DNA from: a virus
Lineage: Duplodnaviria; Caudoviricetes
Direction: 5' to 3' (one strand)
Length of the DNA stretch: 64,000 bases
Virus record (IMG/VR): IMGVR_UViG_3300025840_004398
In this document: one piece after another, positions 1-64,000 of the stretch
How the letters are laid out: the number at the start of each line of letters is the position of its first letter
How positions within the stretch are numbered: position 1 is the stretch's first letter
Notes under the pieces: model-generated
Told to the model about the DNA's origin: nothing
Databases searched by the model: none
Seen by the model: the letters and a program-made list of their open reading frames with translations, nothing else
Translations under genes and position numbers: made by a program

Positions 1-32
1 TTTGGAATAATGGAAAATTTTTCGTATATTTG
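1..32 (+). promoter_or_regulatory. Bacteroidota-type sigma70 promoter (-33 TTTG / -7 TAnnTTTG)
   Basis: TTTG at 1-4, 20-nt spacer, TATATTTG at 25-32. Matches the established Bacteroidetes housekeeping consensus TTTG-N19-21-TAnnTTTG. Confidence 0.7.
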
Positions 33-89
33 TATGTAACCCATTTTATAATAAAAAATATTTTATACTTTTATAAAATTTAAAAATAA

Positions 90-121
90 TTTGGATAATT
101 AAAATATTATTCGTATCTTTG
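90..121 (+). promoter_or_regulatory. Bacteroidota-type sigma70 promoter upstream of primase
   Basis: TTTG at 90-93, 20-nt spacer, TATCTTTG at 114-121. Shares TTCGTATnTTTGTAT with the copy at 21-35 and ends 20 nt before the ATG at 141. Confidence 0.75.
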
Positions 122-140
122 TATCAAGTAAAAAGTAACC

Positions 141-1082
141 ATGCTTGCACATCACGATAAACAACAAGTTATAAACATCTTAGATGATGTCTTAGGACCA
201 GGTACATCCATGAAAGGGGATGAACAAGCACATTACTGTCCTTTCTGTCATCATCACAAGAAAAAGTTACAGATAAACATACAGACACAAAAGTGGCACT
301 GTTGGGTTTGTGATTCCAAAGGAAAACGAATCCAAAGTTTACTTAGAAGATTGCACGTTGATTCTCATAAGTTAAAAAAGATATACGAGATTTACGGTGA
401 TGATTATGTTGTATATAGTAATAATACCGAAGATGAAAAGGTAGAGTTAAGGTTACCTAACGAGTTTCGTTCACTATTAGAAGAACCAAAGGGATTAAAC
501 CCAACGTTCAGAAAGGTGAAAGAGTATGCACGAAAGAGAGGTATTACTCAAGGGGATATCAAACGTTATAACATTGGTTATTGCGATTCTGGTCATTATG
601 CCAATCGTATTATTATTCCAAGTTATGATAACGATAATCGACTCAATTACTTCATCGCACGTTCTGTATTCGATGAGGAAAAATTTAAGTATAAGAATCC
701 GCCAGTTTCGAAAAACGTTATCATGTTCGAAAACCAAATAAACTGGCAAGAACCTATTACCTTAGTAGAGGGAGTATTTGATGCAATGGCTGTGAAGAGA
801 AATGCAATCCCTCTACTTGGTAAATTTATTCCAAAAACTTTAAACGATACTATATATAAAAAGGAAGTTAAAAGTATCAACATCTTACTTGATGAGGATG
901 CACAAGACCAAGCGTTATATTACACTATGCAATTCCAAAATCAAGGAATCACTACAAGAAACATAAAACCATCAGATAAAGATGCTGGTGAAATGGGATT
1001 CTCCCAAGTTAATACAATTCTAAAAGAATCAAAACAAACAGGATTCGGTGATATTATATCACAAAAATTAAAAGGGTTATGA
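141..1082 (+). CDS. DNA primase (zinc-binding domain + TOPRIM)
   Basis: Zn finger CPFCHH...WHCWVC, IIIP motif, TOPRIM LVEGVFDAMAV and acidic LLDEDA. Confidence 0.85.
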   Translation: MLAHHDKQQVINILDDVLGPGTSMKGDEQAHYCPFCHHHKKKLQINIQTQKWHCWVCDSKGKRIQSLLRRLHVDSHKLKKIYEIYGDDYVVYSNNTEDEKVELRLPNEFRSLLEEPKGLNPTFRKVKEYARKRGITQGDIKRYNIGYCDSGHYANRIIIPSYDNDNRLNYFIARSVFDEEKFKYKNPPVSKNVIMFENQINWQEPITLVEGVFDAMAVKRNAIPLLGKFIPKTLNDTIYKKEVKSINILLDEDAQDQALYYTMQFQNQGITTRNIKPSDKDAGEMGFSQVNTILKESKQTGFGDIISQKLKGL

Positions 1083-1861
1083 ATAGATTAGTTGCGTATG
1101 GTTGCTCTTGGACAGAGGGAGAGGGTGCTGATGTTTCGATTGAATCAACTTTATCTGCAAATGAAAAAAGAAAGTTTAGAAATGAACATTCTTGGCCAAA
1201 ACTTCTTGCAGATAAGTTAGAAATACCTTTGATTATAAATAAAGGTATTAGTGGTAATTCTAACAGAAAAATGTTTAATGATATTATAAAAGATGTTGAG
1301 TCTGGTAATATCACATCTTCTGATTTTGTGTGTATAATGTTTTCATCTTCTCTACGAGATTATGTTCCATTTTTACCAGATGGAGAATGGATTTCTTGGT
1401 CAGTTAAACATTTATTACAAACACCTGATAGATTTTATCATAGTTATGATGAACATGGTGTTTCTCGTTCTTTTAATGAATTCTTATCAAATTATAAAAA
1501 ATATTTTGTTACTAATTTATTTTCACAAAACTACTATAACATAGTAAATCAAAATTATATAATTTTTTTACAACAAATGTTTTCTCATTATAAGATAAAG
1601 TATATTATGTCAGAGGGATTAGAGTTGATGGTGGATGGTGTAAATAAATTAGATGATAAGACTCACTTAATAAATTATAAAAACTATTTTGGTAATGGAA
1701 ATTTAACTTTTAGAACATTTCTAAATACTTTAAAAAGAAATGATATTTGGGAAAAATTAGAAAATTACCAAGAAATAGCAACACAACATCCAAATAAAGA
1801 AGGATATAGAATTATATCAGATGAATTATATAAGTTCATCAACAAAAATAATATTTTATGA
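1079..1861 (+). CDS. SGNH/GDSL-hydrolase-like protein
   Basis: Block I AYGCSWTEG, block II NKGISGNSN, C-terminal QHPNKEGY; ATGA overlaps on both sides. Confidence 0.6.
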   Translation: MNRLVAYGCSWTEGEGADVSIESTLSANEKRKFRNEHSWPKLLADKLEIPLIINKGISGNSNRKMFNDIIKDVESGNITSSDFVCIMFSSSLRDYVPFLPDGEWISWSVKHLLQTPDRFYHSYDEHGVSRSFNEFLSNYKKYFVTNLFSQNYYNIVNQNYIIFLQQMFSHYKIKYIMSEGLELMVDGVNKLDDKTHLINYKNYFGNGNLTFRTFLNTLKRNDIWEKLENYQEIATQHPNKEGYRIISDELYKFINKNNIL

Positions 1862-4800
1862 TAATAAACAAGATTTACCATCTTGCAGATTTACACATTC
1901 GAAATCTCCAAAGGCACAAAGAATATAGACTAGTATTCAAAAAGTTCCTCAAACAAGTTAAAGAAGATAAGATAGAAGATTCTATCATTTATATAGCGGG
2001 TGATATTGCTCATGCTAAAACAGAGATGTCACCAGAACTCGTACAAGAAATCTCTTGGTTTCTAACTGAGTGCTCTAAACTTAGAGAAACTGTGTTAATC
2101 ACAGGTAATCACGATTGTAACTTAAATAACTCACACAGATTAGATGTTCTTACACCGATTATTGACAACCTTAAAAATGATAGGATTCATTATCTTAGAG
2201 ATACTGGCACTTATCATATTCATAACCTTACTTTTGTTGTCTACTCCATTCTTGATGACAAAGAAAACTGGCCCAAGGGAAATGATATAGAAGGAGAAAA
2301 CAAAATTGTTTTATTCCATGGACCAGTAAACAAAGCACAGACCGATATTGGTTATACCGTATCATCCAACTCATTCCAAGTGGATATGTTTGATGGATTT
2401 GATATGGCCCTTTTAGGAGATATACACAAACGACAAACTTTTGGTGAAGGTTATGAGTGGGTTGCCTATGCGGGTTCAATGATTCAACAGAATCATGGAG
2501 AACTACTCGAAAATCATGGTTACTTATTATGGGATGTACCCACTCGCACCTTTACTGAACACCATATCCATAATGATTATGGATTTCTAACAGTTGATGT
2601 TGTTGATGGTGAAATACCACAATGGGTATATGATGAAGTTGGTACTAAACTTCCAAAGTTCCCTAGATTAAGGTTAAGGTTTACTAATACTGAAGCAAGT
2701 GATATGAAACGATGTATCACCGAACTTAAAAAGTTATTTAAAGTTGCAGAAGTTACGGTTACAAGAACAGATACCATAGGTCAATTAAAAACCAACACTA
2801 AGGTAAACAAAAACATCGTTGGTGATGTTAAAGATGAAACATTCCAAAACTCTTTAATTAGAGATTACTTAGAACGTCAGTATCTATTGGATTCAGATGA
2901 ATTGGATAAGATTGCAGAAATCAATAAAGAACTCAATACACAAATAGATACATCTGATATTGCTGGTAACATTTTATGGACACCCAAGACCTTTGAGTTC
3001 TCTAATATGTTTTCTTATGGTGAAGATAACCTAATCAGATTTGATAAAGCACAAGGAATCATGGGTATCTTTGCTCCCAATGCTTCAGGTAAATCCTCAA
3101 TGTGGGATGCACTCTCTTTCTGTATCTATGATAAAACTTCTCGTACTAATGTAGCAAAGAACGTTTTAAACAATCGTAAAGATAAGTTTTATTGTAAGTT
3201 TAATTTCGAGATAGATGGGGTAGATTATTTCATTGAAAGAACTGCTAAGTATGTTAGAAAGAAAACTGCAGTAAAGGTAGATGTAAACTTCTGGTCTGAA
3301 AGTGGTGGTATCATTACTTCACTCAATGGAGAACAAAGAAGAGATACAAACCAAAATATTGAAAAGTATTTAGGTAAGTTTGAAGATTTTGTTTTAACTG
3401 CACTATCTCTACAAGGAAACAATGCACTCTTTATTGATAAATCACAAAGTGAGAGAAAAGAGATACTCTCACAATTTATTGGAGTAGATATCTTTGATAA
3501 GTTGTATCAAAGAGCAAGTGATGAGAATAGGGATAATGCAACACTTATCAGAAAATTCAAGTCCGATGATTTTACGACAAAGTTAGCGGAAATCGACACA
3601 CAACTTAAAACCGACAAAAACGAATACAAACTTTTGGAGATGTCTCAAAAGGCTCTGAAAGAAGAAGATGATATCCTTAATAGACAGATTATTAAACTAA
3701 ACGAGAAAATCGTAAAGTTAAATGCGGATAGTGGTGTTTCGATAGATGAGTTAGAAAAAAGATTGAATAACCTCGAATCCAAAAAGGGAGAACTTGAAAC
3801 CACAAAACAATCTATACAAGAAAGAATCGAATATCGTGAGGAATTACAAATTACCCTTGATGAAATCCTTGACCAATTCGATGAAGAAGATTTAGAAGTT
3901 GGGATTAAAAATTTAAAAGATTCAAAAGATAGATTAAGAGATGTAGAATCAACGATAGATAAATTGCAAGTAAAGTTAGATTCTTTGTATGAAAGAAAAG
4001 AACATTTAGATTCTCACAAATATAATGAAGAATGTGATATCTGTATAGAAAACTCTCAAACAATATTAGAACAAAAAGAAAAGGTAGATTTTGATATAAA
4101 AGAATATGAATCTATATTACAAAAAGAAAATGAATCGAAATTACATTTTAATTTAGATATTGAAACTTTATCCAAATACGAAGAAGAATGGGAAAAATAT
4201 CAAGATGCTAAAGATAAAGAAGATAAACTCGATAGAGAGATTTCTCAACTTATTAACAAGTTATCAACAACAGAAACAGAAGAAATTCGTTTAGATACTC
4301 AAGTTACACAACAAAAACAACTAATTGATGAGTATTACAAGAACGAAGAACAAATAAAAACCAATAAAGAAATTCGAGAACAAATAACCGCAGTACGAGA
4401 AAAACAAAGTGGTGTTAAAGATGAATTAAAACGAATAAATTCAGATGTTCTAAAATTAAATGGTAAAGTATCTGCTCTTCAAAACCAAAAAGAAACAATA
4501 GAAGATAGAATCCAAGAAGTTAAGAATTTAGAAGAACAATCTAAGTTATTCGATTATTATCTAAACGCACTTGGTAAAGATGGTGTAAGTTACGAACTCA
4601 TCGAAAAATCACTACCAATGATTGAAGGTGAAGTAAATAACATCTTAGCACAAATCGTAGAGTTTGGAATGCAGTTAGAAATTGATGGTAAGAACATTAA
4701 TGCGTATTTAGTGTATGGAGACCAACGATGGAGTTTGGAAATGTGTAGTGGTATGGAGAGGTTTATTAGTGGTCTTGCAATCCGAGTTGCTTTAATCAAT

Positions 4801-5016
4801 GTATGTAATCTCCCCAGACCTAATTTCCTTGTGATAGATGAAGGTTTCGGTACTTTGGATAGTGAGAACCTACAATCCTTATTTATGTTGTTTACATACC
4901 TTAAAACTCAGTTTGATTTCGTAATGGTAATCTCACACATCGATTCGATGAGAGATGTTGTAGATGGTCTTATTGAAATTAAAAAAGTAAATGGATTTTC
5001 AAACGTTAAGTTCTAA
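1858..5016 (+). CDS. Fused Mre11/SbcD nuclease - Rad50/SbcC ATPase (T4 gp47-gp46-like)
   Basis: Phosphoesterase motifs ADLH, GDIAH, GNHD, FHG, GDIH. Then FSNMFSYG, Walker A APNASGKSS, coiled coil with CDIC zinc hook, signature CSGME, Walker B VIDEGFGTLD and SHID. Confidence 0.92.
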   Translation: MIINKIYHLADLHIRNLQRHKEYRLVFKKFLKQVKEDKIEDSIIYIAGDIAHAKTEMSPELVQEISWFLTECSKLRETVLITGNHDCNLNNSHRLDVLTPIIDNLKNDRIHYLRDTGTYHIHNLTFVVYSILDDKENWPKGNDIEGENKIVLFHGPVNKAQTDIGYTVSSNSFQVDMFDGFDMALLGDIHKRQTFGEGYEWVAYAGSMIQQNHGELLENHGYLLWDVPTRTFTEHHIHNDYGFLTVDVVDGEIPQWVYDEVGTKLPKFPRLRLRFTNTEASDMKRCITELKKLFKVAEVTVTRTDTIGQLKTNTKVNKNIVGDVKDETFQNSLIRDYLERQYLLDSDELDKIAEINKELNTQIDTSDIAGNILWTPKTFEFSNMFSYGEDNLIRFDKAQGIMGIFAPNASGKSSMWDALSFCIYDKTSRTNVAKNVLNNRKDKFYCKFNFEIDGVDYFIERTAKYVRKKTAVKVDVNFWSESGGIITSLNGEQRRDTNQNIEKYLGKFEDFVLTALSLQGNNALFIDKSQSERKEILSQFIGVDIFDKLYQRASDENRDNATLIRKFKSDDFTTKLAEIDTQLKTDKNEYKLLEMSQKALKEEDDILNRQIIKLNEKIVKLNADSGVSIDELEKRLNNLESKKGELETTKQSIQERIEYREELQITLDEILDQFDEEDLEVGIKNLKDSKDRLRDVESTIDKLQVKLDSLYERKEHLDSHKYNEECDICIENSQTILEQKEKVDFDIKEYESILQKENESKLHFNLDIETLSKYEEEWEKYQDAKDKEDKLDREISQLINKLSTTETEEIRLDTQVTQQKQLIDEYYKNEEQIKTNKEIREQITAVREKQSGVKDELKRINSDVLKLNGKVSALQNQKETIEDRIQEVKNLEEQSKLFDYYLNALGKDGVSYELIEKSLPMIEGEVNNILAQIVEFGMQLEIDGKNINAYLVYGDQRWSLEMCSGMERFISGLAIRVALINVCNLPRPNFLVIDEGFGTLDSENLQSLFMLFTYLKTQFDFVMVISHIDSMRDVVDGLIEIKKVNGFSNVKF

Positions 5017-5167
5017 CCTTTAATACATTATCAGGTTTAGGAGTACCTACCTTTTGTTTAATAAGAGTTTCAACCAACCCACTTAATTTATACCCATGTT
5101 CCTTGCAATAATCTTGTAAGAGTTCATGGGTTTCTTTTTTTATCTGAATTGTGGTATATTTTCTCAT
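5006..5167 (-). CDS. Ribbon-helix-helix (CopG/Arc/MetJ-like) DNA-binding protein, 53 aa
   Basis: Hand-translated: MRKYTTIQIKKETHELLQDYCKEHGYKLSGLVETLIKQKVGTPKPDNVLKVRT. Alternating beta-strand TTIQI, helix, G turn, helix SGLVETLI. Below the ORF-track cutoff; a TATTTATA motif lies upstream on the minus strand. Confidence 0.75.
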   Translation of the reverse strand: MRKYTTIQIKKETHELLQDYCKEHGYKLSGLVETLIKQKVGTPKPDNVLKVRT

Positions 5168-5193
5168 TCTATAACTTTCTATGTATTTCTATA

Positions 5194-5201
5194 TATAAAT
5201 A
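5194..5201 (-). promoter_or_regulatory. TATTTATA putative late-promoter motif for the RHH gene
   Basis: Plus strand reads TATAAATA (TATTTATA on minus), 26 nt upstream of the RHH ATG. Confidence 0.5.
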
Positions 5202-5223
5202 CTTTATAAGTTTTTTTTAAACA

Positions 5224-5231
5224 TATTTATA
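5224..5231 (+). promoter_or_regulatory. TATTTATA putative late-promoter motif
   Basis: Exact motif 20 nt before ATG 5252, followed by GGAG. The motif recurs before each structural block. Confidence 0.6.
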
Positions 5232-5251
5232 TAGGTAATTGGAGATAATTA

Positions 5252-8200
5252 ATGGCTATAATAAAATCTTTTGCTTCTTTTCAGAACTTATCAAACTATC
5301 AAGTATATGTTAATGATACAGAATCAAATTCTGAATATTTTAGAATTACCGAGTTTCAAGAAACGTTTACTGGTGGTAAAAATGGATTCTTAATTGAAGG
5401 TTCTGATTATTTAAAAGAAACAACAGAAGTTAAAATTGAAATATTAGATGTAGAGGGTAATCCTATATACTTCGAACCTGGTGATGGTATTCCTGAATAT
5501 TATGAAGGAAACTCTAAATTGGTTTCTGTTCATGTATATGATGATACTCCAATTGGTATTGGTAAAATTACTATTTTAGGAGAGCTTAAAGATTGGAACA
5601 ACAATGGACTTCGTTCACCAATACCTTCCGAATGGAGAGGTATATATAATGTCAAGTGGGAAAGACAATTTAATATTAATAAAAATCTTTCCAACGAAAC
5701 TATTGTAAGATTTTACAAAAGACCAATAGTTTCAATTACAGAATTGGTAAAACCAATTTTTTCAAAAACAATAGAAACTGTAACGGATAATTCGAGTACT
5801 GTTACAGGTGTTCCTCAAATTCCATCTCTTAATACTGATATATCTTCTTGGAGAGCTGGAACGAACTTTAAATTAATAAGAAGTAGTGGTTCTTGGGATA
5901 GAGATGTAGATGAAAATATAATAACAGTATCTTTGGATGATGGTACTACCTATACACCAAGAATTATTGAAGTTTTAAACGATAGAGAAGTTCTTGTAGA
6001 TGTTCCATATACTGAAGATTCGTTAGTCAAATCTTTTGTATCACAATCTTATTCTGTAACTTATACTGATTTTCAAAATGAAACTATTGGTGAAACATCA
6101 TTGACGGGTTCTTTTGCAAAAATAAACATGACTCAACTTAAAACATTCGTTGGAGATGTTGCAAGAGTAAAGGTGTTTAGAAAATCAAGAAATGCAGTAG
6201 GTGATTTTCAATTTGTACAGGAGTCTAAATTAGAATCAAGTGAATTACTTAGAGATGTAACTACAACGTCTAACACAGAATTGTCTTATGGTAGATTTGA
6301 TGAAACAAATTTATCTACATATTGGATATCATCATCTGCAGACCACCCAATATCAGTAGACTCATCAGTTTTATCTCAGGCGGTAAAAGTTGATTATAAT
6401 GATGATAGTGGAAGTGTACAAAAATTAATAACTTCTCAGTCTTTTGATATATCAAAAGATGTAGAATATACTCTTTCATTTAAAACTTTATTAAACGGAA
6501 CTCCCTCTACATCAAAAACTTTAAAGGCATATTTTAGTGGTTCGTTTTTAAATGGTGATGGTAATAATAGTTCCTTTACACAATCTTTTGTTGATATCGA
6601 GGGAACTTCAATATACAAAACAAGACAAAATATTTCTGAAAATTTATTGGCTGAACGAACCATTTCTGATGTAAAACTTGTATTTGAGTTTAAAGGAGAT
6701 GATTGGTATATTTCTAACGCTTCTTTAAAAAATGCACAAGATACATCTTTTTCACCTGATGAATTTACTTTAATACAAGATATACCAAGAAAAACTGCAT
6801 CTGAAACATTTGATTTTAGATTTGAGTTTTACGATATAAATAATAACTATATACCAGTCGATGTAACTGCGGTCGGTGTATTTGATGGTGGTAATGATTT
6901 CCCATCAAGTGGAAAATTACTAACCTTTGAATCGGATAGAAATGCGTTTAGATTCTCAAGTGGTTCTATTGCTAGTCCTATAAATCAAACTATTCAATTT
7001 AAAACAACACAAAATAATTTAACTGGTTCCATATTATTTACATCCCAAGCTTTTGACGTTGGTGGAAATTTAATTACATCTCAATCATATCATGATAGTG
7101 GTGCTTTAGTATATGGTTCAAATTGGACAGGTTCTTACCCTGGTTTATTAACCAATATAACATCAGCTGGTTCTTTGGTTACAATATCTAATTTTAGTGG
7201 TAGTTTAGATACTCAGAATGTTCCTTCTGAAAGTATAATTAGGGTAGGTTCTATTGTTTATACCGCTTCATTAGAAAATTTACAAGAGTTTGAAACGGTA
7301 TATCGTTTAGAAGATGGTGATAATGCACCTCAACTTATCGTAACTTCTAACGCAAACCAATTCATATATGAACCAACAACTCTTTCACCAAAACCAAGTG
7401 GACAAAGTATAACTGTAAGGGCACAAAGGAAAAACTTAGCTTCTTTGGTAACACCCCTCACTGTTAATAGTGGGAGTATTGCGCCTCTAACTTATGTGGA
7501 TACTGTAAATGGAATTGATACATATACCATTTCTGCATTACAATTTTCAGAATCATTTCACGCAAACTCATTTGATGAGGTAACTTATTCGTTTACTGGT
7601 TCTGATGTATTTGGTAATCAACAAACAGACGAGATTACACTTTCTAAGGTTATTAATTTTGATGGTGTGTCTATTGTTCTTTCAAATGAATCAACTGCCT
7701 TTCCCGCAAATTCAACGGGTGAAGTGGTTGGTGGATTTGATGCATCAAGTGGTTCGGTTCAAATGTATATTGGTGGAACTCAAATTCAACATGATGATGA
7801 AATTGGTGGAAGAACAAAAAATACATTTAATATAACATCATCAATTGGTACGAATGTAACACCAACAGATACTACACCAAATACTTCAGATTATTCTATT
7901 TCTGATTTTGAAACAACAAAAGATAGTGGTTCTTTATTACTTACTATTGATTATTTGGCCGGTGATAACTCAACAACTCAATCATTTCAAAAGGTTGTAT
8001 CTTATACAAAAGCCAAAAAAGCATCACCAACTGTTGCTGCTTTTCTTTCACCACAATCACAGACAATAGATTCTGGTTCTACTGTATCTCCTATAACACT
8101 AAGTGTTACTGAGGGAATATCTTCACTAACATCTGTTAATACAAATCCATCAAGTAATTCGTCATACTCGGCATCGATAGATAATTCAAATTGGAGTTGG

Positions 8201-10816
8201 AATTATTCAACAGAAACATTTACAAGAACAGGAAGTCCATCTTTGGGTGAAAGTGGTAGTGTTAATGTAACATATATAGATTCCGAAGGTCAGGGTAATA
8301 CAATTAATTTAGAATTTTCAGTTGGTGTTTCGAAACAAGGTCGAGATGGTGCTGGAGCCGCTAACATTGAATTTTTTCCACAAAGTCAACAACTTATAGT
8401 AGATATAGATGGAAATTATACACCAGACCCCCCTTCACCTGTAAGTATGTCTGTTATTCAAGGTGGAAGTGAGTACACATATGTTCCTTACGATGGTTCG
8501 TCTGTTACTTCTACTTTATCTAGCAATTCTACATATACAATTACAAATGTTCAAAATGGTCAGTATACATCAAACGGACATATACAACCTTCCTCTCCTA
8601 TTTCTAACTCACCTTATGTTACTTCATTTGGAGTAACGTATAAGGATAATGATGGGAGTATATCGGATACTATTACTAAAAAACATTACATAAACATCGT
8701 TGCTGATGGTTCAACGGGACCTGGTATCGTATTTACCGGTCCTTGGGTGAGTTCACGGGTTTATCAATATGATATATCAAATGGGAGACGAGATGCGGTG
8801 TTATATGGTGGTAGATATTATGCTACTTTACAATCTGGAGCTGGAAACACTCCGGCTCAAGGAGGAACTTCGTATTGGCAAGATTTGGGTACTGAAGATT
8901 TCTTTGTTGCCGCTAAAATTGGTATATTTGAAGAATCATTCATTCAAGAAACCTTAAATATAGGTTCAAACAATAGTGGTGCTTTATCTGCTGCAAATAT
9001 AACACTAAGGGGAGGTACTCAATATCCATATATGTCTATTGGACAGTCTGCAAACGTAGGCTCTCAAGGATATGCGGTGGGTGATGGTATTTTTATAGGA
9101 GCAGATACAGATGGTGCTTATAAAATGTCTATGGAAAATAGTGTTAGTGGAAACTATATAAAATGGACAGGAAGTGAACTAGATATAAGAGGAAAAATAA
9201 CAGCTACCTCCGGACAGATATTATCAGGTGTTACGATTGGTGGTACTGATGTGGATAATCTTCTTTTTGATGGTGATGCAGCTGCAGATGTTAATGCAAA
9301 TACCACAACCATAGAGGGTGATAAGATACGAACCGGTAATATTCAATCGAATTCTTATAGTGGTGTAACAAATGGTAGTGCATTTGCAACTAGTGGAACC
9401 AATATAAATTTAACAGATGGTACGTTTACATCACCTTCTTTTAGAATAGATTCGGTGGGTGATGCATATTTTGCAGGAAATATTTCTGCTGGAGCAAATA
9501 TTACGGGTGCTAGTATTAATGGTGGTACTGTAACAGGTACAACCTTTAGTGGTGCGACGGGTACATTTAGTGGAAACATTACTTCCGATACTGGTAATAT
9601 TGGAGGATGGACAATTGCAGGTAATCAAATTTATAGAACAAATGAAATTTATCTAAATGCAAACAGACCTGCTATTGAGGTTCATGATGGAACTACTATT
9701 CGTGTTGATATAAACTCTGCAGCAGCATTATCTCCAAGAGGTTCAACATCAGCGGGTAGTGTTACTGTAACAGAATCAGGTGGTACTGACCAATACACAG
9801 CATTACAAAGTTTTAGTAACCAATATACCTTTAGTGGAACATTAAATGAAACTTATGATGGAGGTACAATTAGTACATCAGGATTAAGTGGACAAACCTT
9901 AACATTTGCATATGGTGGAATCGATTCCCAAACAAGTACTTCTGATAGAAGTTTACAAGCTTGGTTAGATTTAAATAATATTGGAGGTAATACTTCTACT
10001 TATTACATAACTGTGGGTCAAGCTTATTTTGATGCATATGTAAAACTTGAGTTAGTAGATAGTGGTAATAACATAGCAGCATCTTTTACTCAATATATAT
10101 TTAATGGAACTTCAGCGGATTTGGTGGGTAGTACCCAAGGACAAACTAATGTACAACGAAATATGTATGCTACACCGAGTTCCCTTGGTCCTCAATCAAC
10201 AACTTTTACCGCAAATGGTGGAACTTATACTGTTAGAGCTAGAGTTTATTGTTCTTTTACTGTTGACCTTTATGCAAGTTCATTTAACCCAAGTGGGTAT
10301 ATAGCTGATTTAACAATTGATGTAAAAACGGCAGGATATTCGAACGCACGAGTTTTTAAAGAAGTATCTTATTCTGAATTGAATGGTGGGGGATTACAGG
10401 TTATTAGAACCACTACTGAATTTGTTAAGATGGATAGAACCTCAACTGGTACGATGTTGGAAGTTGGTGGTAATATAACTGCTACTGGTAACATTACCGC
10501 GTATTACTCATCTGATAAAAGATTAAAAGATAATTTAATTCCTATTCAAAATCCATTTGATAAAATAAACAAAATTGGTGGATATGAATTTGATTGGAAG
10601 CCGGAATATGAAGAAGTACATAACTCAAAAGGACATGATGTTGGTGTGATTGCACAAGAAATTGAAACATCAATGCCAGAATTAGTTGGTAAGATGCATG
10701 GTGGGTATATGGGTGTAAAATATGAAAAATTAACTGTATATCTTTTAGAAGCTGTAAAAAATCTAAATAATAGATTGATTGAACTTGAAGAAGAAAATAA
10801 AAAATTAAAAGGATAA
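5252..10816 (+). CDS. Large tail fibre/baseplate-associated protein with C-terminal peptidase S74 intramolecular chaperone
   Basis: 1854 aa, Ser/Thr/Gly-rich beta repeats and IGGWTI fibre motif. C-terminus YSSDKRLKDN...DVGVIAQE...VKYEKL...LEAVKNL plus coiled coil is the S74 autocleaving chaperone pattern. Confidence 0.8.
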   Translation: MAIIKSFASFQNLSNYQVYVNDTESNSEYFRITEFQETFTGGKNGFLIEGSDYLKETTEVKIEILDVEGNPIYFEPGDGIPEYYEGNSKLVSVHVYDDTPIGIGKITILGELKDWNNNGLRSPIPSEWRGIYNVKWERQFNINKNLSNETIVRFYKRPIVSITELVKPIFSKTIETVTDNSSTVTGVPQIPSLNTDISSWRAGTNFKLIRSSGSWDRDVDENIITVSLDDGTTYTPRIIEVLNDREVLVDVPYTEDSLVKSFVSQSYSVTYTDFQNETIGETSLTGSFAKINMTQLKTFVGDVARVKVFRKSRNAVGDFQFVQESKLESSELLRDVTTTSNTELSYGRFDETNLSTYWISSSADHPISVDSSVLSQAVKVDYNDDSGSVQKLITSQSFDISKDVEYTLSFKTLLNGTPSTSKTLKAYFSGSFLNGDGNNSSFTQSFVDIEGTSIYKTRQNISENLLAERTISDVKLVFEFKGDDWYISNASLKNAQDTSFSPDEFTLIQDIPRKTASETFDFRFEFYDINNNYIPVDVTAVGVFDGGNDFPSSGKLLTFESDRNAFRFSSGSIASPINQTIQFKTTQNNLTGSILFTSQAFDVGGNLITSQSYHDSGALVYGSNWTGSYPGLLTNITSAGSLVTISNFSGSLDTQNVPSESIIRVGSIVYTASLENLQEFETVYRLEDGDNAPQLIVTSNANQFIYEPTTLSPKPSGQSITVRAQRKNLASLVTPLTVNSGSIAPLTYVDTVNGIDTYTISALQFSESFHANSFDEVTYSFTGSDVFGNQQTDEITLSKVINFDGVSIVLSNESTAFPANSTGEVVGGFDASSGSVQMYIGGTQIQHDDEIGGRTKNTFNITSSIGTNVTPTDTTPNTSDYSISDFETTKDSGSLLLTIDYLAGDNSTTQSFQKVVSYTKAKKASPTVAAFLSPQSQTIDSGSTVSPITLSVTEGISSLTSVNTNPSSNSSYSASIDNSNWSWNYSTETFTRTGSPSLGESGSVNVTYIDSEGQGNTINLEFSVGVSKQGRDGAGAANIEFFPQSQQLIVDIDGNYTPDPPSPVSMSVIQGGSEYTYVPYDGSSVTSTLSSNSTYTITNVQNGQYTSNGHIQPSSPISNSPYVTSFGVTYKDNDGSISDTITKKHYINIVADGSTGPGIVFTGPWVSSRVYQYDISNGRRDAVLYGGRYYATLQSGAGNTPAQGGTSYWQDLGTEDFFVAAKIGIFEESFIQETLNIGSNNSGALSAANITLRGGTQYPYMSIGQSANVGSQGYAVGDGIFIGADTDGAYKMSMENSVSGNYIKWTGSELDIRGKITATSGQILSGVTIGGTDVDNLLFDGDAAADVNANTTTIEGDKIRTGNIQSNSYSGVTNGSAFATSGTNINLTDGTFTSPSFRIDSVGDAYFAGNISAGANITGASINGGTVTGTTFSGATGTFSGNITSDTGNIGGWTIAGNQIYRTNEIYLNANRPAIEVHDGTTIRVDINSAAALSPRGSTSAGSVTVTESGGTDQYTALQSFSNQYTFSGTLNETYDGGTISTSGLSGQTLTFAYGGIDSQTSTSDRSLQAWLDLNNIGGNTSTYYITVGQAYFDAYVKLELVDSGNNIAASFTQYIFNGTSADLVGSTQGQTNVQRNMYATPSSLGPQSTTFTANGGTYTVRARVYCSFTVDLYASSFNPSGYIADLTIDVKTAGYSNARVFKEVSYSELNGGGLQVIRTTTEFVKMDRTSTGTMLEVGGNITATGNITAYYSSDKRLKDNLIPIQNPFDKINKIGGYEFDWKPEYEEVHNSKGHDVGVIAQEIETSMPELVGKMHGGYMGVKYEKLTVYLLEAVKNLNNRLIELEEENKKLKG

Positions 10817-10819
10817 GAA

Positions 10820-13800
10820 ATGCCATTACCAAGCGAAGGTGAATTGAGTATAAAGGATTTACAACAAGAGGCAACCATACCAGATGGTAATACGAATACT
10901 TTTGTTGAAATGGCAGAAGTATATGATATTGATAACTTCAACGTAAATTCACCTCAGGATATTGTACTTGCCGATGATTTTTATGGAGAAGAAGTAAACC
11001 TAACCGCTACATCTATTACATTAAATCCAACTTTATTAACATTTCCTTCGTCTGGTGGTAATCTTACAACTAATTTGAGTTTAAATGGGTTTGCTTTAAT
11101 GGTTGGTAAACCAGGTTGGTTAACAACAGAAAAAACTTATCTTAAAACATCAGATGCGGGTTCAATACAATTTACGGCAACTGAAAATAGTTTTTTAGGT
11201 GCTTCTCCCAGAAGTAAATCCATTCAGTTTATAGGACAAAGTTCCAATGTTTATGGAACGTTAATTGTATCCCAAAGTGGAAATCCAGTTGAAATATCAT
11301 TAACTCCATCAAATTCACAAACAATTGCAGCCAACACAACAACATTTACTCAAGATGTTACAGTAACAAATCCTTTGGAGGTTTTTGGTTCTGTAACTGG
11401 TAGTGGGTTTACTTTATCTTCACCATCAGTAACTAATCTTGGAAGTACAAGTAGATATCGATTTACTTTAACTCAGAGTGTAAATACAGGTGGTGTTAGA
11501 CAAGCTGAATTAAATTTTGATATTACTGGTTCAAATTTTATACAACAAAGAAGTGTCACACACACCCAATCAGCATTTGCCGCAAATGTAAGTGTATCAC
11601 CTACATCATTTGATTTTAATATTAATGGAGAAACTAAATTATTTGTAGTAACCGCAAATACTGATTGGGAAGTTTTTACAAGTGGAGGTGATTCTACTGC
11701 ATTCGAAACATCCATTACATCAGTTAGTTCTGGATTTTCTACCACAACAAAAAATGGTACAGGTAATGGAACAAATCAAACTTATAATGTTTGGGTAAAG
11801 GTAGGTAATAATAGTGCGGGTGGTACAAATGATAGGAGTACTACATTAGTAGTAAGAGAAAGACCTTGGAGTGGTGGTGGTGCTTTTGGAAATGCATCAT
11901 TAACACAAGATGGAAATCCATTACCATCGTTTACATACGCCAATGCGCAGGTTAGTGGGTTTTCAGTTGCAACTAATGGTGCAGTAACTGCACCTACTTC
12001 TGCTAATGGAACTCCAATATCAGTTACATATAGTACTGGATATAGTAACGGAAGTTTTCCTGCTCCTGTGTCTAGTAATACAACAAGATATGCTTATGTA
12101 AATGCTACTGTTCCTTCTACTGGGTATTCAAATTCCGGTGGTACTGTATCAGGTACTGAATCAGCTACACAATTAGTTCCTCAAGAATTTATAACAATTG
12201 CATCAAGTACAGGTACAGGTGTGTCTGGTCAAGGAGAAAATTTTCAGATTACTGTTGATACTGAAGATTCTTTAAGTACTCAATGGACTGCAGAAATATC
12301 ATATGCAAATCCATCCAATAGTTCTAATTGGGTACAGCTCGCTGCAGGTGCACAGGGAACTGGAGATGGTTATTTTTTCGTAACGGTCTCTGGTAACTAT
12401 TCTGGTCAACCAGGATACAACGGTTCAACACGATATTTTGATATTAGAGTTTATAAGAATAATGATTATTATGGTCTTTTTGATTCTATATCCTTTAGCC
12501 AGTCTACTGGTACACCTCCTGTAGCGAAACCAACATTTTCAGTAACACCTTCTTCTGCTTCTTGGACATACTCTCAATCGGGTACAGGAGCTGCTAAAAT
12601 ATTTACTGCTGCGTATACAGGTGGAAACCCACCAACATCGGTTAGTTTTTATATATCTGGTACTTATTTTGCATTGAAACAATATGACCAAAATGTACCC
12701 TTAGCATTTACTGGACCGCCATGGGTTGCACAGGCAACAAACACAAGTGGTATTTCATCATACAGTGTTCAAGTCTACCCTGTAAATCAAAATAGTAATG
12801 TTGCTGATAATACTGAAAGTATGTCAGTTAGTATGGGTAATTCTGGTGGGAGTAATTCGGTATCGGTTCCTCTTACTCATTCAGGTCAAAGAACATGGAG
12901 TGTATCTCCAACATCAATAACTGTTGATTATTCAACTGGTAATTCTACTGTTACACTAACTACAAATTTAAGTTGGTCAGCTGTTTTAGACCCTGGAAGT
13001 TATTCATCATTTGCGTTGTCGGGTGGTAATAGTCAAACTGGTACAGGTAATAAATCTTTTTTGATTACAAGGGGAACTAATAATAGGTCAGCTGATGTAA
13101 CGGGTACACTAACACTAACCTCAACAACCTCAGGTACCAGCGAATCAACAACAATTAGTTTAACACAAAACCCTGAACCTCCTGATTTGCAGTTAGGAAT
13201 TAACACAAGTACTACTTCTACTACTGCTTTATATCAAATAACCCCCTCAACAAATGGCCAATCATATTCTTTATATGTAAAACACGACCCATCCCGTAGT
13301 GGAACTGTTACTTTTAGTATTACTTATGAAAATAGTCCTCATGTTGGATTGGCTACTTATTCAGCAACAACATCAGGAGCTGGGGGGAATGTGATTACCG
13401 CAACCGTTTCTGGAACGAATGTTATTCGATATCTTAACTTTGCTTCAAACCCAACTAATAGTACCCGAGAGGCGATTACACGAATATCATCTAATATAGC
13501 TTCAAATACAATTCAAATAAATTCATCATATGGTTCGGGTGGTGCTGAGTGTATATTAAAGGGAACAAAAGTAAAATTAGCAGATGGTAGTTTGATTAAC
13601 GTTGAAGAACTTAATATAGGTCAAATCTTATTTAGTAAGTTGGTTGATACGATGCCAATAAAAAATGAAGAGGATGCATTATCTTGGGTATCCGAAGATT
13701 TATCAATATCAGATGATGAAGTTTCTTTAGTTGGAATGACCCTTTATAAAGTTGAAAATATTTATAATTTTAATAGTGGGTTGATAAAAACAACACCCGA

Positions 13801-14023
13801 CCATTTACATTTTGTTAAAAAACAAAATTTATATCAAGTTGTAAAAGCTCAAAGTGTTTTCGTGGGAGATTACCTAATAAAAGAAGATGGTACAGAAGTT
13901 GAAATAATATCGAAAATATTAGAAACAGGATATTATACTGTTTATAAATTAGATGTAGAGGAAAATGATTTATTTATAGCTAATGGATTAATAACACATA
14001 ACGCTAAAGGAATAGAGGTGTAA
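10820..14023 (+). CDS. Virion adhesin-like protein with BACON/Ig-like repeats and C-terminal Hint domain
   Basis: N-terminus MPLPSEGELSIKDL. BACON-like units such as VSVSPTSFDF...VTANTDWEV and WSVSPTSITV...TTNLSWSAV. Hint: CILKGTKVKLADG...TTPDH...VYKLDVE..DLFIANGLITHN. Confidence 0.75.
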   Translation: MPLPSEGELSIKDLQQEATIPDGNTNTFVEMAEVYDIDNFNVNSPQDIVLADDFYGEEVNLTATSITLNPTLLTFPSSGGNLTTNLSLNGFALMVGKPGWLTTEKTYLKTSDAGSIQFTATENSFLGASPRSKSIQFIGQSSNVYGTLIVSQSGNPVEISLTPSNSQTIAANTTTFTQDVTVTNPLEVFGSVTGSGFTLSSPSVTNLGSTSRYRFTLTQSVNTGGVRQAELNFDITGSNFIQQRSVTHTQSAFAANVSVSPTSFDFNINGETKLFVVTANTDWEVFTSGGDSTAFETSITSVSSGFSTTTKNGTGNGTNQTYNVWVKVGNNSAGGTNDRSTTLVVRERPWSGGGAFGNASLTQDGNPLPSFTYANAQVSGFSVATNGAVTAPTSANGTPISVTYSTGYSNGSFPAPVSSNTTRYAYVNATVPSTGYSNSGGTVSGTESATQLVPQEFITIASSTGTGVSGQGENFQITVDTEDSLSTQWTAEISYANPSNSSNWVQLAAGAQGTGDGYFFVTVSGNYSGQPGYNGSTRYFDIRVYKNNDYYGLFDSISFSQSTGTPPVAKPTFSVTPSSASWTYSQSGTGAAKIFTAAYTGGNPPTSVSFYISGTYFALKQYDQNVPLAFTGPPWVAQATNTSGISSYSVQVYPVNQNSNVADNTESMSVSMGNSGGSNSVSVPLTHSGQRTWSVSPTSITVDYSTGNSTVTLTTNLSWSAVLDPGSYSSFALSGGNSQTGTGNKSFLITRGTNNRSADVTGTLTLTSTTSGTSESTTISLTQNPEPPDLQLGINTSTTSTTALYQITPSTNGQSYSLYVKHDPSRSGTVTFSITYENSPHVGLATYSATTSGAGGNVITATVSGTNVIRYLNFASNPTNSTREAITRISSNIASNTIQINSSYGSGGAECILKGTKVKLADGSLINVEELNIGQILFSKLVDTMPIKNEEDALSWVSEDLSISDDEVSLVGMTLYKVENIYNFNSGLIKTTPDHLHFVKKQNLYQVVKAQSVFVGDYLIKEDGTEVEIISKILETGYYTVYKLDVEENDLFIANGLITHNAKGIEV

Positions 14024-14039
14024 AATTTATAATAATATA

Positions 14040-14047
14040 TATTTATA
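14040..14047 (+). promoter_or_regulatory. TATTTATA putative late-promoter motif (head of tailoring cluster)
   Basis: Exact motif 14 nt before ATG 14062. Confidence 0.55.
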
Positions 14048-14061
14048 TAAAAGGTTGTGTA

Positions 14062-15111
14062 ATGGGAAAAGTAATACTAGTAACAACAGGATGTGGTAAT
14101 ACTGTTGTAGGTGGGGCAGATATATGGGTTAATAATTTTTTAAAAGAAGTGTGGACTAAACTTGATAATAAAAAAAATTATAAACTCCTTATAGATTCGA
14201 AAAGACCGAATTCTTTCGAAGAAAAAAGTTTACCAAAAGGAATTGACTTTAATTTTCATCATGAAAATCCTGAAAAAACGGATGAGTGGTGTAAGTCTGC
14301 TTCTTGGATTCACTTCCTACATCCACATTATCATCCACGACCTCACTTACTAAAGTATGAAGATAAATTTGGAATATGCTTTGTTCATGCATATCCAAGA
14401 GATATGAAATCCATTATAAACAATCTACCTGAAATAAGTAAATTACAACTATCTACAAGTGTAGATGAAAAATGGTATGATGAATTTCTTTTAACTTGCA
14501 AGAGAAGAATATGGATTGGGTTGAATTCCAAAACCACATTATTTAAAAATTTTCCAAATTATACATATCTTTTACCTAACTACTATGAGTTTAGAGGACC
14601 TGCATCTCTGACAACAAATGTTTCTAATGGTGCGGTTGGATATGCCGCTAGAATAGAAACAAGAAAGTGTTTTCATTGGATGCATGGAATAAATGAAGGA
14701 TTTGCCTTGACTAGCTCAAGGGATGTTGAAAATTTAAAATCAGTCACTAGATTTACATTTAAAACAACCGATGTTTATGAGTGGAATCCAAATATACACA
14801 AAGCTTTCATGACTAAAAATTGGGGAATTTTTCATGGAGCATATTTTAGAGAACCATTTGGTTATTCTATTTTTGAAGCAGTAGATTATGGAAAAATACC
14901 AATAATAAACACAGATTGGGCACCAGAAGTTGATTACAAATATCGAGCATCAACGAAAAACGAATTTGATAATTCTATTAAACAAATTTTAAAAGATTCT
15001 CAGCAAACTCGTGTAGAAGAAAGAAATAAGTTGATTCAATTTATGAAAAAATTCGATAACAAAAAAGAATGGGTTGACCAAATTCGTTCACAACTTTTAT
15101 CTTTTTATTAA
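14062..15111 (+). CDS. GT-B fold (GT4-like) glycosyltransferase
   Basis: N-terminal GGADIWV loop and C-terminal EPFGYSIFEAVDYGKIPII (ExFG...EA motif). Confidence 0.65.
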   Translation: MGKVILVTTGCGNTVVGGADIWVNNFLKEVWTKLDNKKNYKLLIDSKRPNSFEEKSLPKGIDFNFHHENPEKTDEWCKSASWIHFLHPHYHPRPHLLKYEDKFGICFVHAYPRDMKSIINNLPEISKLQLSTSVDEKWYDEFLLTCKRRIWIGLNSKTTLFKNFPNYTYLLPNYYEFRGPASLTTNVSNGAVGYAARIETRKCFHWMHGINEGFALTSSRDVENLKSVTRFTFKTTDVYEWNPNIHKAFMTKNWGIFHGAYFREPFGYSIFEAVDYGKIPIINTDWAPEVDYKYRASTKNEFDNSIKQILKDSQQTRVEERNKLIQFMKKFDNKKEWVDQIRSQLLSFY

Positions 15112-15139
15112 ATTTATTTACGTTTCATATATTTTTATA

Positions 15140-15147
15140 TATTTATA
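15140..15147 (+). promoter_or_regulatory. TATTTATA putative late-promoter motif
   Basis: Exact motif in the 15112-15191 intergenic region, upstream of a translationally coupled run of genes. Confidence 0.5.
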
Positions 15148-15191
15148 TACAAGGGGGTAGGGGGGTTAGTTATAAGCACTAAAAACAAAAA

Positions 15192-15971
15192 ATGAGTATT
15201 CTTAATAAAGATTTTATAAAAGACTTTATAACCCATAACTTAAGCACTAAGGTTGATTCGAATGGAAAGGAATATACCGAACACACTCCAATCAAGTATA
15301 GATGGACTCATGGTGCAACTGAATATAGTTTGGGTGATGGATTATTAGTTTATTCTGTAATCCACTATCTTCGTGCCAAAGTTTGTGTATGTCTTGGAAG
15401 TGGTGGGGGATTCATTCCAAGAATAATGACTCAATCGAGGTTTGACCTTTTTGATGCAAAAATATTTGAAGGGAACAATGATATAAATTGGGGAGATATA
15501 GGTTCAACTTATTTGGTAGATGCTGATAATGGTGTTGGTGGTTTTACTGATTGGACTGATGAAAATTCTTATTATAGAAAACACTTTGACCCAAGATTAC
15601 TTCTAACAACTACCGAAGAAGCATATTACAACTTTTTCGTAAAAGAAGATATTAAAATTGATTACCTTCACATAGATGCTGGACATACATACGAGGATGT
15701 AAAAAATGATTTTGAATTATATTCTCAATTACTTCAACCACATGGTATAATTTCAATTCACGATACTGATTCATCATTTGAAAAAGAACATATAGTAACC
15801 GCGGATATTAGAGATGGATATCACCAAGAATATGCCGAAGGACCTTCTAAACTAATTAAAGAATTAAAAGAAAATAAAGATTGGGAAGTATTTAACTTTT
15901 TCAATAATGGTATATTTAAAAGTAAACCAGCATCAACAGGTCTAACATTCGTTCAAAGATGCAAAATATAA
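15192..15971 (+). CDS. Class I SAM-dependent methyltransferase (Methyltransf_24-like)
   Basis: Motif I LGSGGG; IDYLHIDAGHTYEDVKNDF...GIISIHD. Confidence 0.8.
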   Translation: MSILNKDFIKDFITHNLSTKVDSNGKEYTEHTPIKYRWTHGATEYSLGDGLLVYSVIHYLRAKVCVCLGSGGGFIPRIMTQSRFDLFDAKIFEGNNDINWGDIGSTYLVDADNGVGGFTDWTDENSYYRKHFDPRLLLTTTEEAYYNFFVKEDIKIDYLHIDAGHTYEDVKNDFELYSQLLQPHGIISIHDTDSSFEKEHIVTADIRDGYHQEYAEGPSKLIKELKENKDWEVFNFFNNGIFKSKPASTGLTFVQRCKI

Positions 15972-16801
15972 ATTTGGTTACAGTTGTAGGACACAATACT
16001 ACACTTCTTCCCCATATGTTAAATCATTATAAAGATATCGTTGATGATATCTATGTTGTTGTTTACAGACAACACGAACTAGATGGTATTTTAGAAGATG
16101 TAATCAATCTTGGTATTGAACCTTACAAAGTAGTTACAGAACCAAAGTTTAATTGGGAACGAGTAACCGAATTATATAACGAAGTTAAACAAACCAAGCC
16201 CGATGAATGGTGGGTGGTTTCGGATGACGATGAGTTCCACATTTACCCCAAACCAATCAGAGAAATGATTAATGAGTGTGAGGAAAATGGTTGGGAGTTT
16301 ATTACAGGTGGATTCCTCGATAGGATAGGAGAGGGGGGAGAGTTTCCTTTAGTAGAAAAGGATACTAATATTTGGGAAAAGTTCCCACTTGCAGGATTTT
16401 TTAGATTTCCTATGAGTGGGGCAATGCCTAACAAATGTTGTATAATGAAAGGTTCAGTTGATGTAACACCAGGTCAACACTTTGCTGTGATTGGTGATAC
16501 CGATACTTGGAGAGAACGAGGATGGAATCATCCTAAAAGATATCCTATTGAAAACGGATTTGTTCAAGTTCACCACTTCAAGTGGGACTCAACTGTTTTA
16601 AAGAGGCTTAAAGAAGTTTCGGAAACAAAAGAAGATTATACATATTGGAAAGAATATCGTAAAATGTATAGAGGGATACAACTAAACGATTGGAAAATTG
16701 ATGTTGATAATCCTGAATTTAGGTTACAAAAAATGATTCGTAAGAATTATAGTGAGTATGGTGAATGGCAAGAACTCACTAATGTTATAATCAATATATG
16801 A
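15959..16801 (+). CDS. GT-A fold (GT2-like) glycosyltransferase
   Basis: WWVVSDDDEF DxD-type motif, GFLDR, NKCCI and late HHFKW, as in Glyco_tranf_2_4-like proteins. Confidence 0.6.
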   Translation: MQNINLVTVVGHNTTLLPHMLNHYKDIVDDIYVVVYRQHELDGILEDVINLGIEPYKVVTEPKFNWERVTELYNEVKQTKPDEWWVVSDDDEFHIYPKPIREMINECEENGWEFITGGFLDRIGEGGEFPLVEKDTNIWEKFPLAGFFRFPMSGAMPNKCCIMKGSVDVTPGQHFAVIGDTDTWRERGWNHPKRYPIENGFVQVHHFKWDSTVLKRLKEVSETKEDYTYWKEYRKMYRGIQLNDWKIDVDNPEFRLQKMIRKNYSEYGEWQELTNVIINI

Positions 16802-18267
16802 AAGATAAATTAGCAATCATACTTCCATTTAGAGATAGACAAGACCACTTGGATGTCTTTGTACCACATATGCACGAGTTCCTCAAAGATAAAGGAATAG
16901 ACTATACTATTTTTATTGCCGAACAAACCGATGATAGACCTTTCAATTATGGTAAACTATGTAATGTAGTTACCAAAGAAATTGGTGAGGAATATACTTA
17001 CTTTGCTTTTCATGATATTGATATGTTACCTATTTCAGATGATTGTGATTATTCGTATCCAGACGAACCAACTCATTTATCAACTAATGTAGAATCACAC
17101 GAGAATAAATTACCTTACCCACAATATTTCGGTGGTGTTGTTTTAATTAATCGAGAAGATTTTGAAAACGCAAATGGGTATTCAAATGAATATTGGGGTT
17201 ATGGTTTTGAAGATTTAGATTTATTGAGAAGATTAGAAAAAAGTGGTGCTTATCTCGAAAAATTTTATGATTCAAATCAAACATATAACGAATATGATGA
17301 GAATGATATTTTACCATATCGTATAGAAAATGTAAAAATTATAAATAAGAAAATAACAAATAAATTACACACAATACAGTTAAATAAAAATGATAGAATT
17401 TATTCGGTTCAAAATAAAAAAATGAAATCATTGACGTCTGGTAGTTTTACTATAACTTTATGGTTTAATGATATAGACAGTGAGCTTAGAGATAAAAATA
17501 TATTTTCATTTGAAGGATGTGATATGGGTGTGTTTTTATCTAATGGGAAGTATATTATATCACAGATTTGGGATAATAAAGAAAATAATTACGAAACATC
17601 TTTACCATATTACAAAGATAAATGGAATTTTATTATATTGTCATATGATAACAAAACAAAAAATCTTACATTATCGTTAAATAACAAATACATTAATACA
17701 TTGGATTTACCATCTAAATTTGAAATATTTGACTACTCCGATAAAAAAATTAAAATATCAGATTTAGAAACTGAAATTCAAATAGCGAATGTCATAATAT
17801 TTGACCAACTATTAGACGATACCATAAAAACTGAATTATACTATAATGGGGTTGAATCTCTATCTAATATAATTGATATTAAAAAAATAGAACCAACAAA
17901 CATAATATTATTTAAATCCACTTATGGTAAAAATTTTTTTATAGATAATGGTAAATATGGAAACCATTTACAGTTTTTTGGAAACCCATCATCCGATACT
18001 TATAGTATTTCACTAACAGATGAATTGTATTTGCCTTTTAGAATTGAAGGTAAATATAAATCACTTTCACACGACAATGACGATAACATTATAGATAGAT
18101 ACTATGAATATAATCCTGATGTTGAAGAAAATGCAGATATTTTCTTTCATGAAGTTTTAACTAATGAGTTGGATTATAAATCAATAGGATTGAATTCATT
18201 AAAATATGAATCAGTAAAAGAAAAAAACGAAGAATTAAATTATATTTCATTTAAAATTGTTACATAA
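16798..18267 (+). CDS. GT7 (beta-1,4-galactosyltransferase-like) glycosyltransferase with LamG/ConA-like insert
   Basis: AIILPFRDR, PFNYGKL, FHDIDMLP, YFGGV, SNEYWGYGFEDLDL; then an insert of about 250 aa; then GKYKSLSH...IGLNSLKY. Confidence 0.8.
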   Translation: MKDKLAIILPFRDRQDHLDVFVPHMHEFLKDKGIDYTIFIAEQTDDRPFNYGKLCNVVTKEIGEEYTYFAFHDIDMLPISDDCDYSYPDEPTHLSTNVESHENKLPYPQYFGGVVLINREDFENANGYSNEYWGYGFEDLDLLRRLEKSGAYLEKFYDSNQTYNEYDENDILPYRIENVKIINKKITNKLHTIQLNKNDRIYSVQNKKMKSLTSGSFTITLWFNDIDSELRDKNIFSFEGCDMGVFLSNGKYIISQIWDNKENNYETSLPYYKDKWNFIILSYDNKTKNLTLSLNNKYINTLDLPSKFEIFDYSDKKIKISDLETEIQIANVIIFDQLLDDTIKTELYYNGVESLSNIIDIKKIEPTNIILFKSTYGKNFFIDNGKYGNHLQFFGNPSSDTYSISLTDELYLPFRIEGKYKSLSHDNDDNIIDRYYEYNPDVEENADIFFHEVLTNELDYKSIGLNSLKYESVKEKNEELNYISFKIVT

Positions 18268-18268
18268 G

Positions 18269-18502
18269 ATGACAGAAGAACAATTCAAACAATTGATGGA
18301 GGTTCTAAACGATATACTCGAATCAACTCAGAATATTGAAGATGCAATCTACGATGCAAACTTCAAAGAACACAATGAGAAAGTAGAGTGGAATCTATGG
18401 GAAATCCATAACTTAGCAAAAATTAAATTTAAAGGTTCAGAAAATAGACCATCACGAGATGCAGAGAGAACGCAGGAATCGGAGGAAAGTTCAGAATCAT
18501 AA
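18269..18502 (+). CDS. Hypothetical acidic protein
   Basis: ORF-track frame 18257..18502; ATG 18269 directly follows the upstream stop. No recognisable motif. Confidence 0.45.
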   Translation: MTEEQFKQLMEVLNDILESTQNIEDAIYDANFKEHNEKVEWNLWEIHNLAKIKFKGSENRPSRDAERTQESEESSES

Positions 18503-19898
18503 ATTAGGTATTATAGTTCCATACAGAGATAGACCTCAACAACTAAAGAGGTTCGTCAAACATATGGGAGAATATCTAACTGATTTGGACTATCAAATAT
18601 TCATCATCGAACAATCAGATGGTAAGCCATTTAATCGTGGTAAACTTCTGAATATTGGATACAAATTCGCATGCGATAATGGATGTGATTATTTTGTATT
18701 TCATGATGTTGATATGTTACCTGAGGATGTAGATTATTCTTATTCAGATAAACCTTTACATTTAGCAACTCACTTACAAGAACACGATTACGAAACCACA
18801 TTCTTTGATTACTTTGGTGGAGTAACTATGTTCAACAAAGAAGATTTCGAATTGATAAACGGATTCTCCAACGAATATTGGGGTTGGGGATTCGAAGATG
18901 ATGACCTACTGATTAGATGTATTGAATCTGATTTAGAAATAGATAAAGAGTGTATTCAAAAAGAATATGATATTACTGAATATGAGTCTTTTAAATTCAA
19001 TGGTACAAGTTCATTTATAAAAATTAAATCGGATGATAGTAAATTATTAGAAGATAGTTTTACCTTATCTGTTCTCGTAAAACCAGAAAATATTTTACTC
19101 AATGAAAACAAAGAATATGATGAGTTTCCAATATTAGTAATACCTGGATATGACATTGGGTTCTTTTACGATTCATTTAGAAGATTTAGATGCCAGATTT
19201 ATGATAAAAATAAAAAACCATATTCTATAACATCAGATATTATAGGAGAATCTTGGTTACATTTAACGATGACGTATGAAGATAGAAAACTATCATTGTA
19301 TATTGACGGTAAACTATATAACACAATTATAACCGATGATGATTTAATAGAAATATCAAGTGATATTATTTTTGTAGGTACATCGAGTGATGTGAAAACA
19401 AATAATAATTTCTTTTATGGATTAATATCAAATGTTGAGGCTTACGAAATATCACTTGTAAAAGATGAGGTTTATGAAATATATAAAAATTCAAAATATC
19501 CTAAGATTAGAAATTTTGGAAAATTTTATGCATCTGAATACTTGGTAAATCATATTTTACCTGAAAATTCTAATGAAGAATATTGTATAGATTTATCTGG
19601 TAATGGTAAAGTAGAATTAAATGATGTTGGTATAATAAAATTAAAGAATAATCAAAAAACTTTTTTACCAAAGCCGTATCGTAGAAACTCAAGATTTAAA
19701 TCATTAGTTCATAAATCAAATTCTTCTGTTGGAAATAAATGGATTCATGGTGAAACACGAAAAAATCAATTAAAATATTACAACAAAATAAGACAACATG
19801 AAGTAGATTTTAGAATAGATGGACTGAATACATTGCGATATAAATTGGTAAAGGAAAAAGAAAATAAAAAAGTAAAACAAATATCAGTAGAGTTATGA
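18459..19898 (+). CDS. GT7 glycosyltransferase with LamG/ConA-like insert
   Basis: LGIIVPYRDR, PFNRGKLLN, FHDVDMLP, YFGGV, SNEYWGWGFEDDDL; LamG-like FTLSVLVKP...WLHLTMTY...LYIDG; then RFKSLVH...DGLNTLRY. Confidence 0.85.
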   Translation: MQRERRNRRKVQNHKLGIIVPYRDRPQQLKRFVKHMGEYLTDLDYQIFIIEQSDGKPFNRGKLLNIGYKFACDNGCDYFVFHDVDMLPEDVDYSYSDKPLHLATHLQEHDYETTFFDYFGGVTMFNKEDFELINGFSNEYWGWGFEDDDLLIRCIESDLEIDKECIQKEYDITEYESFKFNGTSSFIKIKSDDSKLLEDSFTLSVLVKPENILLNENKEYDEFPILVIPGYDIGFFYDSFRRFRCQIYDKNKKPYSITSDIIGESWLHLTMTYEDRKLSLYIDGKLYNTIITDDDLIEISSDIIFVGTSSDVKTNNNFFYGLISNVEAYEISLVKDEVYEIYKNSKYPKIRNFGKFYASEYLVNHILPENSNEEYCIDLSGNGKVELNDVGIIKLKNNQKTFLPKPYRRNSRFKSLVHKSNSSVGNKWIHGETRKNQLKYYNKIRQHEVDFRIDGLNTLRYKLVKEKENKKVKQISVEL

Positions 19899-20305
19899 GT
19901 GAAACACCAGAAATAGGAATAATTGCAGGTAACTTTGATGTTCTACATCCTGGTTATCTAAAGATGTTTCAAGAAATTGAAAATCATTGTGAAAAACTAT
20001 TTATATTATTACACGATGACCCAACCATTGAAAGACCACATAAGAAAAAACCAATTCTTTCGGTAAACGAAAGAAGAGAGATGTTAAAACAGTTTACATG
20101 GCACCACACTATACTTACTTATAATACAGAAGAAGAACTTCTGTTCTTAATTAAAAGTATAGACCCTGATATAAGATTCTTAGGAGATGATTATGTAGAT
20201 AAATCTTATACAGGTGATAATTTAGGAATACAAGTTCATTGGATAAATCGTTCACATGGTTGGAGTACCACAAAATTTAAACAAGCAATTGCAGATTCAA
20301 TATGA
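19895..20305 (+). CDS. Cytidylyltransferase (TagD/HldE-C-like HIGH family)
   Basis: GNFDVLHPGY, ERREML, GDDY, RSHGWSTTK. Confidence 0.8.
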   Translation: MSETPEIGIIAGNFDVLHPGYLKMFQEIENHCEKLFILLHDDPTIERPHKKKPILSVNERREMLKQFTWHHTILTYNTEEELLFLIKSIDPDIRFLGDDYVDKSYTGDNLGIQVHWINRSHGWSTTKFKQAIADSI

Positions 20306-21750
20306 AATTAGGAGTTTGTGTACCATATAGAAATAGAGAAGCACACTTAAAAGAGTTTGTACCAAGAGTTGGTAAATATCTTGAAGAACAAGGTATAGAA
20401 TATTGTATGTACTTTGGACATCAAGTTGATGACAAACTTTTTAACAGAGGAGCAATGAAAAACATTGCAGCTAAACACGCATTTGAAGATGGGTGTGATT
20501 ATATAGTTTGGCATGATATAGATATGATACCACAAAAAGATGGAGGTGCAGACTATTCATATCCAAAAGAAAATCCAATTCATATAGCTACAAACATTTC
20601 ACAAATGAATTACAAACTAAAGTATGAAGAATATTTTGGTGGTGCTGTTTTATTTACCAAGGAACAAGTTGAAAAAACCAATGGTTATTCTAATGATTAT
20701 TGGGATTGGGGAATGGAAGATGATGATTTGTTTTGGAGATGTGTATTGGAAGGATACGCCAACGATACTTACATGGATTTTACAGAAGAACCACAATCAT
20801 ATCTATCTTTCAATGGAACCAATTCGTATGTTCACATACCATGTACAAGACCATTAAGAAACTTAACTTCTCGTTCACACACCATTTCAGTTTTAGTTCG
20901 TGCTCACCAACAAGAAGAAAAAGTTCCAATTTGGTTAGTTGGTGACGAAGAAAGACAATTCTGTGAATATCCCATTCTTAGGAGACCTGGATTTGATTAC
21001 GGATTAAGTTATAATAATTCTAGAGCTTACACCTCCCAACTTTGGAACAACCAAAGAGAACATCTTTATCAATGGATGAAAAGATATGAAAATCAATGGA
21101 GTTGGGTAACACTTGTAGTAAACGACAATAATATTCATTTCTATATGAATGGTAAAGAATCAGACGCACGATGGGGTACTGGGACTCAATCACCTCTTCA
21201 TTTTGAAGGTTCTTTAAAAAGATATGGAAATGTTGACTATTATTTAGGAACAACAACATCTGTAAAGGAAGGAGATGTGTCAAAATGGTTCAAAGGAGAT
21301 ATTGCAGATGTTAGAATGTGGAATAGAGCTTTAACATCGGAAGAAGTTAAAGAAATTTCAAAAACCATTATAGACGATAGTTTAGTAATTCATTATGATT
21401 TTTCAGATGGAACCGCAAAGGATTTAAGTGGTAGAGAAAATCATGGAACTCAATATAATTGTGAAATTAATAGTGGAAGTATAAAATTACCACATACAAT
21501 CGTTCCCCATAGAAAACCCGGTAGATTAGAATGTTTAGACCATGAAGATGAGGGTTTGGTAGTTGACAAACAAGGTATTATGAAATGGGCTAAGGGTGAA
21601 ACTACTGCTAGAAACGAAAGAAGATTTGTTAAACAGATGCAGGCTGGTGAATGGGACTATAAGTCCGATGGAATAAATTCACTTAAATATAATTTAGTCA
21701 GTATAGAAGAAATAACAGATAAGGCTAAATTTATAAATGTTACTTTATGA
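20302..21750 (+). CDS. GT7 glycosyltransferase with LamG/ConA-like insert
   Basis: LGVCVPYRNR, FNRGAMKN, WHDIDMIP, YFGGAV, SNDYWDWGMEDDDL; LamG WSWVTLV...FYMNG...FKGDIADVRMWNRALT; then GRLECLDH...DGINSLKY. Confidence 0.85.
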   Translation: MKLGVCVPYRNREAHLKEFVPRVGKYLEEQGIEYCMYFGHQVDDKLFNRGAMKNIAAKHAFEDGCDYIVWHDIDMIPQKDGGADYSYPKENPIHIATNISQMNYKLKYEEYFGGAVLFTKEQVEKTNGYSNDYWDWGMEDDDLFWRCVLEGYANDTYMDFTEEPQSYLSFNGTNSYVHIPCTRPLRNLTSRSHTISVLVRAHQQEEKVPIWLVGDEERQFCEYPILRRPGFDYGLSYNNSRAYTSQLWNNQREHLYQWMKRYENQWSWVTLVVNDNNIHFYMNGKESDARWGTGTQSPLHFEGSLKRYGNVDYYLGTTTSVKEGDVSKWFKGDIADVRMWNRALTSEEVKEISKTIIDDSLVIHYDFSDGTAKDLSGRENHGTQYNCEINSGSIKLPHTIVPHRKPGRLECLDHEDEGLVVDKQGIMKWAKGETTARNERRFVKQMQAGEWDYKSDGINSLKYNLVSIEEITDKAKFINVTL

Positions 21751-23129
21751 GTACATTTCAAGATATAAAAAATAAACTTGATGGAGTTGGTTGTGGTTTT
21801 TGTTTAGCAAAATGGACACAAGTCACTATGCATTTACACAATGGATTAACACATTCCTGTCACCACCCATCACCTCATAAAATACCTTTAAGAGAGATAG
21901 AAAGAAATCCTACCGCCCTTCACAACACAAGATTTAAAAAATCAGCTAGAAGGGAAATGTTATCCAACGAAAGACCAAAGGAGTGTGATTATTGTTGGAA
22001 TGTGGAGGATAATTCGGAAAGATTTTCAGATAGGGTATTAAAATCTTCAGAACCCTGGTCAATTGTGGATTTTGAAAAAATTAAATCATCTTCTTTTAGA
22101 GACAACTTCAATCCAAGGTACGTTGAAGTTTCTTTTTCTAACACTTGTAATTTTAAGTGCTCATATTGTTCTCCTTTATTTTCATCAAAATGGATGGAAG
22201 AAGTAAAACAATTAGGACCATACCCCACAAGTGATAAATTCGGCAGACTTGATGTATTAAAAGAAGAAAACAAAATACCATATCTACAATCTGAACATAA
22301 CCCATATGTAGAAGCATTTTGGAAATGGTGGCCTAATTTATATCGTGATTTGCATACTTTTCGAATTACTGGTGGAGAACCACTTTTATCAAAAGACACT
22401 TGGAAAGTTTTGGATTATATTATAGAAGAACCAAATCCAAATAAAAAGTTAAATCTTTCAATAAATACCAACTTAGGAATACCTGATAATTTATTTAATA
22501 AATTTATAGAAAAAATAGATAAGATTATATCTGAAGATAGGGTAAATGAATTTATAGTTTATACTTCATGTGATACTTGGGGAGAACAGGCGGAATATAT
22601 ACGAAACGGATTGGAGTTTAATAGATTTTGGGATAATATAAACATAATATTAGAAAAACTTCCAAAAGTTACTGTTGTTATAATGAGTACATATAATATG
22701 TTTTCACCATTTGGGTATAATAAACTACTTGAGGAAGTATACAAATTAAAAAAAGAATATGCCAATGATGAAAGATATTGGAATCATTCCATAATTTTAG
22801 ATACCGCATATCTAAGATATCCAAAACATCAAACAGTACAACTTTTAGATGATACTCACAAAGAAATAATAAGAAGTAATGCTGAATACGCATATTACCA
22901 TTCCTCACCTGTATTTACAAAATCAGAATTGGGATTTACTGGAGTTGAAATAAATAAAATTAAAAGAATTTATGATTGGTCTATATCAGAAATAGATAAT
23001 GAAATTTTAAACAGAGAAAGAAACAACTTTGTAAAGTTTGTTGATGCTCATGATAAGAGAAGGGGAACTAATTTTTTAAAAACATTTCCTGAGTTGGAAG
23101 ATTTATACTATAAAATAAAAAACAAATGA
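21747..23129 (+). CDS. Radical SAM enzyme with N-terminal twitch-like Fe-S domain (subfamily A)
   Basis: FCLAKW...SCHHP...ECDYCW; CxxxCxxC NTCNFKCSYC; TGGEP; C-terminal RRGTNFLKTFPEL. Confidence 0.9.
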   Translation: MSTFQDIKNKLDGVGCGFCLAKWTQVTMHLHNGLTHSCHHPSPHKIPLREIERNPTALHNTRFKKSARREMLSNERPKECDYCWNVEDNSERFSDRVLKSSEPWSIVDFEKIKSSSFRDNFNPRYVEVSFSNTCNFKCSYCSPLFSSKWMEEVKQLGPYPTSDKFGRLDVLKEENKIPYLQSEHNPYVEAFWKWWPNLYRDLHTFRITGGEPLLSKDTWKVLDYIIEEPNPNKKLNLSINTNLGIPDNLFNKFIEKIDKIISEDRVNEFIVYTSCDTWGEQAEYIRNGLEFNRFWDNINIILEKLPKVTVVIMSTYNMFSPFGYNKLLEEVYKLKKEYANDERYWNHSIILDTAYLRYPKHQTVQLLDDTHKEIIRSNAEYAYYHSSPVFTKSELGFTGVEINKIKRIYDWSISEIDNEILNRERNNFVKFVDAHDKRRGTNFLKTFPELEDLYYKIKNK

Positions 23130-23809
23130 TTATAGAAAAAGAAAAACCATGGTTATTGTGGCCAAGTAAATCTTCTCATGGGATATCAAAAGGAGACATA
23201 CAAAATGTTTTAGAAGGTCATGATGACTTTACTTTTAGTATGAGAATAAAAGTATTATCTAAAGAACCAAATAAAAGAACGATATTTTCAAAGTTACCTA
23301 ATTATATGGGTATAGATGTTGAAAACGAAAATAATAATATTTTATTTATTTGTACAATAAGAAAAGGTGATGTAGTTGAACCAAAGTATATTTTTTTAAA
23401 TGACACCCTTGGTTGGGATTGGAATTTTATTTCTATAAAATATTCAAAAAAATATAATCTAATAGTTTTAGATGTAAATGGTTCTATTTTACATGAACTT
23501 CAATTAAAAGAAGATGAATCAATAGAATCTTTTGATGATTCTCATTTTATATTTGGAGCTGGTAATTTTCCTCACAATGGATTTAATTTAAATTATTCTG
23601 AGTTTGATGTTGATTTTTTATGTATATCAAAAGAATATTTAGAACAAGACGATATCGAAACATTATATAAGAGTGAATCAACAGATAATAAAAATGTAAT
23701 TGGTTTGTATAATTTTAGTAAAAAAACCGATTATCAAATTTTTGATTTAACAAACAATTATAATCTAATACACAGAATGTTAGATTCAACTTCATATTTA
23801 AAAGAATGA
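23126..23809 (+). CDS. Stand-alone LamG/ConA-like domain protein
   Basis: FTFSMRIK...WNFISIKY...LDVNG...FIFGAG pattern resembles the GT7 inserts; ATGA-coupled on both sides. Confidence 0.45.
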   Translation: MIIEKEKPWLLWPSKSSHGISKGDIQNVLEGHDDFTFSMRIKVLSKEPNKRTIFSKLPNYMGIDVENENNNILFICTIRKGDVVEPKYIFLNDTLGWDWNFISIKYSKKYNLIVLDVNGSILHELQLKEDESIESFDDSHFIFGAGNFPHNGFNLNYSEFDVDFLCISKEYLEQDDIETLYKSESTDNKNVIGLYNFSKKTDYQIFDLTNNYNLIHRMLDSTSYLKE

Positions 23810-25182
23810 AACACTACGAAAGTATAAAACATCAGTTAGATAGTGTATCTCCAAGTTTTTGTATAGCTAAGTGGGCTCAACTTACTTTGTATTTACAAAC
23901 GGGATACAACCATTCTTGTCACCACCCAACTCCACATAAAATTCCATTAGAAGAAGTTTTAGAAAATCCAAAGGCACTTCATAATACTCAGTTTAAAAAA
24001 GCTCAAATGAGAAAAATGTTGGAAGGTGAAAGACCTGCTGAATGTGAGTACTGTTGGAAAATAGAAGATTTGGGAAAAGGATATCTTAGTGATAGAGTCT
24101 ATAAATCAGCACATGAATTTTCACAAGAAAAGATAGAAGAAATTGTTACAAGAAAAACCGCTGATATTGAACCAAGTTATTTAGAAATTAGTTTTTCTAA
24201 CACCTGTAATCTTAAATGTGCGTATTGTTCACCTGATATATCTTCAACTTGGATGCAAGAAATAGAACAACATGGTGGTTATCCTACAACATCTAATTAT
24301 AATAATTTAGAGTGGTTTAAACAAAACCAAAAAATGCCATACAAACACTCGGAAGAAAATCCATATGTAGATGCCTTTTGGAAATGGTGGCCGGAACTAT
24401 CACCAAAATTACATACACTAAGGTTAACAGGTGGTGAACCACTTCTATCAAAAGATGTTTGGAAAATTATAGATAGTATTATAGAAAATCCAAATCCAAA
24501 GTTAGTTTTTTGTATAAACACAAACTTGTTAGTACCTGATAATTTAATTGATAAGTTAATTGAAAAATTAAATATACTTGATGGTAAATTAAAAGAGATA
24601 CAAATATTTTCTAGTGGTGAAGCAACAGGAAAATCAAATGAATACATTAGATTTGGAACTAATCATGAAAAGTGGAAGAAAAACTTTGAGAAAGTATTAT
24701 CTCAAACAAAAAATGTATTAGTTGCAAACATGACAACGGTAAACCTAACTAGTGTAAACACCTATTGTGATTTTATAAGGTATCTTTTAGATATGAGAAG
24801 TATTTATAACAAAGAAGTTACTTTTGATAAAGTACAATTTATGACCAACTATTTAAGATATCCTGAATTTTTGGCAATAACCTTATTAGATAATGAAACA
24901 AAAGATAAATTCAAATCAGACGTTGAAAAACTAATAGAAGAAAGAAAGTTTGGTAAATGGAAAGATACAGAATATGGGTATCTAACAAATGAACAAGTTG
25001 ACCAGTTGAATAGATTGATTGACCATATGTATAAAAATACATTTGAAGATGAAGAAAAGTTAAAAACTATTCGTAGAGATTTTTATTCATTTATTGTTGA
25101 ATACGACAAAAGAAGAAATACTAATTTTTTAGAAACTTTTCCTGAATTAGAAAAATTTTATAAGTTATGTCAAGAAGCTTAA
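23806..25182 (+). CDS. Radical SAM enzyme with N-terminal twitch-like domain (subfamily A)
   Basis: FCIAKW...SCHHP...ECEYCW; NTCNLKCAYC; TGGEP; RRNTNFLETFPEL. Confidence 0.9.
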   Translation: MKHYESIKHQLDSVSPSFCIAKWAQLTLYLQTGYNHSCHHPTPHKIPLEEVLENPKALHNTQFKKAQMRKMLEGERPAECEYCWKIEDLGKGYLSDRVYKSAHEFSQEKIEEIVTRKTADIEPSYLEISFSNTCNLKCAYCSPDISSTWMQEIEQHGGYPTTSNYNNLEWFKQNQKMPYKHSEENPYVDAFWKWWPELSPKLHTLRLTGGEPLLSKDVWKIIDSIIENPNPKLVFCINTNLLVPDNLIDKLIEKLNILDGKLKEIQIFSSGEATGKSNEYIRFGTNHEKWKKNFEKVLSQTKNVLVANMTTVNLTSVNTYCDFIRYLLDMRSIYNKEVTFDKVQFMTNYLRYPEFLAITLLDNETKDKFKSDVEKLIEERKFGKWKDTEYGYLTNEQVDQLNRLIDHMYKNTFEDEEKLKTIRRDFYSFIVEYDKRRNTNFLETFPELEKFYKLCQEA

Positions 25183-26507
25183 AAGAAACATCAGATATAA
25201 TAAATTCAATATCCCCATCCTTTTGTGCAGCAAAATGGTATAACGTATCCATATGGTTGGGTAATGGAAGAACCGCTTCTTGTCATCATCCACTTGCTCA
25301 TTATATTCCAAAAATGGAATTAGACAAAAACCCCTCAGCAGTTCATAATACTAAATTTAAAAAAGAAAGAAGAAAGGAAATGCTTGAGGGAGTTAGACCC
25401 GATGAGTGTTCTTATTGTTGGACTGCCGAAGATGCTGCAAAAAAGAATGGAGAAGAAATATTTTCGGATAGAGTATATCAATCAGATAGATACACAACAG
25501 AAGAGATACTTGCTATAAAAGATATACCATGGACACGAGATGTAATTCCGAAAACAGTCGAATTGGCATTTGATAACCTATGTAACTTGGCGTGTTCTTA
25601 TTGTAATGCAGAATTTTCATCAACATGGGCAAGAGATATTGGAACAAAAGGGCCATATGAAGGAATGATAACATCTGGTGGAAAAACTTTTGAAAATGAT
25701 GGTTCTCACGCAATGCCATTTGGGAATAAAAACGAAGGAAACACTTATGTTGAAAAATTCTTTGAATGGTTTCCTATGATTAGAAGGGGACTGCAAGAAT
25801 TAAGAGTATCTGGTGGTGAACCATCTCGTTCACCTTCATTTTGGAGACTATTGGACATTTGTGATAACGATAACTTCGATTTCGCAGTAAATTCAAATTT
25901 AATTATGGATGAAGTCAGACTACAAAAATTAATAGACTCATCCGATAAATTTAAATCATTCGATATATATACTTCTGCTGAATGTGGTGGTAAATTACAA
26001 GAATTTGTAAGAGATGGATTTGATTGGAAACTGTGGGAAGATAATATGTGGAAAGTTGCCAATTCTGGTAAAATAAATGGACTACATATTATGATGACCG
26101 TATCTGTTTTGAGTGTATGGACTATTCATGAATTCTTAAAAATGATTATAGAATGGAGAAAAAAAATAGGACATAAAGAAATATTTTATATGTCCGTTAA
26201 TATAGCTAGATTCCCATCATTTCAAAATGTTAATATAATCGAACAAAGTATAAAAAACGAATTGGCAGATAAAATAGAATCTGCTCTAAATGAATCGAGA
26301 GAGTGGATGCATGAATGGGAACAAAATCACTATGAAAGATTGATTGTATATTTAAGAAACGTAGTTCAGTCATATGAAGATAAAGATACAATGGAAAATA
26401 AAAGAAGTGATTTTAAAAACTTTATACAACAATATTCTAAAAGAAGAAACAAACCACTTGATGAATATTTACCAGAAGAAACATTAACTTGGTTAAATAA
26501 TATCTAA
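25167..26507 (+). CDS. Radical SAM enzyme with N-terminal twitch-like domain (subfamily A)
   Basis: FCAAKW...SCHHP...ECSYCW; NLCNLACSYC; SGGEP. Confidence 0.9.
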   Translation: MSRSLKETSDIINSISPSFCAAKWYNVSIWLGNGRTASCHHPLAHYIPKMELDKNPSAVHNTKFKKERRKEMLEGVRPDECSYCWTAEDAAKKNGEEIFSDRVYQSDRYTTEEILAIKDIPWTRDVIPKTVELAFDNLCNLACSYCNAEFSSTWARDIGTKGPYEGMITSGGKTFENDGSHAMPFGNKNEGNTYVEKFFEWFPMIRRGLQELRVSGGEPSRSPSFWRLLDICDNDNFDFAVNSNLIMDEVRLQKLIDSSDKFKSFDIYTSAECGGKLQEFVRDGFDWKLWEDNMWKVANSGKINGLHIMMTVSVLSVWTIHEFLKMIIEWRKKIGHKEIFYMSVNIARFPSFQNVNIIEQSIKNELADKIESALNESREWMHEWEQNHYERLIVYLRNVVQSYEDKDTMENKRSDFKNFIQQYSKRRNKPLDEYLPEETLTWLNNI

Positions 26508-26509
26508 CT

Positions 26510-27805
26510 ATGCAAAGAAAAGAAGAAAAACCTGGAGATAAAATATCACCTACATTTTGTATTTTACCTTGGATACATTTAAACACATGGCCCAATGGTA
26601 ACGTATATCCTTGTTGTCTTACTGATTGGAGAGAAGATATCGGCAACATGAAAGATAATACTCTTGAAGAGTTATGGAATGGTGATATCATGAAGGAAAT
26701 CCGAAGGTTTATGTTGGAAGGTAAAAAACATCATAGTTGTAGAAAATGTTTTCAACAAGAAGATTATGGATTGGATTCTACAAGAGAATCTTCCAATAGA
26801 CACTATGAACATCATATAGACACAATCACAAACAACACCACACCAGACGGATACAATAATGATTTTAAATTACTATATTGGGATTTCAGATTTTCTAATT
26901 TATGTAACTTTAAATGTAGAATGTGTGGTTCATTTCTTTCATCAAAATGGTATGAAGATGAAGTTAAAATATTCGGAGGGTCTGTATTACCTCAGGCAAT
27001 CATAAATGTTGATGATTATTCAAAAAAAGGAATTAAGTTTTACTTAGACAAGTTTATTGATGAGGTAGAAGAAATTTATTTTGCAGGAGGAGAACCTCTT
27101 TTGATGGATGAACATTATTATATTTTAGAAGAACTTACTAAAAAGAAAAATTTCGATGTAAGACTTAGATACAACACAAACTTAGGATTTTTAAAATTTA
27201 AAAAATGGGATAATTTAGAGCTTTGGAAACCATTTAAAGAAAGAAGTGATTTAAATGTAAATATTTTTGCATCAATTGATGCCTATGGACCAAGAGCGGA
27301 ATACTCAAGAAAAGGAACAAAATGGCCAACGATAGAAAATAATATAAAAAGATTAATTGAAGCCGGATTTAATTTTCATATTAGTTGTACTACAAATATA
27401 TTTAACGTATTTCATGTTCCTGATTTGGTAGATGAAATGATTCGAATTGGAGTTCCATATTATTCAATACAGTTAAATAATGTATTAACGAATCCAAATT
27501 ATTATCACATTAATATACTACCTAAAGAATTAAAAGATAAAGTTACTGAAAAATATAACAAACACTTGGATTCTATGGAATCTCATATTAGGGATGAATT
27601 TATTCCAAAATATGAAAGTATATTTAATTTTATGAATGAAGAGGTTGATGGTGATGTAGAAGAAATAAGAGTTGCTTTTAAAGAATTAACTGTAAAATTA
27701 GACAAGGGTAGAGAAGAAAACTTTGAAGAAGTTTTTCCAGAACTAAAAGAATGGTTTAATTCTATTAGAAAAGACGAAGATGAAACATGGAAAAAAATAT
27801 TATGA
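26510..27805 (+). CDS. Radical SAM enzyme with N-terminal twitch-like domain (subfamily B)
   Basis: CILPWIHL...PCC...SCRKC; NLCNFKCRMC; AGGEP; RYNTN; FPEL. Confidence 0.9.
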   Translation: MQRKEEKPGDKISPTFCILPWIHLNTWPNGNVYPCCLTDWREDIGNMKDNTLEELWNGDIMKEIRRFMLEGKKHHSCRKCFQQEDYGLDSTRESSNRHYEHHIDTITNNTTPDGYNNDFKLLYWDFRFSNLCNFKCRMCGSFLSSKWYEDEVKIFGGSVLPQAIINVDDYSKKGIKFYLDKFIDEVEEIYFAGGEPLLMDEHYYILEELTKKKNFDVRLRYNTNLGFLKFKKWDNLELWKPFKERSDLNVNIFASIDAYGPRAEYSRKGTKWPTIENNIKRLIEAGFNFHISCTTNIFNVFHVPDLVDEMIRIGVPYYSIQLNNVLTNPNYYHINILPKELKDKVTEKYNKHLDSMESHIRDEFIPKYESIFNFMNEEVDGDVEEIRVAFKELTVKLDKGREENFEEVFPELKEWFNSIRKDEDETWKKIL

Positions 27806-29028
27806 TAGAAAAAAAGTACATATGTGACTTTCCATGGACTCAGTTATATAACACACCATCTGGTACCGTAACTCCATGTTGTGTATTTGGAGAACCAATA
27901 AAAAAGGATGATGGGACTCCATTTCTTTTACAAAAAGACTCTATTCAAGAAATATTTCAAAGTAATTATTTAAAAAATTTAAGAGAGTCATTTAACAGGG
28001 GTGAAAAACCAAATCATTGTGATTTTTGTTGGAAACAAGAAAACTTGGGATATGAAAGTAGGAGAATACAAAACAATCAGTTTCATAAAGACATGAATAT
28101 TGAAATTGATTACAACACTCATCCTGAATATCCAATAGAATATGAAGTAATATTATCAAACTCATGTAATTTAAAATGCAGAAGTTGTAATTCAATTTTA
28201 AGTACACAGTGGTTAAAAGAACAGAAGAAATTTACAAAGGATGAGTTAGAAATATTAGACATGCCCCCAATAGATTTATCTAATATCCAAGTGGGATATA
28301 AAGATTCAAAGTATATGACAGATATTTCCGAATGGGCTCCTCATGTTCGTAAAATTCAAACACTTGGTGGTGAACCTTTATATGGGGATACATGGAAATA
28401 TGTAATTGATTATTTGATTGAAAATGGCCACTCTAAACAAATATCATTAAGTATATCAACCAACGGCACTTTGTATGATGAGGAGTTTATAAAAAGATTG
28501 TGTGATAACTTTGAAAGTATAACCATCGGACTTAGTATAGATGGTCAAGGTCAAATATTCGAATTTCTAAGAAAAAACGGAAAATGGAATGAAGTTGAAG
28601 AAAATATTATAAATTATCAAACAAAGTTTTCAGATTATAAAAATTATGAACACTATTTTAGATTTACTGTTTCATGGATTAACGCTTTATTTATGCCTGA
28701 CTTTGAAAAATGGGTAAAAAATACAAATAGATTTTCTCCAACAAATTATGGAATTTTGTTTGAACCACATCATATGGCTTTATGGAATATTCCTACATTT
28801 TTTAAACAAAAAATAAAAGAAAAATTGGAATCTACTGAGTTCAAAGGAAACGAAAATAATATAAAATCTTTAATAGAATATATGTTTAGTAAATCACCAA
28901 CCGATTCTAGTATAAAAAATAGTTTTATAAAATTTAAAATTATTGATAAGTATAGAAATGAGAGCACATTGGATATTATAAAAAATATTGATTCTGAATT
29001 ATATAATTTTTACACAAGGATTACTTAA
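27802..29028 (+). CDS. Radical SAM enzyme with N-terminal twitch-like domain (subfamily B)
   Basis: CDFPW...PCC...CDFCW; NSCNLKCRSC; LGGEP; STNG. Start placed at the ATGA overlap (track start 27787). Confidence 0.88.
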   Translation: MIEKKYICDFPWTQLYNTPSGTVTPCCVFGEPIKKDDGTPFLLQKDSIQEIFQSNYLKNLRESFNRGEKPNHCDFCWKQENLGYESRRIQNNQFHKDMNIEIDYNTHPEYPIEYEVILSNSCNLKCRSCNSILSTQWLKEQKKFTKDELEILDMPPIDLSNIQVGYKDSKYMTDISEWAPHVRKIQTLGGEPLYGDTWKYVIDYLIENGHSKQISLSISTNGTLYDEEFIKRLCDNFESITIGLSIDGQGQIFEFLRKNGKWNEVEENIINYQTKFSDYKNYEHYFRFTVSWINALFMPDFEKWVKNTNRFSPTNYGILFEPHHMALWNIPTFFKQKIKEKLESTEFKGNENNIKSLIEYMFSKSPTDSSIKNSFIKFKIIDKYRNESTLDIIKNIDSELYNFYTRIT

Positions 29029-30294
29029 ATGACACCAAAAAAAGAAAGATTTATATGTGATTTGCCATGGACACACCTAAGTGTTCATCCACATGGTAAT
29101 GCTTCTATTTGTTGTGTTGCTGACCACTCACACCCACAATCAACTGCTGCAGATAAAAACGAAAATGGTGAGTATGTTCATATTCATAAAATCACAAATG
29201 GAATTCCAAAAATTATAAATTCTGATACATATAAAGACATACGAAAGGCAATGATTGAAGGAGAACGACCTCCTGCTTGTTCTACTTGTTGGAAAGTTGA
29301 AGATGCTGGTGGTAGGTCTAAGAGAATTAGAGATTCGTATATTTTTCCCGATGTAGATAAAATAACAAAACCAGATGGTAGTATAGATGTAGACTTATCT
29401 AATATAGAAGTTCGTCTTGGTAACTATTGTAATTTAAAATGTAGAAGTTGTAATGCAGAATCATCAACAAGTTGGATTGATGATTACTATAAACTAAGAA
29501 ATAAAGTTCCATTACCAAGTGGATATGATAGACTTAAAAATTCAGAGCACGTTACATATGATTGGGTTGAAGATGAAAAGTTTTATGATGACTTAATAAA
29601 AAACTCACCAAACATTGAACAACTTCATATTAGTGGAGGGGAACCATTTTTAGTACCAAAACATTTTTATTTGTTAGACAAATTGATTGAAGATGGTTTG
29701 GCTGAAAATATAAAAATATTTTATATTACTAATGCTAATTATAACTTTGATAAACTAAGGCCAGCTTTGTATAAATTAACAAAATTCAAAGAGGTATATA
29801 TATCTTTTTCAGTAGATGATGTTGGGGATAGAAATACATACATAAGAAGTCTTAGTAATTGGAAATTAACAATAGATAATATTAAAAAGTTTGTAGATGA
29901 GTACCCCACATTTTGGTATACTGTTACTCAAACTTTAAATGCATTTAATTTTTTATATTTTGAGGAATTAACTCAATTTCTTGTAAAAGAAGGGTTGTAT
30001 AAATTTGATGGAAATGGCCATATAAAAAATATTATAACAAATCATGTTCATTCACCTGAATACCAAAATGCAACAGTACTTCCATTGGATGTAAGAAGAA
30101 GTAAAATAGACTCTGTAAAAGGATTAGTGGCTCCTCATTATTTTGAAGATATTCATGGAAGATATTATGATGCTAAGTCAAATAATCAAATGGAATTATT
30201 TAAGAAAGTTACAGATGAGGTAGATAAGGTAAGACGAGAATCCATATCCGAAATATTTCCAAAACTATATAAAGAAATTACAAATATATTATGA
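29029..30294 (+). CDS. Radical SAM enzyme with N-terminal twitch-like domain (subfamily B)
   Basis: CDLPWTHL...ICC...ACSTCW; NYCNLKCRSC; SGGEP. Confidence 0.9.
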   Translation: MTPKKERFICDLPWTHLSVHPHGNASICCVADHSHPQSTAADKNENGEYVHIHKITNGIPKIINSDTYKDIRKAMIEGERPPACSTCWKVEDAGGRSKRIRDSYIFPDVDKITKPDGSIDVDLSNIEVRLGNYCNLKCRSCNAESSTSWIDDYYKLRNKVPLPSGYDRLKNSEHVTYDWVEDEKFYDDLIKNSPNIEQLHISGGEPFLVPKHFYLLDKLIEDGLAENIKIFYITNANYNFDKLRPALYKLTKFKEVYISFSVDDVGDRNTYIRSLSNWKLTIDNIKKFVDEYPTFWYTVTQTLNAFNFLYFEELTQFLVKEGLYKFDGNGHIKNIITNHVHSPEYQNATVLPLDVRRSKIDSVKGLVAPHYFEDIHGRYYDAKSNNQMELFKKVTDEVDKVRRESISEIFPKLYKEITNIL

Positions 30295-31520
30295 AACCAA
30301 CTAAAAGCGTAAGTTGTGTCCATGCTAAAAATGGATTAAGAGTTACAAACGATGGTTTTGTAATGCCTTGTTGTTATTATGACTATAAACATAGATTTAA
30401 AGACCGAAACGGAGACTACATAAAAACCGATGTTCATAGTATTAAAGATATGATGGAATCTCCTGACAGAAGGGACTTAATTAATTCTTTAGAAAATGGA
30501 ATAAAACATGAAGGTTGTAAAAGATGTTGGGTTGATGAAGATGTAAAGGGAGATAGTAAAAGATTAAGAGACTTAGAAACATTGGGTATGTTTTCTAAAG
30601 ATAACAATCAAGCTAAGTTCATAGAATTAAATCTTGGTATTACTTGTAATTTGGCTTGTAGAATGTGTAATGTTGGTGCATCAATTAAATGGATGAATGA
30701 GCATAGATTAGTATATGACACACCTGACCACTGGAAAGATGATGATAATTATAAAAAAGAAGTAAAGACTTTTTATAAAAGTTATGAGTACGATTCTATT
30801 TTTTGGGAAGAACTGCCAAAAATATTACCAGATGTAAAAACAATAGATATGTATGGTGGAGAACCAATGTTAATGAAAAAACAATGGGAGGTTTTACAGA
30901 TAGCGGTTGAAAAAGGATATTCAGAAAACATATCATTGCATTTCAATACAAATGGAACCATATATAATGATGCATATGTTGAAATACTAAAGAATTTTGG
31001 CCATGTTACATTTAGTTTTAGTATAGATGGTATTGGTAAAAGATTTGAATATATTAGACATCACGGTTCATGGGATGATGTAGATACTAAAGTTAGAAAA
31101 TGGATATCTCTTACAAAAGAAAATAAAAATTTTGAAATAGATTTGGCATATACCGTAACTAATTTAAATATTGGATTTATAGATGAAGTTGCAACATGGT
31201 GTTTTGCTAATAATGTAAGAATGTATTTAATAAACGTATCTGAACCAGAGTATTATTCTCCATACAATTTGCCAGTTGGTGCAAAAAATATGATTACTGA
31301 AAAAATGAATAAGTTTATTTCAAACAATAGATTTTTATCAAAAGAATTAATAAATGACATAAACGGCTCGGTAAATTTAATGAATTCTCAAAACTATAAT
31401 TTAGAAGAGTGGAGTAAATTTATAAAAGCAACTCAAATATTAGACAAATCTAGAAATCAAGATTTTATGAAAGCTTTCCCTGAGTTGGGGAAATATATAA
31501 ACACAAATTTATTTTTATGA
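30291..31520 (+). CDS. Radical SAM enzyme with N-terminal twitch-like domain (subfamily B)
   Basis: SCVHA...PCC...GCKRCW; ITCNLACRMC; YGGEP; FNTNG; FPEL. Confidence 0.9.
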   Translation: MKPTKSVSCVHAKNGLRVTNDGFVMPCCYYDYKHRFKDRNGDYIKTDVHSIKDMMESPDRRDLINSLENGIKHEGCKRCWVDEDVKGDSKRLRDLETLGMFSKDNNQAKFIELNLGITCNLACRMCNVGASIKWMNEHRLVYDTPDHWKDDDNYKKEVKTFYKSYEYDSIFWEELPKILPDVKTIDMYGGEPMLMKKQWEVLQIAVEKGYSENISLHFNTNGTIYNDAYVEILKNFGHVTFSFSIDGIGKRFEYIRHHGSWDDVDTKVRKWISLTKENKNFEIDLAYTVTNLNIGFIDEVATWCFANNVRMYLINVSEPEYYSPYNLPVGAKNMITEKMNKFISNNRFLSKELINDINGSVNLMNSQNYNLEEWSKFIKATQILDKSRNQDFMKAFPELGKYINTNLFL

Positions 31521-32497
31521 ACAAAATACTCATTACAGGAGGAGCAGGTTACTTAGGTTCAATAATTACAGAAACACTTTTAGAAGGATGGAGAGAAGTT
31601 ACTGTATTAGATAACTTGATGCACAACCAAACATCAGTATCTATCTTTTCACATCAAAAAAACTTTAAGTTTGTTTATGGTGATGTAAGAGATAAAGAAT
31701 TACTAAAAGAATTAGTATTAGAACATGATGTGATTATTCCACTTGCAGCAATCGTTGGATTTCCTGCTTGTGAAAGAGATAAAGAATTAGCAACTCAGAT
31801 AAATTATGAGCACGTCAAGTTTGTATGTGAGTTAGCAAAAGAACATAATAAAAAGGTGGTTTATCCGAACACTAATAGTGGATACGGGATAGGAGAGAGT
31901 GGTGTTTGTACGGAGGAAAGTCCGCTAAACCCCATTTCCCATTATGGGAAAACCAAGGTAGAGGCAGAAAAAGAGGTACTTGGGATAGGAGGTATCTCTT
32001 TACGCCTTGCTACTGTGTTTGGAACATCACCAAGAATGAGAATGGACTTGTTAGTAAACGAATTTGTTTACAAAGCACTAACTGATAAGTACATTACACT
32101 TTTTGAGAGAAAGTTTGTACGAAACTTCATTCATATCAGAGATGTTGCATTGGTATTTAGAAAAATGATAAACCAATATGACCAATGGACTAATAATGGT
32201 AAATTTGGTAGAGTATTTAATGTAGGTTTATCTTCAGCAAATCTAACCAAACAAGAATTATGTGAAGCAATCAAAGAACAGATACCTTCATTTGAGATTT
32301 TCCACAATGATAATTACGAGGACCCTGATAAACGAGATTATGTAGTATCAAATGAGTTACTTGAAAGTTGTGGGTGGAAACCAAGATACACTTTAGAAGA
32401 AGGTATTGAAGAATTGATTAAATGTTACACAATTCTAATTAAAGATTTAAGTTCAAAGTATAGAAATGATTTTCCATTAGGTTATGGCATTAAATAG
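31517..32497 (+). CDS. NAD-dependent epimerase/dehydratase (extended SDR)
   Basis: ILITGGAGYLG, LAAIVG, intact catalytic YGKTK, LRLATVFG, DKRDY. Confidence 0.9.
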   Translation: MNKILITGGAGYLGSIITETLLEGWREVTVLDNLMHNQTSVSIFSHQKNFKFVYGDVRDKELLKELVLEHDVIIPLAAIVGFPACERDKELATQINYEHVKFVCELAKEHNKKVVYPNTNSGYGIGESGVCTEESPLNPISHYGKTKVEAEKEVLGIGGISLRLATVFGTSPRMRMDLLVNEFVYKALTDKYITLFERKFVRNFIHIRDVALVFRKMINQYDQWTNNGKFGRVFNVGLSSANLTKQELCEAIKEQIPSFEIFHNDNYEDPDKRDYVVSNELLESCGWKPRYTLEEGIEELIKCYTILIKDLSSKYRNDFPLGYGIK

Positions 32498-33068
32498 AAG
32501 TATATTTTACAAAGAACGAGATTGGAACGATTTCCATTATTACAATGGTTCGGTACTCAACGAGGTAAAGGTTGTACAACCATCTACTTACTATGAGTTC
32601 AGAGGTTCTATATCTACCACTTACCATTCAGATTACTACGATAGGTTACTACCTGCGAACGAACGTAACGAAGGTTTACAATTCAAACATGATAGGTACT
32701 CAAAATCAAAATATGGAGTTCTTAGAGGATTACATTATGATGAAAAAACTTGGAAGTTGGTAAGTTGTATTCATGGTAAAATTTATTTAGTAGTATTAGA
32801 TGTAAGACCTTACTCAACCACTTATGGTAAATGGGAATCTTTTATTCTTTCACCTGAAACAGGAACACAAGTTCTTATTCCACCAAACTTTGCAAATGGA
32901 CACTTTGTAATGGAAGATGATTCAATCTTCTTTTATAAGATGGCATATCAAGGTGAGTATAATGATGAGAACAAGCAAAAAACGATTGTATTTAACAATC
33001 CTAAGTTTAATATAGATTGGCCAGTACAATCACCAATCTTATCAAAACGAGATAGATATGAACATTAA
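32484..33068 (+). CDS. rmlC: dTDP-4-dehydrorhamnose 3,5-epimerase-like cupin
   Basis: EFRG, GVLRGLHY, KLVSCIHG, LDVR, IPPNFANGH, C-terminal IDWP...ILSKRD. Confidence 0.85.
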   Translation: MALNRSIFYKERDWNDFHYYNGSVLNEVKVVQPSTYYEFRGSISTTYHSDYYDRLLPANERNEGLQFKHDRYSKSKYGVLRGLHYDEKTWKLVSCIHGKIYLVVLDVRPYSTTYGKWESFILSPETGTQVLIPPNFANGHFVMEDDSIFFYKMAYQGEYNDENKQKTIVFNNPKFNIDWPVQSPILSKRDRYEH

Positions 33069-33696
33069 AAATTTAGATTACCACGAAGATAGATGGACTG
33101 AAGGTAATTGGTCTGTACAAGATTTAATAGATTTTGAAGATGATATCATAAAACATTGGGAAGGTGGAGAAATCACAGGACCAATTCACCTATCAAATGG
33201 TAACGAAAAAGAACTAATTAGAATATTCAATAAAATTGGTATTGACGATTGGGTATTCTCAACTTGGAGGTCTCATTATCACGCACTTTTACATGGTATG
33301 GAACCTTCGGTATTAAAACAAAAAATTTTAGATGGTAAATCCATAACAATTGTAGATAAAGATTCTAAGTTTTATGCTTCTGCAATCGTAACTGGTACTT
33401 TACCAATTGCATTAGGAGTTGCAAAAGCAATCAAACTCCAAAAATCAGATAATAAAGTTTGGGTATTCTTAGGAGATATGGCATTTGAAAGTGGAATCTT
33501 TTATGAAGTTCACAAATATGCAAGAAACTATGATTTACCTTTGTATTTCGTGGTAGAAGATAATGGTGTAAGTACAAATACACCTACATTAGATACATGG
33601 AATGGTATTCAAAGAGAAATACCAGAAGATGTGATATATTATAAGTATGAATCAAAATATCCCCACTATGGGACAGGAAAATGGGTAGTATTTTAG
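33058..33696 (+). CDS. ThDP-dependent enzyme, E1-alpha-like (diphosphate-binding) subunit
   Basis: GPIHLSNGNE, STWRSH, GDMAFESG...EDN ThDP motif; about 210 aa, shorter than a PDH E1 alpha. Confidence 0.8.
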   Translation: MNIKNLDYHEDRWTEGNWSVQDLIDFEDDIIKHWEGGEITGPIHLSNGNEKELIRIFNKIGIDDWVFSTWRSHYHALLHGMEPSVLKQKILDGKSITIVDKDSKFYASAIVTGTLPIALGVAKAIKLQKSDNKVWVFLGDMAFESGIFYEVHKYARNYDLPLYFVVEDNGVSTNTPTLDTWNGIQREIPEDVIYYKYESKYPHYGTGKWVVF

Positions 33697-34613
33697 TAAC
33701 AGGTTGTAGTGGTTTAGTAGGAACTCATTTAGTTCACAAATTATTAGAAAAAGATTATTATGTTGTGGGTGTAGATTTGTATAAATCAGACAATTTACCA
33801 ACACATGATAAGTTTACTTTTCATAATATTGATTTAAGAGACCCATACGATGTAAATGTATTATTTAGTCAACATCAATTTGGTGGTGTGGTAAATGCAT
33901 TTGGAATTAAAGGTTCGCCAATTAAAGCAAAGGAAAATCCTGTTGATTTTTTAGAACCATCAATTAAAGTAAATACAAATATTATAGATAATTGTGTAAA
34001 AAGAAAAATTTGGCTGGTTTTTATGAGTTCGGTAGGAGTTTATGAACCAGCAGAAGAATTTGTAGAAGATACAGTATGGAAAACACTTCCATCACCAAAC
34101 GATTGGTTTCCATCTTGGTCAAAAAGAATACCAGAGTTGTATTTAGAAGCTCACAAAGTTCAACATGGATACGATAAATGGACAATTGTAAGACCAGCAA
34201 ACATTTTTGGTGAATATGATAATTTCGGAGATGGTGCAACTGTAATCGGAGCAACTTGTAGAAAAGTTTACGAATCGGATGGTGAGATTGAAGCATGGGG
34301 AGATGGAACACCAACTCGTGATTTTATTTATGCAGGAGATGTTGCTGATGGTTGTATCAAATGTTTAGAAGATAAACTGCATATAACAACTAACTTAGGA
34401 AGTGGTGAAGAAATATCAATCAAACGAATGATTGAAACTGTTGCCAAAGTTAGTGGTAAAGAAATAAAAATTAATTGGGATACATCCAAACCCAATGGTG
34501 ATATGAGAAGAAGAATGAGTACTAAGATACAAGAACAATTCGGTCTATTACCAAAACTTGGATTTGAACAAGGAATAAAACGAACATACGAACATTATGA
34601 AAAAAACAGATAA
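33681..34613 (+). CDS. Extended SDR, GDP-L-fucose-synthase-like
   Basis: LVTGCSGLVG, RPANIFG, WGDGTPTRDF, PNGDMRR. The YxxxK position reads PSWSK. Confidence 0.75.
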   Translation: MGSILVTGCSGLVGTHLVHKLLEKDYYVVGVDLYKSDNLPTHDKFTFHNIDLRDPYDVNVLFSQHQFGGVVNAFGIKGSPIKAKENPVDFLEPSIKVNTNIIDNCVKRKIWLVFMSSVGVYEPAEEFVEDTVWKTLPSPNDWFPSWSKRIPELYLEAHKVQHGYDKWTIVRPANIFGEYDNFGDGATVIGATCRKVYESDGEIEAWGDGTPTRDFIYAGDVADGCIKCLEDKLHITTNLGSGEEISIKRMIETVAKVSGKEIKINWDTSKPNGDMRRRMSTKIQEQFGLLPKLGFEQGIKRTYEHYEKNR

Positions 34614-35589
34614 AATATTAGTTACAGGAGCAAGTGGATTTATAGGTTCACGATTAATCAAAATGTTATGGGAAAATGGTTATACCAATTTACGTTCCAC
34701 ATCGTGGAGTAGAGGTTTGCGAGAAGATTTCGAAGGGTGGTCAGAAGTAGAACATCTAAATGGAGATTTGAGAGATGCGGATTTCTGTCAAAGAGTTTCG
34801 GAGGGAGTTGATGTTGTATTCCACGCAGCAGCAAACACTTCGAATGCATTAGACACTAAAGTAAATCCACTACTCCATGTAACACCTAACGTAGAAATGA
34901 ATACAAACCTTATGGAACAAAGTTGGAGAAACAAAGTTCGTAAGTTTATGTTTATTTCTTCTAACACAACTTACCCTGATGTGGGTGATGAGTATTGTAC
35001 AGAAGAAATGGAAGTACAAACTCCAAATATTTATCCTGTCTACAAGGCAGTTGGTTGGATGAAGAGATATGGAGAAACTCTTTGTGAGTTTTTCTCTAAC
35101 CAAATCCATGACCCAATGCAATGTGTAATCATCAGACCTTCAAATGCATTTGGACCAAATGATAAATTCGATTATGAGAAGTGTCATGTAACACCCGCAA
35201 ACATTCGTAAGGTTGCAGACGGATTAAATCCAATTCCACTATGGGGAGATGGTACAGAAGTAAGAGATATTATCCATGTTGATGATATGGTAAGTGGATT
35301 TATCACAGTTGCAGAAAATGTGGATACCTATGATATCTATAACGTATGTTATGGTAAAGGACATACTGTAATGGAGGTATTAGAGTTGTTAAAAGAAATC
35401 GAAGGTAACGATAATCCTATCGAGTTTGTAAATAACAAAGCACCGATGATACCAAAGAGATTATTATCAAGTAAAAAATTAGAAAAACTTGGTTGGAAAC
35501 CAAAATACGATTTAAGAAGTGGATTAGAAGATGCACTTCGTTGGTATAAAGAAAACAAAGACCAGTTTGACCCAAATTCAAAACCATAA
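34597..35589 (+). CDS. Extended SDR, GDP-L-fucose-synthase-like
   Basis: ILVTGASGFIG, FHAAA, RPSNAFGP, HVTPA, WGDGTEVRD. The YxxxK position reads VGWMK. Confidence 0.8.
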   Translation: MKKTDKILVTGASGFIGSRLIKMLWENGYTNLRSTSWSRGLREDFEGWSEVEHLNGDLRDADFCQRVSEGVDVVFHAAANTSNALDTKVNPLLHVTPNVEMNTNLMEQSWRNKVRKFMFISSNTTYPDVGDEYCTEEMEVQTPNIYPVYKAVGWMKRYGETLCEFFSNQIHDPMQCVIIRPSNAFGPNDKFDYEKCHVTPANIRKVADGLNPIPLWGDGTEVRDIIHVDDMVSGFITVAENVDTYDIYNVCYGKGHTVMEVLELLKEIEGNDNPIEFVNNKAPMIPKRLLSSKKLEKLGWKPKYDLRSGLEDALRWYKENKDQFDPNSKP

Positions 35590-36137
35590 TGAGTAAACCA
35601 GAATTCACACCTTATGTAGATGCACTAACAGAGGCAATGAAATTGTGTATGGATGAACCATCTACAATTTTTATAGGACAACAAATTGTTTATTATGGAA
35701 ATCCAATGTCAAAGACAATTGAAGGTTTACCAAAGGAACGAATGATTGAAACTCCAGTCATGGAAGAAACTCAAATGGGAATGACTATGGGTCTTGCAAT
35801 GGCAGAACATCAAGTTGTTACTTTTTATCCTCGTTGGGATTTTCTAATTCTCGCGTGTAATCAGTTGGTAAATCACTTGGATAAGTTAGAAGCGATGTCT
35901 GATGGTGAGTGGAAACCAAACGTAATTGTAAGAGTTGGTAAAGGAAGTGATAAACCACTTGACCCAGGTCATCAACACAAAGCAGATTATACAGAACCAT
36001 TCAAACAAATTTTAACTAATGCAACTATACAAGAATTAAAGAAAGCTGAACAAATTTTACCCGCTTATCAGAGAGCTTTAGATATGGGAGGAATACATAT
36101 ACTTGTAGAATACCCAGAATTATATTATAACAATTAA
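35589..36137 (+). CDS. ThDP-dependent enzyme, E1-beta/transketolase pyrimidine-binding subunit (no C-terminal domain)
   Basis: FIGQ, ETPVMEETQMGMTMGLA, NQLVNH, GHQH; 182 aa. Confidence 0.8.
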   Translation: MSKPEFTPYVDALTEAMKLCMDEPSTIFIGQQIVYYGNPMSKTIEGLPKERMIETPVMEETQMGMTMGLAMAEHQVVTFYPRWDFLILACNQLVNHLDKLEAMSDGEWKPNVIVRVGKGSDKPLDPGHQHKADYTEPFKQILTNATIQELKKAEQILPAYQRALDMGGIHILVEYPELYYNN

Positions 36138-36139
36138 CT

Positions 36140-36271
36140 ATGAAAAAAATTTATAACTTTTTATTTGGAAGAATCACCCGTTGGAAAGAAAAAAAGAAAA
36201 TGGAAAAGATTTATAAAAAAAGATTAGAGGAATTGCGTAAAAGAGACCCCTTCATTTACAAAAATCACTAA
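36140..36271 (+). CDS. Small basic hypothetical protein, 43 aa
   Basis: Hand-translated: MKKIYNFLFGRITRWKEKKKMEKIYKKRLEELRKRDPFIYKNH. Starts 2 nt after the upstream stop; not in the ORF track. Confidence 0.6.
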   Translation: MKKIYNFLFGRITRWKEKKKMEKIYKKRLEELRKRDPFIYKNH

Positions 36272-36286
36272 ACTTTTAACAAATTA

Positions 36287-36294
36287 TATTTATA
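36287..36294 (+). promoter_or_regulatory. TATTTATA putative late-promoter motif
   Basis: Exact motif 21 nt before ATG 36316. Confidence 0.55.
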
Positions 36295-36315
36295 TACTGA
36301 TAAGGTATATTGAAT

Positions 36316-39300
36316 ATGAGTAAACTTTCACAATATCTCGTAGAGCAAATGCTCTTAGAGGATGTAAATCCTATTAAGAAGGTCGTAGTAATTTATGGAG
36401 GCAGATTTCAACCATTCCATAAAGGACACTATGGTACTTATCAACACCTTGTCAAAAAATTCGGTAAAGATAACGTTTTTATCAGTACTTCAAACAAAGT
36501 AGAAAAACCAAAATCACCTTTTAACTTCAAAGAAAAGGTTAAGATTATGACTACTATGTTCAATATACCTAAATCAAAAATAGTACAGGTAAAAAACAAC
36601 TATGCACCGAAAGAAATCCTCGATAAATACGATAAAGAAACAACCGCCTTCGTAACTGTTGTTGGTATGAAAGATAAAAGTAGATTAGGTGGAAAGTATT
36701 TTAGACCTTGGAAGGGTGAGGCAGAAGTTGGTTATGAAGAAGGTGGATATGTGTACGCTGCACCATCACAAACCAATTCAGTTAGTGGTACTGAAGTACG
36801 AAACGGAATGTCAATGGGTTCTGATGACCAAAAAGAAAACTTTTTTACAAATAGAGCATATGGAAAGTTTAATAAGACAATCTTTAAGATGATTACTGAT
36901 AAACTGAATGAAGGTATCGCGATTCCTAAAGAAATTATTGAAGAATGGCTCATCAATGAGAGTTCTAACTTAGGTGGAAATGGTGGAAGAGATATTGATG
37001 ATGGTCCAAACTTCTTTATACCAAATTACGATGTATTCCAACGAGTATCTGCAAAAAGAGCAGCTAAGATTGGATATGAAGTGGTAAATATGATTACTTC
37101 AAAAGAAATTGAAGATTATTATGACCACCCAACTTATCCTGATGGACCTGTTAAAGCAGTTTCCTTCTTCCCTGCAGGTGTTATCGGTAACTTATCATCA
37201 AACAACCAAGTTGATATCTATTCAAGTGGTGCATACTCACAATGGTTTAAACACGCAACTCGTAAAGCTGCTTTAGCAGGATATCAATTAGTAAATTCTC
37301 TTGCTTCCAAAGAAGATATTACCCAAGATAAAAAAGTTGCAGGTGATGGAGCAAAAGGTGATAAAGAATTAAAGGATGAATTCGAAAAATCAATAAACGA
37401 AGCAATTACCTTACCAGTATCAGTTGGTGATACTATCTTAACTGGTAGATTTAAGAATAAAAAGGTAGTTGTTAAATCAATTGGTAAAGATGAACATGGT
37501 ATGCCAACCATCAATGGTAAAAAAGTAGTAACTTTCAGATTAATGAAAGAAGGATTCGTTACTGAACTTGCTGGAACTGCAGTTAGATGTGAAAAATGTA
37601 ATCATTCTTGGGATATAGAAGAAGATGATGATGAAAAATATCTATGTCATTCTTGTGGATGGGATTCACAACAACAAGAGTACGATTATGATGCATTTGA
37701 TTCATGGGCAGAAAAAAGTGGATTGTTTGAATCAATAGAAGAAGAAATAGATGAAAGAGGTGGTAAACTAAGACCAGCAGATATCCTAAGAAGAAAAGCT
37801 GCAAGAGCTGGTAAGAGAGCACAAATAGCAAGAAGAAGAAAAAGAACAATGATGAGAAAAAAACCTCTTGCAAAACTTAAAAAGATTGCCTACAAGATGG
37901 CATACAGACAAGTTTATGATGAATTTGCCCAAGAATTGTTCCCAAATACACCTAAATCAGATTTAACTATTCAACAAACTAAAGTTATTCACAGAAATGT
38001 ACTTAGAAAGAAAAAAAGAGTACTAAAAAGAGCAAGATTTAGATTCTTACCTGCTTTACGAGATAAAGAGTCTGAAAAGTTTGGTGGAAAAACTAACATT
38101 TCATTTGATAAACCAAAAGAAACCAACGAACAACTTGCAAAAGGAATGAGTTTAAAGGATATTGCTGATAAACATGGAGTTTCGTTTGAAGAATTATCAA
38201 AAGAAGCTAAAAAAGGTGTTAAAGTTGAAATGGAACATACTTCAGATGTGAAACAAGCATATAATATTGCAAAAGACCACTTATTTGAGGACCCAAAATA
38301 CTACACCAAACTTGCAACCATAGAAGAACTTGCTCCGCATGGATATCCAGACCAAAAATGGATGGATAATCACGAAAAAGAACTCAAAAAGTTGAGAACC
38401 ACAATGGATAAACAACAAAAAGAGTTCTATAAAGAACATATAAACGAATCAAACCTCCTAATGGAAGGTGGTGCGTACGGACACATGAACCACCCATTCG
38501 ATACTGATATCAATTTAACCTTTGGACAACTAAAAGATATCGTAAACAGAGCACTAGAAGGTAACTTAGAGTTAGCAAGAGAGAAAACTGATGGTCAAGC
38601 TCTTGCAATTTCATGGAGAGATGGTAGATTAGTAGCAGCAAGAAACAAAGGACACCTAAAAAACAGAGGTGAGAACGCTTTAGACATCAAAGGAGTAGCT
38701 GATAAGTTCGCTGGTAGAGGTGAATTAGAAAAGGCTTATAACTTTGCAATGCAAGACCTTTCAAAAGCAATAAGTTCACTTACTGAAAAACAAAGAAACA
38801 AGATTTTTAGAGGTGGAAGTTGTTTTATGAACCTTGAAGTAATATATCCATCCAATGCAAACGTAATTCCTTATGGTCAAGCGTTACTTGTGTTCCATGG
38901 AACGATGGAATATAATGATGAGGGTGTTGCAATTGGTGAAAATCAAGAAGCAGCAACTATTTTAGCGGGTATGATTAAACAAGTTAATCAAAATGTACAA
39001 GACAATTATACTATACAAGGTCCTCCTGTAATAAAATTGCCAAAATCACAAAACCTTTCATCAAAAAAATCAATATATACATCTAAAATCTCTAAATTAC
39101 AAAAAGAATTTAAATTAAAGGACACCGATGGAGTTGGTAATTACCACCAATCATGGTGGGAACAGTGGGTAGACAAAAATTCACCTTCATCCTTAGATAA
39201 TAGAACAAAAATGGGTCTTGTTAAAAGATGGGCTTTCTATGATAAAGGATTTAGAATCGATAAAAATAACATAAAAGACGAAAAAACTTTAAATTGGGCA

Positions 39301-39669
39301 TTAAAAACGGATAAAGAGGACCAACAGAAGATTGCTAAGAAAAATTTGATGAAATTCGAAGATATTTTCTTAGGTTTAGGAGCAGAGGTATTACAATTTA
39401 CTTCATCAGTACTAACTGTGAACCCTGATAAGGCAGTTCGTGATATGAAGAAACGAATTGATAAGACAATAAAGGATGTTAGAAAATCAGGTGACCCAAA
39501 AAAGATAGAAAAACTTAAATTAGAACTTCAAAGATTAAAATCTATTGGTGGAAAGGACAAAATAGTACCTAATGAGGGTATTGTGTTTGTTTATAACGGA
39601 AGTACCTTTAAGTTAACAGGAACATTCGCTCCTGTTAATCAATTATTAGGTATTTTCATGAGAGGATAG
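36316..39669 (+). CDS. Multidomain protein: HIGH nucleotidyltransferase + Zn ribbon + DUF5661-like module + ligase-fold (KxDG) domain
   Basis: YGGRFQPFHKGH; CEKC...CHSC; KGVKVEMEH...IAKDHLFEDPKYYTKL; EGGAYGHMNHP...EKTDG...NEGIVF...FKLTG. Track start is TTG 36310. Confidence 0.7.
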   Translation: MSKLSQYLVEQMLLEDVNPIKKVVVIYGGRFQPFHKGHYGTYQHLVKKFGKDNVFISTSNKVEKPKSPFNFKEKVKIMTTMFNIPKSKIVQVKNNYAPKEILDKYDKETTAFVTVVGMKDKSRLGGKYFRPWKGEAEVGYEEGGYVYAAPSQTNSVSGTEVRNGMSMGSDDQKENFFTNRAYGKFNKTIFKMITDKLNEGIAIPKEIIEEWLINESSNLGGNGGRDIDDGPNFFIPNYDVFQRVSAKRAAKIGYEVVNMITSKEIEDYYDHPTYPDGPVKAVSFFPAGVIGNLSSNNQVDIYSSGAYSQWFKHATRKAALAGYQLVNSLASKEDITQDKKVAGDGAKGDKELKDEFEKSINEAITLPVSVGDTILTGRFKNKKVVVKSIGKDEHGMPTINGKKVVTFRLMKEGFVTELAGTAVRCEKCNHSWDIEEDDDEKYLCHSCGWDSQQQEYDYDAFDSWAEKSGLFESIEEEIDERGGKLRPADILRRKAARAGKRAQIARRRKRTMMRKKPLAKLKKIAYKMAYRQVYDEFAQELFPNTPKSDLTIQQTKVIHRNVLRKKKRVLKRARFRFLPALRDKESEKFGGKTNISFDKPKETNEQLAKGMSLKDIADKHGVSFEELSKEAKKGVKVEMEHTSDVKQAYNIAKDHLFEDPKYYTKLATIEELAPHGYPDQKWMDNHEKELKKLRTTMDKQQKEFYKEHINESNLLMEGGAYGHMNHPFDTDINLTFGQLKDIVNRALEGNLELAREKTDGQALAISWRDGRLVAARNKGHLKNRGENALDIKGVADKFAGRGELEKAYNFAMQDLSKAISSLTEKQRNKIFRGGSCFMNLEVIYPSNANVIPYGQALLVFHGTMEYNDEGVAIGENQEAATILAGMIKQVNQNVQDNYTIQGPPVIKLPKSQNLSSKKSIYTSKISKLQKEFKLKDTDGVGNYHQSWWEQWVDKNSPSSLDNRTKMGLVKRWAFYDKGFRIDKNNIKDEKTLNWALKTDKEDQQKIAKKNLMKFEDIFLGLGAEVLQFTSSVLTVNPDKAVRDMKKRIDKTIKDVRKSGDPKKIEKLKLELQRLKSIGGKDKIVPNEGIVFVYNGSTFKLTGTFAPVNQLLGIFMRG

Positions 39670-39688
39670 TGTTTTTCCAATTATTATA

Positions 39689-39696
39689 TATTTATA
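39689..39696 (+). promoter_or_regulatory. TATTTATA putative late-promoter motif
   Basis: Exact motif 27 nt before ATG 39724. Confidence 0.55.
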
Positions 39697-39723
39697 TATA
39701 AAATTATAACCTAATATATAACA

Positions 39724-40383
39724 ATGGGTAAAGAATTCAAAAAGAAATATATGCACCCAACTCGTAGAAAGTTGGTAGATATGGTTCATACTGGAAAGTA
39801 TGACAAAAATGCAACTATTGGGTACGAGGGTAAGAAAGAAACTCGTAAAGTAGGTGATGTGTGGGAAGATGAACACCACAGATACGAAAAGAAAGAAGGA
39901 TTCATTGTAAAGACAGGAAAAAACTCTGAAGAATTCCAAAAAATTAGAGAATATCTAAGACAAAAATCAGAATGTAAAAATTCTGATTGTAAAACCATAA
40001 AAATAACCAAAAAAGATAAACAATTTATCGAAAAAGGTGGTTATTGTATGAATTGTACAATTGATAGAGAACATATCATTAAAACATCCGGTCTTTGGAA
40101 AGAATATGAAACATATAAGGTAACTACTCGTATGATAATCTTCGGAAAGACGAAATTAGATGCATATAGACAATCACTTGATGATTTAAAAGAAGAATAC
40201 GAAATGGTTGGTTCCGAAGGAAAAGTTACAGAAACTTGGAAACTACCAAAACCTATTGAAGAAGTTCGTTCTGAGATAAACGAATTAATTTATAGTGGAA
40301 GTATAGAGATAGAGGTTTTAGAAAAAGACAGAACTCAAGCTTTCGAGAAGTTACGAGAAGCTAACATGGAGCATTATTTATGA
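39724..40383 (+). CDS. Hypothetical protein with possible Zn-binding Cys motifs
   Basis: CKNSDC and GYCMNC; clean ORF coupled to the next gene. Confidence 0.6.
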   Translation: MGKEFKKKYMHPTRRKLVDMVHTGKYDKNATIGYEGKKETRKVGDVWEDEHHRYEKKEGFIVKTGKNSEEFQKIREYLRQKSECKNSDCKTIKITKKDKQFIEKGGYCMNCTIDREHIIKTSGLWKEYETYKVTTRMIIFGKTKLDAYRQSLDDLKEEYEMVGSEGKVTETWKLPKPIEEVRSEINELIYSGSIEIEVLEKDRTQAFEKLREANMEHYL

Positions 40384-40754
40384 GTGGTACAAGATACACA
40401 AATGCGTTAATCGTTATCTGTATGACCTTTTTGGCATTCACCCTATTCAATGTCAGAGGTTTAAAAACAGATATTCAAGGTTTCAATGAAAGAATTGATA
40501 ACATTGGAGCTGAAATAGATTCTATCCAAACTATGAACAAGGAATTGGATGGTTTAATAGAATCGTTACACACAGAACTCGAACTAATCGATGGTGATAT
40601 AGATAGAGTACAAAACAACATTTTTACAATAAGGAGAAATACAGATGAGAAAAAGAATTCTGTTGATAATCTTACTATTAGTGAGCTTCAAGAGTTTTTC
40701 GCAAAACGATACGATAGTATCCTTACGAGAACCAGTAGCGAAACTAGTAATTAA
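40380..40754 (+). CDS. Membrane-anchored coiled-coil protein (i-spanin/Rz-like candidate)
   Basis: N-terminal hydrophobic ALIVICMTFLAFTLF followed by a heptad coiled coil. Confidence 0.5.
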   Translation: MSGTRYTNALIVICMTFLAFTLFNVRGLKTDIQGFNERIDNIGAEIDSIQTMNKELDGLIESLHTELELIDGDIDRVQNNIFTIRRNTDEKKNSVDNLTISELQEFFAKRYDSILTRTSSETSN

Positions 40755-41046
40755 AGATTTAATTGAAGGTGATGGTACTAAAGTAGAGTTAATCTCTACA
40801 TTGGAACTCTTAAAATTAGAACAAAAGAAAGTTGTTTTAAAAGATTCTGTTATTGGTACTCTAAACATCAAAGTTCTAAACTTAGAAGATATCATTGGTA
40901 AGAAAGATGAACAATTCAGTTTAGAAAGAGAGAAATCTGAACAATTAGAAAAAGAACTAAAAGGACAAAGAAGAAAAACCTTCTTGTATAAGGTAGGAAC
41001 CTACATTGGTGCAGGAGCACTTCTTGTTTTATTAGGAACAAACTAA
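40645..41046 (+). CDS. Exported coiled-coil protein with C-terminal TM segment (spanin-partner candidate)
   Basis: SD AAGGAG at 40631. Signal peptide MRKRILLIILLLVSFKSFS/Q, coiled coil, C-terminal VGTYIGAGALLVLLG. Overlaps the previous ORF by 110 nt in another frame. Confidence 0.5.
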   Translation: MRKRILLIILLLVSFKSFSQNDTIVSLREPVAKLVIKDLIEGDGTKVELISTLELLKLEQKKVVLKDSVIGTLNIKVLNLEDIIGKKDEQFSLEREKSEQLEKELKGQRRKTFLYKVGTYIGAGALLVLLGTN

Positions 41047-41047
41047 T

Positions 41048-42640
41048 ATGGCTAAACAAAGTTTAAAGGAAATAATAAAAATTGAGTACCAGAAGTGTGC
41101 ATCAGACCCAATATACTTCATGAAGAAGTATTGTATGATACAACATCCTGTTCGTGGTAAAATTCCTTTTCACTTATACCAATTCCAAGAAAGAACCCTT
41201 ACTCAATTTAAAGACCATCGATATAACATTATCCTCAAATCAAGACAGACGGGTATTTCAACTTTAACTGCTGGATTTTCATTATGGAAGATGTTATTTA
41301 ACCAAGATTTTAACGTATTGGTAATTGCAACTAAACAAGAGGTTGCGAAAAACTTGGTTACCAAGGTTCGAGTGATGAATCAGTATTTACCTTCTTGGTT
41401 AAAACAAACAACAGTAGAAGATAACAAACTATCCTTACGATACTCCAATGGTTCTCAGATTAAAGCAACATCTGCAGCAGGTGATGCTGGTCGTTCTGAA
41501 GCACTATCCTTATTGGTATTTGATGAGGCTGCATTCATCGATAAGATTGAAGAAATTTGGGTATCTGCACAATCTACCTTATCAACGGGTGGTAATGCAA
41601 TTATCTTATCTACTCCAAATGGGGTGGGTAACTTCTTCCACAAAACTTGGGTGGGTGCAGAAGATGGTACAAACACATTCAACACTATTCGTTTACATTG
41701 GTCAGTTCATCCAGAACGAGACCAAACATGGAGAGATGAACAAGAGGTACTATTAGGACCAAAAGGAGCAGCACAAGAATGTGATTGTGATTTCGTAAGT
41801 TCGGGTGATACTGTTATCGACCCACAACTTCTAATGTTCTACAAAGAATCATTCGTACAAGAACCGATGGAGAAAACAGGTTTCGATGGAAACCTTTGGA
41901 AATGGGAATACCCAAACTATCAGAAATCTTATATGGTCGTTGCCGATGTTGCTCGTGGAGATTCTGCCGATTTCTCGGCATGTCATGTAATCGATATAGA
42001 AGAATCCTCACAAGTTGCTGAATATAAAGGTAAGTTAGATACAAAAGATTTTGGAAACTTCCTTGTATCTCTTGCTACTGATTACAACAACGCTCTACTT
42101 GTAATTGAAAACGCGAATATTGGTTGGGCAGTAATCCAACAAGTAATTGATAGAGGGTATGGAAATCTTTTCTATATGAGTAAAGATTTAAAGTATGTAG
42201 ATGTAGAAAATCAGTTACATAACAAATACAATAGAGAAGAAAGAAACATGACAGCAGGTTTCTCTACAACTTCTAAAACACGACCCCTAATTATCTCAAA
42301 GTTGGAACAGTATGTTAGAGAAAAAGAAATTACCATTCGTTCTTCAAGAACCATAGATGAGTTATTTACATTTATATGGAATGGTAATCGTGCAGAGGCA
42401 ATGAGAGGATATAACGATGATTTAACGATGTCTTTAGCAATTTCACTATGGGTAAGGGATACTGCACTCAGATTAAGACAAGAGGGAGTTGATTTAACTA
42501 AACAAGCATTGGGTGGTATTGGAGCACACTCATTAGATGTTGCAGGAATGGGATTTGGTGGTAATTCAGCATTAGAAGAAAATCCTTGGAATATGAGAGT
42601 TGGTGATAGAAATGAAGATTTAACTTGGTTAATTAAATAA
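41048..42640 (+). CDS. terL: Terminase large subunit (T4 gp17-like)
   Basis: HPVRGKIPF, Walker A KSRQTGIST, Walker B LVFDEAAF, STPNG, nuclease ADVARG and DDLTMSLA. Confidence 0.95.
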   Translation: MAKQSLKEIIKIEYQKCASDPIYFMKKYCMIQHPVRGKIPFHLYQFQERTLTQFKDHRYNIILKSRQTGISTLTAGFSLWKMLFNQDFNVLVIATKQEVAKNLVTKVRVMNQYLPSWLKQTTVEDNKLSLRYSNGSQIKATSAAGDAGRSEALSLLVFDEAAFIDKIEEIWVSAQSTLSTGGNAIILSTPNGVGNFFHKTWVGAEDGTNTFNTIRLHWSVHPERDQTWRDEQEVLLGPKGAAQECDCDFVSSGDTVIDPQLLMFYKESFVQEPMEKTGFDGNLWKWEYPNYQKSYMVVADVARGDSADFSACHVIDIEESSQVAEYKGKLDTKDFGNFLVSLATDYNNALLVIENANIGWAVIQQVIDRGYGNLFYMSKDLKYVDVENQLHNKYNREERNMTAGFSTTSKTRPLIISKLEQYVREKEITIRSSRTIDELFTFIWNGNRAEAMRGYNDDLTMSLAISLWVRDTALRLRQEGVDLTKQALGGIGAHSLDVAGMGFGGNSALEENPWNMRVGDRNEDLTWLIK

Positions 42641-42645
42641 CTCTA

Positions 42646-42653
42646 TATTTATA
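42646..42653 (+). promoter_or_regulatory. TATTTATA putative late-promoter motif
   Basis: Exact motif, then SD AGGAG, then ATG 42670. Confidence 0.6.
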
Positions 42654-42669
42654 CATTAGGAGAATAAAT

Positions 42670-43059
42670 ATGATATCATTACAAGAATTACTTAACGAAG
42701 AAATACACACAGAAGAATATATCGTAGAAAATTATCACGATATTAAAGAATTCTGTGAATTTATGAAAGAATACAAAGATGATATGAATGAGGCAGAGTA
42801 TCAAGGTAGAACAGTAAAACTTGGTAAACCAATGAGAGGTGATGTCAAGAAATTCAAAGTATATGTTAAAAATCCCCAAGGAAACGTTGTAAAAGTAAAT
42901 TTTGGACATGGTGGAACTTCTGCAAAAAAGCAAGGAGAGAAAACAATGAAAATCAAAAAGTCCGACCCTGAAAGAAGAAAGGCATTCAGAGCAAGACACA
43001 ACTGTGATAATCCAGGTCCAAGACACAAAGCAAGATATTGGTCTTGTAGAGCATGGTAA
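42670..43059 (+). CDS. Putative internal head protein with basic RARH-C...RYWSC module
   Basis: N-terminus MISLQELLNE, acidic linker ending MNE, then basic KVNFG...RRKAFRARHNC...ARYWSCRAW. Confidence 0.6.
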   Translation: MISLQELLNEEIHTEEYIVENYHDIKEFCEFMKEYKDDMNEAEYQGRTVKLGKPMRGDVKKFKVYVKNPQGNVVKVNFGHGGTSAKKQGEKTMKIKKSDPERRKAFRARHNCDNPGPRHKARYWSCRAW

Positions 43060-43101
43060 AAACAAAATTAATAAAGGTTATAAATTAAAAAACAATAGAA
43101 A

Positions 43102-44832
43102 ATGGCAGATACTTCATTTTTTGGGAGATTAACAAAACTTTTTCGTTCTCAAGCGGTAGTTACTATCGATAAGGATGGAAAACGTAACGTCTTTGATGGT
43201 GATGAAAGACAACAAACTAACTTGTCATCACTTAGAGATAGATACACCAAATTACAAAAATCTTTCTATGAACAAGCAGGTGGTGCTCAATCAATGGCAT
43301 ACCAACAAGTTCGTAGAGAAGTTTTTCGTGATTACGATGCAATGGATAATGACCCTATCCTTGCTTCTGCACTTGATATCTACGCAGATGAATGTACATT
43401 AAAGAATGAATTTGGAGATGTGATGTTAATTCAGTCAGATAATCCAAAAGTTCAAGAAATTCTTAACAACTTATTCTACGATATTCTTAATGTAGAGTTC
43501 AACCTATGGCCTTGGACAAGAAACTTGGTAAAGTATGGAGATTTCTTCTTAGGTTTAGAAGTTGCAGAAGGTAAAGGTATCGTAAACGTTACTCCACATT
43601 CTGTTTACAATACAGAAAGATTAGAAAGAACAGACCCATCAAATCCAAATTCAGTAAAGTTTAAAATTACTGAGGACCCGAATGGTAAAGAAGAATATGA
43701 AAACTTTGAAATCGCTCACTTTAGATTGTTAGCGGATACTAACTGGTTACCTTATGGTAAATCCATGATTGAGAATGGAAGAAGATTGTGGAAACAATTA
43801 TCTCTAATGGAAGATGCTATGTTAATTCATAGAATCATGAGAGCACCAGAAAAAAGAGTTTTCAAAATTGATATTGGTAATATCCCACCAACAGAAGTGG
43901 ATAACTATATGCAAAGAATCATCAACAAGATGAAGAAAGTTCCTTTCATCGATAGAAATACTGGTGATTATAACTTAAAGTACAATATGCAAAACCTAAC
44001 AGAAGATTTCTATCTTCCTGTTCGTGGTGGTGATAGTGGTACATCTATTGATAATCTCGCAGGTTTGGAGTACGCAACAATCGAAGATATTGATTACTTA
44101 AAGAACAAAATGTTTGCAGCTCTTAAAATTCCAAAAGCATATTTAGGATATGAAGAAAATGTAAATGGTAAAGCAACTCTTGCTGCAGAAGATGTGAGAT
44201 TTGCAAGAACAATCGAAAGAATCCAAAGAACACTTATATCGGAGTTATCTAAAATCGCTATTGTTCACTTATACGCACAAGGTATTCAAGATGCAGAAAT
44301 GACAAACTTTGAATTAAAACTTGTAAACCCATCTACGATTTACGAACAAGAAAGAGTAAACCTTTGGTCAGAAAAAGTTAGATTGGCACAAGATATTGTT
44401 GGTTTAAATATGTTATCTAAAGATTGGGTATATGAAAACATCTTTAAAGTTGCTGAAGGTGAACAAGATGAAGAAAGAACTAAAATCCTTGATGATATTA
44501 AAGATAGATACAGATATCGTATGATTGAAGATGAAGGTAACGACCCTGCAATGGATGATGAAGATGATGTAGATGATATTGAAGAATCTTTAGAGTCACT
44601 AAAACAAGAAATCAAAGATAAGGGTGGTAGACCAAGAGAAGGAAATACATATGGTAAAGATAAACACCCATATGGTAGAGACCCTTTAGGTGATAAAGAA
44701 AGAACTTCTAAAAGAAGTAGAACTTCTGAAGAAAAGGCTATAAAAATTATTAATGGTATAGCGGCAAAACGTAAATATTTACATGAAATGAAAGATATGT
44801 TAGATGAGTCTAACATTCTTGATAACGACTAA
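43102..44832 (+). CDS. Portal protein (T4 gp20-like)
   Basis: PYGKSM...WKQLSLMEDAMLIHRIMRAPEKRVFKIDIGN, EDFYLPVRGG, ALKIPKAYL. Confidence 0.95.
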   Translation: MADTSFFGRLTKLFRSQAVVTIDKDGKRNVFDGDERQQTNLSSLRDRYTKLQKSFYEQAGGAQSMAYQQVRREVFRDYDAMDNDPILASALDIYADECTLKNEFGDVMLIQSDNPKVQEILNNLFYDILNVEFNLWPWTRNLVKYGDFFLGLEVAEGKGIVNVTPHSVYNTERLERTDPSNPNSVKFKITEDPNGKEEYENFEIAHFRLLADTNWLPYGKSMIENGRRLWKQLSLMEDAMLIHRIMRAPEKRVFKIDIGNIPPTEVDNYMQRIINKMKKVPFIDRNTGDYNLKYNMQNLTEDFYLPVRGGDSGTSIDNLAGLEYATIEDIDYLKNKMFAALKIPKAYLGYEENVNGKATLAAEDVRFARTIERIQRTLISELSKIAIVHLYAQGIQDAEMTNFELKLVNPSTIYEQERVNLWSEKVRLAQDIVGLNMLSKDWVYENIFKVAEGEQDEERTKILDDIKDRYRYRMIEDEGNDPAMDDEDDVDDIEESLESLKQEIKDKGGRPREGNTYGKDKHPYGRDPLGDKERTSKRSRTSEEKAIKIINGIAAKRKYLHEMKDMLDESNILDND

Positions 44833-44856
44833 ATTACCTTAACTTTTATAAATTTA

Positions 44857-44864
44857 TATTTATA
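44857..44864 (+). promoter_or_regulatory. TATTTATA putative late-promoter motif
   Basis: Exact motif in the portal-downstream intergenic gap. Confidence 0.5.
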
Positions 44865-44904
44865 ATAGAGTAATTTTATATATTTGTAATTGGAAATTAT
44901 TAAA

Positions 44905-45774
44905 ATGAGAAAAATTAGACATTCAAAATTTAAAAATACGGGTTTTCTGTTTGAAATACTAACCCGTCAGATTACACTCGAAGTCTTGAATGGTGGTGAC
45001 GAAAAAGCTAAAGAAATCGTAAGAGAATTCTTTGGTGGAAAAACTGAACTTGCCAAAGAACTTCGTTTGTTTAATCTATTAATTAACGAAAAATATAACT
45101 CAGAAACCAAAGCTGAAAAATTTATTGATGCTATATTAGAAGCACACACTAAAATCAATTACTCAAAACTTAAAAGAGAAAAATTCAATCTTGTTAAATC
45201 AATTAAAGAAACTTTTGAGATTGATAATCTTTTATCTTCACCTGTTACCAATTATAAAATACTTGCTTCTATTCATAAATTATTCGAAGGTAAAAAGAAC
45301 GATATTCTTGATGTAAAAGATATATTTGATTCTAAACTTACTATCGTTGAACATATTTCCAACTCAACTCCATCTCTTAAACAAAAAGAGGATAAACTTG
45401 TTGAAGATTACAAAAAACAAGAAAAAGATTTAAGATTACTCACTTACAAAATTCTTGTAGAAACTTTCAACAACAAATATACTAATTTAAATGATTCACA
45501 AAAATCATTATTAAGAGAGTATATTAACAACATTACTAATACATCGAAATTCGGTGAGTACTTTGAGAAAGAATTGATTAGTACAATCACAGAATTACAC
45601 GATTTGTATAAAGGAATGAAGGATAAGATTACAAAAATTAAATTGCGTGAAACTATTAATGTTTTGAAAAAACAAAAACTCGGTAAAAAAATTACTGATG
45701 AACAAGTTTCAGCTTTAATGATGTCTTATGAATTAGTAAAGGAGATAAAAAGTGTCAATGGAAAGATATCTTAA
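44905..45774 (+). CDS. Hypothetical helical protein in the head module
   Basis: Long ORF (track start TTG 44890; ATG at 44905, MRKIRHSKFKNTG) between portal and protease. Confidence 0.65.
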   Translation: MRKIRHSKFKNTGFLFEILTRQITLEVLNGGDEKAKEIVREFFGGKTELAKELRLFNLLINEKYNSETKAEKFIDAILEAHTKINYSKLKREKFNLVKSIKETFEIDNLLSSPVTNYKILASIHKLFEGKKNDILDVKDIFDSKLTIVEHISNSTPSLKQKEDKLVEDYKKQEKDLRLLTYKILVETFNNKYTNLNDSQKSLLREYINNITNTSKFGEYFEKELISTITELHDLYKGMKDKITKIKLRETINVLKKQKLGKKITDEQVSALMMSYELVKEIKSVNGKIS

Positions 45775-46462
45775 TGAACTTATCGATGAACTAATTCAAG
45801 AAATTGAACAAGAATTAGATGAAACAAATGCAACAGGCAATATTGCTGGGTATAATGTGCCTGGTGCTTTTTCTAATGGTGGTTCTAAAGATAAAAAAAG
45901 AAAGAAAAAAATCTCAACTCAATTTGGAATGAAAATTGTTGGTAAAATCGATGAAGATGGAATCAACGAAGCAATAACAAAAATCTCTTCTTCTAACTTT
46001 AAAAAACTTGAAGCAGGTATTAAGAAAATAAACCCAAGAATTAAAATTTCTTTAAACTCATCTGCACCTGGTGGATTTGAAATCCAAATACCAGATGATA
46101 GTAAATGGGAACTACATACTGATAAAGTTCAACAACTAACTACCAAAATTACAGGTGACCATAGAAATGGTAGAATCTTTTACGAAGGTATCAATGAAGC
46201 TAAAGTAAAAAGACCAGTAAATCGTTGGTTAGAATTAAAAAACGATGAAACCATGCATCCTCACAAGAAGATGGCAATGGGTTTAAAAGAATTAAAATAC
46301 CAATTACGAGAAGTAGAGAAGTTTTTCTCTTGGTACAATAAAATCAAAACCATGAACGAGTTGGACTCTCAGAACTATTGGAAAAGAACAAATAATCATA
46401 TTTATAAGATAAAGGAGAGGTTAATCAACATCGCCAAAACTATAAAGGAAATCGAAAAATGA
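45752..46462 (+). CDS. Putative internal head/prohead core protein
   Basis: GTG start with GGAG 7 nt upstream. Acidic leader ending ELDE, then TNATGNIAGYNVPGAF; two internal GINEA motifs. Confidence 0.6.
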   Translation: MSMERYLNELIDELIQEIEQELDETNATGNIAGYNVPGAFSNGGSKDKKRKKKISTQFGMKIVGKIDEDGINEAITKISSSNFKKLEAGIKKINPRIKISLNSSAPGGFEIQIPDDSKWELHTDKVQQLTTKITGDHRNGRIFYEGINEAKVKRPVNRWLELKNDETMHPHKKMAMGLKELKYQLREVEKFFSWYNKIKTMNELDSQNYWKRTNNHIYKIKERLINIAKTIKEIEK

Positions 46463-46779
46463 AAATATCAAGAGATAGATTAAAAGAAATCGTTAGAGAA
46501 GTGATGGTTGAAGAAACCGAATATCAAGCATTCTTCAAAAAAGCATTAGAAAAAGCTGGAAAATCAATTCCACAAATGTCTGATGAAGAAAAGAAGGCAT
46601 TCTTTAATAAAATCGATGCTACTTGGAAAGGTAGAGGAGAAAAGAACGAAAGATTTGGTAGAGGGCACGAAGGACCTACATTTGGTTCTGCAGATGAACA
46701 AGTATCTGAATTAACAGATGCTCAGAAAAAACTACCACCAGCACTTCAAAAGGCAATTGAGAAAAAAGAAAAAAAATAA
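46459..46779 (+). CDS. Putative internal head protein
   Basis: MKISRDRLKEIVREVMVEE leader; ends in ELTDAQKKLPPALQKAI. Confidence 0.6.
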   Translation: MKISRDRLKEIVREVMVEETEYQAFFKKALEKAGKSIPQMSDEEKKAFFNKIDATWKGRGEKNERFGRGHEGPTFGSADEQVSELTDAQKKLPPALQKAIEKKEKK

Positions 46780-46956
46780 ATGACAAAAAGACAATTGTAT
46801 GATATTATCAATGAAGAAATCGTTAATGTTAAAAAAGGCAAGATTAACGAGGAAATCACGAATGAAGATGAAAAACTCATTCGTGAATTGATACGTCAAG
46901 AGGTATCTGCAATTTTCTTTGATTTGTTTAAGAAACGTAAAATGTGGGGAGCATAA
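46780..46956 (+). CDS. Small hypothetical head-module protein, 58 aa
   Basis: Hand-translated: MTKRQLYDIINEEIVNVKKGKINEEITNEDEKLIRELIRQEVSAIFFDLFKKRKMWGA. Abuts the upstream TAA and overlaps the protease ATG (TAATG); not in the ORF track. Confidence 0.7.
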   Translation: MTKRQLYDIINEEIVNVKKGKINEEITNEDEKLIRELIRQEVSAIFFDLFKKRKMWGA

Positions 46957-47546
46957 TGAGTAACTTACTAATAGAAACCAGATTATTCGAAGGTAGAGTA
47001 AACGAAGATAGTAGTGGAAGAACTATTGTTAAGGGTATTTTACAAAGAGCTGGTGCAGAAAATCAAAATGGGAGAATCTATCCAAAGGATATTCTTGAAA
47101 GAGAAGCTCAAAAGTACGAAACTCTTATCAAAGAAAGACGTGCTCTTGGTGAATTAGACCATCCTGATTCTTCAGTCATCAACCTAAAGAACGTATCTCA
47201 CAATGTAAGAGAGATTCATTGGGATGGTGATGATTTAGTTGGTACAGTAGAGATATTACCTACACCAAGTGGAAACATCTTAAAAGAATTATTAAAAGCA
47301 GGTATCCTATTAGGTATATCATCTCGTGGTATGGGTTCAGTAGAACCACTATCAGGTGGTAAAGTACAAGTAGGAGAAGATTTTGAGTTAATAGGTTGGG
47401 ATTTTGTATCTAACCCATCAACTCATGGTGCTTTCATGACACCAATGAACGAATCGATTAATAAACAATTAAAAGAACAAGTTGTTTGTGGCGATTATTG
47501 TAAAGCACAAGATATGATGAGAGAAATTATAACTGAATTAAGTTAA
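46956..47546 (+). CDS. Prohead maturation protease (T4 gp21-like)
   Basis: NQNGRIYP, LGELDHPD, GISSRGMGS, WDFVSNPSTHGAFM. Track start 46944. Confidence 0.95.
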   Translation: MSNLLIETRLFEGRVNEDSSGRTIVKGILQRAGAENQNGRIYPKDILEREAQKYETLIKERRALGELDHPDSSVINLKNVSHNVREIHWDGDDLVGTVEILPTPSGNILKELLKAGILLGISSRGMGSVEPLSGGKVQVGEDFELIGWDFVSNPSTHGAFMTPMNESINKQLKEQVVCGDYCKAQDMMREIITELS

Positions 47547-47548
47547 TT

Positions 47549-47737
47549 ATGGCATTTTCAATACAAGACTATATGTCTAAAAATAAAATTAAGTTAGGAA
47601 CTGTTACCAAAGAAGTTGGTGATAATCCCTATAAAGGTTACAATGATATTCGTAAAACGAATTATGATGTAAAACTAACTGAAGATGGGAAGTTAGACCT
47701 TTACACACACAAAACTGAAACAAAAACATATAAATAG
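47549..47737 (+). CDS. Hypothetical protein, 62 aa
   Basis: Fills the gap 2 nt after the protease stop; contains a KLTE motif. Confidence 0.55.
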   Translation: MAFSIQDYMSKNKIKLGTVTKEVGDNPYKGYNDIRKTNYDVKLTEDGKLDLYTHKTETKTYK

Positions 47738-47745
47738 GAGTAAAT

Positions 47746-47889
47746 ATGTCAGATTTAACATTAGGTGGTTCAAAGACACATCAAGGAAATAACACAACAC
47801 ATACAGATTCATCTATTGGTGGAAGTAAGACACATAAGGGATATCAGGCATCTCATTCCCCTTCCACACTTGGTGGTTCAAAAAAGTAA
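47746..47889 (+). CDS. Small repeat peptide, 47 aa, (L/I)GGSK x3
   Basis: SD AGGAG, then MSDLTLGGSKTHQGNNTTHTDSSIGGSKTHKGYQASHSPSTLGGSKK (hand-translated; not in the ORF track). Confidence 0.7.
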   Translation: MSDLTLGGSKTHQGNNTTHTDSSIGGSKTHKGYQASHSPSTLGGSKK

Positions 47890-47908
47890 TTTTAAATAGG
47901 ATAGGATT

Positions 47909-48712
47909 ATGATTAAATTAGGTGGATTAGTAACGTTAAAACCAATCAATGAGGTAGAATATACCCACATTGGATATGGTAAATATAAAGAAAAGGGTAA
48001 AGAAAAAGACCCTCAAGCAGTAACCTATCAAAAAGATGATAATGGTAAATTCACACCTATTTCATCACACGCAGCGGCAGCGAAGGGAGGTGATTCCTCT
48101 GCCGGAAAAGATAAGCCTAAAGTGAATATCTTCGATAAACCTAAAAAAGATAAAGAAGAACCTAAGAAAGATGGTGGTGATGACATATCAACTCCTAATT
48201 CAGTAGCAGGAACTGGTCAAGCAGACCCTAATGTTAATAAGGCAGTTCGTAAAGCAGCTCAGAAAGCTGGAATTACTCCAGGAAAATTAGGTAAAGAAGA
48301 ATACGAAAAGAAAATGGCTCAAGCAGCATATGAAGCCCTAACTGATGCTAACTTCCATACTGAAGCAAGATGGTTGATTGCAGATTTAGAAGGTAAACCA
48401 GAGTTAAGAGAGAAGCCAGAATATCCATCCTTTGATGATAAAGATTATGATGAAAAAATAAAAGCAATTAGAGATAAGTACTATTCTCAATATGCAGATG
48501 ATGTTGATGAAGATGCATATGAATTAGGAGTTAAATCATCTCAAGAAGCTGGATGGGCTGGTGCTACTGCAATTGAAGGTTTGGTATTCGATTTGAAAAT
48601 GAATGGTTCACATAAATTAGCAAACACAATATTAAAATCTTTCAAAGATGCAAATTCATCTCGTAACGAAGGAAGATTAAAAATAGGAAACTTATTACCA
48701 GAGGTAAATTAA
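47909..48712 (+). CDS. Putative internal head protein
   Basis: Leader MIKLGGLVTLKPINE, Lys/Asp-rich linker and helical domain. Confidence 0.6.
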   Translation: MIKLGGLVTLKPINEVEYTHIGYGKYKEKGKEKDPQAVTYQKDDNGKFTPISSHAAAAKGGDSSAGKDKPKVNIFDKPKKDKEEPKKDGGDDISTPNSVAGTGQADPNVNKAVRKAAQKAGITPGKLGKEEYEKKMAQAAYEALTDANFHTEARWLIADLEGKPELREKPEYPSFDDKDYDEKIKAIRDKYYSQYADDVDEDAYELGVKSSQEAGWAGATAIEGLVFDLKMNGSHKLANTILKSFKDANSSRNEGRLKIGNLLPEVN

Positions 48713-48713
48713 A

Positions 48714-49100
48714 ATGATAAAATTAAAATCACTTATTCAAGAAGGAACTCATTCTCATGTTGGTATTATTGAACCAAATGGAAAGATTACTTCTGTTTAT
48801 ACTCATTACGATGGTTATCCTGAAAACATGAAACCTGCAATTAAACACCATTTTAAATCTGATAAAGATGTAAAAAATTATATCAAAAAAGGTGGTGCTA
48901 CTGGTATTTACAAAGACAAAGAAGTAGATAGATACTATGGAAGTGGGGGATTTGTTGCAAATGGAAGAGTAAATAATATTAGTGATTATATGCAACAAGC
49001 AGATGAAAAAGGTGGAGCCGATTGGATTTATCTTTATAATACTGCTAAAAAGAAATGGTTTTATGGTAAATATGGAAAACCACTAAAACCACTATACTAA
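48714..49100 (+). CDS. Putative internal head protein with YxHxDGYP domain
   Basis: Leader MIKLKSLIQE, then SVYTHYDGYP...WIYLY, a motif recurrent in phage hypothetical proteins. Confidence 0.6.
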   Translation: MIKLKSLIQEGTHSHVGIIEPNGKITSVYTHYDGYPENMKPAIKHHFKSDKDVKNYIKKGGATGIYKDKEVDRYYGSGGFVANGRVNNISDYMQQADEKGGADWIYLYNTAKKKWFYGKYGKPLKPLY

Positions 49101-49113
49101 AAGGAGAATAGAA

Positions 49114-49872
49114 ATGAAATTAACCCAACTCATAAAAGAAAATGAAGAAAGACCTTTATCTACTGAGGTAAAGAGACACTTCCTTGAAATCGTTTCTACT
49201 TACAACAAGTACCAAGAATCGATGGATAGAAAATCTGATATTATCAAAGTAGCAGAAACCCTTGGTGGTATTACTGAAGCTGCTAGAACACTTGCAATCA
49301 AAGAAGCAGGAGATTGGTTCGATAAACACACAGTTAAGAGAAACATGAGTGAATTGGATAAGTTGGGTAAACAATTCGATAAAGTTGCTCTTGAGGCTCG
49401 TGCACTTGACCAAAGAATGGCAGGATTGTACGAAGATATGGGACATATCCTTTCAAGATACTATAAGTTTGGTGAAATCACAGAGGACCAAATGAAACAA
49501 AGATTAGGTATCAAAGAATCTAAAGATGGTGGTTGTGGATGTGGATGTGGCTGTGGTGGTAACAAATCAGTAAACGAAGAAACAATCACAGAGCAACCAG
49601 TAATGATTTCTAAAAGAACAGAAAGTGGAAACATTGTAACTACTTTAAAAGAAGTATCTGATTTAAACGAAGAAGAAGTTAAACTTTATGAGTTTGGTTT
49701 AAAGGTTGAAAAAGTATTGATGAGTGAAAAATCTTGTCCAACTGATGCTTCTAAATGGTCTTACTACAAAGGACAAGCTAAAAAGAAATTCGATGTTTAT
49801 CCATCTGCATACGCTAATGGTTGGGCTGCAAAACAATACAAATCAGCTGGAGGTGGTTGGAAAAACTGTTAA
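49114..49872 (+). CDS. Putative internal head protein (coiled coil + basic C-terminal module)
   Basis: SD AAGGAG; leader MKLTQLIKE; internal GIKE, SVNE and LNE motifs; C-terminal KKKFDVYPSAYANGWAAKQYK..GGGW. Confidence 0.6.
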   Translation: MKLTQLIKENEERPLSTEVKRHFLEIVSTYNKYQESMDRKSDIIKVAETLGGITEAARTLAIKEAGDWFDKHTVKRNMSELDKLGKQFDKVALEARALDQRMAGLYEDMGHILSRYYKFGEITEDQMKQRLGIKESKDGGCGCGCGCGGNKSVNEETITEQPVMISKRTESGNIVTTLKEVSDLNEEEVKLYEFGLKVEKVLMSEKSCPTDASKWSYYKGQAKKKFDVYPSAYANGWAAKQYKSAGGGWKNC

Positions 49873-49882
49873 GGAGAGAACA

Positions 49883-51787
49883 ATGGCATCAGTAGTAGGT
49901 AAAACAATTTTTTCAGATGGTAAAGGTAAACTGTTCTTCGGTTATTACAAAACCGATGATGCTGTTGAATTTGTAGATTACAAAACTTGGAAGAAACTTT
50001 CTTTCAAAGATGTATCCAAAGGTGATACCAACAAAGAACGAGTAATCAAAGCAATCGTAAAGAACCAAAAACAATTCAATAAGAAAGTTGATTTCAATAT
50101 GTGGGCTAAGAAACAAAAAAGAAGTTTCGAGGACACTATGGATTGGTTTATCCAAAATGGTTGGATTAATAACGTTACCAAAAGAGGAATTAAAGAATCT
50201 GTTGATGTATTATCAATAAACGAAATATTAGTAATAGTAGATAAGTTTGATAAAAGAAAACAAGATTACGGTAAAATTTATTGGAAAGATGGTGGTAGAG
50301 GACCAGGTGATGGTGATATCAACAAGGCAAAAAAAGAATTTGCTAAATTGAGTAAGAAACACAAAGGTTTATCTCTCGTATCAGTTGGTAGAAATAGCAG
50401 GATGTATGATGTAATGGATGAATCAGTAAACGAAGCAATGAAACCATCACAAGTTCGTTCAGCAATTTCAAAAGTTAAAAAAGGACTAATGAGAAAGTGG
50501 AAACAAAAAGGTGGATACGAAAACTTTGGACAAAAAGAACTTTCTCAAATGAAAGATAAGTTTGATTACAATCCATATGGTTCACCTGATGAAAGACAGA
50601 TTTCAAAGATGTTAGATGGATTTGATGATTGGGCAATGAACTACGATGGTAATATGAGAGAAGGTAAAAAAAGATTCAAAAGACAAGATGGTATTGGTAA
50701 AGCAAAATACACTATCTCTTACCACGATGGAAAAAAGAAACACAAAGATGGTAGTGATTTCTTTGATATGAAAATCTTCAAAAACAAAAAAGATTTAAGT
50801 GATTTTGTTGGTTCACTTGTAAAACAAGGATATAAACTAACAAATGAATCAGTAAACGAAGTTAAATATGATACTGCTCTTGCTGACTTTAATAAAGAGT
50901 TAGAAAAAAACTCTGAAGTTAGAAAAGCAGCAAAACATTACAAAAAATCTACAAAAGATGTTGTAAAGGCATTGCAATCAAAAATTAAAGTAAATAGATA
51001 TAGTGATAAATCTATTAAACAAGTATCTATTGATTATAAAGAAGATGGGCCACTTTCAAGTAAAGTATCTATAAAATTATCTAAAGATTACAAACAAAAT
51101 GAATCAGTAAACGAAGATAGAAATTCTAATATGTTCTATGTTCTTTACCAAAAGAAAGGTGTCTTTGGTAAACCTGCAGCAGCTGGATATAAAGATAGAA
51201 AAGATGCTGAAAAATTTGCTAAGAGTTTAGGAAATAATCACAACACAATGATTCTTGATAAACAATCAATGAAGAATGTAAAAGGTGTTGATGTAAACGA
51301 ATCAGCAAGTAAAGAAGCAATGGGTATTGCAGCATTAACTGGTACTCGTGGTTCTGCGGTTCAAGATTTCATTGATAAAAATAGAATCAATAGTAAGAAA
51401 TTATTTAAAGCATTAAAATCAGCAAACCTACAAGGTAGAATTAACTTCGCTAATGGATTAGCTGGTAAACCTGGTAATCCAAACGCAAAACTTACAATCA
51501 AACTTTTTGGTGAATCAGTAAACGAAGCTAAATTTGGTTACAAAGACTCTAAAGCTTCATACATCAAGAAACACAAAGATGAGTATAAACAAGCAGAGAA
51601 AATGAATAATGGGAATGAAAAACGTTTCTACGATTTGTTACAACAAATGGAAGATAAAGTAGGACATCCTAAAACTATGTTATTTATCTCTAATGCACTT
51701 CGTGGTTATGGTGTTGATATGTACAAAGACCCAAAGATTAAAAATCCACAAGATGCACAAGAGGCTCTTTTCTTATTGAGTAAATAA
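49883..51787 (+). CDS. Modular polyprotein-like putative internal head protein (ESVNE-linked modules)
   Basis: SD AAGGAG before ATG 49883 (track start 49724 overlaps the previous gene). About eight small domains separated by ESVNE/INE/VNE/MRE motifs. Confidence 0.65.
   Translation: MASVVGKTIFSDGKGKLFFGYYKTDDAVEFVDYKTWKKLSFKDVSKGDTNKERVIKAIVKNQKQFNKKVDFNMWAKKQKRSFEDTMDWFIQNGWINNVTKRGIKESVDVLSINEILVIVDKFDKRKQDYGKIYWKDGGRGPGDGDINKAKKEFAKLSKKHKGLSLVSVGRNSRMYDVMDESVNEAMKPSQVRSAISKVKKGLMRKWKQKGGYENFGQKELSQMKDKFDYNPYGSPDERQISKMLDGFDDWAMNYDGNMREGKKRFKRQDGIGKAKYTISYHDGKKKHKDGSDFFDMKIFKNKKDLSDFVGSLVKQGYKLTNESVNEVKYDTALADFNKELEKNSEVRKAAKHYKKSTKDVVKALQSKIKVNRYSDKSIKQVSIDYKEDGPLSSKVSIKLSKDYKQNESVNEDRNSNMFYVLYQKKGVFGKPAAAGYKDRKDAEKFAKSLGNNHNTMILDKQSMKNVKGVDVNESASKEAMGIAALTGTRGSAVQDFIDKNRINSKKLFKALKSANLQGRINFANGLAGKPGNPNAKLTIKLFGESVNEAKFGYKDSKASYIKKHKDEYKQAEKMNNGNEKRFYDLLQQMEDKVGHPKTMLFISNALRGYGVDMYKDPKIKNPQDAQEALFLLSK
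50420..51526 (+). repeat. Four exact in-frame 15-nt repeats GAATCAGTAAACGAA (ESVNE)
   Basis: Copies start at 50420, 50846, 51101 and 51512; spacings 426, 255 and 411 nt. Confidence 0.85.
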
Positions 51788-52152
51788 TGAAACTCCAAGA
51801 ACTATTTACAGAAATTATCGAAGAAAACAGATGTATCCATTGTGGAAACATTGTTAACGAAGATTTAAAAAATTGGTTTAAATCTAAATGGGTAAACATT
51901 GGTAAAAAAGTTGGTGGAAAGCATCCACCTTGTGGAACAAGTGGTTCAAAGAGTGGATACGCTAAATGTGTTCCAGCTGCAAAAGCAAAAACTATGAGTA
52001 AGAAAGAAAAAGAATCTGCAACTCGTAGAAAAAGAGCAGCACAAAACAAGGCAGGAAGAGGTGGAGTAAATTCACCAGGTCAAGGTAAAAAACCAATAAA
52101 CGTTTCAACACATACTAAAGGAAGAAAATCAGGAACTGGTAAAGGTTCTTAA
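51787..52152 (+). CDS. Putative internal head protein, basic Cys-containing module
   Basis: MKLQELFTEIIEE, CIHC, IVNE, then DLKNWFKSKWVNIG...HPPCG...YAKCVP...RRKR. Confidence 0.6.
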   Translation: MKLQELFTEIIEENRCIHCGNIVNEDLKNWFKSKWVNIGKKVGGKHPPCGTSGSKSGYAKCVPAAKAKTMSKKEKESATRRKRAAQNKAGRGGVNSPGQGKKPINVSTHTKGRKSGTGKGS

Positions 52153-52167
52153 AAATAAATTTATATA

Positions 52168-52175
52168 TATTTATA
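52168..52175 (+). promoter_or_regulatory. TATTTATA putative late-promoter motif for bS21
   Basis: Exact motif 20 nt before ATG 52196. Confidence 0.6.
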
Positions 52176-52195
52176 GTTACACTAAATAAAGGAGA

Positions 52196-52522
52196 ATGGC
52201 AAAAAACAAAACATTGGTATCGGTCAAAGTAATAAAAGGAGATATCAACAGAGCACTTAAAAAATACAAAAGAAGAGTTAACGATAGTGGACATCTTCTT
52301 GAACTACGAGATAGAAAAACTTATACAAAACCCAAAACCATTCGTAGGAAAGCAAAACAACAAGCAATTAGAGAACAACAGAAAGAAACTATTCTTGGTA
52401 AAATTGCTGATGGTGATAATACTCTAAGGTTTTATACAAAAAAGAAAAAAACCAAACCAAATAAACCCAAAAATAACAATAATCAAGAAAAAACCATAGA
52501 AAACTATGGTTTAAAAATGTAA
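52196..52522 (+). CDS. rpsU: Phage-encoded ribosomal protein bS21 with C-terminal extension
   Basis: VSVKVIKGDINRALKKYKRRVNDSGHLLELRDRKTYTKPKTIRRKAKQQAIR fits the bS21 pattern (V...i.RALK.fKr....G...e.r.R..y.KP...Rr); about 45 extra Lys/Asn-rich residues. Confidence 0.88.
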   Translation: MAKNKTLVSVKVIKGDINRALKKYKRRVNDSGHLLELRDRKTYTKPKTIRRKAKQQAIREQQKETILGKIADGDNTLRFYTKKKKTKPNKPKNNNNQEKTIENYGLKM

Positions 52523-52528
52523 TTGATA

Positions 52529-52688
52529 TACTTATATACATAATAACCCACCTCTATGTGGGTTCTATTTTATTGGTTTATGAATATCCACGATTCTATG
52601 TAGGATGACCGAAACGACCAATTAGTTTAATTTATACATTGAAAATCCCTTAATATTTTCACGAATAATAACGAAAGGTAACTTTATT
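52529..52688 (+). promoter_or_regulatory. Variant motif TACTTATA plus structured 5' leader of the scaffold-capsid operon
   Basis: TACTTATA at 52529-52536; hairpins at 52545-52564, 52586-52607 and 52641-52662; outer pairing 52572-52577 with 52618-52623. Confidence 0.45.
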
Positions 52689-53879
52689 ATGGCAAATTCA
52701 AATTTGTTAAAAGAAGCCATCGCTGATGCTAAAGCTGTTAGAGAAACTGCTATTGCTAATGCAAAGATTGCACTTGAAGAAGCATTTACTCCAAGATTAC
52801 AATCTATCCTTTCTCAGAAACTTCAACAAGAAATGGAAGAAGAAGTAACTGAAGAAGTAGAAGATGTAAACGAGGAAGAAGTAACTGAAGAAGTTTCTGA
52901 AGAAGTAGTTAACGAAGAAGAGATTGAAGAATCTACTGAAGAAGTTAACGAAGAAGAAATCTCTGAAGAATCTGAAGAAGTAACTGAAGGTGAATACACT
53001 GCAGAAGGTGAAGAGCAAATCACTGCTGAATCAGAAGAAGTAACGGAATCGGAAGAAGTTGATGAAGCTTTATCTGTAACTGTTTCTGAAACTGAGGAAG
53101 AAGAAGAAGCTGATGTAAGCGAAGAGGCTGAAGAAGAAGGTGATGAAGTTGAAGAAACTTATCACGAAGAAGAAGAATCAGATGAAGATGAACTTGATTT
53201 AGAAGCTATCATCAGAGAACTTGAAGAAGAACTCGATGATGAAGAAGAAGAACAAGTTGCTGATATCGCTGATGACGCTGTTGCAGGTCATGAAGATGAT
53301 ATGCACGAAGAAGAAGAAGAAGAAGCTGGTGAAGAAGAAGCTGAAGAAGCTGAGGAAGAAGCTGGTGAAGAATCTGAAGAAGATTTAGATGAAGAAATCG
53401 ACCTTAACGAAATCCTAAGAGAAATGGGATACGGTGAGGAAGAAGAATCTGAAGAAGAAGTTTCTGAAGAAGTTGTAGAAGAAACTAACGAACTTGATGA
53501 GGTTAAAGCAGAATTGGAAGAAGCAATGTCTACTATCAAAGAACTTAAATCTACTATCAACGAAGTTAATTTGTTAAACGCAAAACTTCTTTACACTAAC
53601 AAACTATTCCGTTCTTATGACTTAACTAACGAACAAAAAATGAAAGTTGTTGAGACACTAGACAGAACTGGTAACGTAAGAGAAGTAAAATTGGTATTCA
53701 GTACATTAGCTGAATCATTCAAGTTTACTGGAACTACGAAAAAACAAAAACAAACTGCTAAAATCAACGAATCATTCGCATCTAAGCCCGTTGCTTCAAC
53801 TGCTCCTACTAAGGAAGTAATTACTGAGTCAACTAACACGATGGCTGAAAGATTTAAGAAATTGGCTAATATTAATTAA
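52689..53879 (+). CDS. Prohead core scaffolding protein (T4 gp22-like)
   Basis: MANSNLLKEAIADAKAVRETA...; very Glu-rich middle; C-terminal LNEVNLLNAKLLY-type coiled coil; immediately upstream of the capsid gene. Confidence 0.85.
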   Translation: MANSNLLKEAIADAKAVRETAIANAKIALEEAFTPRLQSILSQKLQQEMEEEVTEEVEDVNEEEVTEEVSEEVVNEEEIEESTEEVNEEEISEESEEVTEGEYTAEGEEQITAESEEVTESEEVDEALSVTVSETEEEEEADVSEEAEEEGDEVEETYHEEEESDEDELDLEAIIRELEEELDDEEEEQVADIADDAVAGHEDDMHEEEEEEAGEEEAEEAEEEAGEESEEDLDEEIDLNEILREMGYGEEEESEEEVSEEVVEETNELDEVKAELEEAMSTIKELKSTINEVNLLNAKLLYTNKLFRSYDLTNEQKMKVVETLDRTGNVREVKLVFSTLAESFKFTGTTKKQKQTAKINESFASKPVASTAPTKEVITESTNTMAERFKKLANIN

Positions 53880-53904
53880 CAAAATTTATTAAGGAGAGAT
53901 AAAA

Positions 53905-55515
53905 ATGGCAAATTTTGATTTATCTAAACTTATGGAAGGAAAGAACCCACAACAAGTAATGTTGTCTGAGACAAGAGAACTTAGAGGTAAATGGGAACAA
54001 ACTGGACTTCTAGAAGGTTTAAACGAGAGAGAACAGTCTCAAATTTCTGTTCTACTTGAAAACCAAGCAAAACAATTGCTTGATGAGTCAACAGCTACTG
54101 GTACTTCTGCAGGTTCAGAAGAGTGGTCAGGTGTTGCACTTCCTTTAGTAAGAAGAATCTTCGGTGAAATTGCATCGAAAGAATTCGTTTCGGTACAACC
54201 GATGAACTTACCTTCAGGACTTATATTTTATTTAGATTTCAAATACGGAACTGCAACAGGTGGTAAATCTACTGGTGCTGCTGGTTCTTTATTTGGTGGT
54301 ACTGGTGGAGCTACTCCAGCAGCTGGATTCGGTCAAACTCAAGCGGCTGAAAACGGTCTTTATGGTGACGGTGCTTACGGATACACAGTAAACGAAACAT
54401 CTGTAACTGGCAAATCAACTGTATCATGGGGTTCTGCTTCATTGGCTGATGTATCTTATGATTCTTCACTTTCTGCTTCAATTGCAGCTGGTGAAATAGC
54501 AAAAGTTACTATCGCACTTTCTGACTTAACTGGAAACGAAGATAGAGATGCAGTACGTTCATTTAGAATTGCTGATTCAGATATTTCTGATTACTATCCA
54601 GCACATACTTCAGAAGATGGAACAAACATTACTTTCATCGTTAAAGCTGATGGTGCTGCTGACCCAGGTACAATAGATACTATCTATTATTCACTACAAC
54701 CAACTGATATCACAAGAGGTGATTTTGAAGATGCTTCTCCATCTGAACCAGCAACTGATATCGGAATTCCAGAAGTTGACCTTGAATTGAAGTCTGAAGC
54801 AATTGTTGCTAAGACAAGAAAATTAAAGGCAGTATGGACTCCTGAACTTGCTCAAGACCTTAACGCTTACCACTCAATTGATGCAGAAGCTGAATTGACT
54901 TCAATGTTATCAGAGTACATCTCATTAGAGATTGACCTTGAAATCCTTGATATGTTAAAAGCTAACGCTCTTACAACTGAGTACTGGTCAGTAACTTTAG
55001 GTGAAGAGTATGATTCAATCGCAGGAACTTGGTCTAACTCAAGTTCAGCAGCTGCTTACACTAAGAACTCTTGGTTCCAAACTCTTGGTGCGAAACTTAA
55101 CAAAGTTTCTAACAAGATTCACCAATTGACTCTTAGAGGTGGTGCTAACTTCGTAGTTGCATCTCCTGATGTATGTACTATCTTAGAATCAATCCCAGGA
55201 TTTACAGTTTCTGCTGATAAAGATGCTTCATCTTTCGCAGCTGGTGTAACTACTGTTGGTTCTATTGCAAACAGATACACAGTTTACAAAAACCCTTACA
55301 TGACTTCAAACGAAATCTTGTTAGGATTTAAAGGAAGCAACTTCCTTGAAACTGGAGCTGTATATGCACCATATGTACCACTTATCATGACACCTTTAGT
55401 GTACGACCCAACTAACTTCACTCCAAGAAGAGGAGTTATGACTCGTTACGCTAAGAAAATGGTAAGACCAGAATTCTATGGTAAAATCTATGTTAAAGAT
55501 TTAGCTAACCTATAA
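53905..55515 (+). CDS. Major capsid protein (T4 gp23-like)
   Basis: KWEQTGLLEGL, LPLVRR, VSVQPMNLPSGLIF, AKTRKLKAVWTPELAQDLNAYHSIDAEAEL, GAVYAPYVPL, RYAKKM. Confidence 0.97.
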   Translation: MANFDLSKLMEGKNPQQVMLSETRELRGKWEQTGLLEGLNEREQSQISVLLENQAKQLLDESTATGTSAGSEEWSGVALPLVRRIFGEIASKEFVSVQPMNLPSGLIFYLDFKYGTATGGKSTGAAGSLFGGTGGATPAAGFGQTQAAENGLYGDGAYGYTVNETSVTGKSTVSWGSASLADVSYDSSLSASIAAGEIAKVTIALSDLTGNEDRDAVRSFRIADSDISDYYPAHTSEDGTNITFIVKADGAADPGTIDTIYYSLQPTDITRGDFEDASPSEPATDIGIPEVDLELKSEAIVAKTRKLKAVWTPELAQDLNAYHSIDAEAELTSMLSEYISLEIDLEILDMLKANALTTEYWSVTLGEEYDSIAGTWSNSSSAAAYTKNSWFQTLGAKLNKVSNKIHQLTLRGGANFVVASPDVCTILESIPGFTVSADKDASSFAAGVTTVGSIANRYTVYKNPYMTSNEILLGFKGSNFLETGAVYAPYVPLIMTPLVYDPTNFTPRRGVMTRYAKKMVRPEFYGKIYVKDLANL

Positions 55516-55537
55516 TCTTTAGTTTATCATAATTCTT

Positions 55538-55565
55538 AAAAAGGGGACTTCGGTCCCCTTTTTTT
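55538..55565 (+). terminator. Rho-independent terminator after the capsid gene (potentially bidirectional)
   Basis: AAAAA-GGGGAC-TTCG-GTCCCC-TTTTTTT, with a C(UUCG)G tetraloop. Confidence 0.92.
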
Positions 55566-55596
55566 ATTCTACACACTCTCCTTTTTAACTAACTTA

Positions 55597-55604
55597 TATT
55601 TATA
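55597..55604 (+). promoter_or_regulatory. TATTTATA putative late-promoter motif
   Basis: Exact motif just after the terminator, followed by SD AAGGAG and ATG 55639. Confidence 0.6.
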
Positions 55605-55638
55605 GTAGTATAATTGTATAAGTAAAGGAGAGAAATTT

Positions 55639-56790
55639 ATGTCTCAAGCAAGAATTTGGACAGGTTCAACAACATTCACTTCAGGTTCATCAACCCCATT
55701 TGGAATATATGATAGTGATTCATCTTTTCAATCAGACGCACCTAAAGTTGCTTCTTGGTGTGCTAAAAGATTGGGTTACCCAATTATTGATATAGAACTA
55801 CAAGGAGATAATTTCTTTGCTGTATTTGAAGAAGCAGTTTCAGAGTATTCTGCACAAGTAAATCAATTTAATATACGAAACAACCTTGGTTCTCTTGAAG
55901 GAAAACCAACAGGTACAAATTATACTCACCAATCAGTAAATGGTTCTGAATTAAACAATGTAATCACAATCAACGAAGGGTATGGTACTCTTGCAAACGT
56001 TGGTGGTAGAACTGATATTAAAAAAGGATATGTTACCGTAGGAACTGGTTCTCAAGAATATGATTTACAAACTCTTTGGGCAGATGTAAGTGAAAGTGGT
56101 GAAAGAATTGATGTAACCAAAGTATATTACGAAGCAACTCCTGCAATCAATAGATTCTTCGACCCTTATTCAGTAAGTGGACAAGGAACACTTAACTTAA
56201 TTGATGAGTTTGGGTTTGGTTCATTCTCACCAGCAGCACAATTTATATTGATGCCAATTTACGAGGATGCTTTAAGAATTCAACAGATAGAATTTAATGA
56301 CCAATTCAGAAAATCTGCACATACTTTTAATATTGTAAATAATAAAATACAAATTTTTCCAAAACCAACAAAATCATATAACTTATGGTTTGAATACATG
56401 GTTAAAAAAGATTTTAGAGAAAATTCTACTGTTGTATTGGATGGAGTAGTATCAGATTACTCAAACATTGGATATAACTTCGCTGAATACACTAATATCA
56501 ACGATGTTGGTAAACAATGGATTAGAAAATATACACTTGCACTTGCAAAAGAGATGTTAGGTGCAATTAGAGAAAAGTACAATACAGTACCAATTCCTGG
56601 TTCAGAAGTTTCTTTAGATGGTGCAGCTTTAAGAGCAGAAGCACAAACAGAAAAAGATTCTTTAATAGAACAATTGAGAGAAAACCTCAATGAAGTAAGT
56701 AAAAAACAAAGAATGGAGAACGAAGCTGCAATGGTTGACCAACAACAACAAATCATTCAGAAAGTTCCTCTAAACATTTATATAGGATAA
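55639..56790 (+). CDS. Neck/head-tail adaptor protein (T4 gp13-like)
   Basis: KRLGYPIIDIEL...; WIRKYTLALAKEMLG..REKY..VPIPGSEVSLDG..LRAEA. Position directly after the capsid gene. Confidence 0.8.
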   Translation: MSQARIWTGSTTFTSGSSTPFGIYDSDSSFQSDAPKVASWCAKRLGYPIIDIELQGDNFFAVFEEAVSEYSAQVNQFNIRNNLGSLEGKPTGTNYTHQSVNGSELNNVITINEGYGTLANVGGRTDIKKGYVTVGTGSQEYDLQTLWADVSESGERIDVTKVYYEATPAINRFFDPYSVSGQGTLNLIDEFGFGSFSPAAQFILMPIYEDALRIQQIEFNDQFRKSAHTFNIVNNKIQIFPKPTKSYNLWFEYMVKKDFRENSTVVLDGVVSDYSNIGYNFAEYTNINDVGKQWIRKYTLALAKEMLGAIREKYNTVPIPGSEVSLDGAALRAEAQTEKDSLIEQLRENLNEVSKKQRMENEAAMVDQQQQIIQKVPLNIYIG

Positions 56791-56794
56791 AACG

Positions 56795-57355
56795 ATGCCG
56801 AAGTTTTTCAACGCAAAAGATTTGGATTTCATCAAAACTATCTCCGAAGAGATAGTGGATTATGTGGTAGAACAAGCAGTTGTTCTATTCAAGGTATCTG
56901 TTGGTGAAACTAAAACCAATTTATATGGTGAATCGTTGGGAAAAGTTTGGAGAGCCCCTTCTACTTTAATGTGTATTGTGGATAGAGAACCACAAAACAT
57001 TGTTTATGAAGGATTTGGAGCAGATAAAACTCAGACAGTAGAATTTAGGTTCAATATTCAGAGATTGAGAGATACATCTTATTCAGTACCAAAAGTTAGA
57101 GATATAAATGGAACTTTAATACCAACCGAAGCAATCCAAAACACCACAGTTGGTTATCCGGAGATTGGTGATGTTATATTATTTGATGAATCATATTACG
57201 AAGTAGGACATATAACCGCTAACGCATTAGTTGGTGGACAACCTGAGATATACGACCAAGAAAACTCTACATTTGAAGATGCAAGAGCAACTTTAATTTG
57301 TCAAGCAGTTATGGTTAGAAAATCTCAAGTACAAATAGAGGATAGGATTTACTAA
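56795..57355 (+). CDS. Head-closure/neck protein (T4 gp14-like)
   Basis: NLYGES, PEIGDVILF..SYYEV; follows the gp13-like gene. Confidence 0.6.
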   Translation: MPKFFNAKDLDFIKTISEEIVDYVVEQAVVLFKVSVGETKTNLYGESLGKVWRAPSTLMCIVDREPQNIVYEGFGADKTQTVEFRFNIQRLRDTSYSVPKVRDINGTLIPTEAIQNTTVGYPEIGDVILFDESYYEVGHITANALVGGQPEIYDQENSTFEDARATLICQAVMVRKSQVQIEDRIY

Positions 57356-58479
57356 TGGCAGTTGACCCGTTAAGAAAAGTACCCATCAATCGTGGGGAAG
57401 AAATTAAGAGAGAACCTATTGAAATAGGGAAGGGTGTAAAACTCTATGATGTTGATTTAGCAATAGCTGAACACATGATAGATACTGTTGTGCCTACTGT
57501 TGAGGTATTTAGAGAAAAGGTAAAGATACCTGTACTATATGGTAACCCAGAAAGATGGACTTCGGTACAAAAAGAAGGATATCTACGAGATAAGAAAGGT
57601 CAGTTACAGATTCCTTTGATTATGTTTAAAAGAAACTCGATTGCAAGAGATGATTCCTTTGCAAATACAATGAATCGTCATGTTTCTTATTCTAGTGTTT
57701 CTAAATTCTCAAAAAAACATAAATACGATAGATTTTCTCAAATGACTGGTACTCAAAGACCTGTTGAGATTTATGATGTAGTAATGCCCGACTATGTATC
57801 AATTACTTATGAGGTAATGATATGGACCGATTTTACAGAACACATGAATCAGATAGTAGAAGCATTTCAATATGCAACAGATGAGTATTGGGGAGATAAA
57901 AGTGGATTCAAATTTAGAACTCGTATAGATTCTTTCGATAATACTACCGAAGTTGGTGAAGGAACTCAAAGAATTGTTAGAACTTCATTCACAATGGTTG
58001 TAAATGCATACCTTCTACCAGAACAATTTGATAATCGTTCAACTCACAAAAAATCGCTTTCACCAAAGAAAGTTGTTTGGGGTATTGAAACAGATTTAAC
58101 TGGTCTTGGGGGTTCTTCTACAAATAGTATTTCAAAACAAAAAATGTATAATGAATATTCTGATATAATTGATTTTATGTCTATTCGTGGGTCTAAAGAA
58201 GCAACATTCATAGATGCAGACACAGTAAAATTAGAAAATGTAGAGTTACCAAAGTTACCACCGGAATTAAATGGTGTATTTGATACTAACGATTGGTTTA
58301 GAGTTTATATAAATGGAGTATATATTCCACCTACAAAATATACATACAATGGTTCTTATGTAGATAATGAAATTGTATTTAATTTTTCAACAGGTTCATC
58401 AGCAACCACAACCGATTTAGGTTATATACTTGAATCAACAGATGAGTTTGGTGTAACTGGTAAATTTATAGAATTATAA
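57355..58479 (+). CDS. Tail completion/terminator-like protein (T4 gp15-like) with C-terminal extension
   Basis: KIPVLYGNPERW, IPLIMFKR, MPDYVSITYEV, MNQIVEAF; neck-module synteny. Confidence 0.55.
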   Translation: MAVDPLRKVPINRGEEIKREPIEIGKGVKLYDVDLAIAEHMIDTVVPTVEVFREKVKIPVLYGNPERWTSVQKEGYLRDKKGQLQIPLIMFKRNSIARDDSFANTMNRHVSYSSVSKFSKKHKYDRFSQMTGTQRPVEIYDVVMPDYVSITYEVMIWTDFTEHMNQIVEAFQYATDEYWGDKSGFKFRTRIDSFDNTTEVGEGTQRIVRTSFTMVVNAYLLPEQFDNRSTHKKSLSPKKVVWGIETDLTGLGGSSTNSISKQKMYNEYSDIIDFMSIRGSKEATFIDADTVKLENVELPKLPPELNGVFDTNDWFRVYINGVYIPPTKYTYNGSYVDNEIVFNFSTGSSATTTDLGYILESTDEFGVTGKFIEL

Positions 58480-58814
58480 TGGCTATTAAAGATTTAAAAA
58501 AAATATTAGAACAAGTACATGAACCAAATGAATATCGTTTAGTTCCACATGATATGAATCATCCATTATATTGGATATGGAAACTCGAAAATGGTAAGAT
58601 GAAGGATTTGGATTCTTTTTTAATACCTTTTCGTAAGGAACACGCACGTTTTGATATATTTATAAATGGTCAGTATATTTTAGAAAGAGATTATATAACC
58701 GAACAAGTTGGTAAGGATTTTCATATTAAATTCATAAAAGCTAACTTTTTTGGAGCATATGATTTGGAAACTAGTGATGATATAAAGTTAGAAGGAGATA
58801 TAAATTTAGTATGA
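58479..58814 (+). CDS. Hypothetical virion protein
   Basis: Coupled ORF; FDIFINGQY resembles the VYINGVY segment of the preceding gene. Confidence 0.55.
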   Translation: MAIKDLKKILEQVHEPNEYRLVPHDMNHPLYWIWKLENGKMKDLDSFLIPFRKEHARFDIFINGQYILERDYITEQVGKDFHIKFIKANFFGAYDLETSDDIKLEGDINLV

Positions 58815-59176
58815 CAAAAGTTAAACCAAATATTGTAACTCCTTTTGATGATAAACAAAGATTTAAGAATTTGGTTCTTGAAGTAATAAGTGATACATCT
58901 ATTTTTACTCATATACCAGATTCAATTAGTTTGAGTGGTACTTTGTTTAGTTTAACTCTTTCTAATAAAAAGTTTGTGTATGAAGATATAAAAGTCGATA
59001 TTAATTCGGATTATGTAGATGTTTATTTACAAGGTATAAAAAAACCATCAGATACATACTCGGTTACGGATAATGGAACAGATATAATAATTAATTTTAC
59101 TGAAAATATCACATTAAGACCACAAGATATTGTGGTTACTGATTTTTCGGTTAAAGGTAAAATAGTGAGTAGATAA
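58811..59176 (+). CDS. Hypothetical virion protein
   Basis: Coupled ORF; VDVYLQG beta motif similar to its neighbours. Confidence 0.55.
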   Translation: MTKVKPNIVTPFDDKQRFKNLVLEVISDTSIFTHIPDSISLSGTLFSLTLSNKKFVYEDIKVDINSDYVDVYLQGIKKPSDTYSVTDNGTDIIINFTENITLRPQDIVVTDFSVKGKIVSR

Positions 59177-59178
59177 GA

Positions 59179-62100
59179 ATGGCAACATTAATTCAAAGTA
59201 AACAGATAGAGGGTATTGTAACCGCCTCGGTAATCGAAGGACAACTTTCGGTTTCTGGTTCCATTATTGCAACAGGTTCACAATCCGTATTTTCACAAAT
59301 AACAGCATCTGCTATCTCATCATCGGGTCCTATTTATGGAGTTCGTTATGATGATATAGATGGTACTCCCAACTTCATAGCAGGTACTGGTATTGTTATT
59401 ACCCAAGTTGGTGATAATATTACAATTACAAATACTGGTGGTGGAGGTGGTGGTGTATCCGGTTCCGCAGAATTAATATCTTCAGTTGCTCAACTAAACG
59501 CTTATACTGGTTCTAATGATATCATTATCTTAGGATTAAATCAATTTACTGCATCAATACAATCACAAGTTGATTCTTTAATCGCATCAACATCTTCATA
59601 CGAAACAACTGGTAGGGGAATCATATCAGGCTCATCACAATTAACATCATCTTTAGATTCAAGATATGCATTAAGTGGTAGTATTGGTGGTGGTTCTACT
59701 GATATTTCTTCCTTAAATACATTTACGAGTTCAATACAAACTCAAGTAGATGGATTATCGGCAGCAACTTCATCTTATATTACTGAAATACCACAAGGAA
59801 CAATTAGTGGTTCACAACAAATTTCTGATTTAGGATTTGTAACAAGTTCATCAACTTCTGTACCAGCAGGAACAATTAGTGGTTCTGCTCAAATTACTGC
59901 ATTAGGATTTACATCAGGTTCTCATACTGATATTCCAAGTGGAGTAATTAGTGGTTCAACGTTTACTGATTTTAGTTCTTCAGTTGCAACTGATATTTCT
60001 AATTTAGAATCTACTTTAACTACGAGAGTTGATGGAGTTGAACAGGTTGTTGTAAGTAGATTAGATAATATTGAAACGTTTACATCTTCTATTGATACAA
60101 GAGTAACTGCATTAGAAGGAGCAACTGATTTAACAGGTTCAGATACTCAAACACTTTCGATTAGCGGTGACCAACTTACAATATCAAGTGGAAATACTAT
60201 AACCATACCAACGGGTAGTAGTTCATCTATACCAGCAGGAACAATTAGTGGTTCTACTCAAATTACTAATATAATCACAGATTCTTATATTTCTGAATCA
60301 GCAGCTAGAAGTGGTTTCGGTTCAGGTGGTGGGGGTTCTACTGATATTACATTATTAAACTCATTTACTTCCTCTTATTATATAGATTCTGCTTCGTTTG
60401 ATTCAAGAATTGGTGATATTATAGAAACCGGTTCTGTTATTGCTCCTTTTGCATTTGCTAGAGTAGCTACAACTTCTAATGGTTCAGGTACAGATATTAG
60501 TTGGGCAAATTGGAACTTCTTAAATGGAACACTTGATTTTACATTTTCAACCCCTCAACCTGATACTAACTATATTGTTGTAACTGATGCTGAACTTAAT
60601 GATGATGGTCGTTTAGTTTCAATTCAAAATAAAACAGTTAATGGATTTGAGGCTTCATTCTACACCACTTCTGGAGTAACAACCCCATCGGGTGTAAATC
60701 CATTCACTATTATGGTTTATGGGTCAAACCCAACCCAAACAGTAAGAGTTAATGTAACTGGTGCACCTGCAGGAACAATTAGTGGTTCATCTCAAGTTGA
60801 TATTACACAAACAGATGGATATACTACTTTTAGTTCATCAATTCAATCAACTATTGATGCAATTCAACATACTCAAATTCCAAGTGGTACTGTTAGTGGT
60901 TCTACTCAAATTACTAATATAATTACAGATGAATATATTTCATCATCAGCAGCAGCAAGTGGATTTGGTAGTGGTGGTTCTACTGATATTTCTGCTCTTA
61001 ACTCATTCACAAGTTCTGCAGATACAAGAATTACTAATTTAGAAAACTTTAGTTCTTCATTAGATTCTACTTTCGCAACTGATAGTGAATTATCATCACT
61101 TTCATCTTCTATTGCAACAACAATAGATAATATTCAACATACTGATGTAACTAAATTAAATGAGTTTACTTCATCAATCCAATCTGAAGTTGATTCATTA
61201 ACTTCGGCTACTTCATCTTACTTAACTTCACTTCCAAGTGGATTAGTTAGTGGTTCAACCCAAATTACTGATGGTAGTAATATTGTTAGTGGTTCAGTAT
61301 TAAGAACTTTAGATGGAACTGGTGTAGTTAGTGGAAGTGTACTTAGAACTTTAGATGGAACAGGAGTAGTAAGTGGTTCTGTTTTAAGAACACTTGATGG
61401 TACTGGTGTAGTTAGTGGTTCGGTACTTAGAACTTTAGATGGTACAAATGTATTTAGTGGTTCAATTTTACCTGGAACAAACATTACAATAGATTCATCA
61501 AGTGGTGATTATGTAATCTCATCTACCGCAAGTGGTAGTGGTAGTGGTGATGTTTCCTTTGATGGAAATAGAGTAATATCAAATACTTTATTAGGAGATT
61601 TATATACAGATGGATTTAATGCCGGCACAAGTGGAAGTATTCAAGATTTCTTATCAGCTGTATTCTTCCCATCTTATGCACCAGTAGCTACATTTAGTAC
61701 TCAGACATCAAATTTGAATACAAACCTTGGTACTGAAAATGGAGTAATAGAAACGTTCACTTTAACTGATGAAGATAGTAATACACCATATTCAGCAACT
61801 ATAAGTGGTACAAATGCAAGTTCATTTAAGTTAGTACCACAAAATTCAAACTCATCATCGTGGGAAATACAATCAGCAACTGATTTATCTGCTGGCTCAT
61901 ACACCTACGATATAACTGTAACTGATTCTAATAATGATACAAGAACTTATAGTGGAAGAAGTGTAACAATTGCACAAGCAGAAACAGGTTCTCTTTCTAC
62001 AACAGGTACACTATACATTATAGAATCTGCAACTACTGGTCCAATTTATCTTGGAACAAATGGTAGAAGTGGAACTCAAGGTGGGGTAAGTGTTTCTTAC

Positions 62101-63846
62101 TCACCAAACTATGGTTCACAAGTTGCAACTAACTTCCAATCATCTAACCCTTTAATTTCAGTTAACTCATCAACTGGTGTATTATCAGTTGGTACTGCAA
62201 TTAGTGGTAGTGGTAATGTTAGTGGTGATTTAATAACAACTACTATTACTTATAATGACCAATATGGAAATAGTGGTTCTAAAGATATCAACATAAACGT
62301 AACTCAAAATAACGCACCTGATATCACATTTACAAATTCAAGTAGATTGAATACCAACCAAGCGGTAAGTGGTGGGGGAACATTGGTAACAATTTCTTTC
62401 AACGATACTGAAAGTGATTCAATCAACTACGATTCATTTGTATTCACAGATACAAGTGGACAATTAACTACAACTAAAAGTGGTGGTAATTATTTAGTAA
62501 CTGCAAACTCTGATTTGAGTGGTTCTACATCTTATTCAATATCAGCAACGATTGAAGATGTACATGGATTCCGTTCAAATACAGAATCACATTCATTTAC
62601 AATTACACAAGCAAGTAATGGTACTCTGACTGGTGATACTACAATGTATATTATAGAATCTGCATTAACGGGTGATTCATTCAGAGATGCAACCGGATTT
62701 GGTAATGGAAATGTAGCAGATGTAAATGTTACTTATTCACCATCAGCAGGTTCTCAAGTAGTACAATCATTCAACTCTACAAACCCTGCAATCTTAATCA
62801 ACTCAAGTGGTAATATGTCTCTTGGTGTAAATTTAAGTGGTTCATTAACTCAAAGTGGAGATACTATTTCAACTACTATTACATTCCAAGACCAATATGG
62901 AAACATTGGTAGTGGTTTAGTAACCGCAAACATCTTTGGTAATAATGCACCATCTGTATCATTCGTATCAGCATCAAGTTACGATACTGATACTGCAATA
63001 AATGGTTCAACCGCAGGTACAATTACAATTTCAGATACAGAATCAAACTCACCATATATCGTAACACTTGGTGGTACTGATGGAACTAAGTTTAACGCGG
63101 TTCCACAAAACGCAGCATCTTCATCTTGGTTAGTACAACCAACTGCAAGTATCTCAATTGCTAATACATTCTCAATTGATATAAGTGTAACAGATAATTA
63201 TGGTGAATCAACCTCACTAACCAATAAATCAATTATAGTAGATGAAGTTTCTTCTGGTGGTACAATTTATGTTTATACTTTACCAATTGATGGTTCATAC
63301 ACCAACGTAACTGGTATAACTGCAGCTGGTAGTGGAACACCCCCAACACCAAGTATCTCAAATGCTTATGGATTCTTTACTTCATTTGTAGATAACGATA
63401 CGTTAGGTGATTCAACAATTACAGTTGCTTATGGTTCTAACTTTACTGCAACTTTAAGAGGAAGTGCAAGTGGTAACAATGTAGATACTGTACTTAATGA
63501 TTTAGGAGCATTAACAATCGGTGGTTCTCCTGCATCTGAAAGAATATTTGTATTCATACCATTTGGTTCACCTATGAATGGAGTACCAACATCGTTAACA
63601 ATTTCAGACCCAGGTGGAAGTTCAACAAGTGGTGAATATGTAGTATTCGTATCACCTGATGGTACATACCAAGATTCAAGTGGTGGAGTGAGTAATGATA
63701 TTAAATCATCAAACATCCACAAATTAACTTTGGATACTGCAGTTGATGGATATACTGATTGGATAGTAATTGGTACAGAAGATAAATTTAATAATGCAAA
63801 TGCTTATGTAAGAATTGTTCCAAGTAGTGGTTCAGTTCCATCATAA
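59179..63846 (+). CDS. Large fibre-like virion protein (SGS repeats, coiled coils, cadherin/Ig-like domains)
   Basis: 1555 aa; many PxGT(I/V)SGSxQ(I/V) and LNxFTSS repeats; three cadherin-like units (APVATF, NAPDITF, NAPSVSF...I.DxE). Confidence 0.7.
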   Translation: MATLIQSKQIEGIVTASVIEGQLSVSGSIIATGSQSVFSQITASAISSSGPIYGVRYDDIDGTPNFIAGTGIVITQVGDNITITNTGGGGGGVSGSAELISSVAQLNAYTGSNDIIILGLNQFTASIQSQVDSLIASTSSYETTGRGIISGSSQLTSSLDSRYALSGSIGGGSTDISSLNTFTSSIQTQVDGLSAATSSYITEIPQGTISGSQQISDLGFVTSSSTSVPAGTISGSAQITALGFTSGSHTDIPSGVISGSTFTDFSSSVATDISNLESTLTTRVDGVEQVVVSRLDNIETFTSSIDTRVTALEGATDLTGSDTQTLSISGDQLTISSGNTITIPTGSSSSIPAGTISGSTQITNIITDSYISESAARSGFGSGGGGSTDITLLNSFTSSYYIDSASFDSRIGDIIETGSVIAPFAFARVATTSNGSGTDISWANWNFLNGTLDFTFSTPQPDTNYIVVTDAELNDDGRLVSIQNKTVNGFEASFYTTSGVTTPSGVNPFTIMVYGSNPTQTVRVNVTGAPAGTISGSSQVDITQTDGYTTFSSSIQSTIDAIQHTQIPSGTVSGSTQITNIITDEYISSSAAASGFGSGGSTDISALNSFTSSADTRITNLENFSSSLDSTFATDSELSSLSSSIATTIDNIQHTDVTKLNEFTSSIQSEVDSLTSATSSYLTSLPSGLVSGSTQITDGSNIVSGSVLRTLDGTGVVSGSVLRTLDGTGVVSGSVLRTLDGTGVVSGSVLRTLDGTNVFSGSILPGTNITIDSSSGDYVISSTASGSGSGDVSFDGNRVISNTLLGDLYTDGFNAGTSGSIQDFLSAVFFPSYAPVATFSTQTSNLNTNLGTENGVIETFTLTDEDSNTPYSATISGTNASSFKLVPQNSNSSSWEIQSATDLSAGSYTYDITVTDSNNDTRTYSGRSVTIAQAETGSLSTTGTLYIIESATTGPIYLGTNGRSGTQGGVSVSYSPNYGSQVATNFQSSNPLISVNSSTGVLSVGTAISGSGNVSGDLITTTITYNDQYGNSGSKDININVTQNNAPDITFTNSSRLNTNQAVSGGGTLVTISFNDTESDSINYDSFVFTDTSGQLTTTKSGGNYLVTANSDLSGSTSYSISATIEDVHGFRSNTESHSFTITQASNGTLTGDTTMYIIESALTGDSFRDATGFGNGNVADVNVTYSPSAGSQVVQSFNSTNPAILINSSGNMSLGVNLSGSLTQSGDTISTTITFQDQYGNIGSGLVTANIFGNNAPSVSFVSASSYDTDTAINGSTAGTITISDTESNSPYIVTLGGTDGTKFNAVPQNAASSSWLVQPTASISIANTFSIDISVTDNYGESTSLTNKSIIVDEVSSGGTIYVYTLPIDGSYTNVTGITAAGSGTPPTPSISNAYGFFTSFVDNDTLGDSTITVAYGSNFTATLRGSASGNNVDTVLNDLGALTIGGSPASERIFVFIPFGSPMNGVPTSLTISDPGGSSTSGEYVVFVSPDGTYQDSSGGVSNDIKSSNIHKLTLDTAVDGYTDWIVIGTEDKFNNANAYVRIVPSSGSVPS
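60250..60990 (+). repeat. Imperfect direct repeat (about 95 nt) flanking a small beta-domain module
   Basis: GGTTCTACTCAAATTACTAATATAAT...GGTTCTACTGATATT at about 60250-60348 and 60898-60990. Confidence 0.7.
61285..61452 (+). repeat. 4 x 42-bp tandem repeat encoding VSGSVLRTLDGT(G/N)V
   Basis: Units start at 61285, 61327, 61369 and 61411; protein nearly identical, codons synonymously diverged. Confidence 0.9.
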
Positions 63847-63851
63847 CATTA

Positions 63852-63859
63852 TATTTATA
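63852..63859 (+). promoter_or_regulatory. TATTTATA putative late-promoter motif
   Basis: Exact motif, then AAGGAG, then ATG 63878. Confidence 0.6.
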
Positions 63860-63877
63860 TAGTAAGGAGAATGTAAA

Positions 63878-64000
63878 ATGGCAATTTCGATTAATGATAA
63901 GTTAGTATTAAATCCGGCATACACTGGCTCGGTAGCCATTATGGACGCTGACCACATTCGTGGTGCTTTTAAAGTATATGATACTTACTCTGATATGACA
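63878..64000 (+). CDS. Partial CDS, probable virion structural protein (runs off the window)
   Basis: MAISINDKLVLNPAYTGSVAIMDADHIRGAFKVYDTYSDMT..., open to position 64000; promoter motif and SD upstream. Confidence 0.65.
   Translation, partial: MAISINDKLVLNPAYTGSVAIMDADHIRGAFKVYDTYSDMT

What the first reader, a model, noticed from the sequence alone, without database searches (positions are those of the whole stretch)
14040..36271. 22-kb late-type biosynthetic cluster embedded between fibre and head genes: candidate virion glyco-tailoring system
Seen: 23 same-strand ORFs, mostly coupled by overlapping or abutting stop/start codons: five glycosyltransferases, a methyltransferase, a cytidylyltransferase, seven radical SAM enzymes, three SDRs, RmlC, a split ThDP enzyme and a lectin-like protein. 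The cluster is headed by the same TATTTATA motif as structural genes and follows extremely Ser/Thr-rich fibre proteins. Established: these families build and decorate NDP-sugars and glycans, whereas phage DNA hypermodification usually involves hydroxymethylases, nucleotide kinases or 2OG-Fe dioxygenases, none of which is seen here. Inference: a self-contained pathway making an unusual, heavily tailored glycan for capsid or fibres (antidefence or adsorption camouflage) or for the host surface (superinfection exclusion). This is the strongest candidate for an undescribed system in the window.
Basis: partly seen in the sequence, partly recalled or inferred. Interest (0 to 1): 0.88.

Follow-up and report, generated by a model that had tools for sequence, protein, structure and literature searches.

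The report
Phage glycan-building and radical-tailoring gene cassette
A large uncultured aquatic phage carries, right behind its long tail-fibre genes, a conserved 22-kb block of soluble enzymes that most likely builds an unusual branched, methylated sugar coat and edits it with seven radical enzymes of a family nobody has characterised; what the coat is attached to is still unproven.

Summary
Window 14062-36137 carries 21 large same-strand ORFs plus one conserved 77-aa ORF, not 23. Eighteen of 20 junctions overlap or abut.

Confirmed gene content:
- five glycosyltransferases: one GT-B, one GT2-like, and three animal-type GT7 enzymes with a LamG domain inserted in the catalytic fold;
- an O-methyltransferase and a nucleotidyltransferase;
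- seven radical SAM enzymes, all NF033640 (N-terminal twitch);
- a free LamG protein, three SDRs and RmlC;
- a miniaturised split E1-like ThDP enzyme.

The block is not a chimera. The core MT-GT2-GT7-GT7-rSAM(-LamG) recurs in 35 independent contigs, usually just behind a long-fibre gene. It is absent from all 50,697 GenBank phages.

All proteins are soluble. Related phage records show no lipid-carrier initiating transferase, no flippase, and no hydroxymethyl-pyrimidine or TET pathway.

Best reading (about 0.4): a cytoplasmic pathway makes a two-carbon-branched deoxysugar glycan and tailors it on virion proteins, probably the adjacent fibres. Host-surface, DNA and small-molecule targets remain open.

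Glycosyltransferase and radical-SAM cassettes beside fibres were noted in pelagimyophages in 2020, so this is a new variant of a known kind. First readers of this scan also noted GT7-LamG trios in several other genomes.

The parts
14039..14049 (+). promoter-like motif ATATTTATATA heading the cluster; a second copy lies at 15139-15149
   Evidence: There are 6 exact copies in the window. All are on the + strand, in intergenic DNA, before gene starts including the fibre gene and head-region genes.
14062..15111 (+). GT-B (GT4-like) glycosyltransferase, first gene of the cassette
   Evidence: It has no Pfam hit. The AF2 model has pLDDT 89.4. Foldseek matches GlgM, PimA, MshA, BshA, WaaG and T4 AGT/BGT at 10-13% identity. 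It carries an EPFGY..F.A..GK.PI motif, invariant in 14 homologues.
15192..15971 (+). SAM-dependent methyltransferase (Methyltransf_24)
   Evidence: Pfam E 1.6e-11, 45 bits against a cut-off of 26. It is a core cassette gene in most of the 35 cassette contigs; the exceptions are loci cut short upstream.
15959..16801 (+). GT-A / GT2-like glycosyltransferase (weak call)
   Evidence: Glyco_tranf_2_4 E 1.4e-5, just under the cut-off. Atlas neighbours are GT2 and GT92 clusters. It has a DDD at residue 89. It is a core cassette gene.
16798..18267 (+). GT7 (beta4GalT-like) glycosyltransferase with inserted LamG, copy a
   Evidence: GT7N, GT7C and Laminin_G_3 hits. This is the accessory third copy, present in a subset of contigs.
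18269..18502 (+). conserved 77-aa acidic ORF between GT7 copies
   Evidence: tblastn finds it in L001, L002, L021, L022 and L029, which all carry three GT7 copies.
18459..19898 (+). GT7 glycosyltransferase with inserted LamG, copy b (core)
   Evidence: PDB beta4GalT1/7 at E 1e-31. AF2 pLDDT 91.9. VIA-align gives Z 27.7 with 219 of 272 residues aligned; model 6..479 matches bovine beta4GalT1 131..398. Residues 174-399 match LamG/pentraxin at Z 18-23. HDxD, WGxEDD and H418 are invariant in 61 homologues.
19895..20305 (+). small cytidylyl/adenylyl-transferase-like protein (RfaE domain II / TagD-like)
   Evidence: CTP_transf_like at 46 bits. RfaE dom II and TagD models match below their cut-offs. 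The signature reads HPGY instead of HxGH. It is accessory, present in 4 of the 82 viral loci.
20302..21750 (+). GT7 glycosyltransferase with inserted LamG, copy c (core)
   Evidence: It lies directly upstream of, and overlaps by 4 nt, the core radical SAM gene. This order is conserved across the cassette contigs.
21747..23129 (+). radical SAM 1, N-terminal twitch family (core orthologue)
   Evidence: NF033640 at 345 bits. Its clade has 34 members, all from cassette-bearing viruses, with SH-like support 97.
23126..23809 (+). stand-alone LamG/ConA-like protein paired with radical SAM 1
   Evidence: Atlas feature and structure matches to Laminin_G_3 and to GT7-LamG proteins, TM 0.83. A LamG gene directly follows the rSAM1-type gene in at least 24 contigs, and the pair is duplicated in L016, L021 and L022.
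23806..31520 (+). radical SAM 2-7 (23806-25182, 25167-26507, 26510-27805, 27787-29028, 29029-30294, 30291-31520), accessory paralogues
   Evidence: All are NF033640 at 275-405 bits and keep the conserved Cys motifs. Each falls in a different clade, with orthologues in other viruses and in Bdellovibrionota MAGs. Copy number varies from 1 to 7 among relatives.
31517..32497 (+). extended SDR 1 (canonical YGKTK)
   Evidence: Epimerase family E 2e-30. YxxxK at residue 143. No TDE dehydratase motif, by my reading of the alignment.
32484..33068 (+). RmlC-type NDP-4-keto-6-deoxyhexose 3,5-epimerase
   Evidence: dTDP_sugar_isom at 135 bits. TIGR01221 at 119 bits, below its equivalog cut-off of 156.
33058..33696 (+). 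ThDP enzyme, PP-domain subunit (E1-alpha-like, truncated to 212 aa)
   Evidence: E1_dh at 53 bits. The GD-x27-DN cofactor motif is present. In 301 Bacteroidota genomes the best matches are full-length E1-alpha at only 28-36% identity.
33681..35589 (+). extended SDR 2 (33681-34613, no canonical YxxxK) and SDR 3 (34597-35589, YPVYK), GDP-fucose-synthase-like
35589..36137 (+). ThDP enzyme, Pyr-domain subunit (E1-beta-like, 182 aa)
   Evidence: Transket_pyr at 22 bits, below cut-off. E1-beta NCBIfam E 2e-11. phrog_34187 E 1e-24. The TPVME motif keeps the cofactor-activating Glu.
5252..10816 (+). long tail fibre (1854 aa) with C-terminal S74 chaperone domain; candidate acceptor
   Evidence: Peptidase_S74 E 2e-14. 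Homologues lie just upstream of the cassette in 12 contigs. The same promoter-like motif precedes it.
10820..14023 (+). second fibre-like protein (1067 aa, 27% Ser+Thr) ending in a Hint domain; candidate acceptor
   Evidence: Hint-terminated proteins lie beside or inside the cassette in L006, L008 (two) and L030, and in none of about 125 non-cassette loci.

Best explanation
The block is a phage-encoded, wholly cytoplasmic glycan factory with three modules.

(1) Sugar module (31517-36137). RmlC epimerises a host-supplied NDP-4-keto-6-deoxyhexose. The two-piece E1-like ThDP enzyme adds a pyruvate-derived two-carbon branch. The SDRs reduce the keto groups. The product is an NDP-activated branched 6-deoxy-L-hexose.

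(2) Assembly module (14062-21750). A GT-B enzyme, a GT2-like enzyme and two or three GT7 enzymes build an oligosaccharide on an acceptor, and a methyltransferase O-methylates it. The LamG domain is inserted in each GT7 near the acceptor loop. It acts as a built-in acceptor-recognition module.

(3) Tailoring module (21747-31520). Seven N-terminal-twitch radical SAM enzymes each perform a different radical edit on the sugars, such as oxidation, dehydration, epimerisation or C-C/C-H chemistry. The core enzyme works with its own free LamG partner.

I commit to virion proteins as the acceptor, most probably the two fibre proteins encoded just upstream. The product would be a variable glycan coat on the fibres.

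Shown: the gene content, folds, catalytic motifs, conservation and linkage. Inferred: the substrate order, the sugar identity, the radical chemistry and the acceptor.
For: - Enzyme families and intact catalytic motifs.
- The GT7 fold is complete with an inserted LamG, and the first gene has a GT-B fold.
- Split E1 alpha/beta pairs next to a 3,5-epimerase and reductases are the documented route to two-carbon-branched deoxysugars (Plm8/Plm9, AviB1/B2; PMC4802897).
- Relatives' cassettes add classic sugar-tailoring genes: DegT, carbamoyltransferase, a sugar dehydrogenase and TylF.
- The core order is conserved in 35 independent contigs. It directly follows fibre genes in most contigs that reach far enough upstream.
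- Hint-ended fibre-like proteins sit beside or inside the cassette only in cassette contigs.
- The same promoter-like motif stands before fibre and head-region genes.
- None of the 21 proteins has a membrane segment.
- Related phage records have no initiating phosphoglycosyl transferase and no Wzx.
- The nearest cultured phage shares the primase...TerL backbone but has neither these fibres nor the cassette in the 45 kb compared.
- The rSAM-LamG pair behaves as a unit.
- The seven rSAMs are seven old, distinct lineages.
- Contigs from RNA libraries of four runs, each from a different study, cover the fibres and the cluster.
Against: - No glycan, glycoprotein or enzyme activity has been observed.
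- No cultured phage carries the cassette, so there is no proteomic precedent.
- The N-twitch radical SAM family has no characterised member. Its closest solved structures are only remote: SkfB, CteB, BtrN, viperin and MoaA.
- In Bdellovibrionota the same family forms arrays among housekeeping genes without glycosyltransferases. Its chemistry therefore need not concern glycans.
- The fibres are only moderately Ser/Thr-rich.
- The GT-B fold resembles T4 DNA glucosyltransferases as much as it resembles other GT4 enzymes.
- The pathway lacks an NDP-sugar pyrophosphorylase and an obvious 4,6-dehydratase.
- SDR2 lacks YxxxK, and the nucleotidyltransferase has HPGY in place of HxGH.
- RNA-library contigs may derive from carried-over DNA.
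Confidence: 0.4

Rival explanations
1. Host-surface remodelling. The cassette makes nucleotide sugars and glycans that end up on the host's LPS or capsule during infection. This would block superinfection by competing phages, as assumed for glycosyltransferases in the fibre region of pelagimyophages.
For: This is the published interpretation of analogous cassettes (PMC7029224). RmlC, SDR, DegT and carbamoyltransferase genes are typical of O-antigen loci. The phage-made NDP-sugar could be consumed by host enzymes.
Against: No protein of the cluster has a membrane segment. Three related phage records (55-83% complete) have no Bac_transf, no WecA-type transferase and no Wzx, while the controls gave hits. 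The promoter-like motif is shared with virion genes rather than early genes. LamG-fused soluble GTs and the strict linkage to fibre genes are not needed for this role. A change made late in a lytic cycle gives little exclusion benefit (inference).
Confidence: 0.2
2. DNA hypermodification. The glycosyltransferases build a tailored glycan on a modified base of the phage genome to evade restriction and CRISPR, as in T4 and the recently described phages with glycan-hypermodified cytosines.
For: The first gene is a GT-B enzyme whose structural neighbours include T4 alpha- and beta-glucosyltransferases. They also include 7qsg, 7fg9 and 8x3q, entries that appear as structural matches of glycosyltransferases in a DNA-glycan paper. 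Phage DNA can carry multi-sugar glycans (10.1101/2023.12.21.572611). All enzymes are cytoplasmic. Primase and SbcCD lie just upstream of the fibre genes.
Against: Related records hold one ThyA homologue. It has PPCH and LGLPFN motifs and matches bacterial thymidylate synthases at E 1e-75, so it is not a dCMP hydroxymethylase or hydroxylase. There was no Tet/JBP hit, although that control was silent everywhere. Known DNA-glycan clusters sit beside hydroxymethylase or 5mYOX and DNA-metabolism genes. This cassette sits behind fibres and shares the structural-gene motif. Lectin-like LamG inserts and Hint-ended fibre proteins have no role in DNA modification. The related records are incomplete, so absence is not proven.
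Confidence: 0.12
3. Free small molecule, or a protein modification unrelated to glycans. In one form, the cassette makes a diffusible glycoside, aminoglycoside-like or nucleotide-derived, that manipulates the host or competitors. In the other, the radical SAM array modifies peptide side chains of a phage or host protein independently of the sugar genes.
For: Twitch or SPASM radical SAM enzymes include aminoglycoside enzymes (BtrN) and many peptide maturases. The profile's nearest solved relatives are SkfB and CteB. Arrays of the same family exist without GTs in about 45 viral contigs and in Bdellovibrionota chromosomes.
Against: No precursor-peptide-like gene accompanies the array, and the genes are packed with 4-nt overlaps. 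The core rSAM is always wedged between a GT7 and a LamG gene. rSAM arrays co-occur with the RmlC-ThDP-SDR module even outside the full cassette, in L042, L050, L063 and L117. No transporter or resistance gene is present.
Confidence: 0.1

Closest known systems
Host-recognition cluster of pelagimyophages and cyanomyophages (PMC7029224)
   Same: T4-like aquatic myophages carry a hypervariable region that combines tail-fibre genes with glycosyltransferases, sugar-synthesis genes and variable radical SAM gene cassettes.
   Different: That region is described only at annotation level, is dominated by GT8, and is read as host O-chain modification. No GT7-LamG, N-twitch rSAM/LamG pair or split ThDP module was described. 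This phage is not a pelagimyophage by capsid similarity: its best matches are an uncultured huge phage, Microcystis phage Mel-JY01 and Flavobacterium phage immuto at 52-56%.
Virus-encoded virion glycosylation: chlorovirus PBCV-1 capsid glycans, Mimivirus fibril glycans, mycobacteriophage capsid and tail glycosylation (own knowledge; Freeman et al. 2023 is cited in PMC12801897)
   Same: The virus carries its own soluble glycosyltransferases, methyltransferase and rare-sugar pathways, and decorates structural proteins in the cytoplasm.
   Different: In those systems the glycans were shown chemically, which has not been done here. None includes radical SAM enzymes, GT7-LamG enzymes or a ThDP branching enzyme. 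To my knowledge the mycobacteriophage systems have only one or two glycosyltransferases.
Two-carbon-branched deoxysugar pathways with split pyruvate-dehydrogenase-E1-like enzymes (Plm8/Plm9 of paulomycin, AviB1/AviB2 of avilamycin; PMC4802897)
   Same: An E1-alpha-like and an E1-beta-like gene sit next to a 3,5-epimerase, keto-reductases and an O-methyltransferase. The ThDP-binding motif and the activating Glu are kept.
   Different: The subunits here are cut down to the bare PP (212 aa) and Pyr (182 aa) domains. The context is a phage rather than an actinomycete antibiotic cluster. No 4,6-dehydratase or 2,3-dehydratase is encoded.
Animal beta-1,4-galactosyltransferases (GT7: beta4GalT1, beta4GalT7)
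   Same: Identity is 31-38% (31-34% over the whole-domain VIA alignment). The full catalytic fold is present (Z 27.7), with HDxD metal site, WGxEDD catalytic loop and C-terminal His.
   Different: A LamG domain of about 225 aa is inserted after the catalytic loop. The enzymes are soluble, with no signal anchor. There are 2,879 90%-identity clusters, all metagenomic and unnamed. Donor and acceptor are unknown.
Phage DNA glycan hypermodification clusters (10.1101/2023.12.21.572611; PMC13326640)
   Same: Several phage GT-A and GT-B enzymes plus sugar epimerases act in the cytoplasm. The GT-B structural neighbours overlap with those found here.
   Different: Those clusters are anchored to a hydroxymethylase, hydroxylase or 5mYOX and to DNA-metabolism genes. 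No such gene was found here or in relatives, and this cassette is anchored to fibre genes.

Membership tests
NF033640 twitch domain-containing radical SAM protein (N_Twi_rSAM) | Full-length match above the curated cut-off (170 bits) | tested here: met
   All seven paralogues score 275-405 bits over model positions 1-398.
NF033640 twitch domain-containing radical SAM protein (N_Twi_rSAM) | CxxxCxxC radical SAM cluster motif plus an N-terminal Cys-rich twitch/partial SPASM module | tested here: met
   C19, C38, C80, C83, C134, C138, C141 and GGEP are invariant in all seven. The SPASM Pfam model hits the N-terminus of four of them. BtrN's twitch region aligns to profile positions 15-88. Cluster binding itself cannot be tested here.
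GT7 (beta-1,4-galactosyltransferase family) | GT7N and GT7C domains above Pfam cut-offs and the complete GT-A fold of beta4GalT | tested here: met
   Scores of 60-78 bits against cut-offs of 23-27. Z 27.7, rmsd 2.5 Å, 219 of 272 residues aligned to bovine beta4GalT1 131-398.
GT7 (beta-1,4-galactosyltransferase family) | Metal-binding DxD, catalytic EDD loop and C-terminal metal His | tested here: met
   H82, D83, D85, G144, D147 and H418 are invariant, and W143, E146 and D149 are kept in at least 90%, among 61 homologues. The correspondence to beta4GalT1 residues rests on my knowledge of that enzyme.
GT7 (beta-1,4-galactosyltransferase family) | Transfers Gal/GalNAc from a UDP-sugar in beta-1,4 linkage | not testable with these tools
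   This needs an enzyme assay.
Split E1-like ThDP enzymes that add two-carbon branches to NDP-ketosugars (Plm8/9, AviB1/B2) | An E1-alpha-like PP domain with a ThDP-Mg motif and an E1-beta-like Pyr domain with the activating Glu, encoded as two genes | tested here: met
   E1_dh at 53 bits. GD-x27-DN motif and TPVME Glu. The beta subunit matches only below Pfam and NCBIfam cut-offs.
Split E1-like ThDP enzymes that add two-carbon branches to NDP-ketosugars (Plm8/9, AviB1/B2) | Full-length E1 alpha (about 330 aa) and beta (about 325 aa) subunits | tested here: not met
   The subunits are 212 and 182 aa. Bacteroidota matches are ORFs of mostly 330-440 aa, the size of full-length E1-alpha, at 28-36% identity. 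This is therefore a miniaturised variant, not a plain member.
Split E1-like ThDP enzymes that add two-carbon branches to NDP-ketosugars (Plm8/9, AviB1/B2) | Co-located with a 3,5-epimerase and keto-reductases of a 6-deoxyhexose pathway | tested here: met
   The order SDR-RmlC-ThDPa-SDR-SDR-ThDPb is conserved, sometimes with extra genes interspersed, in the window, L002, L003 and L005. Partial versions occur in about ten further contigs.
Virus-encoded virion glycosylation systems | Glycan chemically attached to virion proteins | not testable with these tools
   No cultured carrier exists. Only linkage to fibre genes and a shared motif are available.
Virus-encoded virion glycosylation systems | Expression together with structural (late) genes | tested here: inconclusive
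   The promoter-like motif is shared with fibre and head-region genes. RNA-library contigs cover the fibres and the cluster, but they give neither timing nor strand, and DNA carry-over is possible.
Phage DNA glycosylation systems | An enzyme that creates the hydroxylated or hydroxymethylated base (ThyA-like hydroxymethylase/hydroxylase or TET/5mYOX) | tested here: not met
   None is in the window. In related records the only ThyA homologue is thymidylate-synthase-like, and there is no Tet_JBP hit (where the control was silent). The records are 55-83% complete, so this is absence of evidence.
Lipid-carrier-based surface polysaccharide pathways (Wzx/Wzy or ABC type) | Initiating phosphoglycosyl transferase, flippase or transporter, i.e. 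membrane proteins | tested here: not met
   There is no hydrophobic segment in any cluster protein. PF02397, PF00953 and PF01943 are absent from three related phage records while the controls gave hits.

The most novel reading that the evidence does not exclude
The N-terminal-twitch radical SAM enzymes would be a new class of glycan-editing radical enzymes. They would work on an already attached sugar coat and be guided by LamG acceptor-recognition modules, fused into the GT7 enzymes and free-standing beside the core rSAM. Their variable copy number would diversify a glycan coat on the phage's long fibres. In the boldest form, the Hint domain at the end of the neighbouring fibre protein transfers the fibre's C-terminus onto a cassette-made glycan or glycoconjugate, in the way Hedgehog's Hint domain attaches cholesterol.
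Probability: 0.2. Interest if true: 0.85.

Novelty: new variant of a known kind. Interest (0 to 1): 0.62.

Why it matters
Glycan coats on virions change adsorption, host range, stability and recognition by defences or grazers. So far they are documented chemically only for giant viruses and a few phages.

This cassette is common in uncultured aquatic phages. I found more than 35 contigs with the core, 2,879 GT7-LamG protein clusters, and more than 6,000 N-twitch radical SAM clusters in metagenomes. It is missing from every cultured phage.

It joins three enzyme types with no characterised representative in this form: an animal-type GT7 with an inserted lectin-like domain, a radical SAM family with a permuted twitch domain, and a minimal split ThDP enzyme. 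Working out one member would assign function to thousands of 'hypothetical' viral genes. It would also test whether the glycosyltransferase islands beside marine phage fibres act on the phage itself rather than on the host, as has been assumed.

Tried and rejected
- Megablast of the 22 kb against GenBank phages gave no match.
- tblastn of GT7-LamG against GenBank phages gave no match. The GT-B gene hit one uncultured phage only. rSAM4 gave only 23-26% hits, to KVP40-like Vibrio phages, Ralstonia phage RsoM2USA and one marine virus contig.
- No whole genome is held for the window.
- The genomic context of cellular rSAM homologues, nearly all Bdellovibrionota MAGs, was uninformative: housekeeping neighbours.
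- A search of 301 Bacteroidota genomes for the mini ThDP subunit found only ordinary full-length E1-alpha.
- Single-sequence PDB searches gave nothing useful for rSAM4, the GT2-like gene, the methyltransferase and the C-terminal GT7 tail.
- BLASTP between the free LamG and the GT7c LamG found no sequence similarity. They share the fold only.
- Literature searches for the NF033640 family name, for 'Glyco_transf_7C' with 'phage', and for radical SAM with SPASM and tail fibre found no functional study.
- I rejected assembly chimerism. The same edges (fibre ... ThDP-beta, then the 1119-aa protein) occur in L005. The rSAM4 protein, with the same flanking rSAM genes, is on 15 contigs, and the five shown come from five different samples.
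- I rejected recent tandem duplication of the rSAMs. They fall in seven separate old clades.

Full report
**What the window is.** The window comes from a large T4-like myophage. Terminase (41048-42640), portal (43102-44832), prohead protease and major capsid protein (53905-55515) are recognisable. The capsid protein is 56% identical to an uncultured 484-kb phage. It is 52-53% identical to Microcystis phage Mel-JY01 and Flavobacterium phage immuto. G+C is about 30% throughout, with no compositional break at the cluster edges. No genome is held for the window. One of its proteins is recorded on contigs up to 200,815 bp and in several aquatic samples.

**Checking the observation.** From 14062 to 36137 every gene is on the + strand.
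- I count 21 ORFs of 136-489 aa plus a 77-aa ORF (18269-18502) that is conserved in five related contigs. That makes 22 genes, not 23.
- Eighteen of 20 junctions overlap or abut.
- Pfam and NCBIfam confirm a Methyltransf_24 methyltransferase, three GT7N+GT7C+Laminin_G_3 proteins, a small cytidylyltransferase-like protein, three extended SDRs, RmlC, an E1-alpha-like ThDP PP domain and an E1-beta-like Pyr domain.
- A GT2-like protein is also found, at 25.9 bits against a cut-off of 27.5. Language-model neighbours support the call.
- All seven radical SAM proteins belong to one NCBIfam family, NF033640 'twitch domain-containing radical SAM protein', at 275-405 bits against a cut-off of 170. They share four N-terminal cysteines, CxxxCxxC and GGEP.
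- Two ORFs had no Pfam hit and were resolved otherwise. The 349-aa first gene folds (pLDDT 89) as a GT-B glycosyltransferase. The 227-aa ORF is a free LamG/ConA-like protein.
- The motif is real. ATATTTATATA occurs exactly six times, always on the + strand and always in the 3.3% of the window that is non-coding. The sites are 12-42 nt before the starts at 5252, 14062, 15192, 36310 and 39724, and just behind the stop at 63846.
- 'Extremely Ser/Thr-rich' is an overstatement. The fibres are 23% and 27% Ser+Thr.

**It is a conserved cassette, not an assembly artefact.** I compared all window proteins with the ORFs of 82 viral contigs that carry a related radical SAM gene, and with 78 prokaryote-genome loci.
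- 35 independent contigs carry GT7 genes. They share the core order methyltransferase - GT2-like - GT7 - GT7 - radical SAM 1, as far as each contig reaches.
- In at least 24 of them a free LamG gene directly follows the rSAM1-type gene. The rSAM-LamG pair is duplicated as a unit in three contigs.
- The GT-B gene heads the cassette in 15 contigs.
- The module SDR-RmlC-ThDPalpha-SDR-SDR-ThDPbeta follows in the window and in L002, L003 and L005, sometimes with extra genes interspersed, and in part in about ten more.
- L005 has the same two edges as the window: the fibre gene upstream and the 1119-aa protein downstream.
- Upstream, a homologue of the long fibre (12 contigs) or another ORF of 750-1170 aa (five more) lies within a few genes of the cassette.
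- The long fibre ends in a Peptidase_S74 chaperone domain, as fibres and spikes typically do.
- The number of GT7 genes (2-3) and radical SAM genes (1-7) varies between relatives.
- Other relatives add DegT aminotransferases, a carbamoyltransferase, a UDP-Glc/GDP-Man dehydrogenase, TylF-type and other methyltransferases, 2OG-Fe oxygenases and a B12-radical SAM. This is the standard toolbox of deoxy- and amino-sugar tailoring.
- The nearest cultured phage, immuto, shares the primase and the terminase-portal-protease-capsid backbone. Within the 45 kb compared it has neither these fibres nor the cassette.
- None of 50,697 GenBank phage records has a GT7-LamG gene.

**The individual enzymes.**
- *GT7-LamG.* The model (pLDDT 91.9) superposes on bovine beta4GalT1 with Z 27.7 and rmsd 2.5 Å, with 219 of 272 residues aligned. 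Model residues 6-479 span chain residues 131-398. Residues 174-399 superpose on LamG and pentraxin domains at Z 18-23.
- The LamG domain is thus inserted into a complete catalytic domain, after the WGxEDD loop. HDxD, the WGxEDD loop and H418 are invariant or nearly so in 61 homologues.
- From my knowledge of beta4GalT1, this insertion point lies next to the mobile loop that forms the acceptor site and where alpha-lactalbumin docks. I therefore read LamG as a built-in acceptor-recognition module. That is an inference.
- The family comprises 2,879 90%-identity clusters, all metagenomic and unnamed.
- *Radical SAM.* No solved structure is close. A profile reaches only SkfB, CteB, BtrN, viperin, BlsE and MoaA, at E 3e-7 or weaker. 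BtrN's twitch segment aligns to the N-terminal Cys module.
- A tree of 235 sequences puts the seven window paralogues in seven separate clades. rSAM1 sits in a clade of 34 sequences that are all from cassette viruses (SH-like 97). The other six mix with other viruses and cellular MAGs. They are therefore old, functionally distinct lineages, not recent duplicates.
- Cellular homologues are overwhelmingly in Bdellovibrionota MAGs, including Mb-size chromosomes. There they form arrays of up to eight genes among housekeeping genes. That context gives no clue to the substrate.
- *ThDP pair.* The 212-aa subunit keeps a GD-x27-DN cofactor motif. The 182-aa subunit keeps the TPVME glutamate. Both are cut down to single domains, and Bacteroidota genomes hold only full-length E1-alpha at 28-36% identity.
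- Split E1-alpha/beta pairs beside a 3,5-epimerase are the documented way to add a pyruvate-derived two-carbon branch at C-4 of NDP-4-keto-6-deoxyhexoses. Examples are paulomycose and eurekanate (PMC4802897).
- None of the three SDRs shows the TDE motif of 4,6-dehydratases, by my reading of the alignment, and SDR2 lacks YxxxK. No hexose-1-phosphate nucleotidyltransferase is present. The pathway therefore probably starts from a host NDP-4-keto-6-deoxyhexose.

**What is the acceptor?** This is the unresolved point.

*Evidence for virion proteins:*
- strict linkage to fibre genes;
- the shared promoter-like motif;
- soluble lectin-fused glycosyltransferases;
- Hint-ended fibre-like proteins beside or inside the cassette, in the window, L006, L008 (two) and L030, and in none of about 125 non-cassette loci.

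*Evidence against a host-surface pathway:*
- no membrane segment in any cluster protein;
- no initiating phosphoglycosyl transferase or Wzx in three related phage records, while the control genomes gave hits.

*Evidence bearing on DNA modification:*
- the only ThyA homologue in related records has PPCH and LGLPFN motifs and matches thymidylate synthases at E 1e-75;
- no Tet/JBP domain was found, but that control was silent and the records are 55-83% complete;
- on the other side, the GT-B enzyme resembles T4 DNA glucosyltransferases as much as other GT4 enzymes, and multi-sugar DNA glycans are now known.

Contigs from RNA libraries of four runs, each from a different study, cover both fibres and cluster at 99% identity or more. 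This is compatible with expression. It gives no timing, and carried-over DNA is not excluded.

**Verdict.**
- The block is a genuine, conserved glycan-building and tailoring cassette. I put my own confidence in that general statement at about 0.85.
- My committed mechanism is a branched deoxysugar glycan built and radical-edited on the phage's own fibres, at about 0.4. The rivals are host-surface remodelling (0.2), DNA glycan hypermodification (0.12), and a small molecule or glycan-independent protein modification (0.1).
- Glycosyltransferase and radical SAM cassettes beside fibres were already noted in pelagimyophages (PMC7029224), and virus-encoded virion glycosylation is known. I therefore class this as a new variant of a known kind. 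Its components are uncharacterised and abundant.
- First readers of this scan noted GT7-LamG trios in several other genomes. Those notes are unchecked and were not counted as evidence.

Noticed in passing
window 10820-14023; L006:3411-4463; L008:1-2976 and 4214-5254; L030:1-681: The second fibre-like protein ends in a Hint (intein/Hedgehog-type) domain followed by only 6 residues (..THN|AKGIEV). Four more Hint-ended proteins, with tails HN|KGSN.., HN|AGKAP and HN|KGTNDAP, lie beside or inside the cassette in three other contigs. None occurs in about 125 non-cassette loci. The +1 residue is not a nucleophile, so splicing is unlikely. Autocleavage, or transfer of the fibre's C-terminus to another nucleophile, is conceivable.
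   Followed up: partly
window 18269-18502: A 77-aa acidic ORF lies between two GT7 genes and overlaps the next gene by 44 nt. It is conserved at 32-64% identity in five contigs, all of which carry three GT7 copies. Its function is unknown.
   Followed up: partly
L089-L165 (genome contigs): Cellular homologues of the N-twitch radical SAM family are concentrated in Bdellovibrionota MAGs (Bdellovibrio, Bacteriovorax, Pseudobdellovibrio and relatives). They include Mb-size chromosomes, with arrays of up to 8 paralogues on both strands among housekeeping genes. Viral and cellular sequences are interleaved in the tree.
   Followed up: partly
L088 (248-kb contig of a Flavobacteriaceae MAG) and L105 (23-kb contig of a Pelagibacterales MAG, 27% G+C): Both carry the phage cassette (L088 also a fibre gene) and are probably phage contigs binned with bacteria. 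They may hint at hosts, but they disagree with each other.
   Followed up: no
window 36310-39669: The 1119-aa protein after the cluster has an N-terminal HxGH-type nucleotidyltransferase domain and a DUF5661 domain. Flavobacterium phage immuto has a 908-aa protein annotated 'NadR' in the same primase-to-terminase region. Only the DUF5661 part matched immuto DNA, and it did so at a different gene.
   Followed up: partly
window 19895-20305: The small cytidylyltransferase-like protein reads HPGY where the family signature is HxGH. It is present in only 4 of the 82 viral loci examined.
   Followed up: no
window 5200-25199: Contigs assembled from four freshwater metatranscriptome libraries, from four studies, match fibres and cluster at 99% identity or more and cover 22-28 of 30 bins. 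The phage is therefore recurrent and probably active in natural freshwater or estuarine samples.
   Followed up: partly
window 1858-5016: The Mre11-like phosphoesterase and the SbcC/Rad50-like ATPase are fused in one 1052-aa ORF directly upstream of the fibre genes.
   Followed up: no

What the first reader, a model, noticed from the sequence alone, without database searches (positions are those of the whole stretch)
21747..31520. Seven near-tandem radical SAM enzymes with N-terminal twitch-like clusters, in two subfamilies
Seen: seven of eight consecutive ORFs have CxxxCxxC and GGEP plus an N-terminal Cys set (C...C(C)...CxxC). Genes 1-3 share CxAKW/SCHHP/HNT motifs and genes 4-7 mostly share CxxPW/CC; most end in a (R)xxxF...FP(E/K)L-like motif. 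Established: SPASM/twitch domains are normally C-terminal, and twitch enzymes include sugar or cyclitol modifiers such as BtrN as well as peptide maturases. Inference: an expanded, domain-permuted family performing successive radical steps on NDP-sugars, glycans or virion peptides. This is an unusual Fe-S/SAM investment for a phage, and I know of no assigned substrate.
Basis: partly seen in the sequence, partly recalled or inferred. Interest (0 to 1): 0.82.

Follow-up and report, generated by a model that had tools for sequence, protein, structure and literature searches.

The report
Seven-gene N-twitch radical SAM battery
An uncultured T4-like phage carries seven old, intact copies of a catalogued but never-tested iron-sulfur "radical SAM" enzyme family inside a sugar-building operon next to its tail-fibre genes, which points to radical tailoring of a sugar coat; the chemistry itself is still unknown.

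Summary
Seven of eight consecutive genes (21747-31520, + strand) are intact radical SAM enzymes with a four-cysteine twitch domain at the N-terminus.

They are not a new architecture. All seven score 275-405 bits against NCBIfam NF033640 "N_Twi_rSAM" (cut-off 170). I found no characterised member and no paper on the family.

- **Size:** 6,429 clusters at 50% identity reach E<=1e-30.
- **Distribution:** common in uncultured viral contigs, heavily expanded in Bdellovibrionota, rare in cultured phages.
- **Arrays:** tandem arrays are the rule (96 of 158 loci). This one is the fullest viral set I saw.
- **Age:** each copy has closer orthologues elsewhere (38-64% identity) than paralogues here (27-44%), and the gene order recurs.

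New here:
- The eighth ORF is a LamG-like module. It is also inserted in the three upstream GT7 glycosyltransferases and is fused to orthologues of gene 1 elsewhere.
- Other family members are fused to glycosyltransferases.
- 75 of 80 viral loci carry glycosyltransferase or nucleotide-sugar genes beside the array.

Best reading: a soluble glycan-tailoring battery. The substrate, the reaction and the glycan's destination are unproven.

This scan had already found the same family on other DNA (e1-5354926, e1-4704702).

The parts
21747..23129 (+). rSAM gene 1 (460 aa), N_Twi_rSAM clade 1. This is the conserved core copy that follows the glycosyltransferase genes in related phages.
   Evidence: NF033640 344.7 bits. 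Clade of 67 members in 61 loci. The upstream neighbour of clade-1 members is GT7-LamG in 32 cases and the GT-A protein c1 in 13. Orthologues up to 64% identical.
23126..23809 (+).
   Evidence: No Pfam, NCBIfam or PHROG hit. hhalign of its family (A5): 95.6% probability to the LamG insert of the GT7 at 20302. 97.6-97.9% to N-terminal extensions fused to clade-1 rSAMs (L104, L096, P0141).
23806..25182 (+). rSAM gene 2 (458 aa), clade 2.
   Evidence: NF033640 335.2 bits. Orthologues at 61% in L140, L143 and L144.
25167..26507 (+). rSAM gene 3 (446 aa), clade 3.
   Evidence: NF033640 275.7 bits. Orthologue at 60% in L110.
26510..27805 (+). rSAM gene 4 (431 aa), clade 4. This is the copy that was modelled.
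   Evidence: NF033640 404.9 bits; Pfam SPASM at residues 17-80. AF2 model pLDDT 92.8. Best solved matches: BlsE Z 13.0, SkfB 12.5, CteB 12.1.
27787..29028 (+). rSAM gene 5 (413 aa), a rare lineage.
   Evidence: NF033640 274.7 bits. Exclusive clade of only 3 members; best orthologue 39% (L093).
29029..30294 (+). rSAM gene 6 (421 aa), clade 6.
   Evidence: NF033640 328.5 bits. Clade of 88 members, 34 cellular loci.
30291..31520 (+). rSAM gene 7 (409 aa), clade 7.
   Evidence: NF033640 285.8 bits. Best orthologue 38% (L110).
16798..21750 (+). Three GT7 (beta-4-galactosyltransferase-like) glycosyltransferases, each with an inserted LamG domain (16798-18267, 18459-19898, 20302-21750), and a 136-aa cytidylyltransferase (19895-20305).
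   Evidence: Pfam Glyco_transf_7N/7C, Laminin_G_3 and CTP_transf_like. No tblastn match in 50,697 phage records.
15192..16801 (+). Methyltransferase (Methyltransf_24) and a weak GT2-like protein. These are the first two genes of the conserved cassette.
   Evidence: the GT2 hit is below Pfam's cut-off. Cassette c7-c4-c3-c3-rSAM recurs in 24 loci.
31517..36137 (+). Nucleotide-sugar enzymes: three SDR epimerase/dehydratases, an RmlC-type 3,5-epimerase, and a split thiamine-diphosphate enzyme (33058-33696 and 35589-36137).
   Evidence: Pfam hits. Translationally coupled to the rSAM genes; all proteins are predicted soluble.
5252..14023 (+). Two large fibre-like proteins directly upstream of the cluster.
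   Evidence: Peptidase_S74 (endosialidase chaperone) at the C-terminus of the 1854-aa protein.

Best explanation
The seven genes are seven anciently separated members of the N_Twi_rSAM family (NCBIfam NF033640).

Architecture. Each has an N-terminal twitch domain whose four cysteines should hold a fully ligated auxiliary [4Fe-4S] cluster, then a CxxxCxxC/GGEP radical SAM barrel, then a family-specific C-terminal helical bundle carrying the DKxR...FPEL motif.

Setting. They lie in one tightly coupled operon of soluble proteins (18459-36137) that follows the tail-fibre genes. The operon also encodes three GT7-LamG glycosyltransferases, a cytidylyltransferase and nucleotide-sugar enzymes.

Proposed role. 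They act as a battery of regiospecific sugar-tailoring enzymes in a phage-encoded cytoplasmic glycosylation pathway. A LamG-like module, which is inserted in the glycosyltransferases, free at 23126-23809, and fused to gene-1 orthologues elsewhere, would bring transferases and radical enzymes to the same acceptor. That acceptor is most likely a glycan on a phage protein such as a fibre.

Shown: family membership, intact motifs, homology to the BtrN twitch, conserved synteny and order, and fusions to LamG and to glycosyltransferases.

Inferred: that the substrate is a sugar or glycan (about 0.65 on its own); that the glycan ends on the virion (about 0.45 for the whole statement); and the chemistry. 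The chemistry I favour is H-abstraction from a sugar carbon followed by one-electron transfer to the auxiliary cluster, as in the dehydrogenase BtrN. This would give a keto-sugar that the neighbouring reductases, epimerases or the thiamine enzyme could process. I put that at about 0.25.
For: - Family: 275-405 bits against a cut-off of 170 for all seven.
- Intact clusters: invariant Cys in all seven and in at least 360 of 365 relatives.
- Twitch homology: Pfam SPASM on the N-terminus. BtrN residues 169-253 align with C169, C188, C232 and C235 in register.
- Fold: AF2 pLDDT 92.8; nearest solved enzymes are the twitch sugar-nucleoside decarboxylase BlsE (Z 13.0), then SkfB, CteB, MoaA and anSME.
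- Old lineages in a recurring order R1/R2-R3-R4-R6/R7.
- Context: 71 of 80 viral loci have a glycosyltransferase within 6 kb, and 75 of 80 have a glycosyltransferase or a nucleotide-sugar enzyme. Recurrent neighbours are SDR epimerases, carbamoyltransferase, UDP-glucose dehydrogenase, DegT aminotransferase, RmlC and a TPP enzyme. No RiPP-type enzyme recurred among the viral neighbours.
- The alternative upstream cassette also consists of glycosyltransferases. One is GT8 (glycogenin, E 2e-8). The other is a GT-A protein whose best fold match is the PBCV-1 capsid-glycosylating transferase. This cassette is also present in the cultured Ralstonia phage RsoM2USA.
- Fusions: LamG-rSAM, GT-rSAM (P0162), rSAM-GT2 (P0208), and 26 of 149 top representatives joining two or three rSAM units.
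- All 22 cluster proteins lack membrane segments, and the genes overlap.
Against: - No member of the family has been assayed, so every functional step rests on context.
- The 80 viral loci were the best matches to gene 1, so the neighbour counts are biased towards clade-1 cassettes.
- In Bdellovibrionota many arrays have no recognised glycosyltransferase nearby (26 of 78 cellular loci). One conserved Bacteriovoracaceae locus also holds an M16 peptidase and a SPASM-type rSAM, which looks peptide-like.
- Some members carry TPR repeats, a protein-binding module.
- LamG domains bind proteins as well as sugars.
- The invariant arginines (R92, R267 and R401, numbered on gene 4 in alignment A2) could equally fit a free nucleotide-sugar substrate.
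- The fold matches are tied within one Z unit between sugar-modifying and peptide-modifying enzymes.
Confidence: 0.45

Rival explanations
1. Same sugar-tailoring chemistry, but the product is not on the virion. The operon would remodel the host's envelope glycan (O-chain or capsule) during infection, for example to block superinfection. This is what was proposed for the glycosyltransferases in the pelagimyophage host recognition cluster.
For: [quoted passage not shown] In Bacteriovoracaceae the family sits beside GT1 genes and an ABC-2 exporter typical of surface polysaccharides.
Against: None of the 22 window proteins has a membrane segment. There is no polyprenyl-phosphate transferase, flippase or polymerase. 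The cassette follows fibre genes in both synteny types. The best fold match of the cassette-B transferase is a capsid-glycosylating enzyme.
Confidence: 0.2
2. The enzymes are protein or peptide maturases. They would install crosslinks, epimerise residues or otherwise modify tail-fibre or other virion proteins, or a RiPP-like peptide. The LamG or TPR modules would serve as the recognition element.
For: The nearest solved folds include SkfB, CteB, anSME and SuiB. Weak NCBIfam hits go to many SPASM peptide maturases. TPR fusions occur. The Bacteriovoracaceae locus holds an M16 peptidase plus a SPASM rSAM. Earlier notes on this genome report a cysteine-rich peptide system elsewhere in the phage (unchecked).
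Against: There is no small precursor ORF in the tightly packed operon. No RRE, peptidase or RiPP exporter is present in the window cluster or among the recurrent viral neighbours. Only one auxiliary cluster site is present, not the seven-Cys SPASM pair. Direct fusions are to glycosyltransferases.
Confidence: 0.15
3. The operon builds and tailors a glycan on the phage DNA (base hypermodification), and the rSAMs edit DNA-linked sugars or prepare the base.
For: Phage glycosyltransferases are known to hypermodify DNA with varied glycans (Pyle et al. 2024, as cited in PMC12619734). All the enzymes are soluble.
Against: The cluster sits in the late structural block after the fibre genes. It is not with replication or nucleotide-metabolism genes, and the window holds no base hydroxymethylase or kinase. 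Cellular members sit beside exporters.
Confidence: 0.07

Closest known systems
NCBIfam NF033640, 'twitch domain-containing radical SAM protein' (N_Twi_rSAM)
   Same: All seven proteins match nearly the full 398-position model at 275-405 bits (cut-off 170). They share the N-terminal four-Cys twitch, CxxxCxxC and GGEP.
   Different: Nothing differs at the family level. The family is a bioinformatic definition only: I found no paper, no solved structure and no assayed member.
BtrN (2-deoxy-scyllo-inosamine dehydrogenase of butirosin biosynthesis; PDB 4M7S/4M7T), the founding twitch enzyme
   Same: The twitch domain is homologous, with the four auxiliary-cluster cysteines in register. Both have one fully Cys-ligated auxiliary cluster, and BtrN works on a sugar-like substrate. 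BtrN is a radical SAM dehydrogenase with a single auxiliary cluster (PMC10337720).
   Different: The twitch is C-terminal in BtrN and N-terminal here. Whole-protein similarity is marginal (E 0.0067-0.018). These proteins are about 170 residues longer and have a unique C-terminal helical bundle. The substrate is unknown.
BlsE (blasticidin S cytosylglucuronic acid decarboxylase; PDB 7VOB)
   Same: Best structural match of the gene-4 model (Z 13.0, rmsd 3.0 A over 209 residues). It is a radical SAM enzyme acting on a nucleoside-linked sugar.
   Different: Only 18% identity. The match covers the barrel only (model residues 96-380). It is tied within one Z unit with the peptide maturases SkfB and CteB.
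Radical SAM gene cassettes in the host recognition cluster of pelagimyophages (Zaragoza-Solas et al. 2020, PMC7029224)
   Same: T4-like aquatic phages with a hypervariable block of fibre genes, glycosyltransferases (GT8), LPS-type sugar genes and radical SAM cassettes that come and go between close relatives.
   Different: The paper mentions the cassettes in one sentence and does not identify the family, architecture, arrays or LamG modules. This phage's capsid protein is closest to an uncultured 484-kb phage, Microcystis phage Mel-JY01 and Flavobacterium phage immuto, not to a named pelagiphage.
Virus-encoded virion glycosylation: PBCV-1 A64R, and the mycobacteriophage capsid and tail-tube glycans (Freeman et al. 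2023, as cited in PMC12619734)
   Same: Soluble, virus-encoded glycosyltransferases acting in the cytoplasm on structural proteins. The cassette-B GT-A protein has A64R as its best fold match.
   Different: No radical SAM enzyme is part of those systems as far as I know (my recollection). Virion glycosylation is not shown here.

Membership tests
NCBIfam NF033640 N_Twi_rSAM | Whole-protein score above the curated cut-off (170 bits) over the full-length model | tested here: met
   344.7, 335.2, 275.7, 404.9, 274.7, 328.5 and 285.8 bits. Model positions 1-4 to 393-398 are covered.
NCBIfam NF033640 N_Twi_rSAM | Twitch (half-SPASM) Fe-S domain N-terminal to the radical SAM core | tested here: met
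   Invariant C19/C38/C80/C83 lie before the CxxxCxxC at 134-141. Pfam SPASM at residues about 10-88 of genes 4-7. Alignment to the BtrN twitch.
Radical SAM superfamily (PF04055) | CxxxCxxC cluster motif and GGE SAM-binding motif intact | tested here: met
   Invariant in all seven. PF04055 E-values run from 5e-6 to 5e-12; genes 1 and 3 fall just under Pfam's gathering score.
BtrN-type twitch dehydrogenases | Single auxiliary [4Fe-4S] cluster ligated by four Cys of a twitch domain | tested here: met
   The four Cys align with BtrN C169/C188/C232/C235. This is sequence evidence only; cluster content was not measured.
BtrN-type twitch dehydrogenases | Twitch domain C-terminal to the barrel; two-electron oxidation of a secondary alcohol | tested here: not met
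   The domain order is reversed. The reaction cannot be tested with these tools. So these proteins may work like BtrN but are not members of its family.
SPASM peptide maturases (anSME, SkfB, CteB, PqqE and similar) | C-terminal seven-Cys SPASM domain with two auxiliary clusters, usually an RRE, and a nearby precursor peptide | tested here: not met
   Only four conserved N-terminal Cys. All NCBIfam maturase models score 15-38 bits against cut-offs of 250-650. No small ORF lies in the operon.
   20.8-43.5 bits, limited to the CxxxCxxC and GGE stretches.
Viperin-like NTP dehydratases | Score above the NF038283 cut-off (180 bits) | tested here: not met
   16-35 bits. The fold match covers the barrel only, Z 10.8.

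The most novel reading that the evidence does not exclude
N_Twi_rSAM enzymes are radical editors of already assembled glycans. A shared LamG-like docking module would hold glycosyltransferases and up to seven regiospecific radical SAM enzymes on one protein-linked glycan of the phage fibre or virion. Sugars would then be oxidised, epimerised or rearranged after transfer. This would be a kind of post-glycosylation radical chemistry not described for any virus or cell, and Bdellovibrionota would use the same toolkit on their own surface.
Probability: 0.2. Interest if true: 0.85.

Novelty: new member of a known kind. Interest (0 to 1): 0.55.

Why it matters
The family is very large: 6,429 clusters at 50% identity reach E<=1e-30. 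It is absent from 14 model genomes and has no assigned reaction, so any substrate assignment would annotate thousands of genes at once.

This window offers the fullest viral set, with seven lineages in the conserved order. It also supplies concrete candidate substrates and partners: the products of the co-transcribed GT7-LamG transferases, the nucleotide-sugar enzymes, and a free LamG module.

The fusions to LamG and to glycosyltransferases turn the vague guess of 'sugars or peptides' into a testable design.

If the glycan sits on fibres, it would bear on how aquatic phages vary or mask their host-recognition apparatus.

Tried and rejected
- **Near-identity DNA search** of 21000-32000 against 50,697 phage records: no match.
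- **Whole-genome search of the window's own genome:** none is held.
- **Literature searches** for the family name, its accession, 'N-terminal twitch', Bdellovibrio plus SPASM, and twitch plus polysaccharide plus epimerase: nothing on this family.
- **Profile search of solved structures:** only weak barrel matches; no structure of the family.
- **Foldseek against PDB** for the gene-4 model: TM 0.26-0.35 normalised to the model, no close relative.
- **Complex prediction** of gene 1 with the 227-aa LamG-like protein: 'no answer' (score 0.00, result). This is evidence neither for nor against binding.
- **Atlas look-up** of a 102-aa cassette-B neighbour: only viral hypothetical proteins and a weak tail-assembly lead.
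- **PHROG scans** of the unnamed neighbours: empty.
- **Plain HMM search** with the LamG-like family against fused proteins missed what hhalign found.
- **N-terminal extensions** of L106 and P0162 are not LamG-like; P0162's is a glycosyltransferase.
- **The 840-bp gap** in the seven-gene Bdellovibrionales array L017 holds no convincing precursor peptide.
- **Recent local duplication rejected:** paralogues are 27-44% identical, whereas orthologues in other loci reach 38-64%.
- **Not done:** I could not read model coordinates, so the distance between the two clusters and the spatial equivalence of the N-terminal twitch to BtrN's were not measured.


Full report
**What is there.** Between 21747 and 31520 the + strand carries eight back-to-back ORFs, with overlaps or gaps of -19 to +2 nt. 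Seven of them (409-460 aa) align over their whole length. They share invariant C19, C38, C80 and C83 in the first 85 residues, CxxxCxxC at 134-141, GGEP at 209-212, and a further set of invariant polar residues. None of the seven has lost a cluster ligand.

**Family.** All seven match NCBIfam NF033640, 'twitch domain-containing radical SAM protein' (N_Twi_rSAM), at 275-405 bits against a curated cut-off of 170, covering almost the whole model.
- Every characterised family scores far below its cut-off. MoaA reaches 20-43 bits of the 284 required, viperin 16-35 of 180, and the peptide maturases 15-38 of 250-650.
- Pfam places a SPASM-type Fe-S domain at the N-terminus of genes 4-7.
- The N-terminal 115 residues of gene 4 align to residues 169-253 of BtrN. 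This puts BtrN's four auxiliary-cluster cysteines opposite the four invariant cysteines here. The E-value is marginal, but the register is exact.

So the 'permuted twitch' is real, but it is the defining feature of a family that is already catalogued. I found no paper and no solved structure for it.

**Structure.** An AlphaFold model of gene 4, built on 48 sequences, is confident (pLDDT 92.8). It has three parts: a small N-terminal domain, a radical SAM barrel, and a C-terminal helical bundle that carries the conserved DKxR...FPEL motif. Against solved structures only the barrel matches. The best hits are BlsE (Z 13.0), SkfB (12.5), CteB (12.1), then MoaA and anSME (11.8). These are the SPASM/twitch branch of the superfamily. 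Sugar-modifying and peptide-modifying enzymes are tied, so the fold does not tell the substrate.

**How common.**
- An exhaustive profile search of 1.84 billion representatives finds 6,429 clusters at E<=1e-30.
- Among 50,697 deposited phage genomes only 19 have a match. Most are weak, KVP40-like Vibrio phages. The one good relative is Ralstonia jumbo phage RsoM2USA, at 41.6% identity to gene 1.
- In IMG/VR, 543 of the first 599 candidate stretches encode a relative.
- In species-representative genomes the hits are dominated by Bdellovibrionota. Five such genomes hold 6-19 matches each, including at least 16 full copies in one 1.9-Mb genome. None of 14 model genomes has a member.
- Tandem arrays are the norm. 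Of 158 fetched loci, 96 have two or more copies within 10 kb, and the largest has eight.
- 26 of the 149 best representatives even join two or three units in one polypeptide.

Seven copies is therefore at the top of the range but is not unique. The scan had already met the family twice on other DNA (e1-5354926, e1-4704702).

**Age and order of the copies.** Each window gene is closer to genes in other loci (38-64% identity) than to its best paralogue here (27-44%).
- In a tree of 365 members each gene has its own clade, and most clades include both viral and cellular members.
- Genes 1-3 and genes 4-7 form the two major branches, with support 0.93 and 0.97.
- The clades recur in the same order in other phages: R1 or R2, then R3, R4, then R6/R7. 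Examples are L110, L093, L143, L141 and L094.
- The window holds the union of all seven clades.

This is a conserved multi-enzyme set, not a local burst of duplication.

**Surroundings.** The window is a T4-like phage, with terminase, portal and gp23-type capsid genes. The nearest capsid relatives are an uncultured 484-kb phage, Microcystis phage Mel-JY01 and Flavobacterium phage immuto. The contig is at least 200 kb.

The array follows two large fibre-like proteins. It belongs to a cluster containing:
- a methyltransferase and a weak GT2-like protein;
- three GT7 glycosyltransferases, each with a LamG domain inserted;
- a cytidylyltransferase;
- the rSAM genes;
- three SDR epimerase/dehydratases and an RmlC-type epimerase;
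- a split thiamine-diphosphate enzyme.

Genes 18459-36137 overlap one another, and none of the 22 proteins has a membrane segment.

**Conserved cassettes.** In the related loci two upstream contexts dominate.
- **Cassette A** (24 loci, including the window): methyltransferase, GT2-like, two or three GT7-LamG genes, clade-1 rSAM, then a small protein of about 200-260 aa.
- **Cassette B** (33 loci, plus cultured phage RsoM2USA): a fibre-like protein, two GT8 genes (glycogenin, E 2e-8), a 300-aa protein, and the rSAM. The 300-aa protein folds as a GT-A transferase, and its best match is the PBCV-1 capsid-glycosylating enzyme.

Of the 80 viral loci, 71 have a glycosyltransferase within 6 kb of the array, and 75 have a glycosyltransferase or a nucleotide-sugar enzyme. 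Other recurrent neighbours are a carbamoyltransferase, UDP-glucose dehydrogenase, a DegT-type aminotransferase and further radical SAM types. These loci were the best matches to gene 1, so the counts are biased towards clade 1.

**The eighth ORF and the fusions.** The 227-aa protein at 23126-23809 has no hit in any family library. Its family, however, is homologous to two things:
- the LamG insert of the GT7 at 20302 (hhalign probability 95.6%);
- N-terminal extensions fused to clade-1 rSAMs in L104, L096 and P0141 (97.6-97.9%).

The same jelly-roll module therefore appears in three forms: inside the transferases, free beside gene 1, and fused to gene-1 orthologues. Other family members are fused directly to glycosyltransferases. 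P0162 is GT-rSAM and P0208 is rSAM-GT2. Some cellular members carry TPR repeats.

**Interpretation.** Gene context, conserved order and three kinds of fusion all tie the family to glycosyltransfer. I read the seven genes as a battery of regiospecific sugar-tailoring enzymes in a soluble, phage-encoded glycosylation pathway, with the LamG module as a shared docking device.
- The four-Cys auxiliary site is fully ligated, as in the dehydrogenase BtrN (PMC10337720). This favours an electron-transfer role over substrate binding. It suggests oxidation to a keto-sugar, or epimerisation. This is inference only.
- The position beside fibre genes, the lack of any membrane component, and the A64R-like transferase favour a glycan on a phage protein.
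- The pelagimyophage literature instead favours host O-chain modification for similar clusters, and mentions radical SAM cassettes there only in passing (PMC7029224).
- A peptide-maturase role is not excluded. The Bacteriovoracaceae locus with an M16 peptidase and a SPASM rSAM and the TPR fusions point that way. However, the window holds no precursor ORF and no RiPP accessory genes.
- A DNA-glycan role is the least likely, given the position of the cluster.

**Verdict.** The architecture is already catalogued, and the family is common in uncultured phages. What remains open, and worth testing, is the chemistry. This window is a good starting point because it carries all seven lineages together with their likely partners.

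Noticed in passing
window 47746-47889 (+): 47-aa ORF with three LGGSK(T/K)H-type repeats in the head-gene block. It lies 16 kb from the rSAM array, and nothing links the two.
   Followed up: partly
window 16798-21750: The three GT7 (beta-4-galactosyltransferase-like) enzymes have a LamG domain inserted between the catalytic core and the C-terminal DGLN(S/T)L(K/R)Y segment. tblastn with one of them (18459-19898) finds nothing in 50,697 deposited phage genomes.
   Followed up: partly
window 33058-33696 and 35589-36137: A thiamine-diphosphate enzyme is split into an E1-alpha-like half and a transketolase-pyrimidine-binding-like half, separated by two SDR genes. I recall this layout from branched-chain deoxysugar pathways; I did not check it.
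   Followed up: no
window 10820-14023: A 1067-aa fibre-like protein has a weak intein-splicing-type hit at its extreme C-terminus (residues 1030-1061, below Pfam's cut-off). Earlier notes report Hint domains elsewhere in this phage.
   Followed up: no
window 36310-39669: A 1119-aa protein combines an N-terminal cytidylyltransferase domain with DUF5661. It lies just after the sugar operon and before the terminase.
   Followed up: no
window 14062-36137, protein C-termini: Nine of 22 cluster proteins end in Ile or Leu (for example KKIL, NIL, VEL, VTL, LFL). This may relate to the C-terminal tag reported for this genome in e1-5363851. I ran no statistical test.
   Followed up: partly
G001:C1:792000-803000 and 1068000-1093000 (Bdellovibrionales chromosome behind L017): A 1.9-Mb predatory-bacterium genome holds at least 16 full N_Twi_rSAM genes in two large arrays. 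The phylum is the main cellular home of the family.
   Followed up: partly
L004, L007, L008, L009 (Bacteriovoracaceae): A conserved locus runs: M16 peptidase, SPASM-type rSAM, clade-1-like N_Twi_rSAM, 770-aa GT1, an unknown 320-aa protein, and a divergent ABC-2 exporter plus a second GT1. It could be a surface glycan or a glycosylated peptide system.
   Followed up: partly
P0121, P0122, P0186 and 23 other representatives: Natural polypeptides join two or three full N_Twi_rSAM units, some linked by TPR repeats.
   Followed up: partly
L159 (Ralstonia phage RsoM2USA, 217327-221946 of MG752970.1): A cultured jumbo phage carries the GT8-GT8-GT-A-rSAM cassette, with every gene annotated as hypothetical. 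It is a tractable system for testing the family.
   Followed up: partly

What the first reader, a model, noticed from the sequence alone, without database searches (positions are those of the whole stretch)
31517..36137. Minimal split ThDP enzyme with RmlC and two Tyr-less SDRs: possible branched-chain sugar pathway
Seen: short E1-alpha-like (212 aa) and E1-beta-like (182 aa, no C-terminal domain) genes bracket two fucose-synthase-like SDRs whose YxxxK reads PSWSK and VGWMK; no E2 or E3 genes. Established: ThDP enzymes such as YerE add a pyruvate-derived C2 unit to NDP-4-keto-deoxysugars (yersiniose A), and SDR catalysis normally needs the Tyr. Inference: the phage makes a C-branched sugar, and the atypical SDRs may have altered chemistry or act as substrate-binding partners of the ThDP pair.
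Basis: partly seen in the sequence, partly recalled or inferred. Interest (0 to 1): 0.66.

Follow-up and report, generated by a model that had tools for sequence, protein, structure and literature searches.

The report
Phage branched-heptose sugar pathway
A large uncultured T4-like phage carries a conserved six-gene unit that most likely makes an activated keto-sugar (probably a heptose), adds a short carbon branch with a stripped-down thiamine enzyme, and finishes it with two re-tooled reductase-like enzymes; no member has been assayed and I found no description of the product sugar.

Summary
Observation confirmed; interpretation right in outline, wrong in details. The six overlapping genes form a conserved module (all six in 49 of 60 long viral loci). 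Gene 1 is a Campylobacter Cj1427-type GDP-heptose C4-dehydrogenase (E 6.6e-101). The 'RmlC' is closest to GDP-4-keto-heptose 3,5-epimerases. The likely acceptor is therefore a 6-OH-retaining GDP-4-keto-heptose, not a 6-deoxyhexose. The short alpha/beta pair is a widespread E1-type clade that keeps the ThDP-binding and catalytic residues; no E2, E3 or TKC domain was found. SDR-b is not Tyr-less: a near-invariant Tyr149 (171/172) lies one helical turn before the usual site. SDR-a has no Tyr there, but invariant Ser116/Asp141/Lys148/Arg149 (214/214). Loci picked by SDR-a carry an E1-type alpha gene in 86 of 93 cases (minimal or full-length; canonical fucose-synthase controls 7/55), whereas the minimal pair often lacks these SDRs (present in 6/45 cellular loci). 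So the SDRs most likely act on the ThDP product and are not its binding partners. Best model: C4-acyl branching, then branch-ketone reduction (0.68). Open points: donor, SDR-a chemistry, heptose supply (four complete relatives lack GmhA/HddA), glycan target. This scan reported the ThDP/heptose cassette before on other DNA.

The parts
31517..32497 (+). Cj1427-like GDP-sugar C4-dehydrogenase (SDR, YxxxK intact at Tyr143-Lys147); predicted to make the 4-keto acceptor while keeping the 6-OH
   Evidence: PDB 6vo6 E 6.6e-101, next hit 1.3e-19; function of Cj1427 from PMC10680097
32484..33068 (+). Cupin C3 and/or C5 epimerase of the GDP-4-keto-heptose type (MlghB/DdahB-like); His84, Lys91, Tyr151, Asp190, Asn138, His140 kept; Ser73 where DdahB has Ile56
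   Evidence: 8db5 E 1.1e-47 versus best dTDP RmlC 9.5e-25; residue roles from PMC7949155; positions
33058..33696 (+). Minimal E1-alpha-type ThDP diphosphate-binding (PP) subunit: Asp140...Asn169 metal/diphosphate motif, His44, Arg71, His203; lacks the GSMH loop, ~35 internal residues and the C-terminal helices
33681..34613 (+). SDR-a: fucose-synthase-like SDR with no Tyr at or near the catalytic site; invariant Ser116, Asp141, Lys148, Arg149; acidic residue after beta-2 (NAD-type, inferred)
34597..35589 (+). SDR-b: fucose-synthase-like SDR, Val152 at the canonical Tyr site, near-invariant Tyr149 one helical turn earlier, Lys156, His197; no acidic residue after beta-2 (NADPH-type, inferred); predicted branch-ketone reductase
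35589..36137 (+). Minimal E1-beta-type PYR subunit without TKC domain; conserved Glu59/Glu60, Phe85, Gln129-His130

Best explanation
The module makes a C4-branched GDP-sugar. [quoted passage not shown] Step 2 (strong homology): the cupin epimerises C3 and/or C5. Step 3 (inferred from family precedent and gene context): the minimal alpha/beta pair binds ThDP, decarboxylates a 2-oxoacid (pyruvate is the default) and adds the acyl anion to the C4 ketone, giving a 4-C-acetyl sugar. Step 4 (inferred): SDR-b reduces the exocyclic branch ketone with NADPH, using Tyr149 as a relocated general acid, which would suit a carbonyl one bond further out and a quaternary C4. Step 5 (weakest): SDR-a, with a Ser/Asp/Lys/Arg site, performs a second NAD-linked step on the branched product (epimerisation, or the other carbinol epimer). 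Glycosyltransferases upstream would transfer the product, probably to virion proteins (not shown).
For: Shown here: module conserved in 49/60 long viral loci with other genes inserted and reshuffled around it. A 4-keto-forming enzyme is present in 90/93 SDR-a loci, and where Cj1427 is missing it is replaced by a dehydratase closest to GDP-heptose 4,6-dehydratase 7us5 (E 6e-110 versus 4e-38 for GDP-mannose dehydratase). HddA is present in 16/23 long metagenome loci; heptose-supply genes in 20/45 long GTDB loci. E1-type alpha beside SDR-a in 19/23 metagenome and 67/70 viral loci, 26 of 29 lineages after dereplication at 75% identity, versus 7/55 for canonical fucose synthase. Minimal and full-length E1 pairs occupy the same cassette. 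ThDP catalytic residues are invariant or nearly so. A natural alpha-beta fusion folds with pTM 0.90 into PP+PYR domains. The minimal alpha is one clade (98/96) on the E1 side of a 100/100 split from transketolase. No E2/E3. Literature: alphaKADH2 pairs add C2 branches at C3 or C4 from pyruvate, and branch ketones are often reduced (PMC12247030); YerE/YerF scheme (PMC9306805).
Against: No member has been assayed. The minimal alpha lacks the GSMH loop of E1 alpha, so donor and even carboligase chemistry are unproven. Four complete related phages have no GmhA or HddA, so heptose must come from the host or the substrate is GDP-mannose; the epimerase has Ser73 at the Ile56 position, although heptose-supply loci share that Ser. 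About half of the cellular minimal-pair loci (21/45) show no Cj1427-like or dehydratase gene within 10 kb. One reductase would suffice for a yersiniose-type product, so SDR-a is not accounted for. Tyr149's position is read from alignment and secondary structure only; no ligand geometry was measured.
Confidence: 0.68

Rival explanations
1. Branching happens, but the SDR pair then rebuilds the skeleton: SDR-a oxidises a side-chain hydroxyl or drives an alpha-ketol shift or aldol closure between the heptose tail and the branch ketone, giving a rearranged or carbocyclic (caryose-like) sugar, which SDR-b reduces.
For: Two different non-canonical SDR active sites travel together (SDR-b in 87/93 SDR-a loci) and are fused in one archaeal protein (646 aa, L178, identical in L244). 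SDR-a's Asp141/Arg149 are invariant. A Cj1427 product keeps 6-OH and 7-OH. The chemistry is my inference.
Against: The same SDR pair mostly occurs with the 4,6-dehydratase (57/70 viral loci), whose 6-deoxy product cannot be oxidised at C6. These archaeal genomes fuse many neighbours, so the fusion is weak evidence. SDR-b was not found at E<=1e-68 in 301 sampled genomes of the Methylocystis order (strict cut-off, no positive control).
Confidence: 0.14
2. The ThDP pair does not branch C4 but extends a chain (transketolase/DXS-like), adding C2 to a sugar aldehyde or making a precursor; the SDRs are C4-reductases or make the aldehyde.
For: Foldseek's best hits for the fused homologue are DXS and transketolase chains. 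Related phages lack a heptose supply. SDR-b-type enzymes also sit with a split transketolase in Azospirillum.
Against: The Foldseek ranking reflects PP+PYR on one chain (identity 12-16%); sequence and tree place the alpha with E1, not transketolase. Plain C4-reductases keep the SYK triad (PMC7949155; control set Tyr 57/57 where the motif was read).
Confidence: 0.13
3. The pair is a pyruvate/acetoin dehydrogenase E1 auxiliary metabolic gene that works with host E2/E3, as automatic names suggest.
For: Database names 'pyruvate dehydrogenase E1 component alpha'; best family matches are PDH E1.
Against: Scores far below cut-off (80 versus 394 bits); the TKC domain that docks on E2 (established knowledge) is absent; no E2/E3 in ~240 related loci, whereas true dehydrogenase E1 genes sit beside E2; consistently embedded in glycan genes.
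Confidence: 0.03
4. The SDRs are catalytically dead substrate-binding or scaffold partners of the minimal ThDP pair, replacing its missing domain.
For: Canonical Tyr lost; one metagenomic ORF joins SDR-b to alpha (L247, single case).
Against: The minimal pair occurs with both SDRs in only 6/45 long cellular loci; the SDRs also accompany full-length E1 with TKC (12/23 metagenome loci); invariant Ser/Lys plus a replacement Tyr or Asp look like selected catalytic sites.
Confidence: 0.04

Closest known systems
alphaKADH2-type E1 alpha/beta sugar-branching enzymes of antibiotic clusters (KbDH-alpha/beta of kibdelomycin; aldgamycin, kosinostatin, trioxacarcin, paulomycin, avilamycin clusters; PMC12247030)
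   Same: Separate E1-type alpha and beta chains without E2/E3, embedded among keto-sugar enzymes, followed by reductases; conserved ThDP residues.
   Different: Here both chains are cut down (212 + 182 aa; no TKC, no GSMH loop), the context is GDP-heptose-type enzymes in phages, DPANN, CPR and SAR11 rather than actinomycete antibiotic deoxysugars, and activity is untested.
YerE/YerF (yersiniose A), ErwE/ErwF, MMAR_2332, MyGE (PMC9306805)
   Same: Logic: ThDP acyl transfer to a nucleotide-4-keto sugar, then NAD(P)H reduction of the branch; surface-glycan role.
   Different: YerE-types are single-chain decarboxylase-family enzymes acting on CDP-3,6-dideoxy-4-keto-glucose. I could not test whether YerF shares SDR-b's displaced Tyr.
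Campylobacter jejuni HS:2 heptose pathway Cj1427 / Cj1430 / Cj1428 (PMC10680097, PMC7949155)
   Same: Genes 1 and 2 are close homologues of Cj1427 and Cj1430, and fucose-synthase-like SDRs follow.
   Different: The single SYK C4-reductase is replaced by a ThDP pair and two SDRs with rebuilt active sites; no GmhA/HddA in the phage.
GDP-L-fucose synthase (Fcl/GMER) and GDP-mannose 3,5-epimerase
   Same: Extended SDR fold (top Foldseek hit 1gfs, TM 0.79) and best NCBIfam match.
   Different: About 25% identity; canonical Tyr absent; Cys109 replaced in both, His179 replaced in SDR-a; scores 131 and 146 versus cut-off 500.
'Transketolase central region-containing protein' of cyanophages S-SM2 and P-TIM68
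   Same: Fused alpha-beta members of the same minimal clade (about 40% identity), in sugar islands with heptose-isomerase and kinase genes.
   Different: Fused, paired with a zinc alcohol dehydrogenase instead of SDR-a/b; uncharacterised and loosely named.

Membership tests
alphaKADH2 (E1 alpha/beta) ThDP enzymes | Separate PP (alpha) and PYR (beta) chains of E1 descent | tested here: met
   tree 100/100 apart from transketolase N, position among E1 alphas unresolved
alphaKADH2 (E1 alpha/beta) ThDP enzymes | GDG-X24-27-NN diphosphate/Mg motif and catalytic Glu | tested here: met
   Variant G139-D140-M141, 26 residues, D168-N169; beta Glu59 invariant
alphaKADH2 (E1 alpha/beta) ThDP enzymes | Beta chain carries a TKC domain; alpha about 320 aa with GSMH loop | tested here: not met
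   No PF02780 in the beta or in four complete relatives; deletions seen in alignment
alphaKADH2 sugar-branching enzymes | Transfers a pyruvate-derived C2 unit to a keto-sugar | not testable with these tools
   needs assay
Pyruvate/acetoin dehydrogenase complex E1 | E2 and E3 partners; family cut-off | tested here: not met
YerE-like decarboxylase family | Single chain with TPP_enzyme N, M and C domains | tested here: not met
   Only a weak TPP_enzyme_C overlap on the alpha
GDP-L-fucose synthase | Extended SDR fold | tested here: met
   SDR-b model pLDDT 91.6, Foldseek 1gfs; SDR-a by sequence only
GDP-L-fucose synthase | Ser-Tyr-Lys triad with Tyr in YxxxK | tested here: not met
   SDR-a position 144 never Tyr in 214 sequences; SDR-b Val152 here (Tyr in 50/172, matching 50 with Arg for Lys)
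GDP-L-fucose synthase | Cys109/His179 epimerase dyad; NF047922 cut-off | tested here: not met
   SDR-a Val118/Thr187, SDR-b Thr124/His197; 131 and 146 bits versus 500
Cj1427-type GDP-heptose C4-dehydrogenase | Full-length close homology with intact YxxxK | tested here: met
   341 bits, residues 2-307
Cj1427-type GDP-heptose C4-dehydrogenase | Heptose specificity and 2-oxoglutarate-driven NAD recycling | not testable with these tools
   No diagnostic difference from homologues in HddA/GmhA loci, but no assay
MlghB/DdahB GDP-heptose epimerases | His67, Lys74, Tyr134, Asp173, Asn121 and C7-OH-binding His123 | tested here: met
   His84, Lys91, Tyr151, Asp190, Asn138, His140
MlghB/DdahB GDP-heptose epimerases | Ile56 contacting C7 (Ser in RmlC) and Tyr132 | tested here: not met
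   Ser73 and Phe149; Ser also in most HddA/GmhA loci

The most novel reading that the evidence does not exclude
A two-domain ThDP carboligase smaller than any solved relative found here branches a GDP-heptose, and two SDR subfamilies with rebuilt catalytic sites (relocated Tyr; Asp in place of Tyr) convert it into an undescribed branched or carbocyclic nonose that abundant aquatic phages, SAR11, CPR bacteria and DPANN archaea display on their surfaces.
Probability: 0.3. Interest if true: 0.82.

Novelty: new variant of a known kind. Interest (0 to 1): 0.6.

Why it matters
If right, it predicts a branched heptose-derived sugar that I found in no paper searched, in a cassette spread across many aquatic phage contigs and uncultured cells, and it shows that genes auto-named 'pyruvate dehydrogenase E1' in such phages are glycan enzymes, not carbon-metabolism genes. 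The 394-residue pair would be a compact ketone-accepting carboligase; the 2025 review notes that no structure of a ketone-accepting alphaKADH2 exists (PMC12247030). SDR-a and SDR-b give a clean test of catalysis without the canonical Tyr. All upstream substrates can be made with published Campylobacter enzymes, so the claim is directly testable.

Tried and rejected
Complex prediction of SDR-a with SDR-b gave no verdict (score 0.00); not used as evidence either way. No whole genome is held for the window, so four complete relatives stood in (G306-G309). A repeat viral scan added nothing. Plasmid search with the minimal beta: no match. SDR-b profile in 301 genomes of the Methylocystis order: none at E<=1e-68, so a link to bradyrhizose was not found; the cluster paper names no ThDP gene in the passages searched. 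Coxiella papers gave no link between E1 genes and its branched sugars. No paper found on phage pdhA/pdhB with the terms used, or on this family. YerF sequence not obtainable, so its motif was not compared. Sigma-70 promoter and terminator scan was at chance level. Truncation or assembly artefact rejected. Residue switch from heptose to hexose in the phage enzymes looked for and not found. Tree did not resolve which full-length E1 the minimal clade came from. Models could not be inspected for Tyr149-ligand distances.
Full report
Setting. The window is part of a large T4-like phage: T4-type terminase at 41048 and portal at 43102, head genes to 55515, and close relatives of 214-289 kb in IMG/VR (capsid 78%, terminase 94% identical to G307). 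The six genes close a run of about 21 kb of mostly overlapping genes (15192-36137) with a methyltransferase, a GT2-like gene, three GT7-LamG proteins, a cytidylyltransferase-like gene and seven radical SAM genes.

Observation. All six ORFs, both short ThDP chains, both motifs and the lack of E2/E3 are as described. The short chains are real families: 4832 alpha homologues, the best 120 nearly all 199-229 aa, and a beta family near 180 aa. All six genes occur together in 49 of 60 long viral loci picked by the alpha, with unrelated genes inserted between them and in some cases a changed order.

The acceptor. 31517-32497 matches Campylobacter Cj1427 (6vo6) at E 6.6e-101, next hit 1.3e-19. [quoted passage not shown] The cupin is closer to GDP-4-keto-heptose epimerases (1e-47) than to dTDP RmlC (1e-24) and keeps His140, equivalent to DdahB His123 that binds the C7 hydroxyl (PMC7949155). 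Where relatives lack Cj1427 they carry a dehydratase closest to GDP-heptose 4,6-dehydratase (6e-110 versus 4e-38 for GDP-mannose dehydratase), often with a PLP enzyme closest to ColD-type 3-dehydratases. Cellular versions often include HddA, GmhA or GmhB. Against: four complete related phages have no GmhA or HddA, and the epimerase has Ser73 where DdahB has Ile56, though loci with heptose supply share that Ser. Heptose is favoured (about two to one, my estimate); GDP-mannose is not excluded.

The ThDP pair. The alpha keeps Asp140 and Asn169 of the diphosphate motif, His44, Arg71 and His203; the beta keeps Glu59, Phe85 and Gln129-His130. Against full-length E1 alpha it has lost the GSMH loop, about 35 residues after the motif and the C-terminal helices. 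In cells the two genes are adjacent or fused; a natural fusion folds confidently (pLDDT 88.8, pTM 0.90) into PP and PYR domains. Minimal alphas form one clade (98/96) on the E1 side of a 100/100 split from transketolase N, position among E1s unresolved. No E2, E3 or TKC domain occurs in the window, in G307, in four complete phages or (E2/E3) in about 240 related loci, while true dehydrogenase E1 genes sit beside E2. It is therefore not a standard member of alphaKADH2, but most likely works like its sugar-branching members, which add C2 units from pyruvate at C3 or C4 (PMC12247030).

The two SDRs. They are two distinct subfamilies. SDR-a: Ser116, Asp141, Lys148 and Arg149 are invariant in 214 sequences and the canonical Tyr position is Ala, Pro, Gly or Thr, never Tyr. 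SDR-b: Tyr149 is present in 171 of 172; the canonical position is Val in 110 and Tyr in 50, and Lys156 is Arg in 50. The sets were collected with profiles from the same families, so conservation is partly selected, but neither Asp141 nor Tyr149 was in the scan patterns. In the model the catalytic helix spans 147-169, so Tyr149 is i-3 from the usual site and i-7 from Lys156, on the same helix face (inference from helix geometry). SDR-a has an acidic residue after beta-2 and SDR-b has none, which by the usual SDR fingerprint suggests NAD(H) and NADP(H) (established knowledge applied).

Direction of dependence. Loci of 14 kb or more picked by SDR-a, without reference to the ThDP genes, carry an E1-type alpha in 19/23 metagenome and 67/70 viral cases, SDR-b in 87/93 and a 4-keto-forming enzyme in 90/93. 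After dereplication at 75% identity 26 of 29 lineages have the E1 gene; viral loci picked by canonical fucose synthase have it in 7/55. Twelve metagenome loci have a longer alpha; in the three checked the beta has a TKC domain. Conversely, cellular loci picked by the minimal alpha hold both SDRs in only 6/45. The SDRs thus need an E1-type partner, minimal or not, but the minimal pair does not need them. This fits enzymes acting on the ThDP product and argues against a scaffold role. SDR-b types also lie beside a split transketolase in Azospirillum. One archaeal protein fuses SDR-a to SDR-b directly before alpha and beta, weak evidence because these genomes fuse many neighbours.

Mechanism. Shown: gene content, families, residues, co-occurrence. 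Inferred: C4 oxidation and C3/C5 epimerisation of a GDP-sugar (high); ThDP acyl transfer to C4 (moderate); NADPH reduction of the branch ketone by SDR-b through Tyr149, as YerF does after YerE (PMC9306805) (moderate to low); role of SDR-a (low); transfer to virion proteins (low; based on position between tail-like and head genes, nearby glycosyltransferases, and a motif shared with structural-gene starts).

Novelty. Each logic element is known; the combination, the minimal architecture and the two SDR sites were not described in the papers searched. Earlier notes of this scan reached the same ThDP/heptose reading on other DNA; my heptose assignment predates reading them, and they are not independent support. 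New here are the SDR subfamily motifs, the controlled reverse co-occurrence test, the exchange of minimal and full-length E1 pairs, and the missing heptose supply in complete phages. Verdict: real, new variant of a known kind, directly testable; interest 0.6.

Noticed in passing
window 21747-31520: Seven radical SAM genes nearly in tandem; the last passes the cut-off of the twitch-domain family NF033640, the others match a profile built from related phage genes. Number varies among relatives.
   Followed up: no
window 5224, 14040, 15140, 36287, 39689, 42646, 44857, 52168, 55597, 63852: TATTTATA on the coding strand (reverse complement of the T4 late promoter TATAAATA) lies in intergenic gaps in 10 of 16 occurrences although gaps are 3.3% of the window, 14-44 bases before gene starts. 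Gaps are AT-rich, so part of this is expected.
   Followed up: partly
window 16798-18267, 18459-19898, 20302-21750: Three GT7-family glycosyltransferases each with an inserted LamG domain; candidate transferases for the module's product.
   Followed up: partly
window 36310-39669: 1119-aa protein with an N-terminal cytidylyltransferase-like domain and DUF5661, found after the module in most relatives with variable length.
   Followed up: no
window 36140-36270: A 43-codon basic ORF directly after the beta gene, below the ORF cut-off.
   Followed up: no
L011:5598-5999 and relatives: A 134-aa protein with no Pfam match occurs in 59 of 70 viral SDR-a loci and elsewhere in G307, but not in this window.
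   Followed up: no
viral SDR-a loci L323-L402: The epimerase's C7-OH-binding His is Phe, as in hexose RmlC, in about 22 loci, hinting that some versions use a hexose.
   Followed up: partly
L334:4348-5181, L348, L402, L272, L284: A third E1-alpha clade of about 277-296 aa (100/100) also sits beside SDR-a; no beta was detected by my profile.
   Followed up: partly
L167, L168, L173, L176, L191, L320, L362: SAR11, Chloroflexota and some viral loci carry both the minimal E1 pair and a split transketolase with the SDRs, suggesting two C-C forming steps.
   Followed up: no
L426:10422-15270: Cultured Azospirillum lipoferum 4B plasmid p6 has a Cj1427-like gene, a full-length E1 alpha/beta pair and a DegT-family gene together; a tractable model.
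   Followed up: partly
L404:93-3679: Complete relative G307 has a second sugar island with a HAD-nucleotidyltransferase fusion and a DegT gene, plus a PfkB kinase elsewhere; could bear on substrate supply.
   Followed up: partly
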